This document shows positions 1 through 64,000 of a DNA stretch of 64,000 bases, one piece after another (the first letter of the stretch is position 1; every line of letters starts with the position of its first letter). Origin of the DNA: Haliotis rubra (lineage: Eukaryota); the NCBI RefSeq assembly GCF_003918875.1, contig NW_025767088.1:496001-560000 (forward strand). The letters run 5' to 3'. The position numbers were made by a program, and so were the translations under genes. A model generated the notes under the pieces. It saw only the letters and a list, made by a program, of their open reading frames with translations, ran no database searches and had not been told where the DNA came from.

Positions 1-148
1 TTAGTGTGACGTCATGCAAATATTGTACTACAGTACAAAACTCTTCCGCAACCTCTTTATGAAACCGGTTTCGGTTTGAAACCAAAAACATAACAAAAAT
101 ACGCTGTTTTGTCAATTTAAATGCATGTAAGACGTGGGTAATAAATAA

Positions 149-300
149 AATACCACACTCGGTCTCATTACATACGAATTATACGAAACTCGTGACCTTC
201 CTATGTTATCTGACCTCGCTTTCGCTCGGTCAGATACCATAGGAAGGACACTCGTTTCGTATAATTCGTATGTAATGAGACCTCGTGTAGTATTCTCTAT
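149..300. repeat. Long palindrome (hairpin element) with periodic CTCG mismatches; a related one lies at ~521-667
   Basis: Arms such as gtctcattacatacgaattatacgaaac / gtttcgtataattcgtatgtaatgagac surround the centre ctcgctttcgctcg. Confidence 0.8.
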
Positions 301-701
301 ATATCTCCTGGGATTATATCGTTTTGACAGTAGATTTTGTACAATGCCCTGTCGTCATCAAATGCATAACTCGCAATGCTATGACGCCAAAAACCTGATG
401 ACGTCACAATGCTATGACATCGCTGCACTGCATGTCTAATGGCAGTACCGTGTTGAGAACTTCAGAGATGTACATTTTTCATTGAAAACTAATTAAGAGA
501 GATTTTTTATGATACAAAGAATCTCACCCTCGTGTCTTCTGATATCAAATGTATCAACAATCGTTGATAAAAGTAAATATATCCTCGGCAAGCCTCTGAT
601 ATTTGTAACTTTATCAACTCGTAGTGATATATTTGATATCAAAAGACACTCGGGTGAAATTCTCTATATAACCGTGGAACTTGGTGTTTATAGACCTGTA
701 G

Positions 702-917
702 CAGTGTATGAAATAAGGCCCGTCCGACCGCCCGAGACTGTCTAGATTTCTGATGGACGATCTAAATTTACAGCTAGCCAGCCCTATGGTCTGGTGAAAT
801 TTTTAGATGTTCCATTCATCTGAGTAAATTCACCATATTTGGTCATTTTGGGCTGATAACATTTTGAAGTTACCAGCCCTGATGTCTGGCTGGATTTTTG
901 GCTTATTTCATACACTG
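702..917. mobile_element. MITE with CAGTGTATGAAATAAG TIRs and a 7-bp TSD (CCTGTAG)
   Basis: TIR cagtgtatgaaataag...cttatttcatacactg; TSD at 695-701 and 918-924. A sister copy lies at 36689-36915 and a partial copy near 27922-28060. Confidence 0.85.
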
Positions 918-1139
918 CCTGTAGGTATTTCATACGACAAAATCGGCTCAAATCAAACTTGTGTTTATGGCTTCATGTATCCCAAGATCATGTGATCATG
1001 TGATCATGTTCCCTTCTAAATGGCAATCAATACTTCATACTGTTAACGGCGCGAAATCAGAAATCCCTCACGAAACCTGTAGTCATTCAAGTCTTGCTTT
1101 GCCTCATGGGTATGTAAAGATAAAACCTTGTATAACTTC

Positions 1140-1288
1140 AACGGCCCCGACGGTAATGGTGGTGAATAACATGCGTCGTGTGGATAGTAGTACTAATATT
1201 TAACTGTACAGTCTGACCCGCGAGAGAGATGTGAGGCCGTGGGGGGAAATTACGTCGAATTGCTTTTGAGCATACGCTTGAGGTTAGT
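1140..1288 (+). promoter_or_regulatory. Candidate promoter / non-coding first exon for paralogue 1, with donor GAG|GTTAGT at 1282/1283
   Basis: Locally CpG-rich, non-repeat segment that ends in a good 5' splice site. The downstream coding exon has an acceptor but needs a 5' exon. Confidence 0.4.
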
Positions 1289-3304
1289 ATTTTTCAACAT
1301 TTCAACAGCTAAGTAATTTGTTCATTGTGCACCATTCCGCTTCTCAAACGAAGACAATAGCCTAAGAATAAGTGCACTGTAATGTTTTTAGCTTATTTGG
1401 TATGAATCGAAAGAGATTTATCTCCCTTTGTTGTAGAAAACCCCTTGAACATATATTTTCATTTGGAGATCGGGTTACATAATCATACAATGTTATTAAT
1501 GATGTTTTGTTATGTACTGTATGCAGTCTGTATTATTCTACACTAGTAAATGTACTTGTATATGCTCATTGTAGATCTCTATGGCTGGCCATGAAGCTGA
1601 AATTGTTATTCACTGTCTGTGTCATACAAAAATATCTGTAACATAATGTTTCTGTTTTGTTGTATGTTGCTAAAGCAATGTTCAAGCCTCATGACAACGG
1701 TCTGTAAATGATTGAATCTTGACTATACAATCCAGTGATGGACAGCATTGATCTACACAATGTGTGATACAACATCCATCAAACGACTCAGTGTGCCCAA
1801 CTAACCGATGCTGCTAGTCGCCTCTTATAACAGCTGAAGATCAATTCTAACCTAGATCTTAGGGTTCTTTCCTGTGTACAGAAATGTAAATCTCCAGGAA
1901 TTGTAATGGTGATTATCTAAAGGTGCGTAGATTTGATCCAGTGTGCCCAACAAGAGATCGCGAGATAACCCAGCATATCAGTTTCATTTGCTCTTGTAAA
2001 ACCTTAAAATTTTCTTACTTCTGATAAAATATCAATATTAAGTACATGTACTTTACTTTGGAAATGTGTAAACATTGCCCGTGTGACGAATCAGCCAGTG
2101 TGACGAATCTGGCAGTGTATAGTTTACTTCCTGGTACAGATTTTACGTCATGTATATATTAAGAATATCAATGTCAAAGTATAATCACAGCTATTAAGCA
2201 ACTATATCTTGATAAAAACACAAATTGTATCAATAAGTTATATTTATAGATGTACCTCAGATACATTTCCAAGACCTTAGTGACCCCAGCTTGGCAACCA
2301 GTGGCATATGGTATGGCGTTATCAGGATGTGTCTCGTTTTCACTAAAGTGGCAGAAGGGTAGTCTAGTGGTTCATGTGCTCACTCGTCGTGTCAAAGACC
2401 CAAGTTCACTTCCCCTCATGGGTATACTGTGTGAAGCTGATTTCCAGTGCCCCCTGCCATGATATTGCTAAAGGTTTTGTAAAACTAGACTCACTCACTC
2501 ACTCACTGTTTTCACTCTGTGCATGAGACCAGTTCCATTTGTGTCTGCTGTTTCCCTTAGCTACCAGAATTATTAAGTATACAATAACTGCATATTATCT
2601 GGGATTTTATGCAATGGTTTTTATTGCATTTTGAAAATAATGAAAGTCTTGTTTCACACAATTCATGAATGTTGCTTTTTCACCATTGTCTGATACTGAT
2701 GCACTGTCCGGTCATTAGAGACTTGGGACCTTGTTGGAGAGTTTATAAAAATGCATACAAACTGGATATGGATGTAGCACACAATATGGTGGGTAGAGTC
2801 AGATCAAGAGGTATCCTTAATATATTGATTGGTTCAGCAGTAAACCTGATAAGGACTAAAGCTTTGGATATCGAAAATGTACCCTGAAACTTGATTGTCA
2901 TTTCTGTGGTTCTAAGTGATTCAGCATATATCTGGTTTGGAGAATGAAATGTTTTCAGAGACTAACACTGACATATTTCCATCTTTTCCATGCAAGGGAT
3001 GCTAAAATTTAAGCCAGACTGGGAAACTTAACTCTGCTAAACATTTAATGCTCTTATTTTCATGCTGATGATGTCGGACATGTCTGAAGAATGCTGTGTT
3101 GTCAGGGAAACCAGATGGGCTACTTTGCCTGAACATGCCAAAACTGAGAGACAAACATTCGAGGAAAATGACGCTTGCATGGCCGCTTGTGATGGATGGT
3201 GTATGGCTTGATGAAATCCTGAGAACATTCCATGATATATCTACAAAAGGACTTAATTTGTGATTTTTCTGTTCCTAGGAAGAAGTAGAAGAAGAGGAGC
3301 AAGA

Positions 3305-6046
3305 ATGGAGAAGCAATACTCTGTGCAGTTCTTTACATCCTTTATAGAGAAGCTTCAAGGATTGTGTAGAAATTCTCTAGACTTCAGTCAGACTGTGGAC
3401 GTCAGCGGCTATTTGTGTTTGGAGATCGACAACATGAAGAAAGAGAGATATGTCCTCAGTGAACTGTTACAGAGCAATGGGAATGTGGTCAGTGAGAGCT
3501 ATTGTACGAAGGCGTTCAAAACGTCACAGACTATAAATCCATCCCGACCTCGCCCGATGATTGGGAGGAATAATGTGAACGTTCCGACAAGCAGAGACAA
3601 TGTTCACCAGCATAATCAAAACAGAAGACGATCAAGGCCTGATTCCTCAGGTGCTCAGAATCCAAATATTCCATCAAAAGTTCGTAGATCAGTTGATGTC
3701 ATTGAAGTCATTGATGACGATCAGTCACCTGGGAGTATGAATTCATCAGGGAAGAGTTACCAGTCGAACCCGAAGCAAGGGCAGAGATGGCCTGCAGGCA
3801 GGGAGATGGCCAGCATGCAGAGACCCCCACAGAGCCAAGTAAAGAGATCCCCTGTAAGTCAGAACAGACAAAAGGATCAGTATAGTGCCATGATGAGACA
3901 GCAGGGACAATACGGTGCCATGGGTAAACCGCCAGATTCATATAACGCCACAATGAGGCAGCAGGAGCAAATGGCTCCCAGGAACAGGCTTCAGGAACAG
4001 TTGGGTAGTAGGAATAAACAGCAGGAACATTATGGTGCCATTAACAGACTACAGGAACAGTTTGGTGCCATTAGCAGACAGCAAGGACAGTTTGCTGCTA
4101 TGAACAGCCCCCAGGGGCAGTATAACGCCTTTAACAGACAGCAGCTTGGTGCCATGAACAACCAGCAAGGGCAACTTGGCGCCATCAACAGGCAGCAGGG
4201 ACAACTTGGCGCCATGAACAACCAGCAAGGACAACTTGGCACCATTAACAACCAACAGGGACAACTTGGTGCCATGAACAACCAAGGGCAGCTTGGTGCT
4301 TTGAACAGCCCTCAAGGGCAGCTTGGCGCATTGAACAGCCCTCAAGGGCAGCTTGGCGCATTGAACAGCCCTCAAGGGCAGCTTGGCGCTTTGAACAGCC
4401 CTCCAGGGCAGCTTGGCACTTTGAACAGCCCTCAGGGACAGCTTAGTACAATGAACAGGCAGCAGGGTCAGCTTGGCGCCATGAACAGCCAGCTGGGACA
4501 ATATAGTGCCATTAACAGACTGCAGGAACAATTTGGTGCCACAAATAGACAGCAGGGACAAGTGAACAGACCGAGATCTGATCCCATGGTACAGCAAGGG
4601 CAGCAGACAACTATGTCTATACCAGCAACAAGTCCCATGCAGCAACCCCTTATGCAGGATCCCAGAAGTACCAACGAAGGATTAAGAGCCCCGAACACCC
4701 AAAATGCAAATGTCCAAGGTAACATAGAACAGTTCAATGTTCAGAGACCACCACCTACTCCTCCTGTGTCTGCCAGTGATCATATTGTGAGGGTCAAGTC
4801 GGAGTTTGGTGCCAACGAGGGATTGAATACAAGTAATACCTCTACAGTTCCACCTCCAGCTCAAGCTTCAGCTTCAGCTCCTCCTCCTCCAGCTCCTGCT
4901 CCAGATCCAGCTCAGAAAGCTGGACAAAGTTCTGAAGCTGTCTCTCAGCCAGCTGGCTCAACTAACAACACAACACAAGCTGCAAGTTCACAATTAAGTA
5001 ATGAAGAACCATTGCTAGGAGCACCTGAAGAAGTGGCTGTGAGGATCAAACAGGAACCTATTGCCTACTCCCCTAAGCCAGTAGCAGGTTTGGATGAAGA
5101 TGGGGTTATTGATCTGGATTTGTTTGATGATGACCTGGATGACAATCATCCCGAGTCCTCTGCAGGAAGTGGTCAAGATGACCAGACAGCCTTGGCTAAG
5201 GACTATGGTGTACCTAACAAAACTGTCGCAAGGAAGGAAGATCAGTTCAACCTGGGATCCAAGAAAGTGGTAGATTATGCTGTCCAACAGTTCAAGAAGT
5301 ATCATTTCAGTAAATCCGGTTTAGATTTTGATATGTTGACTATGGAAACTGTGAAACTCGACAGCCTCTTGTTGGACTTCTTCCAGGGTGTGAGGAAGGG
5401 AAATGGTGAGGAGTTAACGGCAAGGACTTTGAAAAATGTGCAAATACACCTTGACATGTATTTAAGGGATAACAGATACCCATACTCAATTGAAAAAGAT
5501 GATGCCTTCAAAGCCTCAAGAGACTTTTTGAAGAACAAACTCGATCAAAGTAAGACTGGGAGACATATGCTGGTTCCAATTGATGACAATGAAATTGAAA
5601 TATTGTTCCAGAGACAGGTTCTTGGCGATCAGAATCCTGACTCTCTCATGAGCACAATGTGGTTCCTCAACTCCAAGTACCTCGGTATCAGACGTCCAGC
5701 AGATCACTACAACCTGCGATGGGGCGACATTCGGTTATGTACAGACGAAATGGGTATTGAATACCTCGAGCGTGTAATAAAGGGTTCATACTCTCTCAAA
5801 GTGTTCGCAAAGGCACAAACCCCATCTCGATGCTTTGTGAATTTGTATAAAAAATACTGGACCTTACGGCCTCAAGATGCTTTACTGGAATCTTCTCCAT
5901 TTTACCTGAACTTCAATGCAGGACCAAATTATCCACGTCCTGAACTTTGGTTCTTTAATGACTCCTTGTCTTGGTCGCGTTTTTCAAGTGAATGGAAGAA
6001 AATTCTCACAGCTGGTGGTCTGCCTCCGAATAAGAAACCTTGCTGA
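3305..6046 (+). CDS. Paralogue 1 (913 aa): conserved N-terminal domain, Q/G/N-rich 10-aa repeats, C-terminal Crypton/DUF3504-like (ZMYM/QRICH1/KCTD1-type) domain
   Basis: Uninterrupted ORF. The likely ATG is at 3305 (MEKQ, shared with the paralogues), after acceptor tttttctgttcctAG ending 3278; the ORF-track start at 3260 is a non-ATG codon in the intron. The C-terminal ~265 aa carry Crypton-type motifs LDSLLLDFFQGVRKGNGEEL..TL, F.ASRDFL..KL, MWFLNSKYLGIRR..DHYNLRWGDI, RCFVNLYKKY, PFYL and WF. Confidence 0.88.
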   Translation: MEKQYSVQFFTSFIEKLQGLCRNSLDFSQTVDVSGYLCLEIDNMKKERYVLSELLQSNGNVVSESYCTKAFKTSQTINPSRPRPMIGRNNVNVPTSRDNVHQHNQNRRRSRPDSSGAQNPNIPSKVRRSVDVIEVIDDDQSPGSMNSSGKSYQSNPKQGQRWPAGREMASMQRPPQSQVKRSPVSQNRQKDQYSAMMRQQGQYGAMGKPPDSYNATMRQQEQMAPRNRLQEQLGSRNKQQEHYGAINRLQEQFGAISRQQGQFAAMNSPQGQYNAFNRQQLGAMNNQQGQLGAINRQQGQLGAMNNQQGQLGTINNQQGQLGAMNNQGQLGALNSPQGQLGALNSPQGQLGALNSPQGQLGALNSPPGQLGTLNSPQGQLSTMNRQQGQLGAMNSQLGQYSAINRLQEQFGATNRQQGQVNRPRSDPMVQQGQQTTMSIPATSPMQQPLMQDPRSTNEGLRAPNTQNANVQGNIEQFNVQRPPPTPPVSASDHIVRVKSEFGANEGLNTSNTSTVPPPAQASASAPPPPAPAPDPAQKAGQSSEAVSQPAGSTNNTTQAASSQLSNEEPLLGAPEEVAVRIKQEPIAYSPKPVAGLDEDGVIDLDLFDDDLDDNHPESSAGSGQDDQTALAKDYGVPNKTVARKEDQFNLGSKKVVDYAVQQFKKYHFSKSGLDFDMLTMETVKLDSLLLDFFQGVRKGNGEELTARTLKNVQIHLDMYLRDNRYPYSIEKDDAFKASRDFLKNKLDQSKTGRHMLVPIDDNEIEILFQRQVLGDQNPDSLMSTMWFLNSKYLGIRRPADHYNLRWGDIRLCTDEMGIEYLERVIKGSYSLKVFAKAQTPSRCFVNLYKKYWTLRPQDALLESSPFYLNFNAGPNYPRPELWFFNDSLSWSRFSSEWKKILTAGGLPPNKKPC

Positions 6047-8782
6047 CCTTTAACTTGAGTGGGTTGGATGGATGTGCAGTGGTCATGTTAGGCTGGGCCA
6101 TTAATCTGTACTTACTTTAAAACTGTGGCCTAGGTGTCTAAGATACAGTTCTGCCCCAGAGGCAAGCCAGGTGTGGTCATAGGTTTGAATTCCAGATCAT
6201 TGTTGATTGTGTTTCAAACTACTACTCTCCAGGTTAGCTACCTCTGCTTATTCTTAATAACCAGTTTCAGATTTAACTTGCAATCAGCTTTTAGCCATGG
6301 AAATCTCACTATCCATCTTGAAGGAAATGTCCAGTCCTCATCTGTTGTTACCTGCTCTAATTTCTCTCCACTAGTAGTTTTTGGCATACGAAGTGGGCAG
6401 GGTTTCCGTGCACCAGAAGGGATGCATGTTGTACAGTTGAGATATTTTATACCTGTCAGTGACTTAAGGTAACTTTAATTACATTGTCATCGTAAAATTG
6501 TTACAGATGTTAGTTTGATTATGGATTTTCTGTGGTCATGTTGATCATTTTTATTTTATTTTTTTTATCAACTATGAGGGGTGAATAAATGTATTACTGT
6601 TGTAAATTTTCCGTAGCTAACCTGGCTAGGGACATTTCTGAATCTTTAGCCTTAACAAAACTTTGGTTGCCACGGGCTAGCAGACAAGCAGCTATTTTGC
6701 AAACTGCCTGTGCTTATGGGTTTCCAAAGTTGTTAACGACTTCGACCAATCATATGATACTGACAGTCACAGTCAAAAGAATGGTTCGGGAATTTGGATG
6801 TCAGGCAAAACACTTTATTCCATTTCAGACATGCCCCAATGCAACCGAAAAGTAAATTTTTGAAAATATTGATATAGTTAAAGGGATTTCAAAAACAAAA
6901 GCTAAAAAAATATTACCACATCTCCCTTTTTGATCGTATTGTAGAAGTATATTTTTAGATGTATTTCTTATACTGTATGTATTTCTGCTGTTTTCAGTAC
7001 TCAGCAGTTTATGCTAAGCCTGTCTCAGGTGTGAGAGGTTTGGATCATTCATTCTGCCAATGCTTGTTTAGTGAGTGATTGAGTGAGCCTAGCTTGATAG
7101 AGGGAATCCTTCAGTGATATCACAGCATATTGATGATATCAGCTTGACATTGAGCTGATGCAGGTTCCAAACAAATCCTACTTTTGGTGAAACCTGTCAG
7201 CACTGGTGCCAACAAACGAAGAAACAAAAGCAGGATGATTCTGGGATTTGAACCCACAATCCATTAGCACAGCGGGTTGCAGAGCTTGAGATAGCCTGGC
7301 CTCCAATACCCATCCTGACAGTCAAATTGTCATCGTGAATAGATCTGTGGTGGTGCCAAAGACTCTCATCATTACAATATTCTTAATATGTGCAAAAAGT
7401 CATCAACGAAACTCGCAAAACTGAATTTGGAAGAATATTATTAATTTGTATTATTTATAATATTTGTCTACAAGCATATTTATTGAGGGGGTATTATTGT
7501 GGTTCATTGAAATACAAGTACTTTTGTGTGTTGGGGTGGGGATTTTAATTTTTCAAATATTTAGCTCACCCTGAAAGATAAGTTAGTTTTACATTATTAG
7601 TGGATGTGCAATAACATTTGAAGAGAGTGCTCAACATTCATTGTCTTAGAATGACAGTGGTGTGGGGAAAAAAACAAGTTCTTATAAGAGTTTTTAAACA
7701 AAAATAACTTGTGTCAATGTTTTGTGTATGTGACCATATATAAATATACCTTCTTTCATTTAAACTGGACAAAAATGGAAAATGGAACATAATGAAAATT
7801 GAAAATATCCAACAGACTGAAGTTTCTTTGTTGATAATAGAAGGGATGGGCTTTGTGTTGCGTTGTCATGGTTACTGTGTTCTTTTCTTGTCTATGTTTT
7901 TTGTGTAAATGATCAAATGAGCAGACTGTAAAGTGATCATTGTTAAAATATTTTATTCATAAGATCGACTTTAATGATTTTCAGTTATGGAGGTATGTAT
8001 GGAAAGACAATGTGCATACTTTGTGTATAATATGTAGTATGCACATTGTTTTTTATGTTAATATCTTCGTAAATGCAGAAGTATTTTGAGGGGCGATTTC
8101 ATATACTAGTTCGGGTTCGATTCTCCACATGGGTACAATGTGTGAAGCCCATTTCTGGTGTCGCCTGCCTTGATGTTGATGGAATATTGCTAAAAGCAGG
8201 GTAAAGCTAAACTCACTCACTCAGAAGTATTTTGAAGTCAGCGTGGTCAGTTCTTAGATAAGCCTTAGGATTTAGAAAATTAAATCAGTATTGTTAACCT
8301 CAAAAGGGAAGAAGCAAACTTCCATAATTGCAGCTACTTATTATCTACCTCTTGGTGAAATGGCAGTGGTTTTCTTCTTGTCACACATTATTTCCACAGA
8401 GCACATTTGTGAGGTAGTTACACTTAAAACATACATTATGTCTTAGGATTAATGTTTTTGCGGAGTTGTCATTTAGAAACCATGTAAGACCTTTTATGTT
8501 TTGAAAGTGGTGTGAGGTGGCCGAGCGGTTAAAGTCTTTGCTTGTCACGCTACAGTCAGAATTTGATTCAATAAGGGTACAGTGTTTAAAGCCAACTTTT
8601 TTGCTTGGATGATTTTTGAGGAAATTGTTTTGTGTGATGTTGAAATTATTGTTATAGATGTGGAAATGTACTTTTATCACTGATCACTGTGTCAGGTGGT
8701 TGATTCAGTCGTAATGTTAGTTCACCAGTGCAAATTTCACTGTGTACAGATTTACACAGGAATACACTGAAAGTTATATTGC

Positions 8783-9152
8783 CATAATAATAATAATAAT
8801 AATTCATTTATATAGCGCCTTGTATCCATCTGACTAGTTGCTCACTGGACGCTGTAATCAGAATCTGATTTATTATTACCCCGGATAACCCATTCTGCCT
8901 GTTAGGCTCTAGAAGGTTATAGTTACATGACTTATCCTACCGGGTACCCATTTTCTGCTGGGTGAACAGAGGCAAATTTCAACAAACTCACTTGCCTAAG
9001 GTGAGAACACGTTGTGGGGCAGGAAACTCCAAGAAACTCTCAGGAGTCAGGCTGCCAAACACGGTCACCCATCCAATGACTCTCCGAGCTCGACGTTGCT
9101 TAACTTCAACTGATTCGTGGCCTGAGGTCTTCGCACAGGACCACACACCACC
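8783..9152 (-). mobile_element. SINE with 5S-rRNA-derived head segment, Deu/Nin-like core and L2-like (TTA)n tail
   Basis: The minus strand of 9062-9107 reads gaagttaagcaacgtcgagctcggagagtcattggatgggtgaccg, resembling the 5S internal control region. The core is gcctctgttcacccagcagaaaatgggtacc, and the tail is aggcgctatataaatgaat(tat)n. Confidence 0.7.
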
Positions 9153-9164
9153 ATGTGGAAAATA

Positions 9165-10274
9165 CAGTACAACCAGAAATTATTGAGAATTTAAAGATTG
9201 TAAATATTATATATATTTTTCACTCATTACTCATGTATTAAATGTGAATATTAGCAGAACATAACTCCAGATTCTAAGACAGGTGAATAGTTAGTATTTT
9301 GTCAAGTCACCATGGGCAGCAATGCAGGCTTCAATGCGGCGGGGCATACTACTGATCAAAGAAGTTAGAAAGTCGTGGTCCATGCTGTCCCAATATCGGA
9401 CCACCTCTTCTTTCATTTCACCAATATTTGTCAGATTTTTCTTATTGACACTTTTTTTCATAAGTCCCCAAACATTTTCTATTACATTAAGGTCAGGGCT
9501 ATAGCTTGGCCAATCTAATAATGTCATATTTTGGGTCTGAAACCAGGCCTGTGAATGCTTTGAACGATGTTTTGGGTCGTCCTGCTGGAAAATCCAAAAA
9601 TGTCCATAGAACACGTGAGCAGATGGAAGTAAATGTCCCTCGAGAATAATTGTGTACCACTCACTGTTCATATTCCCTTCAAATACACAGAGGGATTTCG
9701 GACTGTACTTTGGGCGCTGATACAAAGGTTTTCAGTTTGTTTGGTCCAGAATTTCAGTGTATTAGGAAACAGCCACACAGAACTTTCATCTGAGAAAATC
9801 ACATTGTCCCAGTTAAAATTTCTATGCTGTAAGCACCAGTTCAACCTTCGCTCCTTTTGTTCAGGTTTGATCGTTGATGCAATTCCTCGACTTTTCTGCC
9901 AACCCATTGCATGCCTACCTGCACCTCCTCGGTGCTCAATCCCATATCCATTTGCAATATTTTTCAAAACATGATAAACAGTGGACAAAGGGATGCCTGT
10001 TCTACTTGAAATCACTTTAGCTGATCTGATGTCCTTGTTATAATACTCTAACATCAACTTCCTCTTCTCTAAATCATCCATACTTAGGATCACTGAAAAT
10101 GTCGTCTGCTAGCAAGTAAACAAAGGGGGATAACTCTTCACAAACTAATGAAACAGGATTAACGGAGTTGTCTCTCTGAATGAAACCAAGCACTTGATAG
10201 CTGGTCAAGGTTGTTTATACTAGAAATCCAATTAAACATATTCCTAAAATTCTCAATAATTTCTGGTCACTCTA
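9165..10274 (-). mobile_element. Decayed Tc1/mariner (DD34E-type) DNA transposon
   Basis: Imperfect TIRs share the core accagaaattattgagaattt and are flanked by TA (9163-9164, 10275-10276). The transposase is split over two frames. Confidence 0.9.
9291..10093 (-). pseudogene. Frameshifted, internally deleted Tc1 transposase
   Basis: HTH (ISSRTGIPLSTVY), WDNVIFSDES, FQQDDPKH (one residue short of QQDNDPKH), WPSYSPDLNVIENVW, SMPRRIEACIAAHG..TKY. Frameshift near 9700. Confidence 0.88.
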
Positions 10275-10560
10275 TAACTACTAAGATTGCAGATTCAGGG
10301 CAACAACCTTGACATCAGACTGTCAGTAATTTGAGATGAGAGCATGTGGTTGTTCTATTTAACCAACCCATCATGGCCTAATTTGTTGAAAGAATTAGCT
10401 TGCGTCAGGAACATTCTGACAGTAAAAGCAGATGTATCCTAGTTTCATCAACTTATCAAAGTTGAAACGTAGATACATAAACTAAGGAAGTAAAATCACA
10501 GATCTCGATGACTGTCGTTATTTTACATAATAATGACAATAACCTAAGACATAATAGACA

Positions 10561-10720
10561 TGGGACGGTGGGGTAGCCTAGTGGTTAAAGCGTTCGCTCA
10601 TCACATGGGAGACACGGGTTTGATTCCAAACTTGGGTACAATGTGTGAAGCCCATTTTGGGGGTCCCCTGCCGAGATGTTGCTGGAATATTGCTATAAGC
10701 GACGTAAAACCAAGCTCACT
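10561..10720 (+). mobile_element. tRNA-derived SINE, family A
   Basis: A box ggtagcctagtggttaaagcg, B box gggtttgattcc, body catgggtacaatgtgtgaagcccattt, tail ggaatattgcta..agcggcgtaaaac.aaactcact. Other copies lie at ~2345-2507, 8110-8222, 22085-22285, 38090-38672, 38969-39107, 39209-39358, 45213-45272, 52088-52220 and 58280-58395. Confidence 0.85.
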
Positions 10721-11325
10721 CGTAGTCACCCATAAGAAGGTACCCACAGTTTAATGATGTCAAGCCCAAGAAAGGGATGAGTCATGTGGTTTGGTGATTA
10801 AAGGCTAGAGTATTGAATTTGTTCAAAGATCAATGTGATAGGAAAAACAGGAATAGACCTGAAATATAGACAGCATGTAAAACATAAATATTAGGTTGCA
10901 CTTCTGAATAATTAATAGTGCTAGTGCATAATTAATGTAGCTAAATTGAGCCCTGTGAACTCGGGCAGTTTAAACATTTCTTTTACCTAAGTTGATTTGT
11001 GTTTGCATAGATATGTTAGGCTAGGCATGTTGACGTTTATATGTCCGAATAGGTCAACTGTAGCCGATGCTTGTCATAAGTTAACTCTGATGTGGAGAGC
11101 TGTAACAGTGTGTGACTAATTGTGTGTTATTGTTCTGTGTTTGTTCAGCTAACATTTACTGATTCATTGGGCTGGCAGCTATTAGAAATACCGGTACATC
11201 AAATATTTTGGTCCAATCTCCGTGATGAGTTAACTGTGACTCATCAACTGGTTAACTTTTGTGAAGCTTGGGAAATTTTAGACTAGGACCTTCCCAGTTT
11301 CTTGCAATAACATGCATGCTTAAAC

Positions 11326-11788
11326 CAGGGCTCCAGATAAGATGCGTATCTGTGTAAATTACACATGGATAATTCATATATAATATATACGCATAAATAG
11401 TCAAACCAGTGCGTGAAAGATACTCATAACTTTCTCAGAATACCAGTCACATTTTGTTTACATGCATGAACCAAACCTGTCAAAATATTGCTTCAGTCCA
11501 ACACACCTGATCTTAAGATCTCGAATAGTGTTGGTTGTCTGTATTGAAGCGAATATTGTCGGGGGTTTCCGAATGATCTCCATTAATTTTTCTAATCCAC
11601 GTTTGGGGCACGATTTGTTTAAAATCTAGCCCTTAAGCAGTGTTACTATGACATTTTCAGTCCGCATCAGCAATAGTGCAGCAACCTGCGAAATACTCCT
11701 CCTTTTCTTTCCATTGTGTATTTTACTCCTCAATTTTAATTTTGAGCAGTGAAATACCCCTGAGTCAAAATAATTATCTGGAGCCATG
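11326..11788. mobile_element. hAT-like MITE (TIR cagggctccagataa)
   Basis: cagggctccagataa...ttatctggagccatg; TSD unclear. Confidence 0.65.
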
Positions 11789-12528
11789 TAAAACATCATT
11801 TGGTTTAAGGCTTATTCATAAATTAAGATAGCGATTTGGTCAAGATTTCTGTTTTAAGATATTTATGTCATTTACTGCCAGCCAGGGTACAAGGCCTGTT
11901 TTACTGTAACTTTAACTGGGAAACGGAAATGCTGTAAATATTCAGATTATTAGATTATGACAAGATATACCTGGAATATTGCTGAATGATGTATGATAAT
12001 CAATCTGTCAAATTGCCAAGTCCTGAAAAAATGTACCTGTATCTATTTTGTCTGTTTTTCTATCATGAGAGTGCACTACACGTTTTGTGTAGTTTTACAT
12101 TAGATTACATAAATGTAATATATTTTGATTCAAAATAATTTAATAAAATCAAATGTTCTAAGATAGTGTGTAGTTATTTATGATGTGGACTCGGAGATCC
12201 TGTCAACAACGACCTAATCCAAAACACGAGGTAGGACATTTCTTTACAAGATCCATTCCTGAGCCTGGCGCCATTGTTTTATTCCACCCTACACATCCAG
12301 TTTATTGCTGAAGATTGGTACCGGACTCAGAGTACATTATAGAGACCCTCATCCAAAGGCAAGAGTGTCTAGTCGTTGATATTTGTTTGTTGTTTAACAC
12401 TTCACATCAATATTCCAAATAAATGACTGTAAATAATCGAGTCTGGACCAGACAATCCAGTGATTGACATCATAAGCATCAATCTCCTGGGATCCGATAA
12501 CATGTCAACCAAGTCAGCAAATGTGTTA

Positions 12529-12710
12529 CAGTCGAACCCAAATGTCTCGAACTCGGTTGAGACGAATTCTTGGTTGTGTCGAACTCATCTCGGTCCCTGC
12601 CGATTTCCTTATATTTAGCATTATTTCTATGCTGACGGATATGTCGAACACTCGGGTAAGTTGAACTGTTCCCTTGGCCCTGACGTGTTCGACACAACAT
12701 GGTTTGACTG
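12529..12710. mobile_element. TA-TSD Tc1/mariner-type MITE inside a family B copy
   Basis: ta|cagtcgaaccca.atgtctcgaac...gttcgacacaacatggtttgactg|ta. Confidence 0.7.
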
Positions 12711-13028
12711 TAGTTGCTTTTTACAACAAGTATGGGTTGCTGAAGATCATTTCTAGCCTGGATCTTCATGGGTAGACTTTTGTATTGTATTATTGGACAC
12801 TCTGTTCTAGGGAAGTGGACCAAAGGCGGGACAACAAAGTTTCATGACTTAGGCTATGTATACAGTAAACTACGATTATACCAACTTGATGGATATAAAA
12901 TGTAAGTGTCTCATCCCAGACACTTGTAAAGTCGAAATGTGTACAATAACTACGGTTATGACGAACGATAGTCAGTGTTCCCTTTGAGTTTATTATAACC
13001 TTAGAATATTGTACTTTGTGTAAATATA

Positions 13029-13270
13029 CCTGTGAAGGTCCGGGTCAGAATGAACCTTCAGTAAACCATGCTTGTCGTAAGAGGCGACTAACAGGATCGG
13101 GTGGTCAGGCTCGCTGGCTTGGTTCATACATGTTATCGGTACCCAATTGCGCAGACTGATGCTCATGCTGTTGATCACTGGATTGTCTGGTCCAGACTCG
13201 ATTATTTACAGACCGCCGCCATATCGCTGGAATATTGCTGAGTGCGGCGTAAAACTAAACTCACTCAGTC
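13029..13270 (+). mobile_element. Family B ~240-bp retroposon (no Pol III head), full length
   Basis: Starts cctgtgaaggtccggg and ends aaactaaactcactcagtc; 15-bp TSD actttgtgtaaatat. Confidence 0.88.
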
Positions 13271-14016
13271 ACTTTGTGTAAATATGAGTTGACATTTACA
13301 TAATAAGAAATGAGAAAATTGTATTAAAATAATGTTACATTTTCAACTTCCAAGACAGAAGTTTATTTGCATCTGAAATGAAACATTTTATTCCCACATT
13401 GACTGTTACTTGTCAGCATTACCCACTCCAGGGTTAAACCGCAGGTTGCGTTCAGGTGGGTTTTTAGTAGCTTATATTTCACCTTCACTTTGGTACTTTT
13501 CATTGTTTTTAATTGTCATCATTTTTCATGTTTCATAACAGCATCCAGACAGTGTGAAGTACTAAAACAAAATGTTTTTCACCTGTTAATGACATCATCA
13601 TCCAACTTCAATGTATTGATGCTTGTCAAATGTTTCATTCCATGTACTGTGTATCTTGCATAATAAATCTAGAGTTACGTCCCTTGTCTTTGATATGCAG
13701 ACTTTACTGAACTTACCTCCCTTTGTGATTGTGGAAGAATGAAGCTTCCTAAAGAGGATGACATATTTTTCTCATATTTCTATATTTCTACTCATGTTGT
13801 AATTCAAATATGTCGTTTGTGCGTCGGCTGCTATGTCGGAGAGAGTCAATAAATGAATGTATTGAATATTTCTGTTGTCACTGTAGTTTATTCCTATCAA
13901 GCTAGATACTGATATACACACAGATCAATATTATTGTATTTGAATATCACATAAAATACATCATTTCCAATTTTTTGACACAATGTTTCTGGTGTCAGTG
14001 CTGGCAATGATGTTTG

Positions 14017-14159
14017 GTGAGTGAGTATAGTTTTACGTCACTTTTAGCAACATCATGGTGGGGGAGACCAGAAATGGGCTTCACACGTACCCATATGGGG
14101 AATCGAACCTGTGTTGTGACAAGCAAATGCTTTAACCACTAGGCTACCCCACTGCCCCT
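14017..14159 (-). mobile_element. Family A SINE with a 13-bp TSD
   Basis: Full head-to-tail copy flanked by caatgatgtttgg on both sides. Confidence 0.85.
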
Positions 14160-15182
14160 CAATGATGTTTGGGAAAAGTCAAGACTCTATTTATGGGTTT
14201 AACACATACAGTATCTATATTTAGGAGAGTCCCTTGAAGACCTGGGTTTGAATTGATCTTCCCATGCTTGTCATAAGAGGAGACTAACAGGATCAAGGAT
14301 CAGACTTACTGACCAATTTTGTTGATTGATGCTCATGATGTCAATCACTGGATTGTCTGGTCCAGACCTGGGGCTCCTCTCTTGAAGCAACCTTTACTAA
14401 AGTTAACCTTAACTCCCATTCTTTAACATTGCACTAAGGTTACCTTAGTGACTTACGATCACCTTAGTGCTTCGTGAAAGGGGCCCCAGATTATTTAAGG
14501 ACTGAATCATATAGCTGGAATATTAGGAGTGCAACGTTTAACAAAGTAAAAGAACACTCACTCACCCACTCTCTCACTCACTCACTCACTCAACTGTCCT
14601 CAACCCCCCTGCAGTCATCTCTCCATCTATGGCAAACCTGTCCCCTCAGTGAGCATATGGTTCCTGTTCACTAATAAGCAATAATTTAGTTTGTATAATT
14701 TCATTTGTAATATTTGTAAATTTATACAGTGACTTAAAAAAAGTGATAATAAAATGTATAGTCCCTCTGCTCCTCACTGGAATGTCAGTGCAAAAGAATA
14801 TCACCAGAAACAAATTTGTTTGGTTAATGTATAATTTATGAATGGGTCACTTTGTAATGACACCAGGTGTTTGTAAATAAGCATATAAGTAAGCTTTAGT
14901 TTTTTCAGTGTATCTCTGAAAAGTGTGTCATCTGCAAGCCGAGCGATAGCCATCCAGTATCAATTAATCAGCTGTCAATCACCAACAGACCTGAGCAGTG
15001 GAAGAGGGTATTCAACATGTTCAATGGAGAGTTCAAAGAAAACTAACCTACTTTTGTGCAAAAGTTTTACACTGTCCCATATAGTATGCTGTGAAAAGTT
15101 TGAGGCACAAAGACCAGTTGTTGGTGCTTGTTTCTCTAACGCTGCTAAAGCCCCCAAAGCAATTTATTTGCAGGGTTGTTGG

Positions 15183-17140
15183 CTGGTTTATATCTTGTTA
15201 ACTTATCCTTCCAGGATGGTTTATATCTTGTTAACTTATCCTTCCAGGATGGTTTATATCTTGTTAACTTATCCTTCCAGGATGGTTTATATCTTGTTAA
15301 CTTATCCTTCCAGGATGGTTTATAACTTGTTAACTTATCCTTCCAGGATGGTTTATATCTTGTTAACTTATCCTTCCTTGTTAGGATGGTTTGTATCTTG
15401 TTAACTTATCCTTCCAGGATGGTTTATATCTTGTTAACTTATCCTTCCAGGATGGTTTATATCTTGTTAACTTATCCTTCCAGGATGGTTTATATCTTGT
15501 TAACTTATCCTTCCAGGATGGTTTATGTCTTGTTAACTTATCCTTCCAGGATGGTTTATATCTTGTTAACTTATCCTTCCAGGATGGTTTATATCTTGTT
15601 AACTTATCCTTCCAGGATGGTTTATATCTTGTTAACTTATCCTTCCAGGATGGTTTATATCTTGTTAACTTATCCTTCCAGGATGGTTTATATCTTGTTA
15701 ACTTATCCTTCCAGGATGGTTTATATCTTGTTAACTTATCCTTCCAGGATGGTTTATATCTTGTTAACTTATCCTTCCAGGATGGTTTATACTTATCCTT
15801 CCAGGATGGTTTGTATCTTGTTAACTTATCCTTCCAGGATGGTTTTATATCTTGTTAACTCTATCCTTCCAGGATGGTTTATATCTTGTTAACTTATCCT
15901 TCCAGGATGGTTTGTATCTCTTGTTAACTTATCCTTCCAGGATGGTTTATATCTTGTTAACTTATCCTTCCAGGATGGTTTATATCTTGTTAACTTATCC
16001 TTCCCTTCCAGGATGGTTTTATATCTTGTTAACTTATCCTCCCATCTTGTTAGCTTCCAGGATGGTTTGTCTTAGATCTTCCTTCCAGGATTTTATAACT
16101 TATCCCTCCCAGGATGGTTTATATCTTGTTAACTTATCCTTCCAGGATGGTTTATATATCTTGTTAACTTATCCTTCCAGGATGGTTTGTATCTTGTTAA
16201 CTTATCCTTGGTTTTATATATCCTTAGGATGGTTTATATCTTGTTAACTTATCCTTCCAGGATGGTTTATATCTTGTTAACTTATCCTTCCAGGATGGTT
16301 TATATCTTGTTAACTTATCCTTCCAGGATGGTTTATATCTTGTTAACTTATCCTTCCAGGGATGGTTTATATCTTGTTAACTTATCCTTCCAGGATGGTT
16401 TATATCTTGTTAACTTATCCTCCCAGGATGGTTTATATCTTGTTAACTTATCTTCCAGGATGGTTTATATCTTGTTAACTTATCCTTCCAGGATGGTTTA
16501 TCCTTCCTTGTTAACTTATCCTTCCAGGATGGTTTATATCTTGGTTTTAGGATGGTTTATATCTTGTTAACTTATCCTTCCAGGATGGTTTAACTTCCTT
16601 CAGGATGGTTTTATAATATCCTTCCAGGATGGTTTATATCTTGTTAACTTATCCTTCCAGGATGGTTTATATCTTGTTAACTTATCCTTCCAGGATGGTT
16701 TATATCTTGTTAACTTATCCTTCCAGGATGGTTTATATCTTGTTAACTTATCCTTCCAGGATGGTTTATATCTTGTTAACTTATCCTTCCAGGATGGTTT
16801 TATATCTTGTTAACTTATCCTTTTAGGATGGTTTATATCTTGTTAACTTATCCTTCCAGGATGGTTTATATCTTGTTAACTTATCCTTCCAGGATGGTTT
16901 ATATCTTGTTAACTTATCCTTCCAGGATGGTTTATGTCTCTTGTTAACTTATCCTTCCAGGATGGTTTATATCTTGTTAACTTATCCTTCCAGGATGGTT
17001 TATATCTTGTTAACTTATCCTTCTTATCCTTCAGGATGGTTTATGGTTGGTTTATATCTTGTTAACTTATCCTTCCAGGATTATATCTTGTTAACTTATC
17101 CTTCCAGGCTGGTTTATGTCTTGCTAACTTATCCTTCCAA
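15183..17140. repeat. 33-bp minisatellite (ggatggtttatatcttgttaacttatccttcca)n, ~2 kb
   Basis: Directly visible tandem array. Confidence 0.97.
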
Positions 17141-17217
17141 TGGTTGTTTGCTCATTACATGAATCATTGGATTGTGTGGTTCAAACTTGATGATTTACAG
17201 ACCGCTATCATAATATA

Positions 17218-17830
17218 TATAATAATGATGTATTTATAAAGCGCCTAATATCCACCGTAGAGACGCTCAGTGGCGCTGTGACAATATTAGGGAAGGAAAT
17301 AGTTCATATAACTTTTACAGAAAGGCAGCAGTGAACAGATGGGTCTTTAGCAGAGATTTAAAAGTTTCTTTCGATGAAGTGTTCCTGATTTCTGATTTCC
17401 TTAGGAAGAGAGTCTCCACAGACAGTTGGTTTGGAGATATCTGGCAGAAGGAGAAGGATCGGAGACTTTGCTGGTCAGACAGTTGGTTTGGAGATATGAG
17501 TCAGAATGGGTGAGGAGAGAGTCAGAGTGAGGATTGGTGACTTTAGCTGGGGAGAATACATACACATAGACAAGTTGTTTGCAATATATTGTCAACAAAA
17601 AACTACTTATAATCGAAGTTAATGCTTGATTTATAAAGCAAAAACACAACAAAATCACCATGCTAGAGGCTTAGTCATGTAGTCAGAATGAGGAACATTT
17701 TGAAGGAAGCCAGCATGTGAAAATACCGGTTTCGACGATCAGCGTATATGTCTGAACCGTATATACCGGCCAGTGTTAGAGACTGTACTGGTGTGATATG
17801 GTCATGACGAGGAGTGTGGCCGGATACATC
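17218..17830 (-). mobile_element. Degraded L2-like LINE 3' fragment
   Basis: The minus strand encodes RHDHITPV near 17810 and FKSLLKTHLF near 17333-17362. Tail is aggcgctttataaatacatcattatt. Confidence 0.6.
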
Positions 17831-17861
17831 TGGCAGCTGAATTTTGGATTCATTGTAGTTT

Positions 17862-17973
17862 CAGGGCTCACTTGCACAAAGCGATCTTAGCTCTACAATG
17901 ATTGTAACTCCCATTCTCCAACATAGGCTTAAGATAGTCGAGCGCTAAGATCGCTTTGTGCAAGTGGGCCCTG
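17862..17973. mobile_element. Short palindromic MITE; a relative lies at ~14370-14488
   Basis: cagggctcacttgcacaaagcgatcttagc...gctaagatcgctttgtgcaagtgggccctg. Confidence 0.7.
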
Positions 17974-18278
17974 GAGTGATTTAGTGGCGAGGTTGGCATG
18001 TTGCTGGAACATTGCTGAGTTTTACATAAACAGCATGCAAAAAAACATGACATCAAACTGTGATCACGATTATATGACAGTTGAAGTATGTTTTGACCCA
18101 TATGTTGTCTTAGGTAGCACAAATCACTCTGCTTCTCTTAATCTACTTATTCTGAGTTGAACTCCATGGTGCCATTCTATAGCTGAACCAGTTCATAGTG
18201 ACATAAAACTTATATTTTATAAGTATTCAATGCCATATTTTGTGTTTTCTTCTTTCAGATCCATAATCAACAGAAGCC

Positions 18279-20150
18279 ATGGAAAAGCAAATCTCAGACC
18301 GGTTCTTCATCTCCTTTGTGGAGAGTATTCAAGATGTGTGTCGCAACTACCTCCAGTTCAGTCAGTTTGTTGAGGTCAGTGGCTATGTATGGGTGGAGAT
18401 CGACAATCTGAAGAAGGAGAGATATGTCCTCAGTGAACTGCTACAGAGCAGTGGTAATGTGGTCAGTGAGAGCTGCTGTATGAAGGCACTCCAGTCCACA
18501 AGGCTACCATCTCACACTACCAAGGTGAACCCAGGCCCAGCCGTTTCCTTCCAGACACAGAATACTCCATCAGCACCAGCACCAGTACCACCAGATGGTC
18601 ATGCCCAGTTCCACAGAGGGATGGAAGGCAGCTGTAGTAATGAGAAAAGACAGCATTCGTGGATTCAGGCATCTGATGGTCGTCCATGTGAGAAGATTAG
18701 GAGGCCGAGTGAAGTGATTGAGATCTGTGACAATGATGAAGCCCAATCATGGCCCGTCAAAAATGAAGTCCCATCAAGTCATTCTGAATTTTATGCAACC
18801 TCCTCACAGACACAGAACTTTAATGAAAGACCAGCAACATCCTCACATTATGCAAGAGGTAGCATCACTCCTGCGAGGCAAACAGTTGCTCCAAATGTCA
18901 CTGTTAGAAGGTACAGTGGTAGTGGTCAGATGAATGTTCAAGGTCCATCATCAACAGTGGCCAGCAACCAAGAATATTATCCAGATGACTCCATGACTGG
19001 GTCAGGTTTTGCTTCAGAAATCCAACAGTCTTATTTTGGAAGTCCACCAGATGGCAGTAATTACATGTCCCAGGAACCGGACCTCACAGCCAACCTCTTG
19101 ATGCCAGATACAGAGGACCTCCTCAACTTCCCCCAAGATTCTTCCAGGGATGACAAGAAGAGAGTGAAGCTGGAGGTGTTCAGTTCCTCATCCAGCACAA
19201 TAGACGATGATGAGATCATTGATCTGGATCTGTTTGAGGATGTCCTTGAGGACATTCAACCATCAACCGAATATCAAGACTCAGGTGAATTTCAAGACGC
19301 AACTTCGCCTGGGTCTAAGTCTGATGAAAGTGCAGGTAGAAAGCAATGTGCAATAAGCCCGGGATCTGCACAGGTTATTAAATCTGCTGTTAAGCAATTC
19401 CAAAGATACTGCCTTGAGAAGTATGACCGGGAAATAAATATGTTTTCTTTATCACACAACCAGCTTGACGCTGTGCTCTTGGATTTCTTCAAAGGGGCAA
19501 GAAAGAAGAGGGAAGGGGAGTTTTCTTCCCGTTCTCTCAAGAATGTACAGATCCATTTAGACATGTATCTAAGGGATGGTGGTTATCCATATTCTATATC
19601 AAAAGATGAAGAGTTTCAGTCGTCAAGAGATTTCATCAAGTCCAAGCTTGATGAGATGGGGAAATATGTGAAAAGTCACAAGCATGTTCCTGTTGATGAT
19701 TCCGATATTGAACAATTGTTTCGAACGAGTCAGTTTGGTGTACATTGTCCGGAAGCCATTGTGAATTCAATGTGGTTCTTAAACTCAAAGTATTTTGCTG
19801 TAAGACGTCCGCTGGATCATTTCAACATGAAGTGGGGTGACATTTCTCTGAAAACAAGCAATGATGGAAGGCAGTATGTAGAACGTAGAATAAATGATAC
19901 CTTTTCTCTCAAGGTTTTTGCCAAACCACAGTGTCCAAACAGATGTTTTGTCAACATCTACAAACAGTACTTTTACAGAAGACCCCAAGAGACTTTGGAT
20001 ATGGAATCTCCATTTTACCTATCCTTTTGTAGAAGAGCCACATCTGATTTGTGGTTTGTGACGGAACAGATGACCTGGTCTCGAATTGCAGGCATGTGGC
20101 GAAAACTGGTCTTGGCAGCTGGTCTGTCTACAAACAAAAAGATAATGTGA
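18279..20150 (+). CDS. Paralogue 2 (623 aa): conserved N-terminal domain plus Crypton/DUF3504-like domain
   Basis: Open ORF with GCC-ATG-G context, after acceptor ttttcttctttcAG ending 18258. It aligns by eye with 3305-6046 at both ends (LKNVQIHLDMYLRD, MWFLNSKY, SLKVFAK.Q.P.RCFVN.YK.Y, ESPFYL/ESSPFYL, GL..NKK). Confidence 0.88.
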   Translation: MEKQISDRFFISFVESIQDVCRNYLQFSQFVEVSGYVWVEIDNLKKERYVLSELLQSSGNVVSESCCMKALQSTRLPSHTTKVNPGPAVSFQTQNTPSAPAPVPPDGHAQFHRGMEGSCSNEKRQHSWIQASDGRPCEKIRRPSEVIEICDNDEAQSWPVKNEVPSSHSEFYATSSQTQNFNERPATSSHYARGSITPARQTVAPNVTVRRYSGSGQMNVQGPSSTVASNQEYYPDDSMTGSGFASEIQQSYFGSPPDGSNYMSQEPDLTANLLMPDTEDLLNFPQDSSRDDKKRVKLEVFSSSSSTIDDDEIIDLDLFEDVLEDIQPSTEYQDSGEFQDATSPGSKSDESAGRKQCAISPGSAQVIKSAVKQFQRYCLEKYDREINMFSLSHNQLDAVLLDFFKGARKKREGEFSSRSLKNVQIHLDMYLRDGGYPYSISKDEEFQSSRDFIKSKLDEMGKYVKSHKHVPVDDSDIEQLFRTSQFGVHCPEAIVNSMWFLNSKYFAVRRPLDHFNMKWGDISLKTSNDGRQYVERRINDTFSLKVFAKPQCPNRCFVNIYKQYFYRRPQETLDMESPFYLSFCRRATSDLWFVTEQMTWSRIAGMWRKLVLAAGLSTNKKIM

Positions 20151-20805
20151 TTATGAAGTCATTTAATCAAAATTCAAATCAACACATAAATCGAAACCAT
20201 TGAGATTCCACGTTAGAATTTGTTCACAGCAACTTATGCTGGTCGTAAGAGGCATTTCAATTTTAATGGAACTGGTATTCAGGGTGCGTGACTTGGTTGA
20301 TTGTCAATCACTGGATTGTCTAATCCAGACTTGATTTTTTACATATTCATGTTTGAGGTTTGGAGTTCATTGGAAAAGTATCCTTTTTCAACATGTTTTA
20401 TACCATAATAACATGTAATAACGTGACCAAGGTCAGTCACTTTGTTGGTGCTTGTTTATGTTACCTGAATTCCAATTGATTGTGTTGTTTTTTCTGTTAT
20501 TACAAGTGCAATGCTCAATTTAATGTTCATATTTTGCCAAAACAATTAGTAGTAGTTGATTTCATGCATAATACATTGATAATATTTAGTTCTATTGCTT
20601 TTCGTTGATACAACGGCTCAGTTGAATTACAATCAAATCTTAGTTGTGTCTGCCACAGAGATCTGAGACATGCCATTACAGAACAATCCAACATATCAAA
20701 ATGTCGCTTGTCTCAACAGGAAAGTGACAGTTGGAATATGTTTTCTAATCATGCAACCTCATAAATGTTAACATGGAGTGTTCCAAATGACTACGACCGG
20801 TTCTG

Positions 20806-20837
<32 letters not shown>

Positions 20838-23341
20838 TATCGCTCACTTCAGTTGGATAAACGTTTGAAACCGGAGAAACCTGTCACAGCCCATTGTAAA
20901 GTACTGCCGTTCAATCTAGGGCATCAAATGGACATCCCTGAATTTTCATCAAACAAAGAACTTTGTCCAACTATTTTTCAAAGTAGAGTTTGGAATTTCA
21001 GTTACTAGTTTGAAACATGTGCCATTAAACTCAAGATAGCTGTTTTCTGATAGTCAAATGTCCACTTCTGGTTAGTAATTTCAGTGTTCAGTCAAAGTTT
21101 GCAAAAGATTGTTCTGATGACATCCTGTCAACAGCGGCCAGAATAAAATGAGCTAAGCTTGTACCACAAATATTTGTGTTCCCTTGAAAGAAATACTTTC
21201 TGGTTAAAATTTACCTGCTGTTTGATGACAGGCATCTGGTGTAGAATAGACAGAGCTATATTATAGAGGAACATAACACCTAGTGTGTATTATATAACTG
21301 TATTTGTCATAATAAGTGCTCCTGGCACTAAGAAAAATGATGAAGGGAGCATTTATTACAGCAACACACTAGTTACATTAGTCCTCTGGGATTGAGAAGT
21401 AGAAAACTGACTTAGTTCAAACATTGATGAAACTGAATATTTCATCATCTAGTAATATTTCAGGAATAGTGTGGGACACTTTACATACACATGTAATCCA
21501 GTTTACTTATTTAAAAATGTTAAAATTTTAAAAATATGAATGGATCCCAGAAAAAAAGTTTAATTTCAACCTGTGCGATGCAGACTTGCCCAGTATTGAG
21601 CTGTATTCACTGTTTAACTTATTCTTTAGAGTCTGGGTGCTGGAGCAATCCAGACATGCCACATCATTCTAGACTTGACCTGGATTCAGTATTGTTTCAT
21701 GCTTTAGGCTGTGAGCACTGCAATGAATATGTGTCGTCATTTTGTCATTATGTCTGTTGTTTTCCTAACAACTTGTTGAGACTTCGCTAGTTTCTTTGTT
21801 CACAGGTAATCATCAGTTTGTTATCATCTTGTTATCAGTTTGTTTGTACAGCATGGTAAAAACATATAATTTTTTAACATAATTGATCATGTTTTAGTTT
21901 TGTGTTTTAAGTAGTTAGAAAGGGGTACAGATAATATTTTTATCATATTATTCAAATATGCTGCTTATCTGGATCTCTGCTCCGAACATCTTGTTATGAA
22001 ACAAAACTAAAACTTTCATAACTGTGTATAGTAAAACAGACTCCATATCTGATGTATTTTTTCACCCTAAAATGGCTTCCACAGGAGACTGACTGACTGA
22101 CTGAGTTCCAGCAACATCACGGCAGGGGACACCAGAAATGCCACAGGAGACAATTCATTATGTACTTTAGTGTGAAAGACTGATATTTCTGAGTTTGAGA
22201 AGAGTGAGTGAGTGAGTTTAGTTTTACGCAGCTTTTAGCAATATTCCCGCAATACCACAGTGGCTGGACACCAGAAATGGGCTTCGAGTTTGAGAAAAGT
22301 GATAAAGCAACGTGTAGTGACTTCACTAGGTACTTTGCAGTCAACCATTTTGTACAAGATCATTGGACCAATTGAGCTTGTAATATATTTGATCATGTTT
22401 TTGTTTTGTGTTTAAGTAGTTATGTTGATATTTAGAATTTTTTTTGTCAAAATATCAGGATTTTCATGTCATTTGATAACAGATATACCATATTTCATGA
22501 GACACAGGGAATTTCCTCAATTTCTTTGAGTTTGAAAAAAATGATATTTTCACTGCCGTGACCGAAATTTGATATGGTCATTAATGACAATACAGAGATA
22601 GCTATTGGTGCAAATATTTGTTATCATGATGTTTAGTTTTTTATTTTCGAGTACCAAACAATTTCCTATCTGTGTGCCTGAACAAAGAAGTGAACAATCT
22701 GTGGTTTGCAGTCGGGAGAATTTAGATTTCGTTTATCAAATTGTTTGGGATTAGTATTGTTTAAATTTAATAAAACAAACAATGGAAATGTGTAATAAAT
22801 ACAATATTTCATGTGTCTAGAGAATAACATCTATATATGCTGGTATTTATCGTTAGATTGTGATATATCACTAGTGAATAGCATGCATTGATAGACCATC
22901 ATCAATAACCTTGACATCAAATGATATCACTCATCTCTCGGCCTCTGATGCTGGTTAGCTCTCATTTGTACATTTACAACTCTGGTTGTTGCTGTTTTCA
23001 AGCTGAAAAAAAGGAAGAAAGACAAACACAGTCTTTCCCTTAAGTGGTAATAAACATATCAACATTTTGCTGTCTGAGAATGATTTCCTTCCACATTATG
23101 TTTTACAACTTAGAGAGAACAGACTTTTGTAAACATTGGACTTTTAAATAAAAAACCTTATATGACTTAAGTGTGTGTTTTAACATTGGATTGACACAAT
23201 GGCTAGTGGTCACGCAATGAAATCTCCCACAAATGAATTGAAGGCCATCAACTTTTTATGACTCTTTGATAATCCAGAAACATGTTCTTCTTCATCTGTA
23301 TAGATGAGCAAAGTCTATGTTCCAACTTCCTCGCCCTATGT

Positions 23342-23629
23342 CAGTGTATGAAACTCCACAACATTTCAGCCAGACCACAGGGCTGGTTAGATGTAAAACT
23401 TGCCAGCCCTGACCAAAACTTACCTGCCCACAAAAATACTAATTTACTTATTTACTCTATTTTTACGAGTGAATTAATAATGATTTATTATCCGGAAATC
23501 TGATGAATATCTTTATATACATGTCTAAATTTTAACCCGGCCGTCGGGCTGATGGATTTGAGAATCTGGCAGTCCGTGTTGAAAATAACCCGTCCCGGGC
23601 GGTGGGGCAGGCGGGTATTTCGAACGCTG
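23342..23629. mobile_element. Related MITE with a 7-bp TSD
   Basis: Ends cagtgtatgaaa...tttcgaacgctg; flanks are CCTATGT / CCTGTGT. Confidence 0.7.
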
Positions 23630-24061
23630 CCTGTGTGTTAGAATTGGCCTTCAGCAACCCATGCTTGTGGTGAGAGGCGACTAACGGGATCGGTGGTCAG
23701 GCTCTCTGACTTGGTAGACACATGCCGTCGTATCCCAATTGCGTAGATCGCTGCTCATGTTGTTGATCACTGGATTGTCTGGTCCAGACTTGATTATTGA
23801 CAGATCGCTGCCATATAGCTGGGATATTGCTGAGGGCTGCATTAAACAACAAACCACAATACAAGATGCTGTCTTTCAGGGTCTTCCTCAGATAAAAAAC
23901 AAGTATAACACCCGGTATTTCATTATCACCACTTCCGCAGGCCAAAGGAATAGTATAGGAATTTCAATTAAAACGACAGTTAGTAGATCAATCAGGTCCA
24001 TGCTAAATACCTGTCCTATCACTGCAGGAATTAAAGACACTTTGGGACACTATCACATTAA

Positions 24062-24964
24062 TTATCCCCGCCGGGCGTTTTGCGCAAAGCGGGGGATATA
24101 GTATTAGGCTCCGTCCGTACGTACGAATTGGAATATCTTAAGAACCGTTCACTAGATTCTTTACATATTTGGTACCTGGGTTCATCACACTATAAGAAAG
24201 GCCCAAGTCAGGTTTGGTGACCTTGACCTTCATTTCAAGGTCACAAGGGGACTTTCACGTTTTACCTGCATGTTAAGCTATCTTCAATACCAAGCTTTAT
24301 CTCGGGAAGATGCAGGGCCCAGTCGATTTTGGTGACCTTCACATAATTTTCAAGGTCATGGCCACACTTTGAAGATTTCAGCATGTAAACCTTCATGTAA
24401 AGCTATCTCAAGAACCGTTCACTGGATTTTCTTCATATTCAACCCCAAGCTTTTTCCAGGGGAAGGCGCAGGGCCCTTCACTTAATTTTCAAGGTCACAG
24501 AGACACTTTGAAGATTTCAGCATGTTAAATTGCTTGTTAAGATAGTCAGCAAGATATCGCAAAATATATTCAGTGGATTTTCTTCATATTTGACACCAAG
24601 CTTCATCTAGGGAAGGCCCAGGGCCCAGTCAATTTTGGTGACCTTCATATAATTTGTAGGGTCAGGACGACACTATGAAGATTTTAAGAACGGTTCACTG
24701 GATTTTCTTCATAGACTTTCAAGACCTCCCTTGAATGTTTTACAATAAGCAATTTCTTCAGTACTAGTTTTGCATATTTCATACACTATGACATTCATGT
24801 CAAGGTCAAAGTCAGTCTTGAAAATATGTGTGTGTTTGAACAACTAAAGAGCAAGATAATGTTTTTGTTGACATTTAACTTCATCTTAAACTTTCATTAC
24901 TTTATAAGTTTGATTTGATAATTTGCGGCGGGGGATTATGTCACCTTAGTGACAATGCTTGTTT
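24062..24964 (+). mobile_element. Non-autonomous Helentron-type (HINE/pearl-like) element
   Basis: 5' subterminal tccccgccg is inverted against 3' cggcgggggat. It has a GTCC-type microsatellite, tandem core repeats with gaccttgacct...aaggtca, a 3' hairpin tgtcac-ctta-gtgaca and a TTGTTT end. Confidence 0.8.
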
Positions 24965-25224
24965 AGTTTGTTAATGTTCTTTACTCCATATCCACCATTA
25001 TAATGCTAATCATGCATTCATATCAAATGATTAGGATATTTCATTTTACCACACTAGCGTTCTATCTTGGAAACAAAATCATATTCGATATTTGGATATG
25101 AATTAGTCATCGTAGGAACACTAAACTTGACTCCCGTATTCTTGACGATATACGCTTTCATATAAACTAAAACTTGATACAGACCTGAATTAAGTCTATC
25201 AAATAAACCTATTTGTTCTGCGTA

Positions 25225-25446
25225 CCCGTGAAGATCCGGGTTAGAATACTGATCTTCAGTAACCCATGCTTGTCGAAAGAGGCGACTAACGGGATCGGGT
25301 AGTCAGGCTACCCAAAATGCGCAGATCGATGCTGATGCTGTTGATCAATGGATTGTCTGGTCCAGACTCGATTATTTACAGACCGCCACCATAAAGTTGG
25401 AATATTGCTGAGTGTGGCGTAAAACTAAACTCACTCACTCACTCAC
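25225..25446 (+). mobile_element. Family B retroposon
   Basis: cccgtgaagatccgggttagaa...(actc)n; TSD atttgttctgcg. Confidence 0.88.
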
Positions 25447-25847
25447 AATTTGTTCTGCGAGAGTAAAACCTGATTATGTGGTACAAAATATGACATTTGT
25501 TTGGTCAACAAATTCGGAACATTTCAAGACTATTTTTGGGTGTCGTTTTCTCATAGAACAAAATATTTCTGTAAATAGTGGCCTTACTAACTTTCCAACG
25601 ATATCAAATACTTAATCTGACCTAATTTGATCGAGAACAGTAAAATTCTGGTGCCACGTCGATAATAAGTTACAAATAGGCCCAAGATCGTGAAACTTGT
25701 GTCGACTTCTGTTGAAATATCCCTAATTAAGCCTTCCTTATAACTCGAAGTTAAAGCCTGGTCAATGTACAGTACATTCCCAATTTAGCCTTCCTCTGGC
25801 GGTTGTGTCGATTCTATGTTCCCTTCAACACAGTGGAGTTTGACTGT

Positions 25848-26292
25848 AATAATAATAATAATAATAATGAGGATTTATCCATCCACAAGGTGCATGCTCA
25901 AAGCGCATAAAATGAGAGAAAAGACACAGGTAGTGAAATAATAGTATGAAATAAAACTTATGAATGATAGCCTGAAATAAAGCCTATGAATAATAGCAGG
26001 ATAAAATGTCTATGGATTAAAGTTCATGAATGATAGGGTGAAATAAAGTCTATGAATAATAGCCTGAAAATAGTTGCGTCTTGAGTTTTGATTTGAATAC
26101 AGTTAATGATGATGAAAGTTTGATGTCCAGAGGAAGTTTGATCCATAGTCGAGGAGCTGCGTGGGTAAAAGACTTCTGTCCATAGCTGGTAAGATTATAC
26201 TTTGGTGTGTTCAGAAGATTCAGATTTTGAGATCGAAGAGTCTTTATAGGGATGTAGTCTACTAGCATATTAGAAAGATATGGTGGTGCCAT
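25848..26292 (-). mobile_element. L2/CR1-clade LINE 3' fragment
   Basis: ORF2 C-terminus APPYL...TLRS...YGQKSFTHAAPRLW.KLP..IK....LTVFKSKLKTQLF, followed by a (TTA)n tail. Confidence 0.85.
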
Positions 26293-27008
26293 ATTATTTT
26301 GACATTTTTACACCATACACAGAATTTTAAAGTTGATTCTCGCTTGGTATTCATCTGATTTGTTCTGTCTGGAATCAGACCATCGTTTGATTTATCAATT
26401 ATGGATATTAACAATACCACATGTTTCTGGAAGTTTCTGAGCCGTTGATGATGGTGGTTATCACGATGACGTGAAATATTCACTGTGGTTTTTTTACCAT
26501 GCATTTGCATGGGTCTGGTCTAATGTGATGTTCCAGACAAATGCAGGTGAGCTACTGGATCTGCTCGCTATTTTCAGTGTATGGTATCATCTGGAGAGTG
26601 ATGAATACAACTAATAAAGCTGTCAAACATAATTATCTAAGTATTTGGCATTTGTTGTGATGAAAAATGAATTCATACACATCTGTTTTTCAGTATTTCA
26701 GTGTAATGGTAGAGTGTTCAAAGGGTACCAACGAAAAGGAGTTTTTATGTTAATTCATTCAATAAATCTGTGCATTATAAAATATGACTTAACTTTTTTT
26801 TTAAACATTGGGTTAACACACAGGGCCTTTGTATGACTCGTGAGGGTATAGGATCTACAGAGTTGCATCCCTTAGAAACGACAGGATCTGCTGTATCTCA
26901 GTTCTAATTCCACATTCATCATCTGTTCTTTATTGGTTTGTACAACCATGTTGTTAAACTTCGTGCATGAACTGGTGCAAACCCTACCATTGAGACCGCC
27001 GTCATATA

Positions 27009-27495
27009 CAGTCATTGGACATAAGTTTTCGTCACTGTGCATAATTTCCATAGACTTACATGTTAATTTGGTGCAGCTAGAAAAACTGTCTTGAATTTAT
27101 TTTTTGTTTGATCTTGTTCGTATTTTGCACATGTGTCGTGAATCATCTCAGCAGCAAAGACATAATTTCCGTTTTATTTTCCATTCAGTATTTCAAGAAA
27201 GACCACACTTTGATTGATGCGTGTCATGGTTATGACAAGTTTTAACATGGCGGACTATGGGGAAAGAATACACAATGTTGTATATATGTTGCTCATGTAA
27301 CTACAATGCGGAATACTTGAAGGAACATTACATGGAAATTATGTATCTGTGACCAGGATGCTTTCCTAACAACCTGCAAAATTTTACAACCAAATAACGA
27401 AAACTGAATTAATGAAAATTATTACAGCTACACTAAAGTAACATGCAAGTCTATGAGAATTTTGCCGACTGACGAATACTTATGCCCCATGACTG
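27009..27495. mobile_element. TA-TSD MITE with long imperfect TIRs, inserted into a family B tail
   Basis: ta|cagtcattggacataagt...acttatgccccatgactg|ta. The flanks rejoin as gaccgccgtcata-tagctggaatattgctgag. Confidence 0.8.
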
Positions 27496-27646
27496 TAGCT
27501 GGAATATTGCTGAGTGCGGCGTAAAACTAAACTCACTCACTCGCTCCCTCCCTCCCATTGAATGACCTTGACAACATGTGTTCAGCAGATACCACTAAGC
27601 CACGATGCTTGCCTTGTCAAGTGAGAAAGAAGTAGTCACTGTGATG

Positions 27647-27894
27647 TGAGTGAGTGAGTGAGTTGAGTTTGACACCGCACTCAGCAATATTCCAGCTATA
27701 TGGCGGGTGTCTGTAAATAATCAAGTCTGGACCAGACAATCCAGGGATCAACAGCATGAGCATCGATCTACACAATTGGGATGCGATGACATGTGTCCAC
27801 CCAGTCAGCGAGCCTGACCACCCGTACCCGTTAGTCGCCTCTTACAACAAGCATGGGTTACTGAAGGTTCGTTCTAACCCGGATCTTCACGGGT
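27647..27894 (-). mobile_element. Family B retroposon
   Basis: Full reverse copy; TSD tcactgtgatgt. Confidence 0.88.
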
Positions 27895-28532
27895 TCACTG
27901 TGATGTAAACTGAACCCTCGTCAGTGTATGAAGTAAGGCCCGTCCAACCGCCCGAGACGGGCCAGATTTCTGACAGACGGTCTAAATTTACAGCTAGCCA
28001 GCCCGATGGTCTGGTAAAATAATTCAAATAACATGTTCCATACATCTGAGTAAATTGACAATATCTTAAAATCTTATTTTCCACTTGAGCGTTACATTTA
28101 GACGTGACAATTATACTGTTTGAACATTGAACTATCGTATCGCGAGCTAAAAGCACTGAGTTGGTATATATTATCACTATAACAGCTACACATAACAAAG
28201 GATAGCTACTCAACTCAAAATGAGAATACACCATTCTATCAAGGTCTAGATTACATGTGTAGACCCGTCAAAAAAGGAAACAGTTGAAAAACATATACTG
28301 TACAAGAAATTGAATGGACTATGTAAGATGTGACGAATCGTCAAATGGCGCATACTCAAATGGCCGCATGGATCACTGGGTATAATGTCACTCTGTCACA
28401 AAGCGACGCCGGTGACCTGTGACAGGGACGACCACCCTCCTGCATCTTGCAGTTACAGCTGTTGGCAGGCCGAAGCAGTTCCAGGTTGAAATAGCATAGC
28501 TGGCCTCGTCTTTTTCCATTGTGAGCAAGTCT

Positions 28533-28980
28533 GGAGTGAGTGAGTGAGTTAATATTTAACGTCACATCGGCAATATCTCAGCCATATCGTGACGAAAACA
28601 ATTTATACGACAAAAAGTGAAAACATTTTGAAGATTAAAATCTGTCGACGATCGACAGTAAAATACTAGAGAATCACAGCTATGAGTATAAAACTAGCGA
28701 GCAAAGCTAAAACATTCCAATTAAAGAAGACAATACAGTATAAGAGACGGGCTATAGATCGCCAACAACTGAAGGTAGATCACCATACTAGGAACCATGG
28801 GGACTTACATTACTTTTGCTACCTGCATGGACCCTAGCTGGATTTACACCATCCCTTCAGCCGCTGGCGATTGTAGGAACATTTAGCCGGCAATTAAAAG
28901 AACAAAGATACTACGTTTAAAATACGGTAAATTTACATTTTACTTTGAAAGTATTGGGACTTACGTACCCTCTCAGGAGG
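28533..28980 (-). mobile_element. Retroposon 3' segment with a family A/B-like tail but a different body
   Basis: The minus strand ends cgtcacgatatggctgagatattgccgatgtgacgttaaatattaactcactcactc; gcaagtctggag occurs on both flanks as a likely TSD. Confidence 0.55.
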
Positions 28981-30500
28981 AGCAAGTCTGGAGAGAACAC
29001 TAAATGGACACGTGCATGTTTCCAGGCCAAAAATGCCCTGACCAGTTTTGTTCTTAGGTAAGTTCCTTCCATCCAATGGTCAGCCTTCTGCCGATCTACA
29101 ACCTCCATCACACCCACTCCCCTCAAATTGTACTAGGCCAAACCTTCCGGGTTTCACCTGATTTACAGAATGTCAGGCACAGAAAGAATCCAACTCATGA
29201 CGTCAAATAGCTTGACAATAACAACAAATTACACTAAGTAAACCATAAACGTTCATTTATTCAATACAGTATATCAGTACATGAAAATACTGGGTCCAGT
29301 TTTAGAACATTAATGTTATAAACATCTTATCTGTACATAACATAATATAAATTGAAGACATCAAAGTGACAAATGTCTTAGAATTATTAGTAGATTGCAT
29401 TTGAAATGATTTGTAGACGATCTTGGATAGTATATAATTTACTTACAAATTATAGGTCTATACTTATTGGTATTTTATTTCATTTTCGTTTTGTTATTTT
29501 TTTATTTTTGTTTTTGTTGATTAAAGTTAAGACAAATGGTAAATCAGGAGAATTACGGCAAGAAAGGTAACAACAAACCAGTTTTGACAAAGGAAACCCC
29601 TTTATGCACTAAAAGGAGACTTTTTTCAACACCAGTGTATACACAAATATGATAATGATTGTACACCACTTTTAGGCTACCAATATAATATGTTAACACT
29701 GTTTACAACTTTTTGTAAGGAAAAACGTTTTAATATGTTTTCATTATTTCATTTATGTGCTAATGCCTGGAACACAATATTTAGGATATTTGTTTGCTTG
29801 AATCACAACCCGCTTTTGCATTGAAAATGTAATTACTGCGGGTCTATGTGCTTCAAATGTGCACATGATATGCATGTACACACACGGACATATGTGTGCA
29901 CACATGCATGCTCTCACACTCTCATAAGGTACACGATATTACTGCATCGTGAAACTACTCTCATTTATAATGCGAAAATGAAAACGAAAATCTGGCGAAA
30001 ACAAATGGCTATTTGCGAACAGCTGTTTTTCACTGTCTTTAACTGAACCTCCTTATGCTCTGGGGTTCATACATCCAACTGAACACATGTCACATACGTA
30101 TCAGTTTCTGCAAAATAAGCAATTTTCAAACACCTTAATACTACAATCACATTCACACATACCGTGCACACACATTCACTCATTACTAGAACATTCACCC
30201 ACAGTGGTTATAACGTTCCCACAGCACTGTACAAATTCACTCGTTCTAAAACATTCACTCACAGCACTAAAGACATTCATTCATAGCACTACAAACATTC
30301 ACAGACAGAACACTGTTGAACTAATCAAAATGAACAGTTGGAAGTTTGACTGGCACCATAACTGTGCTTAACAGGTCTCATATTTTGAAGAATATGACTG
30401 CTCGATTGTTCAGTAAAAACTTACCTCAAATATTCATAAACTGACTCATCACACGACTGAAGGTTCTCTGAAATAGCAGTTCTTAACTCCCCTCTTACAT

Positions 30501-32841
30501 CTATACGACACCTACGATCCCAAAGAGAAGCATTAGTAAGGGCAAAATCAGGGGCAGATAATCCTCATACACTGGTGTGTCCTCCCACTGCACATCCAGC
30601 TCTGCCTGACACAGACAGCGGATGCCGGCCACGTGGGGAGCTTCTGTTGGTGATTGGGATCTGTGAGGAGCAAAGTCTGTGGATGAGGCTTCCGGGGTGG
30701 CAAAGTGGCACTCATGGCTTTGTCGAGTATCAGGTGCCCTTGTTGCAACATCAGATGTCTCCTCAGAAATGTCAAAAGAGGACGAGCTCTCAGGAGTAGC
30801 AAAGTGGTATTCGTGGCTTAGTCCGGAATCAAATATCCTTGTTGCAACAATAGATGTTTCCTCTGGAATTTCAGTAGAGGACGAGCTCTCAGGAGTAGCA
30901 AAGCGGCACTCATGTAAGACATCGGATTTCGTTGATCCAACACTTGAGATCTTCTTAACAACCTCGACAGAGGACGAGCATCCAGGAGTGGCAAAGCGGC
31001 ACTCATGACCTTGTCCAGCATCGTATATCCTTGGAACATCAAAGGTCATCTCATCAACTTCAGTACAGGACGAGTTCTCAGGAGTAGCAAACTTGCACGC
31101 CCTGCTTTGTCCAGCATCAGATTTCATTGATGCAACAACAGATATCTCCTCTGCAACTTCACTAGAGAACGAGCTCTCAGGAGTAGCAAAGTGGCACTCA
31201 TAGCTTTGTCTAACACAATGTTTCCTTGGAACATCAAAGGTCGTCTGAACAACCTCAGCAGAGGTCGCGCTCTCATGAGCAGAAAAGTGGCACTTGTGGC
31301 AGTGTCCATTGACACATTTCCTTGTTGCTGAGGTCTTCTCAGCAACTTCAGTAGTGATGGAACTATCATCTAGACTTTGACTTTCTGTCTCTAACATCTG
31401 GTTACAGCACGGAGGAGAGGTCATGTTGACTGCTGTGTCATGCCTGTGTTGGATGTGTCCACGAGTAGAAACTGAAGTGTCTTCAGATCCTAGGCCTATT
31501 GTTGGGGATCTGGGACAAGGACTTCTAGAAGCGGATGCAATCTTGCATTGCCTTTCTGTGGGAAGAACAGCTGGTGCTCCCAGCAACTCATCGTTCTCTC
31601 TGTTAGTGGATTTCATGTTTGATGGAGATACTTTGGCACTCCGTGTCATCACTTTGCTGTCCGTAGGTGTACATACATCTGATAAAGCACCATTGACTTC
31701 ATCTTTACCAGGACCTGGAGGCGAGTACTTGTCGACTGGTGTGTTAACTCTGAGTATAGACCTGGGAGGTTCTTCCTGTGATTCCTCATCAATGGAGTCA
31801 AGGTAGCCGTGTGATGGCACGATCACGGTGGGGAACAGGACCTCCCTTGTGTACTCCTCCTGCAACAGCTGGTTTACAGTCCAGAGAGTAGGTCTCACGG
31901 CAGGATCCTCAGCCATACACATGTCAGAAACTGTCAACAAGGTTGAGATGTGGGAGACGCCATGGATCTTCTTCAGGACTCTGCCAAGACTGAATATATC
32001 ACATGCAGCGGTTGTCTCAGCGTGAGCACAGGCCTCTGGGGCTAGATGTACACAATTCTTCATGTCCCCTCTGTAGGTTACCCCTGATTTGTAAGATGCT
32101 GATCCCATGTCACAGAATTTGACCAAAGGCAATGTCCCAGACATGTCCACAAGTATATTGTCTGACTTCAGGTCATTGATGAGAACGTCTTTCTTGTGGA
32201 TTTTATTCAGACCACTGGTTATCTGACACACAATATTCAGCCAGTGTAATCCTGTCACTCTTGAATCGCACAACACGTCATAAAGTGTTAATCCGGTACC
32301 AACATACTCCATCACGATGTTGTAGCCATCCTCCTCGTCACTCAATAGTCCGTAACAGATAGGGACGCAGCCTGTGGACTCAAGGTACATGGTGATCTTT
32401 GCCTCATTAGCGATGGACTCCTGTGTTGTCCGGTTTGAAAAGTGTTCTTTAACCACCACGTCTCTACTCTGGCCAGGAGACACCGTTAACGTTGCTGCAT
32501 ATACTTTCCCAAATGACCCAGTGCCGATGATTATTTCCGTGAGACCATCTGATTCCAATTTGTAGTCGACTATATCAGAAGGAAGAGTTGGAATCTTGAT
32601 GTGTCTAAAATCTGAAGACACGCAAAAGGAAGGTCCACACACCCTCTTGAAGACGTACTCAGAAGGGAAGGGTTCATGGCTGGCTGGCTTGTCCTCATCG
32701 TGGTGTAAGGCGGTGGCAGAAGTGATAGCATGATCACTGTGGTAGGCTTGTCCGAGAGAGGCTCGAGAGGGAGACAGGGTGCTCAAGGTAGGAATGTCTA
32801 GGACGTCATCCTCGTGCAGGAAAGAACGTGGAGACTCAGCC
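30501..32841 (-). CDS. Kinase gene coding exon 2: divergent Ser/Thr-type protein kinase domain, ~7 FATP repeats, hydrophobic C-terminal tail (joined protein ~1094 aa)
   Basis: Acceptor tatttatgtttcAG|G at 32842/32841. Motifs are GTGSFGKV, VVVK, alphaC E (ANEAK), INDLKSDNIL, DMG, HLAPE, DIFSLG and RPT. The protein ends YLPLILPLLMLLFGIVGVV*. Confidence 0.85.
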
Positions 32842-33189
32842 CTGAAACATAAATACAACATAAAAATGTGACCAACCCCTGCCTGATTCATACATATCAA
32901 ACGTCAATGGGAGAGAACAATACATTTTGATTATTCCATGGACATACAACAACAACATTATATGAACGGATGACTAAAAATTAGTAATGACACGCTTGCG
33001 ATTAGTTCTTGGATGGCAAATTGTCACAAAACAAACAGGATAATAAGAAGAAATGGAACAACTACAATAGGGCTATTGCCCTCGGCTCGTAATAACGTTT
33101 AACGAACATCGGAACACACTTAAGGTGTGCCTGAAGCTTAGGACCCCTCGTTTAGTCGGAAATCGTAATTAAAGAGTCAAACCATCCAA

Positions 33190-33620
33190 GAGAGAGAGAG
33201 AGAGAGAGAGCAGGGAGACAGAAAGACCCAGAGACAGACAGAGAAACACACATAGAGAGATAGAGAGAAGACAGACAGAGACTCGCAGCAGAGAGAAACA
33301 GAGAGAGACTCTCAGGGATAGAGAGAAACAGACATAGAGAGAGAGAGACTCTCAGGGGATAGAGAGAAACAGACATAGAGAGAGACTCGCAGAGGGATAG
33401 AGGGAAACAGACATAGAGAGAGACTCGCAGAGGGATAGAGAGAAACAGACCTAGAGAGAGACTCGCAGAGGGATAGAGGGAAACAGACATAGAGAGAGAC
33501 TCGCAGAGGGATAGAGGAAACAGACCTAGAGAGAGACTCGCAGAGGGATAGAGAAACAGACCTAGAGAGAGACTCGCAGAGGGATAGAGAGAAACAGACA
33601 TAGAGAGAGAGACAGAGACA
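33190..33620. repeat. GA-rich micro/minisatellite in the kinase intron
   Basis: (ga)n grading into ~36-40-bp units gagagactcgcagagggatagagagaaacagacata. Confidence 0.92.
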
Positions 33621-33624
33621 TTAC

Positions 33625-34568
33625 CTTGTATACCTGTTCCTTCCTGTGCAGGAAAGGTCCTTTATCTGGCTGTTCAGGCAACTTTGCACTGGTGTCTGCT
33701 CCTCGGAAGACCCGTAGCATCCGGTAATGTCCGTCACCTCCGTCACGGCGCTGTGAAACGGCTGACATCCAGCAAGACAGGGTCGTGGGTGGTTTGGTCC
33801 AGCAGGATCACATAGCAGACTTGACCATGCACACCCACCACTCTGGTAGCCTCCATCGAGAAGCGGGGTGCACAAGAGCAGGAGCAGACCATCCTTCACA
33901 GACTCTGGAACCTCTGAGACAGACTTAACCAGAGATACTTCTTCGAACAGGTCGCTAAAATATGGCGGGCCGCACTGGTGTTCTGTTTGAACGGAAACAT
34001 CAGACGTTGCATGGGCGTCCTGGTTCCCAGATTCGATCTCATCGATGTCCTCAAGTGAAGGCAGCTGTGTTTTTTGACATCTTGGTAAGACCTCAGTGTC
34101 TTCTCTCCTTTTCTTATTTGGTCGCGATATGCCTTGAACCGCACCGTTTGCTATATTCTCTAAGCCTGCACACGTGTTATCGAATTTGATTAAGCAGCGT
34201 GTTTGCCCTTCACCACGTGTTCTATGGACTTCTGGGTGACGTCTGTTCAGATAGCTGTGCCGTGGCTTCTGTCTTGTGCTCGCCAGAACTTTGGACAATC
34301 CTTGGTATGACTTGGATCCAGCGATGGCCGCGGCAGTTTCGACATTAGAGTCAGCTTCCTTGGAATTACCGTTGTTGTTACTGTTCAGGAAGGCTGTCGC
34401 ATTAAACTGGACACTTCTAGTGACGACAAACACATGCTGTGAGAATCCATGAGATCTGTCTCTTGTTCTTGTGATGAAGGATTCAATAGCTGAAGTCCTG
34501 TATATAGTACCTGGTGCTCCAACTTGACTTTTATCAGTCGTGCTACAAGGCTCGATGACCCCCGCCAT
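33625..34568 (-). CDS. Kinase gene coding exon 1 (944 nt, uncharacterised N-terminal region)
   Basis: ATG at 34568 in aaaATGG context, open 315-aa frame, donor AAG|GTAATG at 33625/33624. Its phase 2 matches the acceptor of the kinase exon (AG|G = Arg). Confidence 0.7.
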
Positions 34569-34639
34569 TTTAACTTCGTGAAAACCGCACTTCTCTTCAC
34601 ACGATGTGAAAGAACATGTTGAAGGCAGAAAGACTGCGC

Positions 34640-34875
34640 CAACAATGACGTGACGTCACAGACGAATCCAAGATGTCTCTGACGTCGCGAGACATGAAAC
34701 ATGGTTACTGATCTTCGCGTTATACAGTAAAACACAAAATATCCTTTCGTCATGTAAACCGTCAATATAGTCTACAAGTCTCAGTAAGTTTTATGGTTCG
34801 ATGACATCATTTAAAATTTTTTGATACTTTTCGTCACAATTTCATGACGTCATAATCGTGTCTGACATCAGTATC
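34640..34875 (-). promoter_or_regulatory. CRE-like site cluster upstream of the kinase ATG
   Basis: TGACGTCA at 34651 and 34845, TGACG at 34646, TGACGTCG at 34680, TGACATCA at 34802 and 34863. Confidence 0.45.
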
Positions 34876-35217
34876 AAGTTCGCTGGTTTTCGCTGTCACT
34901 CGTAAATGCACCGAAATAGACTTTTTGTCGCGGTGTCTTATCGGCTTTGCGTCCAAAACCAACACAAATATCGAGACATGAAAATACCAAAATTTCAAGC
35001 GCGTCTCACAAGATATGAAAGTACAATATTTCCCAGGGTCTATTCATTTCGCTCAAATTGATGGCCCAGCGTATACTCTGTTCAATGCTTTCACAGTTGC
35101 AACTTCCTTATCGAGTCTCATATTTTACAGACATCCAAAGAAATTCATCTGCAGGAAACGGTCAATATTTATTACAAACATATCACAGCATCCTCGTTGT
35201 GTAATAGATCCCCATCT

Positions 35218-35752
35218 ACCTGTGAAGATCCGAGTTAGAATTTGTCTTCAGCACCCCATGCTTGTCGTAAGAGGCGACAAAAGGGGTCGGGTGGTCAGGC
35301 TCGCTGACTTGGTTGACTGACTGACTGGGTGTGGTTTTACGCCGCTTTTAGCAATATTCCAGCAATATCGCGGTGGGACACGAGAAATGCGCTTCACACA
35401 TTGTACCCATGTGGGGAATCGAACCTGGGTCTTCTGTGTGACGAGCGAACGCTTTAACCATTAGGCTACCCCACCACCCCTATGACTTGGTTGACACATG
35501 CCATTGTATCGCAATCTCGGAGATCGATGCTCATGACTGACTGACTGACTGAGTATGGTTTTACGCCGTTTTTAGCAATATTCCATCAATATCACGGCGG
35601 GGGACACCAGAAATGGGCTTCACAAATTGTACCCATGTGGGGAATCGAAGCCGGGTTGATCACTGGGTTGTCTGGTCCAGACTCGATTGTTTACACACCG
35701 CCGCCATATAGCTGAAATATTGCTGAGTGCGGCGTTAAACAACAAACAACCA
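35218..35752. mobile_element. Nested SINEs: a + strand family B copy interrupted twice by - strand family A copies
   Basis: B head 35218-35317; A(-) ~35318-35480 with TSD tgacttggttgac; B continues; A(-) ~35537-35655; B tail to ~35752. Confidence 0.8.
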
Positions 35753-36119
35753 ACCCGAGGCAGGGAGACAAAAGTACCATCATTAAACCTCGTCAGACGC
35801 TCCATCTAATATATCACGACAGTCTAAATTTAGGGACTTGTCCATAGCCTGCATCTCTATAAGTCAGAATTATAATAGATATATATGATCCATCCTGATT
35901 TGGGTAACATAATATTCATGTTGACTTTACATCCAAACATGTGGAATAAAAATTACATCGTCACAAAAACTTCAAAATACTTCTGAACGCACACCTAAAT
36001 TCTAAATTAAACAGACGTATAACATCACATATTGATGAAACAAATTTTTGGTAAGATTTACTTTCCATTTTCACAAACTAATCACCCAACCGACAGTGCC
36101 ACATTTGAACCCTATAATT

Positions 36120-36188
36120 TACATAACGTGAGGTCACGCGTGCGTTGAGCTTCCGGAAAGGCTTTTTCACCTTGAAAACAGGGTAGGC
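36120..36188 (+). promoter_or_regulatory. Candidate promoter / non-coding first exon for paralogue 3, divergent from the kinase gene
   Basis: CpG-rich GGTCACGCGTGCG, an ETS-like CTTCCGGAA site, then a possible donor GG|GTAGGC at 36183. Confidence 0.3.
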
Positions 36189-36688
36189 TCACAAATCTGC
36201 TCATACATAATGTCACCGTTTCTGTTTGACACTTAACTGTTTGTTATATACATTTGACGAACTGTGTGAGGTTGGACTGTCATTTGGGGAAACTGTCTCA
36301 CAATGGGGTACAACTTCAAGGCATGATTTGGACGTTTGTTGACTTGCGTGCCAGTCACATGACACGTGCGAGACACCGATCAGATACGAAAACTGTTTTA
36401 TTAATTCTACATGGTTATCAATCGTGTCAACAGTATTCCAGATGTGGGATAATTAATATATGACATACGTCTCATATAGCCATTGATTTGAGCAAAACTA
36501 CATTTTAACTAGGTTATTCCTACAAAGCTACAATTTCACCAATGCTAGGTCTAACAACCTAACAACTGACAGTGCTAAGTTTTGACAATAATAAGATATC
36601 ACTTGGAGACTTTGATCAAAAAGAGATGTTTTCGTTGTTTTATTCTATTAATTTCATTTCTGACCAGATATTTTTAAAAGTCTTCCAC

Positions 36689-36915
36689 CAGTGTATAAAA
36701 TAAGGCCCGACCGAGACGGGTTAGATTTCAGACGGACGGTCTGCAGATTTACAGCTAGCCAACCCGATGGTCTGGAAAAAAATTGAGATGTTAGATCTAT
36801 ATACATCTGAGTCATATCTTGGTGTCTGGTCTGGTTAAATCCATTTTGGACTGGTAACGTTTTGAAGTTACCAGCCCTGATGTCTGGCTGGGGTTTGGGC
36901 TTATTTCATACACTG
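36689..36915. mobile_element. Second copy of the 7-bp-TSD MITE
   Basis: Same TIRs and body as 702-917; flanks are CTTCCAC / CTTCAAC. Confidence 0.85.
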
Positions 36916-38197
36916 CTTCAACATGTCATCTTGGTGACCATATGATAAAATATATACGTCATATGGTCTCTGGTCATCAGTATCTGGTAAATCCATATGC
37001 ATTTAGGAAAATCAGTATTTCAGATTAAAAATATGCTACCTCCCAGCAAGTGATCATGATAATACAAAGGTATATTAGAGTAAGTAACCAGGCTTCTCTG
37101 AGAGCTGTTTTTGGGGCAGACTCTCAAGGCATGACCCTTCATATACTCATCAGAAATTTGATTTATGAAGCTGAAATACTGGACTATTTAAAAATATGAA
37201 CATTCTCTTTTATCATGATTATATTCAAGATGGAATGGGTAGAGAAAATTCTCATTTCTGTGGTTCCTTGCAGTTATGTGACAGTATATTTGATTCCATA
37301 TCCTACTGAGAATGTCTTTGTAATGCAAAGTTTAATGTCAGATTCTAAACATGGCCCCCATGACAGCCATATTGAAATTTAGAAATCATCCATTTTTGCT
37401 CAAGTTTAGTAAAATGTTCACAATTAAGTGAACAGATGATCTTAAAATGTTATATGTTGAATATTATATTAGCACTGTTGTATGTTTCCGTCAGCACCAT
37501 GGAATCTGATGATTGTCACAAATCCCATGAGAATCCGCTCATGATTTGGTACGTAGTTACTATACAAAGGGATGAATATTCTGCATGTCTTGGAATTAAA
37601 ATCTAACTTGGATGATCGACAGGACTGAGGTTCCTGGACCTGTGTCATGTGAGAATAATGTTCCATGTTTGTGACATCTGAGAGCTGCATCACTGACCCA
37701 TTAAGATCCAGGTTAGAATTGATCTTCAGTAAGCCATGCTTGTCGTAAGAGGTGATTAACGGGATTGGGTGGTCAGGCCCGCTGACTTGGTCATTGCATC
37801 CCATTTGCTTAGATCGATGCTCATGCTTTTGATCACTGGACTGTCTGGTATGTCTGGTCCAGATTTGATTATTTACAGACCACTGCCATATTGCTGGAAT
37901 ATTAATGAGTGTGGAGTAAACTAAACTCACTCACACACTCACTCACTATTTTTAACTGCAGCCATAATGCTAAGACAAAAAGACATTTAGAATGAGAATA
38001 ACAAGAATTCTCAATACTTAGAACTACACCTTTTTTACTTGTCAATTATTGATGTACACCTGTATATCATATCAGCTATTTACAGGCTGATTAAAGCATT
38101 TGCTTGTCACGCTGAAGACCCAGGTTCGTTCCCCACAATGGGTACAATGTGTGAAGCCCATTCCTGGTATCCCCCTACTGTGATATTGCTGGAATAA

Positions 38198-38633
38198 TGT
38201 AATCGTATATATTTTCATGGGTGCAATATTCGCGGAAAGTTCACAAAAGACCTGTTAGCGCAGTTGTTTTTTCGTGCATTTCAATCATTTGAGTGATAGT
38301 ATCCATCATAGAGTTTTCACAGCCGATCAACATGACAACACCTGTCCCATATGCGAGATCAACTGACAACGAATTAAGGAAGAGTGTACACTAGGACTTA
38401 TGATAATTAAACATAGAAATCATAAAGTAGTATTTGTTGTTTATGAACACGTGTTGTTCACATGGTCAAATCGTTGATTGGCTGCATTTCATGTCTTTGT
38501 TTCAATTGCATGTTGTTCCAACTTGAGTATTTGTCATGACCATGAATATTTCGCTTGGTATGATTATTGATGCACGATCTTTTTGCGCTAAAAGCGCGAA
38601 AATTAATCCCACGCGAAAAAAACTATGATTACA
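38198..38633. mobile_element. MITE inserted into a family A SINE tail
   Basis: tgtaatcgta.at.ttttc..ggg...cccacgcgaaaaaaactatgattaca; the SINE tail resumes at ~38637. Confidence 0.6.
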
Positions 38634-40192
38634 ATATAGCTAAAATCGGCGTGGTAAAACCCAACTCACTCATCCAAACTCAGTCCTGGTGACATGTTAT
38701 TTTGTTTGTTTGCTGGTGAACGCCACACTCAGCATGTTGCAGCGGCCTTTACATTTTCAAATCTGGACCAGACAATCCACTGATTAACTGCGTGAGCAGT
38801 GATGAACACATTTGGGATACGATGAAGTGTCCACCACGTTAGCAATCAGCAACCCCTCTTATGACAAGCATGGGTTGCTGAAGACCGATTCTACCCCGAA
38901 TCCTCACGGGTGTGGAACATGCTTTGTGAGGATCTGTGGTGTGAAGCTTCCAGGTGTTAATGCTGAGTGGGGGGCAATGGGGGGTAGCCTAGTGGTTACA
39001 GCTTATGCTTGTCACACTGGAGACCCGGGTTCAATTCCCCACATGGGTACAATGTGTGAAGCCCATTTCTGGTGTACCCTGCCGTGATATTGCTGGAATA
39101 TTGCTAAGGCCAGACCAATTTTATTTCTTGTTTTACGGATTTTTGTCCTCAGAAAACCTAAATTTCCTAAAATACAATAATCTGGAGGGAACTGCTACAA
39201 ACAATATTCGAGTGAGTATGGTTTTACGCCGCTTTCAGCAATATTCCAGCAATATCACTGCTGGGGAACACCACAAATGGGCTTCACACATTGTACCCAT
39301 GTGGGGAATCGAACCCGGGTCTTTGGAGTGATGAGTGAACACTTTAACCACTAGGCCCCCCTGCAAATGATACATATGTATTGAGTTCTGACATCTCTGT
39401 CCTCATCACAAAGATGTCTCTGTGAGCATGTAGCTCAGGAAATAGCATATCGATGAATCAGTATGAAGTACATAAGGTAATCAATCTCCTACACCATCTG
39501 GTTATTAAATTTATTAGTTGTATATCTGGGCTGTTTGGATCGACTGTTTTTGTTTGTTCAAGATTTCATTCAGTATTATTTCCATTAATTTTGGTGAAAT
39601 TAGTATTTGAACTAAATTGCAGATCACACCATTTCAGTGGTTTTCAAAAAGGAAATAAAAGACAATTAATCCTCTCAACACAATTTTTATAAAGTATTAA
39701 GAAAAAAAATTGAATACTCAAATTGTATTTTGATTGCAACCACTGACAAAAGGTTTCTGGAAATATGATCCATAAGATCAAAGCAGTAATGGCAGAAAGG
39801 TCTTACTTAAGTGAGACCCATGAAGTAATAAGATTGTTGGCGCGAAACATTAATCGTTCTGGATCAGTGTCCCCTGAAGTCAACTCTGGCTTCAGTGTCC
39901 TCTCTTATCAAACATACCTGTGAAGGTCCTGGTTAGAATATTGATCTTCAGTAACCCATGCTTGTCGTAAGAGGCGACTAACAGCATCGGGTGGACTGGC
40001 TCGCTGACTTGGTTTACACGTCATCATATCCCAATTGCGTAGATCGATGCGCATGATCTTGATCAATGGATTGTCTGGTCCAGACTCGATTATTTACAGA
40101 CCGCCACAACAAACCAACAACAACTACTGAAGTGATGTTTATCATGTTTAATGTGCTTTCTCTTCCAGAAAAGGGAAAAGGAATAGCTTCAA

Positions 40193-43015
40193 ATGGAGAA
40201 ACAGCATTCGGTAAAGTTCTTCGAATCCTTTGTGAGAGATATTCACAAGGAATGCCAGAACTTTGTGTGCTTTGACCAGATGGTGGAGGTGAGTGGGTAC
40301 TTGTGTCTGGAGATCGACAACGTCAAGAAGGAGAGGTATTTGTTGAGTGAACTCATCCAAAGCTCAGGCAGCGTCATCAGCGAGCGCTTTTGCACCAAGG
40401 TGTTTCGGAACTGCCCAACTCAACGGCCATCAGCACAGAGGGGAAATGGTAAGAGAAACATGACACCCCCAAACCCAGCTTTGAACCAGAACAGACCTGG
40501 ACAGGGTGGGATAATCCGACAACAAAATATGTTGCAACAAAATACGCGTACCCATCTGAGCAGAGCAGGGCAAAGTCAACAGATGCAACGAACTTCTCAG
40601 GCTACCAGAAGTGGACAAAATGTTCCTAGTCATGTTCAGATGAACCCAAGAGTGCAAGGATTTCATATGAACCAACATCCACAAGCAAGTCCAGTTACAA
40701 GTAAGGGAGCAGGAACCATACAAGACAGACAAAGGCATAATTCTGTCAGCATTCCTTTAATGAACAGGCAAAGTAACAGCCAGGTGGTGATTGCAAAAAA
40801 TCCTAACAAACTTTCTTTTAATCAAAGATTAGACCAAGCAGTAAACTCACAATCTGATGACACTCAGAAGACAAAGGACATCAATCAAGGTGTGAATCAG
40901 CAAGGTCAAGGTCAATATGCAAAGCAGTTTAATCAATGTCAAGGTGTGAACCTGCAAGGTCAGGGTCAATACACAAATCATCAAGGTCAATGTGTCAACC
41001 AGCAAGGTCAAGGTCAATACAGAAGCCATGAAGGTCAATGTGTTAACCAAGTTGAAGGCTTCCAGGTTAAAGAAGGAAGGAATCAGACCAATGTACAGGA
41101 TCCTAACCTTGCAAATTTGTATGGTCAGAATGTGTTTCCTCAAGCTGTTCCTCAAAGCAGTGTGCTAGACAAGAGTAAGACAGCTGGAGCTGTTCATGCC
41201 ATCATTAAACAAGAGGAAGATCAAACTTGTAAAGAAGTTTATCAAACAGCTTCTATTAACTGTAATCAGCGAAACATCCATGACATGAAGCCAACTATTC
41301 ACAGTTCTGCTTTCACTGATCAAGACGGGGTTGGTGAAGTTAAAGGTGGCAATATTGACCGAGCACCCAGAACACCTTGTGACAGTTTACAACAAAAGGG
41401 TAGTAAAATATATGTCCAAGAAATTCCCCAGGCAGCTCAAACCTCAACTCAGGCCAGCAGAGTAACTTCAAGAAGAAGAAGCATTAACACGGGGCATGTT
41501 GGACAAAATCCAAGCTTAACAAACCAACAAGCCCGGCGCTTCAGTGCCCCAGTCCCAGATCAGGCTTTCCTTCAGCAAAGAGAAACCCCTAACCAAGGTG
41601 TTGAACAAACCAATCCAGTTCAAACTCTAGAAAAGGCTACACATCCATTAAAGTGGCAAGTTATTGAAGTGGAGCCTGAAGTATCAGTGGTTTCTGTGAC
41701 CCCAGGTGTGTCTGCTGTAACTTTGTCCACGAAGCCTCTATCAGAACCTGGCTGCAAGGACCACCCTCTCCAAAAGGATCCAGCTGCAATGAATCAAAAC
41801 AATCCTCCTCAGTTCATAAATCAAGGACCTGTAGCTCGGGCACAAGTCATGAATGTCACGGGATCATATAGCACAGGTCATGCACAAAAGATGCCTCAGA
41901 CCCAAAATGTGAATCCTGCACAAATGTTGAAAACAGAGGCACCACCAACTCTGTCTCCTGTGGACAGCATTAACTTTGCAGAGTCATGTCAAAAACACCA
42001 ACCATTTATATCTGTGCCACCTTGCGTCATTAACTCACAGTCACTGTCTCAGGAAGCCCAGCCAGCAGTGTCTAATTTGAAGAATACAAAGTTACAATCA
42101 GGTTACGAAAAACCAAGGTCAGAACCTTTTCCACAGTCATCAAATCAACCACCCAAACTACCTGTATGCACCACACAAGACGTATATCTGAGAGTATGTG
42201 CACTGAAACCTTCAAAGTCTGGTCCAAGTTCCAAGAATCTTCTTCAGTCATCAAATCAAGACCACAGACCCCCTGTTCTGATGCGAGAAAGGGAACCACC
42301 AGTCTTAGATCTCACAGAGTCCTCAAATGTAAACCCAAGACCACCCACACATTTCAACTCAAATCCCCACCCTCAAGCCCTTCACAAGAATATTGAGGGA
42401 CGACAGATGTATAACTCTCCTACACTATCACCACAAACTCAAGGAGATGTATCAGGTCCATTGTCATCAGATTCATTTGAGACCACTGCCAGGAGACCTT
42501 CATATCTTCAGGAATCTTCCTTCTTGAGTTCATCGCTGACCTCAACGGCTCATAATGAAGCTGACAGACAGCAGATAAAAATGAAACCATCCTTGAGTCA
42601 ACAGCCGGTGGCATCATCAACCGAACCCGTAACATCAGACTGGAAAACTTCCACAAGTCCGCCAATGGATCCCAATCCAAAAGCATCAGCTGTACCTGTT
42701 AAGAAAGCAAAGCTGAGCTTAGAACCAACTCCAGAAGACACTTCAATCTTGATGTCCAAGCAAACTAAACCAGCAGGCAAGAAAGGAAGAGAGACATCTG
42801 CCAAAAAACAAGTGAAGAAAGGAAGGCGAAAGTCCACAAAGCCAAAGAAGGTTGATGTGAATGATGTGACAAGTGATGAGGATAACTATGAGGTGTCAGC
42901 AGGTCCAGTCCCCAGGAGGAATCTGCGCAGCGCCCAGAGGACAGGGCGGCAGGTATACAGGGAGGAGGACCCTGACCTCAGTGACAGCAGTGTACCTGGA
43001 GACAACTGTCCTTAG
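40193..43015 (+). CDS. Paralogue 3 (940 aa): same N-terminal domain, long Q/P/S-rich disordered region, basic NLS-like tail, no DUF3504-like domain
   Basis: 2.8-kb open ORF starting MEKQHSVKFFESF...VSGYLCLEIDNVKKERYLLSEL. Acceptor ctttctcttccAG ends at 40168. KKQVKKGRRKSTKPKK lies near the C-terminus. Confidence 0.85.
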   Translation: MEKQHSVKFFESFVRDIHKECQNFVCFDQMVEVSGYLCLEIDNVKKERYLLSELIQSSGSVISERFCTKVFRNCPTQRPSAQRGNGKRNMTPPNPALNQNRPGQGGIIRQQNMLQQNTRTHLSRAGQSQQMQRTSQATRSGQNVPSHVQMNPRVQGFHMNQHPQASPVTSKGAGTIQDRQRHNSVSIPLMNRQSNSQVVIAKNPNKLSFNQRLDQAVNSQSDDTQKTKDINQGVNQQGQGQYAKQFNQCQGVNLQGQGQYTNHQGQCVNQQGQGQYRSHEGQCVNQVEGFQVKEGRNQTNVQDPNLANLYGQNVFPQAVPQSSVLDKSKTAGAVHAIIKQEEDQTCKEVYQTASINCNQRNIHDMKPTIHSSAFTDQDGVGEVKGGNIDRAPRTPCDSLQQKGSKIYVQEIPQAAQTSTQASRVTSRRRSINTGHVGQNPSLTNQQARRFSAPVPDQAFLQQRETPNQGVEQTNPVQTLEKATHPLKWQVIEVEPEVSVVSVTPGVSAVTLSTKPLSEPGCKDHPLQKDPAAMNQNNPPQFINQGPVARAQVMNVTGSYSTGHAQKMPQTQNVNPAQMLKTEAPPTLSPVDSINFAESCQKHQPFISVPPCVINSQSLSQEAQPAVSNLKNTKLQSGYEKPRSEPFPQSSNQPPKLPVCTTQDVYLRVCALKPSKSGPSSKNLLQSSNQDHRPPVLMREREPPVLDLTESSNVNPRPPTHFNSNPHPQALHKNIEGRQMYNSPTLSPQTQGDVSGPLSSDSFETTARRPSYLQESSFLSSSLTSTAHNEADRQQIKMKPSLSQQPVASSTEPVTSDWKTSTSPPMDPNPKASAVPVKKAKLSLEPTPEDTSILMSKQTKPAGKKGRETSAKKQVKKGRRKSTKPKKVDVNDVTSDEDNYEVSAGPVPRRNLRSAQRTGRQVYREEDPDLSDSSVPGDNCP

Positions 43016-43218
43016 GGAGCAGGGACTGTTTCATAGTATACCTGGAGACAACTGACCTCAGGAAGCAGGGACTGTTTCACATTGTACCTTTTATGAAGAT
43101 TATTTTGGACATGAATATAATAGTCAGTTTTTTCTGCTTTTTTGTCATAAATACATACCAGTAGTTCAAAGTAAAGAGTGAACAGTGTCTCTAAATTTAA
43201 GGGTGAAATGGCACACTT

Positions 43219-45182
43219 CAAGGATCCCTATACCCACCTCAACAACCCTTATTCCCACCCCAAGGATCCTTATTCCCACCTTAAGGATCCCTATACCCAC
43301 CTCAACAACCCTTATTCCCACCCCAAGGATCCTTATTCCCACCTAAAGGATCCCTATACCCACCTCAACAACCCTTATTCCCACCCCAAGGATCCCTATA
43401 CCCACCTCAACAACCCTTATTCCCACCCCAAGGATCCTTATTCCAACCTTAAGGTTCTCTATTCCCTCCTCAAGGACCCTTATTCCCACCTAAAGGATCC
43501 CTATACCCACCTCAACAACCCTTATTCCCACCCCAAGGATCCTTATTCCCACCTAAAGGATCCTTATACCCACCTCAACAACCCTTATTCCCACCCCAAG
43601 GATCCTTATTCCCACCTAAAAGGATCCCTATACCCACCTCAACAACCCTTATTCCCACCTAAAGGATCCTTATTCCCACCTCAAGGACCCTTTATTCCCA
43701 CCTAAAGGATCCCTATACCCACCTCAACAACCCTTATTCCCACCCCAAGGATCCTTATTCCCACCTAAAGGATCCCTATACCCACCTCAACAACAACCCA
43801 CCCTAAGGATTCTTATTCCCACCTTAAGGATCCTTATTCCCATTCCTTAAAGGATCCCTATACCCACCTCAACAACCCTTATTCCTACCCCAAGGATCCT
43901 TATTCCCACCTAAAGGATCCCTATCCCCACCTCAACAACCCTTATTCCCACCCCAAGGATCCTTATTCCCACCTAAAGGATCCCTATACCCACCTCAACA
44001 ACCCTTATTCCCACCCCAAGGATCCTTATTCCCACCTAAAGGATCCCTATGTACCACCTCAACAACCCTTATTCCTACCCCAAGGATCCTTATTCCCACC
44101 TAAAGGATCCCTATCCCCACCTCAACAACCCTTATTCCCACCCCAAGGATCCTTATTCCCACCTAAAGGATCCCTATACCCACCTCAACAACCCTTATTC
44201 CCACCCCAAGGATCCTTATTCCCACCTAAAGGATCCCTATACCCACCTCAACAACCCTTATTCCCACCCCAAGGATCCTATATACCCACCTCAACAACCC
44301 TTATTCCCACCCCAAGGATCCTTATTCCCACCCCTAAGGATCCCTATATCCCACCTCAACAACCCTTATTCCCACCCCAAGGATCCCTATACCCACCTCA
44401 ACAACCCTTATTCCCACCCCAAGGATCCTTATTCCCACCTTAAGGATCCCTATACCCACCTCAACAACCCTTATTCCCACCCCAAGGATCCTTATTCCCA
44501 CCTTAAGGATCCCTATACCCACCTCAACAACCCTTATTCCCACCCCAAGGATCCTTATTCCCACCTAAAGGATCCCTATACCCACCCTCAACAACCCTTA
44601 TTCCTACCCCAAGGATCCTTATTCCCACCTTAAGGATCCCTATACCCCCTCAACAACCCTTATTCCCACCCCAAAGGATCCTTATTCCCACCTTAAGGAT
44701 CCCTATACCCCACCTCAACAACCCTTATTCCCACCCCAAGGATCCTTATTCCCACCTTAAGGATCCCTATACCCACCTCAACAACCCTTATTCCCACCCC
44801 AAGGATCCTTATTCCCACCTTAAGGATCCCTATACCCACCTCAACAACCCTTATTCCTACCCCAAGGATCCTTATTCCCACCTAAAGGATCCCTATCCCC
44901 ACCTCAACAACCCTTATTCCTACCCCAAGGATCCTTATTCCCACCTAAAGGATCCCTATCCCCACCTCAACAACCCTTATTCCTACCCCAAGGATCCTTA
45001 TTCCCACCTAAAGGATCCCTATCCCCACCTCAACAACCCTTATTCCTACCCCAAGGATCCTTATTCCCACCTAAAGGATCCCTATCCCCACCTCAACAAC
45101 CCTTATTCCTACCCCAAGGATCCTTATTCCCACCTAAAGGATCCCTATCCCCACCTCAACAACCCTTATTCCTACATCAAGG
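43219..45182. repeat. 21-bp-subunit minisatellite with a 63-bp higher-order unit, downstream of paralogue 3
   Basis: aaggatccctatacccacctc / aacaacccttattcccacccc / aaggatccttattcccaccta repeated. Confidence 0.97.
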
Positions 45183-47383
45183 ACTCTGTACCAACCTCAG
45201 TTTTAAACAATTCCGCCGTGATGTTGCTGGAATATTGCTAAAAGCGGTGTAAAACCAAACTCAGTCAGTCAGTTTAAACAATTGTCATATGAAAGCAATA
45301 GAGACTTATCTCAGTGTCAATATTTACTTCAATACAGCACCTCTCTGAGTGAAAATCGGCACAGGTCAACAGGTCATGTCAGGTGAACTTTACTATCGAC
45401 CAATCAGAAATGAGTCTCAATAGACTTAGACCAGCATATCTGATATCTGTCTCTCAAAAACAAGAAATTATTCTCATTAAACATCTCTTACTTGGAAAGT
45501 GTTTTCAGAAGTGGGATTTTGTTCCCTGACATTTCTCTTATTTTGTTTTAGATGAATTATAAATTTCCCTAGAAAATGTTCACAAGCTTATGATATTTGT
45601 TATCATCATAATCTGACAGCTGAATCCTTTGAATCCCTGAAAATGTGAAATTTCTGAATTGTCATGGTCAAAAACATCTTTCATCTGGATTGGATGGACA
45701 AGGTCGGACAAAGGTCGCTCAGGGTTACCTCTGGTGACCTCTGGATGTGTCCCTTCTTAACGTGCAATTTTGATCTAAACAGGATTGTCCAGAATAGCAG
45801 AAGGGAATCTGTGATATGATATGATATGATAGAAGTATCATTACGTTTTTAGGGGAATCTTCTGGATAATTAAGGGTGAGTAACTGAAGGATATTTGGAT
45901 GGCATTGAAGGTCTGCACACTGTAGATTAAGTGCCTTAATGTTTTCAGTTCTTGTGTAATCAATATAAAAGGACTCTTTTCTTTGTTGTGCGGTTACTTT
46001 GCAAATTTGTGCAAATACCTGTGACATTCCATGAAAGTCATTCATGCTGTGTGGGTTTTTTTATGTCATGTTTTAGCTGAATCAAAAATGTGATTGAGCT
46101 CAGCTCATGGCTTGTTTACCCATCATGCACCAGATGTCTTTGTGACTAAACATTGTTGCAACACAAAAATTTCTTCCATTTTGTTTTTTATTTCTTTGCT
46201 CACCTAATCTGAACGTTCATGTGAATATTTCCCATTGTCTATTTGCATTCTAATGTCTCTTAAGTGTTCACAGCATTCTGATTCTATTTTTAACATGTCT
46301 GCAATGGTGGCCATATTGAAAATTTTGTTTTTGCAAGAGTTTGAATATGCCATATCAGGCATAATGAAAAGATATTCATAGTAATTATTCAGTCACATTT
46401 GCAAATGCCATTAAACTTTTTCAAAATTCTATTTTCTAAAGAACATCTGAAAATCAGTGCCGTCAGCAAGTTTTGTTTTGTTGTCCTACATGACGAAACG
46501 CTGTTGCCAACATGGACAGGTGAGCAACAGTGCTGGGGCAAAATTTTCACTCACAATGTTTCTTTTAGATATATGTTGATAAATTCTATTTTTGTTTCAT
46601 TTTCTGAATGTAAAGCAGTATCCTGGTTTAAGAAAGATGAATGCTGAGGATTGTTAGAAAAAATATATATACTGATTTTGTCAATTATAAAGCACCAGGA
46701 ATTTTGGAATGTTATTGTTAATTGTTGTAGAGTTGTTTTTTTTTCGAATATGTTTTCGAATAGTGCAGAAATATCTTTGATTTATTATTTCACTGCTTGA
46801 AGGTCAGCTGTACCTTCAGTATAATTCAATAAAGGAATCACTTTCACCCTAGAGACAAACAGGATAAACTTTCTCATTGGCATGTAATGAGCACAGTTTA
46901 GAGGCTATGTAGCTTTATGTTAGACATGTTTTGCATGTTGAAGACTTTAATAAATCTGTACATTGTATAACTTGATTTGATAATCTTCACAGGATTGTGC
47001 GGACATAAGCAGACATATTTTCATTTGGTTTAGTACTTCGGCTGTTTTGATTTTGTATTCATGTTATGTTTGTATTAATTGAGTTTTGACTTCTGTTGTT
47101 TTGTTTTATTAAAGTTTTATAAAAGTATCTGATGTTTTTTATGTGTTCGTCATATAGATTTTACCTGCCAGGTGTATTTCTGTGAAGGCAGCAGTACAAA
47201 GACAACATCAGATGGCTACAGTCCTCCAAGTGTCAGTGCAGGAAAAGTCTGCAGTAGACATTTAAAAAACCCATGAAGATCTGGGTTAGAGTTGGTCTTC
47301 AGTAACTGTTGCTTGTCGTAAGAGGCGACTAACAGGATCGGGTGGTCAGGCTCCCTGACTTGGTTGACACATATCCTCTATCC

Positions 47384-47615
47384 CAGGGGTGGAAATAACC
47401 CATTGGCCCACGCCCGAGTCCAGTGTTTTTTTCTGTCGGGCAAGCAAATTTGTATATCACACTGTACCGGTGTCCAGGTGACTTTCCAATATTAATTATG
47501 TTGTTTATTTAAAAAAATCAACAAGAAAACGGCCAGTATAGTGGAAAAATTATCAGGGCAAGTGATTTTACATGTGCCACTGTACACTAGTGTTTAAATG
47601 TTATTTCCACCCCTG
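47384..47615. mobile_element. MITE (TIR caggggtggaaataac) with a 5-bp TSD TATCC, inside a family B copy
   Basis: Perfect 16-bp TIR; tatcc on both sides. Confidence 0.8.
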
Positions 47616-48009
47616 TATCCCATATGCGTAAATCTATGCTTAAGCTGTTGATCACTGATGTCTATTCCAGACTCGATTATTTACAGACCACCTCCATAAG
47701 GCTGTACTATTGCTGAGTGTGTCATTGAACAACAAACAATTGTAAACAAAACTTAGCATTAAACAACAAACAAACAATAGTAGATACCTCATACCTTGTT
47801 GATTGCAGTATTCCAGTTATGCCAGTTATGTCACAGCCTGTAAATTATAAAACCTCAGACTGTCTAAACCAGTGGGTGATGTTATGAGTGTGGTCCGGCT
47901 AATTCTGGGCAAGGTGACACACAGCCACTCACTCACTCACTACAAGCTATGGTGACCTCTGTGGCCAGGCATGACCCACTTAGGGTGTATTTTAACAAGG
48001 AATCCTATG

Positions 48010-48600
48010 ACCATACAGTCCCTCTTGAGCAAACATAGGTCATTGGGGATCTATTTTTGTTCTGGATCCCATACAGTACCCTCGTGAGCAAACATAAATC
48101 ATTGGGGACCAATTATTGTTCTGGATCCCATACGGTGCCCTCTTGAGCAAACATAGGTCATTGGGGACCTATTTTTGTTCTGGATCCCATACTGTGCCCT
48201 CTTGAGCAAACATAGGTCATTGGGGACCTATTGTTCTGGATCCCATACGGTACCCTCTTGAGCAAACATAGGTCATTGGGGACCAATTATTGTTCTGGAT
48301 CCCATACGGTACCCTCTTGAGCAAACATAGGTCATTGGGGACCTATTATTGTTCTGGATCCCATACGGTACCCTCTTGAGCAAACATAGGCCATTGGGGA
48401 CCTTGAGCAAACATAGGTCATTGGTTCTGTTCTGATCCCATACGGTGCCCTCTTGAGCAAACATAGGTCATTGGGGACCTATTATTGTTCTGATCCCATA
48501 CGGTGCCCTCTTGAGCAAACATAGGTCATTGGGGACCTATTATTGTTCTGGATCCCATACGGTACCCTCTTGAGCAAACATAGGTCATTGGGGACCTATT
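48010..48600. repeat. ~59-bp minisatellite, ~10 copies
   Basis: tggatcccatacggtaccctcttgagcaaacataggtcattggggacctattattgttc. Confidence 0.95.
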
Positions 48601-48856
48601 GGACTGAAGACCTGAAAATATGGTACTTGTTGGTCCCTGCCTGGCACTCGGCATTAATGGGTACAACAAGGACTGGTTGGCTCGGAGTCAGTATAATGTG
48701 TATGAGTGGGGTATTCATGCTTCACTGCGGCATGGTATCTCAGCAAGCTAGCACTATAAAACCAGCTTACGTCAGGGCTAGTACAAGCAGCCACACATAC
48801 ACACCCATGAACGTCGTCATGTGAGCGAAATATTCTTAAGTAAGACGTTGAAACCC
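48601..48856 (+). mobile_element. 5'-truncated SINE with a Meta-domain-like core
   Basis: aagacctgaaaatatggtacttgttggtccctgcctggcactcggcattaatggg resembles the MetaSINE core as I recall it. The 3' end gaaatattcttaagtaagacgttgaaacc resembles the family A/B tail. Confidence 0.55.
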
Positions 48857-50126
48857 ATTTCACCTCACCGCCCAGAAATTTGGAACAGCCATCTAACATG
48901 TCTTAACAGAGGGCCCTTAAAAGATCACTTCCAGAATTGTCTAGAATTTGGTCGGGGCGCTGTTTTGGTCTGTGCATTGACAGGAAATTCCTCGATGGAA
49001 CTTCTCGGGTAATTGATGATGGTATGGATCACACGAATCTTTTATAAATTGGCAGATACATTAGAGCAAGAGTTTCAGTTTTGTTCCGTGTTATTGTTTA
49101 CAAACTGTATTACCCTTTTCAGCAGAATTTCGGTCTGAAATTGAAAGCTAGTAATTCGGGGCTTTTCTATATATGCTGTAGTTGTGGAAGAGGGGGCGAA
49201 GGACTAACTGCTACTCCACATTGAAGTTATTAAGGGCCCCTTCAAAATTTATGGCAAGGGGGGTGATATTGATTTTTATGCAGAAGCATGTACAATGTGA
49301 ATGACCCTAAATATACGTACAAAGTAAGTGACCCTGCCTTGCGTATCATGTACAAAATCAATTACACCCCACCCCCCACCCCCTCATTCCCATAATTTTT
49401 AAGCATATATTATAATATTTACGTACAAATTGTTGAAAACACACACACACACACACACAGCGCATGTGTACAAAATTGATGCCCCTCCTCTACCTCCCCA
49501 GAGCAAAATGGATGACACAAACACGCACACCCTAAAATCACAACTCCTTCTCCTAAGATATTAGTTATTTCTGCAAACTTTTATGTGACACACCTCAAAA
49601 CTTGGAAACACTTCATTTGGATGCTGCGTGAATAGTAGCTATTTCAAAACACATTTGTTTACTTTTGAGACGAGCCGGAAACGGTATTAAAACAAAGGAA
49701 CAAAACATAAACATTGTTTCATGAAGTATATAACCTATACATATAGTTGGAAATTTTGGTGAGAACAGTACTGAACTGCTAGCTTCTCACAATATCTCAA
49801 AAGCTGTGGATCTCACGTTCGCGTGCTGCGAAAGGGCCAAGCACATTGGCATAGACAGTAAGTCGAGTTTTACCCATGGAGATCTGCGCTTGGACTGGTC
49901 TTCAGCAATCCATGCTTGTCGTAAGAGCAACTAACTGGATCGGGTGGTCAGGCTCGCTGACTTGGTTGACATCTGTCATCGTATCCCATTTGCGTGGATC
50001 GATGCTCATACTGTTGATCACTGGATTGTCTGGTCCAGACTTGATTATTTACAGATCGCCGCCATATACATAGCTGGAATATTGCTGAGTGCGGCGTTAA
50101 ACAACAAACAAACATACGTCGATTTG

Positions 50127-50650
50127 TGAGGAAGACGTGTGGCTCCCGATGAAGTAAAGGATCACCCAAGACCTGGAACACAGAGGAAGACATGTGGCTC
50201 CCGGTGAAGTAAAGGATCACCCAAGACCTGGAACACAGAGGAAGACGTGTGGTTCCCGGTGAAGTAAAGGCTCACCCAAGACCTGGAACACAGAGGAAGA
50301 CGTGTGGCTCCCGGTGAAGTAAAGGATCACCCAAGACCTAGAACATAGAGGAAGACGTGTGGCTCCCGGTGAAGTAAAGGCTCACCCAAGACCTGGAACA
50401 CAGAGGAAGACGTGTGGCTCCCGGTGAAGTAAAGGATCACCCAAGACCTAGAACATAGAGGAAGACGTGTGGCTCCCGGTGAAGTAAAGGATCACCCAAG
50501 ACCTGGAACACAGAGGAAGACGTGTGGCTCCCGGTGAAGTAAAGGATTACCCAAGACCTAGAACATAGAGGAAGACGTGTGGCTCCCGGTGAAGTAAAGG
50601 CTCACCCAAGACCTAGAACATAGAGGAAGACGTGTGGCTCCCGGTGAAGT
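50127..50650. repeat. 55-bp minisatellite (~9.5 copies); scrambled counterpart at ~56635-56960
   Basis: gaggaagacgtgtggctcccggtgaagtaaaggatcacccaagacctggaacaca. Confidence 0.95.
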
Positions 50651-50727
50651 ATTTTGAGTATAGTTGATCATCCATAATCTTACTATGTATTTTATCAACT
50701 CTGCAGTTGAAAGTCTTCCTGGTAAAT

Positions 50728-51556
50728 CAGTGTGCGAAATAGTTTCCAAATTCTGCTAGCCAGTAGGGCTAGCTATGTCAGAAAGTTACTAGCCCACAAA
50801 ATAATTCAAAGATTATAAAGATAGATGAGACCCAGATATTGTCGGCATAACACAGATTTCATCATGAAACGGATGGTTCTGGATCATATGATGAACATTT
50901 TATTTGGCCATAATCTTGGATGGTTTAAAAGTAGTGTTGGGAATTGGTTAAAATCTCATAATTGATGATTGGTCCATTACAACCGATCAATCGTCGAAAA
51001 TAATGGGTTAGCGTTATTATCATATATTCCTGTTATCTTTGTTCATGCACAACAAAATAAAGAATAAACATGTAGTAATTTGGGTTTTTTGCAAATTCCA
51101 TATAATGCATTTGCAAATTTCGCATATTTAATGGATATGATGACTTGTATGTAGGAACATAGATTTCCTGGATTCTTAAAGATATATTCAATCATGACTT
51201 GGAACGAGCTTGCAGTTCTTATGAAATGTAAATTTAAAGACACAGACAAAACAAACCTTGTGAAAAATATTGTTGATGCAAACGAGTATTTCAAATTGTT
51301 TGTGTTCGATTATGAGAAAACATGATCGATTGCTTGCTTGTTTAGTCATTGCGACCAATCTTCGGTTATTTCAATTAATCGGGCCACCACTATTTAAAAG
51401 TGTTTTATAGCTTAACAAGTTGGAGAAAGTGATATCTTTACAAAATGACCCCATGAAAATTCACTAGCCAATCGGGCCAGTGACTGGAGGTTTTACTGGC
51501 CCGACTGGATTTTCACTAGCCACGGGCTAGCTGGCCAGTGGCTATTTCGCACATTG
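50728..51556. mobile_element. MITE (TIR cagtgtgcgaaatag) with a probable nested insertion; duplicated at ~57038-57842
   Basis: cagtgtgcgaaatag...ctatttcgcacattg, with ctagcc subterminal repeats. Confidence 0.65.
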
Positions 51557-51718
51557 TTGCAGATGGAGTCATGAATCTCATACTACACTGCCCATCTCGC
51601 CATGAGTGACGAAGGAAGGAACGCCATGCACCCTCCGAAGCTGACACCGTGTCCATATGGGAGGCTGTTGGACTTCAGTTAATCACAACATCGAAAACAG
51701 TTTCGTCCATTTACAGAG

Positions 51719-51974
51719 AGTGAGTGAGTGAGTGAGTGAGTTTAGTTTTACGCCACACTCAGCAATATTCCAGCTATATGGCGGCGGTCTGTAAATAATC
51801 GAGCCTGGACCAGACAATCCAATGATCAACAGCATGAGCATCGACCTGCGCAATTGGGAACCGATGACATGTGTCAACCAAGTCAGCGAGCCTGACCACC
51901 CGATCCCGTTAGTCGCCTCTAACGACAAGCATGGGTTACTGAAGGCCAATATTCTAACCCGGACCTTCACGGGT
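51719..51974 (-). mobile_element. Family B retroposon (duplicated at ~58005-58250)
   Basis: Full reverse copy with TSD gtccattt(a/t)cagaga. Further copies lie at ~1655-1868, 12385-12772, 14231-14590, 20195-20345, 23632-23856, 37696-37945, 38705-38912, 39918-40120, 47270-47745, 49873-50112, 56381-56620 and 63165-63380. Confidence 0.88.
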
Positions 51975-52352
51975 CCATTTTCAGAGAACAGTTAGCAACT
52001 TTGAAGCCTGCAGATGTATGATGCCTGTTTGTGTATTTGGTTCAGGTGAAATCTGTGACCATGGAAAGCACTGCAATTAATAGTGCAAGGGGCGGTGGGG
52101 TAGCGTAGTGGTTAAAGCGTCTATTTGTCACGCTAAACCGGGGTTCAATTCCCCACATGGACACAATGTGTGAAGCCCATTTCTTGTGTTCCCCGCCGTA
52201 ATATTGCTGGAATATTGCTACTTCTTGGGTGATAATTTTACGAACAATTACAGTGGAATATTGGTTAACTTGCTTGGAACCCCAACACGTTCATGGTGAT
52301 GAACCTCGACACTCATTTAAAGGCCCGGCTTACCTGACTCTTGTGACAATTT

Positions 52353-55300
52353 ATGATGTTTCCCTCCGTTGAATGCATTGTGAATAAGAGAGAAACTAAT
52401 TTCTTATTTAATAACAAGTCGGCGCTGAGCCATGCAGAGTTTGTTTGGTAAGCTATCGCAGAATTGCATAAGAAACAGTTGGTAGCTGAATGTGACACTC
52501 CTCCATATATTGTAACCCTCTAACTGTAGCAATACAAGCGTCAGGCAAGAAGCGTCTCATGTTAGATCTATCTAGGGTTAACAATTACGTTAATAAGAAG
52601 ACTTTAATGTATGAGGATTGGAGAATCGCCCTTGAATATATTAACGCCAACGATTGGCTGATAAAGTTCTACATTCATTCTGCTATCATCACATTGACAT
52701 TTTTGAAGGTCACACTGACTTCTTAGGTTTCGCGTGGACAGATGTGTCTGGTGTAACACGGTACTTTAAATTTGTAGTGTTACCTTTTGGCTTGACGTCA
52801 GCACCGTTTGTGTTTACAAAAGTTACAAGACAATTGGTTAGAAAGTGGCGCTTTGAAGGGAAGAAAGTTGTAACATTTCTTGATGATGGCATTTTATCTG
52901 CAGAATCAGAGTTATTATCGCGTTCCGTTGGCAAGGAAGTGAAAGAAGGTTGAAAAATCGTTATGGTCACCTTCACAGTCCATTGAGTGGCTAGGTTTTC
53001 ATATATGTACTACTTCTCTGTGTTTATCTGTACCTCAGAGAAAGCTGGATAAAATGTTTGAGAAAATAACTTTTCTTTTGGACAACCGACGTGTGGTGCA
53101 ATCAGTGCGTTCGATTGCAGCTGTTGTAGGACAGATCATAGCGATGAAATTGGTCATGGGACCTGTTGTACAATTGATGACTAGATTTCTGAGCATCGAT
53201 GTTCTGACTGAAAAGCATCGAACAATTACAGTATTGGATAGAAACATTGCTAGTTTGTCAAGTACGAGTACCTAGTCAAAAGTTCTCAAAGTGAGTCGTG
53301 TTGTATATAGTGACGCCGATCATACCGGATATGGGAGGGTTTTGTGCGGAAGTGGGTACAGCTTACTCCCATGGTCTGAAGACGAGGCGCAGAACAGTTC
53401 AACATGGAAAGGAACTCAAGGCAGTCATGTCAGAAGTTTCATTATATACATTTGGAAAGACGTAGAATTACGTGGCGCACTGACGAGCCAATAATGGCCA
53501 GCTCTACTATTGTGGGGAAAGGGTAGCATGAAACCACATTTACAGGCCATAGCCCTTGACAGTTTGAGTTGTTGTTCGAGGCAAAATGTAGTGTTAGTTG
53601 GACATGCAATGGATTCCTCGTTCAGAGAATGAGGTCTGCGGATTATGTTGAGGTAAAATTCTCGACATATGACGATTGGGCTATAGCAAAACCACGTATT
53701 TAAGCATATAGTGCTGTTTGGGGGCCAGATGAAGTGGATAGGATTTGCATCATGGTACAATACTAATTTACCATGTTTTAATTTCCAAGATATTACAACC
53801 CACGGTGTACGGATGTAGACTGTTTCACAGTCAGTTGGGGGTGATGTGGTAAGCAGGGTTGTTCCCCTTTGCCCATGATACCACCAGGGAACATTACGGC
53901 ATATGTCACAGGTGTGGTGCTAGAGGGTACGTCGGTTGGTACCCGATTGGTATTCAGCATGTTTTTGGCCGCTTATCACTTGTAATCGTTTCTTTATTCC
54001 ACAGGTGATTGATCATATGTATTTTGCCAAAAAGCGAAAAAGCATATAATACCTTCAAGTTAGGCGGGTTGTTCGGAGAAAGTGATTTACATTTTAACAT
54101 GTTAGCACTGCGTGTAGATTTCAGCATATGTTGAATATGTGTTTCTGTTTACAGATGTGATGTGTAGTGTATATAGAGGAGCTGGAGAGGCGTTACCACC
54201 TGATGTGAAGGGTTAGCTGCTGGTTTACCGGGTCTACTGTGTAGCTGGCTGTAGAAAGAGCAGATTCCCGTCAAGGAAGCCGCCCGCATACGGTTTTGCT
54301 CCTGTGCAAACGGCATTCTATATATTCGTCGTGCTCGTAATGATTGTGGGGCTGCAAAGTCAGCGGAAGGTGGTCTTGTTGAAAATGTTTTTAGGGCAGC
54401 CGAAAGAAATTGGCAAAATGTGTAAGTAACAAGAGCCGATCACTGTTGAGTTTGTTAGAGGTGTATGATGTAACAATGTGGTTGATCAACACTTCACAAT
54501 GCCCGGATACTGTGTATGTGTCTTGTGCATATTCTGGGTTTCTCAGATCTGCAGAACTTTTTAAACATCAGAAGATCCAGATATTGCATTTTATGAGACT
54601 CACGTTATGCTGTTTATAGAGCAATCTAAAACAGATATTTACAGAACGGTTCGTGTCAGTTGCAATCCTTGACCTATCTGGGATATTGGCGAACTCTGAG
54701 TGCAGAGAGAGTTGTTTATTAGAGCTTTCACTCCATTTGTACACAACATCAATAGTTGACAGTGCTTACGTAGCGGCGGGTAACAGCTGCTGCTGCTAAT
54801 AACGGGTCCCCAATGGGATGTTCAGAAGTGGGAGATGGCGAAGTGAAAACGCCAAAGATGGTTATAGTAAGGATCACCTCCAAAGCAGTTTATGTTTCTC
54901 ACGGTCTTGGCCTTTGGAGCTTTCTTTGAATCTCTGTGTGTCGGCGCGACCTGGCCAAATTGATAATGAAATGTTTGTGTTATATGTGTGTATGTATGCG
55001 TTTCGATTGCATGGTGTGGAGAGGAGAAATGATGTTTCTCTCGGTTGAATGCATTAATGAATAAGAGAGAAACTAATTTCTCCTTAGCGGTATGCAAAAC
55101 TCAAGGGAGGTAATTGGCTTGGGTATTAAAGGGGTATAAAAGGGACGTGGAAAGTAGTTCTTCTCTCTCGCTAGTCACCGTAGCAGTAACGTCATTATAT
55201 TTTCACATGTATTTTTGATATTTTACATGTATTATCATAAACATATATGGTTTTATGTTGCCAAGTAGTGATTTCACTCGTTGTGAAGATGGCCGTTTAA

Positions 55301-55571
55301 CCTTATTTCCCCTATGGATGTTACCAGTCGCGTGAGCGATGGCCGTTTTACCAACATTGCCAACGTTAGATAACAATTCGAATGCTATCTAGGATACAAT
55401 ACCGTCAGTACTTCCCGCGCAACTAAACATCGATCACCAACACAGCAACTAATAATCTCATACTTTTGTGGTTTACGTGACTAACAAACATGCTATTAAT
55501 CATATGTACCTAGAAATATAACAACTATAAGAGATTCTAACGTTGCATTATATGCCTTACCGGCGTTCTGA
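52353..55571 (+). mobile_element. Second, more corrupted copy of the DIRS/Ngaro element, truncated at the duplication junction
   Basis: Same RT/RH/MT/YR remnants (FVVLPFGLTSAPFVFTK, FLDDGI, GRWRSENAKDGY). A repeats at 52353-52403 and 55029-55081. Confidence 0.88.
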
Positions 55572-58546
55572 ATAAATTGGCAGATGCATTAGAGCAAGAG
55601 TTTCAGTTTTGTTCCGTGTTATTATTTACAAACTGTATTACCCTTTTCAGCAGACTTTAGGTCTGAAATTGAAAGCTAGAAATTCGGGGCTTTTCTATAT
55701 ATGCTGTAGTTGTGGAAGAGGGGGCGAAGGACTAACTGCTACTCCACATTGAAGTTATTAAGGGCCCGTTCATAATTTATTGCAAGGGGGGTGATAATGA
55801 TTTTTATGCAGAAGCATGTACAATGTGAATGACCCTAAATATACGTACAAAGTAAGTGACCCTGCCTTGCATATCATGTACAAAATCAATGCCCCCCTTC
55901 ATTCCCGTAATTTTTAAGCATATATTTTAGTATTTATGTACAAATTGCTGCCCTCCCCCAGCGCATGTGTACAAACTTGATGACCCTCCTCTACCTCCCC
56001 AGAAGAAAAATGGATGACACAACACCCACCCACCCACACGCACACCCTAAAATCACAACTCCTTCTCCTAAGATATTAGTTATTTCTGCAAAGTTTTATG
56101 TGACACACCTCAAAACTTGGAAACACTTCATTTGGATGCTGCGTGAACAGTAGCTATTTCAAAACACATTTGTTTACTTTGAGACGAACCGGTATTAAAA
56201 CAAAGAAACAAAACATAAACATTGTTTCATGAAGTATATAACCTATACATATAGTTGGAAATTTTGGTGAGAACAGTACTGAACTGCTAGCTTCTCACAA
56301 TATCTCAAAAGCTGTGGATCTCACGTTCGCGTGCTGCGAAAGGGCCAAGCACATTGGCATAGACAGTAAGTCGAGTTTTACCCATGGAGATCTGCGCTTG
56401 GACTGGTCTTCAGCAATCCATGCTTGTCGTAAGAGCAACTAACTGGATCGGGTGGTCAGGCTCGCTGACTTGGTTGACATCTGTCATCGTATCCCATTTG
56501 CGTGGATCGATGCTCATACTGTTGATCACTGGATTGTCTGGTCCAGACTTGATTATTTACAGATCGCCGCCATATACATAGCTGGAATATTGCTGAGTGC
56601 GGCGTTAAACAACAGACGAACATAAGTCGATTTGTGAGGAAGACGTGTGGCTCCCGAGACGTGTGTGGCTCCCGGTGAAGTAAAGGATCACCCAAGACCT
56701 GGAACACAGAGGAAGACGTGTGGTTCCCGGTGAAGTGTCACCCAAGACCTGCTCCCGGTGAAGTAAACCTAGAACATAGGGATCACTCACCCAAGAGACA
56801 TGGAACACCCAAGACCTAGAGAGGAAGACGTGTGGTGAAGCTCCCCAAGACCTGTGAAGTAAAGGATCACCCAAGACATGGAAGACGTGTGGCTCCCGGT
56901 GAAGTAAAGGATCACCCAAGAGATGGAACACAGAGGAAGACTGTGTTGGCTATGTGAAGTATAGTGAGTATAGTCGATCATTCATAATCTTACTATGTAT
57001 TTTATCAACACTGCAGTTGAAAGTCTTCCTGGTAAATCAGTGTGCGAAATAGTTTCCAAATTCTGCTAGCCAGTAGCTAGCTATGTCTGAAAGTTACTAG
57101 CCCACAAAATAATTCAAACATTATAAAGATAGATGAGAATCAGATTTTGAAACGGATGGTTCTGGATCATATGATGAACATTTTATTTGGCCATAATCTT
57201 GGATGGTTTAAAAGTAGTGTTGGGAATTGGTTAAAATCTCATAATTGATGATTGGTCCATTACAATTGCATCAATCATCGAAAATAATGGGTTAGCGTCA
57301 TTTATCATATGTTCCTGTTATCTTTGTTAATGCACAACAAAAATAAAGAATAAACATGTAGTAATTTGGGGGTTTGCAAATTGCATATAATGCATTTGCA
57401 AATTTCGCATATTTAATGGATGACTCGTATGTAGGAACATAGATTTCCTGGATTCTTAAAGATATACTAGTATTCAATCATGACTTGGAACGAGCTTGTA
57501 GTTCTTATGAAATGTAAATTTAATGACACAGACAAAACCAACCTGTGAAAAATATTGTTGATGCAAACAAGTATTTCAAGATTGTTTGTGTTCGATTATG
57601 AGAAAACATGATCGATTGCTTGGTTGTTTAGTCATTGCGACCAATCTTCGGTTATTTCAATTAATCGGGCCACCACTATTTAAAAGTGTTTTATAGCTTA
57701 ACAAGTTGGAGAAAGTGATATCTTTACAAAATGACCCCATGAAAATTCACTAGCCAGTCGGGTCAGTGACTGGAGGTTTTACTGGCCCGACTGGATTTTT
57801 ACTAGCCACGGGCTAGCTGGCCAGTGGCTATTTCGCACATTGTTGCAGATGGAGTCATGAATCTCATACTACACTGCCCATCTCGCCATGAGTGACGAAG
57901 GAAGGAACGCCATGCACCCTCTGAAGCTGACACCGTGTCCATATGGGAGGCTGTTGGACTTCAGTTAATCACAACATCGTAGACAGTTTCGTCCATTTTC
58001 AGAGAGTGAGTGAGTGAGTTTAGTTTTACGCCGCACTTAGCAATATTCCAGCTATATGGCGGCGGTCTGTAAAAAATCGAGTCTGGACCAGACAATCCAA
58101 TGACCAACAGCATGAACATGGATCTGCGCAATCCGGTACCGATGACGTGTCAACAAAGTCAGCGAGCCTGACCACCCGATCCCGTTAGTCGCCTCTAACG
58201 ACAAGCATGGGTTACTGAAGGCCAATATTCTAACCCGGACCTTCACGGGTCCATTTTCAGAGAACAGTTAGCAACTTTGAAGTCACGCTAAACCGGTTTT
58301 TTTAATTCCCCACGTGGACACAATGTGTGAAGCCCATTTCTTGTGTTCCCCGCCGTAATATTGCTGGAATATTGCTAAAAGCGGCATTAAACCATGCGAC
58401 TACTTCTCGGGTGATAATTTTCACTGAATAACAATAAATGGAAAAAAAAAAGTGGAATATTGGTTAACTGGCTTGGAACCCCAACACGTTCATGGTGATG
58501 AACCTCGACACTCATTTAAAGGCCCGGCTTGCCTGACTCTTGTGAC

Positions 58547-61500
58547 ATGCATTGTGAATAAGAGAGAAACTAATTTCTTATTTAATAACAAGTCGGCGCT
58601 GAGCCATGCAGAGTGTTTGTCAAGCTATCGCAGAATTGCATAAGAAACAGTTGGTAGTTGAATATGACACTCTGCCATATATTATAACCCTCTTACTGTA
58701 CCGATACAAGCGTCAGGCAAGAAGTGTCTCATTTTAGATCTATCTATGGTTAACAATTACGTTAATAACAAGACTGTAAAGTATGAGAATTGGAGAATCG
58801 CCCTTGAATATATTAACGCCAACGATTGGCTGATAAAGTTCTACATTCATTCTGCTATCATCACATTGACATTTTTGAAGGTCACACTGACTTCTTAGGT
58901 TTCGCGTGGACAGATGTGTCTGGTGTAACACGGTACTTTAAATTTGTAGTGTTACCTTTGGGTTTGACGTCAGCACCGTTTGTGTTTACAAAAGTTGCAA
59001 GACAATTGGTTAGAAAGTGGCGCTTTGAAGGGAAGAAAGTTGTAACATTTCTTGATGATGGCATTTTATCTGCAGAATCAGACTTATTATCGCGTTCCGT
59101 TGGCAAGGAAGTGAAAGAAGACTTGATAAAGTCTGGATTTTTACCCAAGGTTGAAAAATCGTTTTGGTCACCTTCACAGTCCATTGAGTGGCTAGGTTTT
59201 CATATATGTACTACTTCTCTGTGTCTATCTGTACCTCAGAGAAAGCTTGATAAAGTGGTTGAGAAAATAACTTTTCTTTTGGACAACCGACGTGTGGTGC
59301 AATCAGTTTCGTTTGATTGCAGCTGTTGTAGGACAGATCATAGCGATGAAATTGGTCATGGGACCTGTTGTACAATTGATGACTAGATTTCTGAGCATCG
59401 ATGTTCTGACTGAAAAGCATCGAACAATTACAGTATTGGATAAGAAACATTGCTAGTTTGTCAAGTACAGTACTAGTCAAAAGTTCTCAAGTGAGTCGTG
59501 TTGTATATAGTGACGCCAGTCATACCGGATATGGAGGGTTTTGTGCGGAAGTGGGTACAGCTTACTCTCATGGTCTGAAGACGAGGCGCAGAACAGTTCA
59601 ACATGGAAAGAACTCATGGCAGTCATGTCAAGTTTCATTATACATTTGGAGAAACGTAGAATTACGTGGCGCACTGACAGTAATAACGTGGCTACTATTG
59701 TGGGGAAGGGTAGCATGAAACCACATTTACAGGCCATAGCCCTTGACAGTTTTGAGTTGTGTTCAAAGCAAAAATGTGGTGTTGGACATGCAATGGATTC
59801 CGCGTTCAGAGAATGAGACCGCGGATATGTTGAGTAAAATTCTCGATTATGACGATTGGGCTATAGCAAACCACGTATTTAAGCATATAGATGCTGTTTG
59901 GGGGCCACATGAAGTGGATGGATTTGCATCAAGGTACAATACTAATTTGCCATGTTTTAATTCCAGATATTAGAATCCACGGTGTGCGGATGTCGACTGT
60001 TTCACAGTCAGTTGGAGTGATGTGATAAGCTGGGTTGTTCCCCCTGTTGCCATGATACCAGGAACATTACGGCATATGTCTGAGTGTGGTGCTAAGGGCA
60101 CGTTGGTGGTACCCGAATGGTATTCGGCATGGTTTTGGCCGCTTATCACTTGTAATCGTTTCTTTATTCCACAGGTGATTGACCATATGTATTTGCCAAA
60201 AGCGAAAGAAGAATATGTACCTTCCACGATTGGAGGCGGGTTGTTCGGAGAAAGTGATTTGCATTTTAACATGTTAGCACTGCGTGTAGATTTCAGCATA
60301 TGTTGAATATGAGTTTTCTGTTTACAGATGTGATGTGTAGTGTATATAGAGAGGAGTTGGAAGCGTTACCACCTGATGTGAAGGGGTTGGCTGCTGGTTT
60401 GCCGAATCTGCTGGCTGGTTATAGAGCAGATTTCACGTCAAGGAAATACGCATGCGGTTTTGATGCGTGGAAACGGTGGCACATTCTTGTTTAATGTCTA
60501 CACAATTACCGATTTCTCCATTGCACTGTGCAATATATTTATAGGCTGTTGTTCAGCGTAGAGAATCGTTTGCTCCTGTGCAAACGGCATTCTATAGCAT
60601 TCGTCATGCTCATGTGATTGTGGGGCTGCAAAGTCCAACGGAAGGTGGTCTTGTTTAAAATGTTTTAGAGGCAGCCAAAAGAAAATTGGCAAAATGTGTA
60701 AATAACAAAGAGCCAATCACTGTTGATTTGTTAGAGAAATTGTATGATGTAACAATGGTTGATCCAACACTTCACAGTGTACGGATACTGTGTATGTGTC
60801 TTATTGCATATTCTGGGTTTCTCAGATCTGCAGAACTTTTAAACATCAGAAGATCAGATATTGCATTTTATGAGACTCACATTATGCTGTTTATAGAGCA
60901 TCTAAAACAGATATTTACAGAGACGGTTCGTGTGTCCAGTTGCAATCCTTGACCTATCTGGGATATTGGCGAACTCTGGTGAGAGAGTTGTTTATTGAAG
61001 CTTTCACTCCATTTGTACACAACATCAATAGTTATGGTCTTACGTAGCGGCGGAGCAACAGCTGCTGCTGCTAATAACGGAGTCCCCAATAGGATGTTCA
61101 AGAGAAATGGGAGATGGCGAAGTGAAAACGCCAAAGATGGTTATATTAAGGATCACCTCCAAAACGGTTATCTGTTTCTCACGGTCTTGGCCTTTAGACT
61201 TTCTTTGAATCTCTGTGTGTCGGCACTGCGACCTGGCCAAATTGTCATGAAATGTTTGTGTTGTATATATTATGTATATATACGTTCGATTGCATGGTGT
61301 GGAGAGGAGAAATGATGTTTCTCTCGGTTGAATGCATTGTGAATAAGAGAGAAACTAATTTCTCCTTAGCGGTATGCAATACTCAAGGGGGGTAATTGGC
61401 TTGGGTATTAAGGGTATAAAAAGGGGCGTGGAAAGTAGTTCTTTTTTTAGTCTGCCGAAATGCCAGCAGGCGAAGGCGACCTCCAAAGCATATAACTGAA

Positions 61501-62983
61501 GAAGAAGAAGTAGTTCTTCTCTCTCTCGATAGTAACCGCAGCAGTAACGTCATTATATTTTCACATGTATTTTGATATTTACATGTATTATCTCATAAAC
61601 TTATATATGTTTTTATGATGTGTTCACTCGTTGTGAAGATGGCCGTTTGGCTTGTTTCCCCTGTCTGGATGAGTTACATCCAATGCCAGTCCGGTAATTC
61701 CGCGCACGTTGGCAATGGTTTAGATATTTTTAACACAACATTCATCCGTCGAACGTTGGGACCAACACGGCGAACTGCTGTCTCTTACCGTCCGGTACTT
61801 CCGCGCAGCTAAGCACATCGATCGCAACACGGCAACTAATGTCTCTTACTTTTTGTGGTTTACGTGACTAAACATGCTAGTATGCATCATATGTACCTAG
61901 AACAACTATAAGATTCTAACGTTGCATTATGCCATAAGGTTGACCTTACTGGCGTTCTGACGACATCGCTTGCTGTCCGGTAATTCTGCGCAGTAACTGA
62001 TGCGCATAACATCCAGCTGGAGATCCGAAGCATGGAAGCGTATTAGGGCCAGATTATTTTCAAAAATCACTTCATCAATGTAAGGAAGTGTGTTTCATAT
62101 CAAATCCAATTATGAATAATGAAGAAAAAGGTTTAAAAGTCTGATAAAACTGTCAATTTATCTGTCAATTACTGTTATTTACTTACCTTTAGTGATTAAA
62201 AGCCAGTTCCTTGTAGAAATGTCCTGATTTCAAGCGTAAATGTGGTAGCAGACGATGTTTACTTTGATACGGAAATACACTATTGCGGAATTACCGGACT
62301 CGCTTGTATATGTGCGGTTGGCGAGCCATTATAACACGTGAGACTGATGATGCGAATGATGAGCCTTGAATGGTATGCTGCGAATGATGCGAATATGATT
62401 ATTCTGCTTTCAAGAGGTTGACGAGTCTTCATAATACGGGATATTATATACAGAAATATATTACATATTACGCTATCATATAGCGGTATGTTGTTGGAAT
62501 GCAGTTGTAAAACTGTTTGTCCTGTGATGGACTGGGCTGAAGAACCATTTATAATACAGTGTGTAATGATTTTACACTTGGAAGGGTGAATTGAATATAA
62601 TTGTGTGAGAAACGTTTGTATTTATTGTTTTACATCAATAGTTATCTGTAAACTCCCCAGATAAGGAACGGTTGACTTCTTTGGGAGAACACGGTTCAGA
62701 GACTTAATTTTCTCTGAAAATGATGAAGCATTTTGATCTCTTGTTGTTTACGTGTCGGGCAACAAGTTCCATACTGAATGATGTAAGGTGACGCTCTAAC
62801 CACATGTACAGAGGCGGTCGATTGATGTGTGTTGTATAATGTATCAAGTGATTAATGTAAATAAACTGCTGTGTGTCGGCACTGCGACCTGACCAAATTG
62901 TCATGGAATGTTTGTGTTGTATATATGTGTATATATGTACGGTATATATGTACGTTCGATTGCATGGTGTGGAGAGGAGAAAA
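58547..62983 (+). mobile_element. Decayed DIRS-order (Ngaro/PAT-type) tyrosine-recombinase retrotransposon with split direct repeats
   Basis: RT: NNKSAL, YHHIDI, VLP.GLTSAPFVFTK, FLDDGI. RNase H: VYSDAS, SSTWKEL, WRTDS, WIPRSENETAD. Methyltransferase-like region: DGFASRYN, VPP, LVVPEW. YR: YSGFLRSAEL, LRSGGATAAAN, GRWRSENAKDGY. All are frameshifted. Repeats are arranged A1..B1A2..B2. Confidence 0.9.
61975..62299. mobile_element. MITE (TIR gtccggtaattc.gc) within the DIRS 3' region
   Basis: gtccggtaattctgcgcag...tattgcggaattaccggac. Confidence 0.6.
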
Positions 62984-64000
62984 ATGGTTCATGGTTTATC
63001 GGAAATCGTATCTAGAAAGTCATTTAGCGTCAAGTCAAAATCTGTAAAGCGACCAGGCCTTGGCGTAACACACACTAGCAAATCACATTTATGTTGAATG
63101 ACAATTTAACGATGGTCAGCCGAATAATTATTAAGCAACGATCGATGCAGTATGTTCTGGGCGATACGGGTTAGGATTTGTCTTCCGTAACCCATGCTTT
63201 TGTAAGAGGCGACTAGCTGGCTCGCTGACTTGAATGTCACATGTCACCGTATCCCAATTGCGCAGATCGATGTGCATGATGTTGATCACTGGATTGTCTG
63301 GTCCAGAGTCGATTATTTTCAGACCACATATTTCCATATACCTGGAATATTGCCGAGTGCGGTGTTAAACAAGAAACAAACAGTGTAACATTGTAGCAGG
63401 CGAAGCTTACTACACATTTATGACTCACTTGCTGTACCAGAGTCGACCTATGAGTCCAATAACTGTGCCAAGCGTGAAACTATGAAAAGTATCCTAACCC
63501 GTTACTTCAAGACGAAAGTATACAAAAACACGAATAAAGAGCAATTATTGTGAATTGCATTTTGGGACAATAAAAATTTCAATACTGCGATATTTTTGCA
63601 CGAACTCCGCTCCATATGAAACCTCTTTCAGCATTATTATTCATAACACAAATGTATTACCTGTCCGCAATTATCGACAGTTCAGATAGAAGAATGTAGA
63701 TCATGATATCTTCAAACATCGAAATGACCTACGAACATGTCAATCTGATCGATCAATAGAACATTCATATATCCAACAAGTATCGTCGTCAGAACAATTT
63801 CAATTTTCAATCGGAACTTCGTTTGAAGACGTAGGATATCCTGTACCAAATACCTTCTATGACTGGCTACTGACGGAAAAGCACGATGAATTTCCGAATG
63901 ATGCTGAGGGACCGTCGAAGTCGCATCGTTACGTGTTTAGGGTCATAACAGCATAGATATTCTGCCAGAAAGGTAATCATATTGCCATGTGGTTGTTTTA

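Follow-up and report, generated by a model that had tools for sequence, protein, structure and literature searches.

A mollusc family of probable nuclear regulators joins a constant N-terminal domain to variable C-terminal modules, among them a truncated Crypton recombinase

We analysed a 64,000-nucleotide stretch of the Haliotis rubra genome (contig NW_025767088.1, positions 496,001 to 560,000; hereafter the window), in which three genes, P1, P2 and P3, open with the same N-terminal domain (N-domain). The three are host genes of a mollusc-restricted family of probable nuclear regulators, in which the N-domain forms a constant head and the C-terminal module varies, including a captured, catalytically dead Crypton recombinase. 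The family is restricted to molluscs and previously undescribed. An earlier sequence-only reading of the window had asked whether the architecture already belonged to a described family, and literature searches gave no description of the family or of its N-domain.

All three ORFs are intact and lie on the + strand. P1 (3305..6046) is a single-ORF gene encoding 913 aa from its MEKQ start, with the N-domain (aa 1-72; 3305..3520), a Q-rich disordered linker and a C-terminal Crypton tyrosine-recombinase remnant without box II or catalytic Tyr (aa 641-913; 5225..6043). Its linker includes a 30-bp coding tandem repeat of about 12 copies (4141..4561; Tandem Repeats Finder) that encodes Gln/Gly-rich decapeptide repeats. 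P2 (18279..20150; single ORF, 623 aa) has a P1-like architecture with a shorter linker: its N-domain (aa 1-72; 18279..18494) supplied the sequence used for structure modelling, and its C-terminal domain (aa 356-623; 19344..20147) consists of a QRICH1-like N-part and DUF3504. P3 (40193..43015; single ORF, 940 aa) joins the N-domain (aa 1-72; 40193..40408) to a long, fast-evolving linker and a Lys/Arg-rich tail (aa 826-940; 42668..43012), with no DUF3504.

The sequence ATGGARAARCAR has exactly three exact matches in the window, at the starts of P1, P2 and P3, against 0.21 expected by chance. Residues 1-72 of the three proteins align without gaps at 54-67% identity, with invariant columns that match the pattern given in the sequence-only reading letter for letter, and past residue 72 they diverge into low-complexity linkers. 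P1 and P2 come together again in a C-terminal stretch of about 305 aligned residues (45% identity, E 3e-91), and both match Pfam DUF3504 (PF12012) well above its cut-off of 29.7 bits (54 and 55.9 bits, respectively). In P1 this match covers aa 765-901 and the Pfam QRICH1 domain, weakly matched in both proteins, covers aa 669-745. A Pfam scan of P1-P3 found no MYM-type (zf-FCS) fingers, and P3 has no Pfam match of any kind, either to DUF3504 or in its tail. The P3 tail is better conserved between orthologues than the P3 linker (75% versus 59% identity), and neither has relatives beyond the P3 orthologues; the nearest paralogue of the P3 N-domain (68% identity) heads a two-exon gene on another contig (C2386). 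The NCBI protein collection holds the exact product of P1, while P2 and P3 are not present there as these exact ORFs. ORF, alignment and Pfam analyses thus reproduce what had been described for the trio, namely a shared N-domain, divergent linkers, reconvergence of P1 and P2, and a basic tail in P3. The trio does not stand alone, which corrects that description: the genome holds at least 21 clear N-domain copies, and abalone about 20 family members.

Searches of the H. rubra genome returned 23 N-domain matches, two of them weak, and 13 of the 21 clear copies lie on the window's own contig. About 16 of these 21 are joined to DUF3504, either in one and the same ORF or through an exon that lies 1-6 kb farther downstream, and some members (L021, L026 and L037) are truncated or frameshifted. 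Orthologues were found in H. asinina, H. cracherodii, H. rufescens and Gigantopelta, some under the NCBI name 'transcriptional regulator QRICH1-like'; those of the trio are known as RefSeq models. The P1 orthologue in H. asinina is syntenic and 889 aa long, those of P2 are 87% (H. asinina) and 77% (H. cracherodii) identical, and P3 has colinear orthologues of 957 aa in H. rufescens and H. cracherodii. The fusion of N-domain and DUF3504 also occurs in the bivalves Solemya, Sinanodonta and Potamilus; it is therefore not specific to abalone, and because three bivalves have it, the capture is older than the gastropod-bivalve split.

P1, P2 and P3 are host genes and not live transposons, as is shown by conserved gene order, low dN/dS values and a recombinase devoid of its catalytic half. 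The order P1, P2, a kinase gene on the - strand and P3, which adjoins the kinase gene, is kept in H. asinina and H. rufescens. Across the trio, dN/dS is 0.015-0.064 in the N-domain, 0.084-0.104 in the C-domain and 0.2-0.53 in the linkers. P1 has an overall value of 0.14 (C-domain 0.084), falling to 0.015 in its N-domain, which is 99% identical to that of the H. asinina orthologue. The values for P2 are 0.20 overall, 0.064 in the N-domain and 0.10 in the C-domain, and in P3 the N-domain gives 0.059 in comparison with H. rufescens and the tail 0.36 versus 0.53 for the linker.

The C-terminal domain follows a same-genome Crypton closely up to a precise point. That of P2 aligns with an intact Crypton ORF (L059, 542 aa) at 30% identity over 247 aa (E 5e-35), the family C-domain being colinear with L059 from the QRICH1-like N-part to the DUF3504 end, and the last aligned L059 residue is 398, just two short of the NHSARK motif. 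Intact Crypton ORFs of the genome run on with TNHSARK...GHK...Y exactly where the family proteins stop, and neither P1 nor P2 has the box II HxxR and catalytic Tyr of a complete recombinase. When the tails of four Cryptons were searched for by tblastn in the window and at 20 family loci, no downstream exon with HxxR...Y came up below E 0.05, and basal family members keep a degenerate box II (TNLSAHK or ANTSAHK). The captured recombinase keeps the QRICH1-like N-part and the first half of its catalytic domain, including the box I Arg region; lacking the His, second Arg and catalytic Tyr, it cannot recombine DNA. Cryptons of the L059 type are abundant in the genome (at least 80 scored matches of 1770 candidates), with copies 99% identical on different contigs and copy identities of 93-100%, besides many decayed ones. 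The Pfam scores above cut-off and the colinearity with L059 uphold the earlier assignment of the C-terminal domain to Crypton-derived DUF3504.

Sequence comparisons support a capture separate from the WOC/ZMYM/QRICH1 event, because the genome's true WOC/ZMYM gene lies elsewhere. The sole MYM fingers (zf-FCS) in the genome are on contig C2267, where they adjoin a multi-exon DUF3504 (a WOC-type gene). Its DUF3504 exon scores 72.7 bits against human QRICH1 over one 71-aa stretch, versus 31.5 bits (E 9e-7) for the whole P2 C-domain (PDB 9hjt), and this agrees with the independent capture suggested by the sequence-only reading. In a phylogenetic tree, the family domains and the Cryptons L047, L059 and L061 form one clade (SH-aLRT 100), and family monophyly is not rejected (p-AU 0.375). 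The tree, which leaves out vertebrate DUF3504 genes and Repbase Cryptons, samples only 30 of the genome's DUF3504 candidates (at least 648); it contains long branches, and its deep nodes collapse into a polytomy.

Two other origins of these genes have to be weighed against domestication of a separate Crypton. The family is multicopy and clustered, it resides in a genome rich in Cryptons and some of its members are truncated or frameshifted, all of which could suggest that the ORFs are still transposon genes of deceptively intact appearance, derived from Cryptons and either non-autonomous or active until recently. This reading is already contradicted by the present results and we give it practically no credence: the catalytic His, second Arg and Tyr are missing, gene order is kept across three species and purifying selection is strong. 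P1, P2 and P3 do not occur as many near-identical copies with common ends; DNA similarity between paralogues begins at the ATG and is confined to the coding domains, with no flanks or termini in common, and identity is only 45-80% between paralogues, against 87-95% between orthologues. In the tree, 1:1 orthologues sit on short branches and long branches separate paralogues. Being multicopy, non-syntenic and neutrally evolving had been named as the marks of continued mobility, and only the first applies, so that domestication rather than mobility stands, with synteny in two other abalones, low dN/dS and the loss of the catalytic half.

It is also very unlikely that P1/P2-type genes are mollusc QRICH1 orthologues descended from one ancient WOC/ZMYM/QRICH1 domestication, with their layout inherited rather than convergent. 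The NCBI names point that way, as do the resemblance of the P1 layout to that described for QRICH1, the weak Pfam QRICH1-domain matches (to which a Gigantopelta family protein adds another, at E 4e-5) and the fact that QRICH1 is the only PDB sequence match below E 0.01. However, the intact Crypton L059, which also has a weak Pfam QRICH1-domain match, matches QRICH1 at least as well as P2 does (37.7 versus 31.5 bits), and the separate MYM-finger gene is far closer to it; family members have no MYM fingers, and their DUF3504 is not specifically close to QRICH1. The grouping with Cryptons in the tree and the box II remnants kept in basal members also argue against such orthology. For the QRICH1 N-terminus, a small helical (CARD-type) fold has been described, whereas the N-domain is predicted to comprise a helix and three strands, an alpha+beta arrangement, and has no Pfam CARD match. 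Finally, according to Kojima and Jurka (2011, PMC3212892), QRICH1 arose out of WOC early in vertebrate evolution. We therefore retain the separate Crypton capture.

Single-sequence AlphaFold2 modelling of full-length P2 was uninformative (pLDDT 36); folded with an 87-sequence alignment, the P2 N-domain gave a model at pLDDT 80 with a helix at residues 2-24 and strands at 30-41, 45-56 and 61-68, so that one long helix is predicted to lie against an antiparallel sheet of three strands. Invariant positions are acidic or Gly (G35, D42 and E53), and there is a single conserved Cys. No Pfam family was found for the N-domain in P1-P3 or in 111 carriers, N-domain profiles retrieved only chance-level rows from PDB sequences, and a protein-atlas feature search gave no usable match. 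The best Foldseek hits in the PDB (E 0.18; TFIIA gamma, NurA and cystatin rows) and the best VIA-align hits (Z 5.0; pseudopilins) reflect generic helix-plus-sheet likeness, not homology. In the ESM Atlas, the predicted fold was matched at TM 0.8 by mollusc clusters only. These searches gave no sequence or fold homology to BTB, ZAD or SCAN, with no Pfam, PDB-sequence or fold match. A homodimer prediction was made without an alignment, and in it the chain itself was not confidently folded, so that it bears on binding in neither direction.

Among the 111 carriers of the N-domain, the Pfam partners are C2H2 (21), DUF3504 (7), psq (6), zf-Tnp_2 (3) and CENP-B_N (2), and BTB is not among the families listed. 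Nearly all matches begin at residue 1, and this extreme N-terminal placement with DNA-binding domains at the C-terminus is a likeness to BTB/ZAD/SCAN-type heads in how the proteins would work, not in family membership. At five loci in five species (Gigantopelta, H. rufescens, Pomacea, Littorina and Babylonia), isoforms of a single locus share identical N-terminal prefixes of 297-356 aa and differ in their C-terminal cassettes; the swapped ends of these gastropod loci are zinc-finger, psq, CENP-B or piggyBac-finger modules, and the isoform labels of Pomacea run up to X28. On these isoform sets, which are automated RefSeq models from other species, the loci show the constant head and alternative DNA-binding cassettes of the lola/mod(mdg4) pattern. 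By analogy, we infer that the N-domain may act as BTB, ZAD or SCAN domains do, through self- or hetero-association or by recruiting a common cofactor. Of the BTB/SCAN-like module envisaged from the sequence alone, the role is consistent with the domain architectures of the carriers and with loci that swap isoforms; the predicted fold is not BTB- or SCAN-like, and the Foldseek search on residues 1-72 brought up no such relative.

Public sequencing runs were also inspected for P3. None of those recorded as RNA contains the P3 region. The ORF is found without indels in contigs of four runs of unrecorded kind; because the unique flank 39701-39900 is covered to a depth similar to that of the ORF, and the contigs break off at a high-copy repeat and a 21-bp tandem array, these four are taken as DNA of an individual about 2% divergent or of a close relative.

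In the history that we propose, a Crypton was captured once or a few times from a lineage still abundant in abalone, and the fused gene would have multiplied into tandem clusters in abalone before the sampled Haliotis species diverged. A long disordered linker connects the N-domain to C2H2, psq, CENP-B/Tc5 HTH or piggyBac-type finger modules, or to the captured recombinase, which would itself provide DNA or partner binding, by analogy with the DUF3504 of human QRICH1 that binds SEPHS1 (PDB 9HJT; bioRxiv 10.64898/2026.10.26.761783). P3 is probably descended from exon 1 of a member with two exons and, since it keeps the N-domain, could join or titrate the same complexes without a recombinase module. 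Going further, the N-domain may represent a new fold family that does in molluscs what the TTK-type BTB domain does in arthropods: as a head that multimerises, it would bring dozens of isoforms and paralogues with unlike DNA-binding ends, some 16 dead Crypton recombinases of abalone among them, together in combinatorial chromatin-organising complexes, with P3-like members, which have no such end, as modulators; we advance this wider proposal tentatively, as a possibility somewhat more doubtful than probable.

Other functions are less probable. Truncated transposases block transposition of P elements and Tn5, and P1/P2-type genes could be transposon-control factors whose truncated recombinase recognises Crypton ends or recombinase subunits and blocks transposition, their expansion in abalone tracking the Crypton load. 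The closest relatives of the C-domain do belong to an abundant and diverse Crypton lineage with intact copies in the genome, the truncation removes the catalytic half only, and some 16 such genes lie in tandem clusters with strongly diverged paralogues (45% identity). We nevertheless consider this unlikely: orthologous C-domains show plain purifying selection (dN/dS 0.08-0.10) and nothing that would suggest an arms race, the Crypton copies now present are far younger than the fusion, which goes back beyond the gastropod-bivalve split, the N-domain also heads zinc-finger and HTH proteins with no Crypton link, and the one DUF3504 with a reported partner binds a protein, SEPHS1. There is less still to recommend the view that the N-domain is a DNA- or RNA-binding domain, a degron or a localisation signal, paired with DNA-binding domains incidentally. 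The fold has no informative structural match and the invariant G35, D42 and E53 could form a ligand site, but invariant acidic residues fit nucleic-acid binding poorly, and a domain that invariably opens the protein and stays constant wherever a locus swaps its DNA-binding cassettes bears the signature of a BTB/ZAD/SCAN-type head; we consider this alternative highly improbable. A host-gene family of regulators with a constant head, which may act by association, remains the reading that we favour with fair confidence.

If this account is correct, the family would represent a fifth, mollusc-wide case of Crypton domestication in animals, where four had been proposed. It is unusual that the probable donor lineage survives, with intact copies, in the genome of its captured descendants; with intermediates that keep a decayed box II, the steps of domestication can therefore be read directly. 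Across an entire class of mollusc transcription-factor genes, lola-like many-isoform loci among them, the unnamed and strongly constrained N-domain seems to be the organising element, and it offers a concrete target for structure and oligomerisation work. To our knowledge, regulatory-protein architecture in Lophotrochozoa is almost unstudied.

Among known systems, the active Cryptons of the H. rubra genome, such as L059, are colinear with the family C-domain through the DUF3504 end; unlike the family, they continue into NHSARK...GHK...Y with a Pfam Phage_integrase match, are multicopy and have no N-domain. The known Crypton-derived DUF3504 genes (KCTD1b, KIAA1958, WOC/ZMYM2-4 and QRICH1; Kojima and Jurka 2011, PMC3212892) share with the abalone family a recombinase that was recruited into a conserved host gene and fused to regulatory domains, and in which the His, second Arg and Tyr of catalysis are gone; QRICH1 also resembles P1 in layout, with a Q-rich disordered region between a small N-terminal domain and DUF3504. 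In contrast to these genes, the abalone family has an unnamed N-terminal domain as partner instead of MYM fingers, BTB or CARD, groups with same-genome Cryptons and not with the genome's own WOC-type gene, and is mollusc-restricted, having grown to about 16-20 copies in abalone. Its proteins also end before box II, where the known genes have a mutated box II, and basal members keep a degenerate remnant.

The likeness to regulators with constant heads is one of organisation. In Drosophila lola and mod(mdg4), TTK-type BTB heads are spliced to alternative C-terminal DNA-binding exons, and the mollusc loci likewise have a constant N-terminal domain and linker followed by many alternative DNA-binding cassettes per locus. 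They differ in that the N-domain has no sequence or fold similarity to BTB, and in that P1, P2 and P3 are single-ORF genes, the mollusc isoform sets being known as RefSeq models; the TTK-type BTB itself is reported to be arthropod-specific (PMC11426971). The ZAD domain of insects and the SCAN and KRAB domains of vertebrates are also short, conserved and clade-restricted N-terminal domains that precede DNA-binding domains and have expanded in tandem clusters. Unlike ZAD, the N-domain, with its predicted helix and three-stranded sheet and its single conserved Cys, is not a zinc module, and its partners extend beyond the C2H2 fingers to a dead recombinase, a piggyBac finger and a CENP-B/Tc5 HTH.

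Three intact ORFs lie on the forward strand of the window, namely P1 at 3305-6046 (913 aa counted from its MEKQ start), P2 at 18279-20150 (623 aa) and P3 at 40193-43015 (940 aa). Each opens with the start motif ATGGARAARCAR, whose three exact occurrences in the 64 kb are all at these starts (chance expectation 0.21). Residues 1-72, hereafter the N-domain, align without gaps at 54-67% identity, with invariant columns exactly matching the pattern described in the sequence-only reading. Beyond residue 72 the proteins continue as divergent low-complexity linkers, that of P1 including a coding tandem repeat of a 30-bp unit (4141-4561). Similarity between P1 and P2 resumes over about 305 residues (45% identity), and both display a Pfam DUF3504 match above cut-off and a weak QRICH1 domain match. 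The ORFs and alignments thus bear out an intact, same-strand trio diverging past a shared N-terminus, with two members reconverging on a Crypton/DUF3504-like domain, as initially described. P3 has no Pfam match and ends in a moderately conserved basic tail; in public sequencing runs (apparently DNA) its ORF is intact, with no indels and about 2% divergence.

Two tandem arrays, of 59 copies of a 33-bp unit (15184-17139) and 93.5 copies of a 21-bp unit (43214-45183, beginning 200 bp past the P3 stop codon), are the source of long spurious ORFs in the ORF list. A short interspersed repeat at 39931-40105 and 45213-45274, probably a SINE-like element, reaches a summed contig depth in the millions in four public runs, and related 40-110-bp pieces are found near P1 (8112-8224) and P2 (22202-22285).

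P1, P2 and P3 are host genes, not live transposons. The 889-aa P1 orthologue and the 621-aa P2 orthologue of Haliotis asinina keep the order and orientation of the window genes, and an oppositely oriented kinase gene comes next; in H. rufescens the equivalent kinase gene is followed by a P3 orthologue of 957 aa. The window order matches (P1, P2, a kinase ORF at 30501-32900 on the reverse strand, P3). Between orthologues, dN/dS (Nei-Gojobori) of the N-domain is 0.015 in P1, 0.064 in P2 and 0.059 in P3; that of the C-terminal QRICH1-like and DUF3504 part (C-domain) is 0.084 in P1 and 0.104 in P2, with 0.20-0.53 for the linkers and 0.36 for the P3 tail, so that both synteny and dN/dS uphold the domestication suspected at first. 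DNA similarity among the three genes begins at the ATG and is confined to the two domains, the flanks having nothing in common except short interspersed repeats. A maximum-likelihood tree of C-domains pairs the H. rubra paralogues with 1:1 abalone orthologues on branches of 0.03-0.1, with paralogues separated by 0.5-1.3, and the expansion is therefore older than the split of these abalone species. The kinase gene separating P2 from P3 (Pfam Pkinase, E 5e-22; also 33621-34568 upstream, likewise on the reverse strand) encodes about six 'HECxFATPESSSS'-like units through a tandemly repeated 99-bp unit at 30700-31294, and its product has a hydrophobic C-terminal end. In both H. asinina and H. rufescens this gene likewise adjoins members of the family.

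The trio is not isolated, contrary to the initial impression: a six-frame N-domain search of the whole H. rubra genome (1.38 Gb, 2855 contigs) returned 23 matches, of which 21 are clear (P1 included), at 51-82% identity to the P1 N-domain. Thirteen of the 21 lie on the window's contig at 453-741 kb and the others form small clusters on four other contigs. By combining extracted ORFs, a genome-wide DUF3504 scan and the family C-domain profile, about 16 of the 21 were found joined to DUF3504, in the same ORF or via a second exon 1-6 kb downstream; two end inside the QRICH1-like part, and three are without DUF3504 (P3, a 195-aa exon and the orthologue of a zinc-finger gene). The closest paralogue of P3 is a two-exon member on contig C2386 (N-domain 68% identical, alignment running to residue 133), which suggests that P3 derived from a copy of the first exon only. 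On contig C2198, two N-domain exons of 102 and 195 aa, 2.4 kb apart (487852-488073 and 490297-490515, both reverse strand; loci L022 and L025), lie upstream of a single DUF3504 exon (486410-486790) and could serve as alternative first exons, unless one belongs to a truncated copy beside the gene.

DUF3504 is abundant in this genome, with at least 151 scored matches of 648 candidates, many with stop codons. Among 30 loci retrieved, L047, L059 (C2099:23693-25318) and L061 (C2678:2007808-2009097) matched the family C-domain profile at E 1e-50 to 1e-56, the remainder at about 1e-20. Past the point where family members stop, the ORFs of these three continue with TNHSARK, about 25 residues and GHK...Y, which correspond to the tyrosine-recombinase box II and catalytic Tyr. 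The 542-aa L059 ORF matches Pfam DUF3504 and Phage_integrase and belongs to a large, diverse, multicopy lineage (copies 99, 95 and 69% identical, many decayed). Its alignment with P2 covers 247 residues (30% identity, E 5e-35) and stops at L059 residue 398 (...AAGLSTNKKI vs ...AAGLSSDRKL), two residues ahead of NHSARK. No catalytic-tail remnant was found downstream of any family member, and more basal members retain degenerate box II remnants, namely TNLSAHK (Solemya), ANTSAHK (Sinanodonta) and YTNSSIQM (an H. rubra gene on contig C1112). Judged from these alignments, the family C-domain is a truncated, catalytically dead Crypton recombinase.

The lineage of L059, L061 and L047, with 99% identical copies across contigs and dozens of diverged or decayed relatives, looks recently active; the N-termini of these ORFs carry a small region rich in strands that bears no relation to the N-domain. 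Another DUF3504 group that is multicopy (L055, L058, L060, L062, L064 and L066, on six contigs) has ORFs that all break off at one position ahead of box II, with '...GKI', usually '...GKIFKFIYLK', as the continuation at five of its six loci. This group could derive from a truncated Crypton or represent one more domesticated set.

In a C-domain tree computed without vertebrate sequences and Repbase Cryptons, and whose deep nodes form a polytomy with long branches, family C-domains and L047/L059/L061 form one clade (SH-aLRT 100) separate from two other genomic DUF3504 groups. Monophyly of the N-domain-linked C-domains is not rejected (p-AU 0.375), a single capture being therefore compatible with the data. 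A distinct gene on the reverse strand of contig C2267 (2763201-2764507 and 2786370-2787059; loci L067 and L075) combines four MYM (zf-FCS) fingers, found in the H. rubra genome only on this contig, with a multi-exon DUF3504 about 22 kb downstream of them. Human QRICH1 (PDB 9hjt) matches a 71-aa stretch in one exon of this gene at 72.7 bits, against 31.5 bits for the whole 273-aa P2 C-domain and 37.7 bits for the Crypton L059; this identifies the C2267 gene as the WOC-type orthologue and leaves the family no more QRICH1-like than any Crypton. These comparisons argue for a capture independent of WOC/ZMYM/QRICH1. Four independent Crypton domestications have been proposed, those of KCTD1 and KIAA1958 being vertebrate-only (Kojima and Jurka, PMC3212892), and the present family would be a further one.

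The capture is old. The fusion also occurs in Gigantopelta and in the bivalves Solemya velum, Sinanodonta woodiana and Potamilus streckersoni, with bivalve N-domains 63-69% identical to those of abalone. Of the independent, lineage-specific domestication first envisaged, independence stands, given the clade with Cryptons and the separate WOC-type gene, while restriction to abalone does not. Searches by word or with a narrow profile found no oyster, mussel or scallop members.

A profile of the three N-domains gave 133 matches (E < 1e-3) among 1.84 billion representative proteins, nearly all beginning at residue 1, and all those with an identified source are molluscs: the three bivalves and the gastropods Haliotis, Gigantopelta, Batillaria, Lymnaea, Littorina, Patella, Plakobranchus, Lottia, Nucella, Pomacea and Babylonia. 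Pfam has no family for the N-domain, and sequence searches of the PDB were empty. The AlphaFold2 model (alignment of 87 sequences; pLDDT 80, >90 at residues 11-40) features a helix (2-24) and three long antiparallel strands (30-41, 45-56, 61-68). Foldseek returned nothing in the PDB below E 0.18, and the top VIA-align hits, pseudopilins (Z 5.0), were taken to reflect a generic packing of a helix on a sheet. Four ESM Atlas clusters, all of them mollusc-only, match the model (TM 0.79-0.82, rmsd 2 Å); two are zinc-finger proteins that bear the names 'isoform X25' and 'isoform X9'. Two independent predictors therefore agree on the fold. G35, D42 and E53 are invariant, and F9, C21 and F27 are conserved at ≥90%; the single conserved Cys rules out a zinc module. 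Strand 1 bears hydrophobic residues on both faces, which burial by a partner would fit.

Beyond the observed domain architecture, loss of catalytic residues, Crypton-lineage origin and selective constraint, we propose that the N-domain would be a head for association or for recruiting cofactors, with the dead recombinase serving as a module that binds DNA or a partner. Since the DUF3504 of human QRICH1 binds SEPHS1 (PDB 9HJT; bioRxiv 10.64898/2026.10.26.761783), protein binding would be at least as likely as DNA binding. P3, which has the head but lacks a recombinase module, might enter the same complexes or titrate them. In a less likely alternative, the dead recombinases would act as repressors of the Cryptons that abound in the H. 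rubra genome.

Pfam partners among 111 N-domain carriers are C2H2 (21), DUF3504 (7), psq HTH (6), piggyBac-type zinc finger (3), CENP-B_N (2) and Tc5 HTH (1); BTB is not among the families listed. At five loci in five species, annotated isoforms have an identical N-terminal prefix followed by different C-terminal cassettes: Gigantopelta LOC121382984 (312 aa), H. rufescens LOC124111699 (356 aa), Pomacea LOC112564035 (323-324 aa; isoform labels up to X28), one Littorina gene (tag V1264_013589; 297 aa) and Babylonia LOC143293889 (343 aa). Some cassettes without Pfam match (P0191 and P0099 of Pomacea, P0184 of Babylonia) are Arg/Lys-rich and helical ('...EERxxLEREKSRxRM...ARRKERE...') and may be a further DNA-binding type. 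In isoform X2 of the H. rufescens locus (P0034), a cassette of about 150 aa (~357-506), also without Pfam match, takes the place of the zinc fingers of isoform X1.

Databases name the family proteins 'uncharacterized', 'QRICH1-like' or 'ZMYM2-like/QRICH1 C-terminal domain-containing', and literature searches covering Crypton domestication, DUF3504 and mollusc transcription factors of transposon origin turned up no mention of the family or the N-domain. What would be new is one more Crypton domestication and a transcription-factor head particular to this lineage, both of kinds already known. The annotated mollusc loci resemble Drosophila lola and mod(mdg4) in joining a constant head to alternative C-terminal cassettes, the TTK-type BTB head of the latter two being reported as arthropod-specific (PMC11426971).
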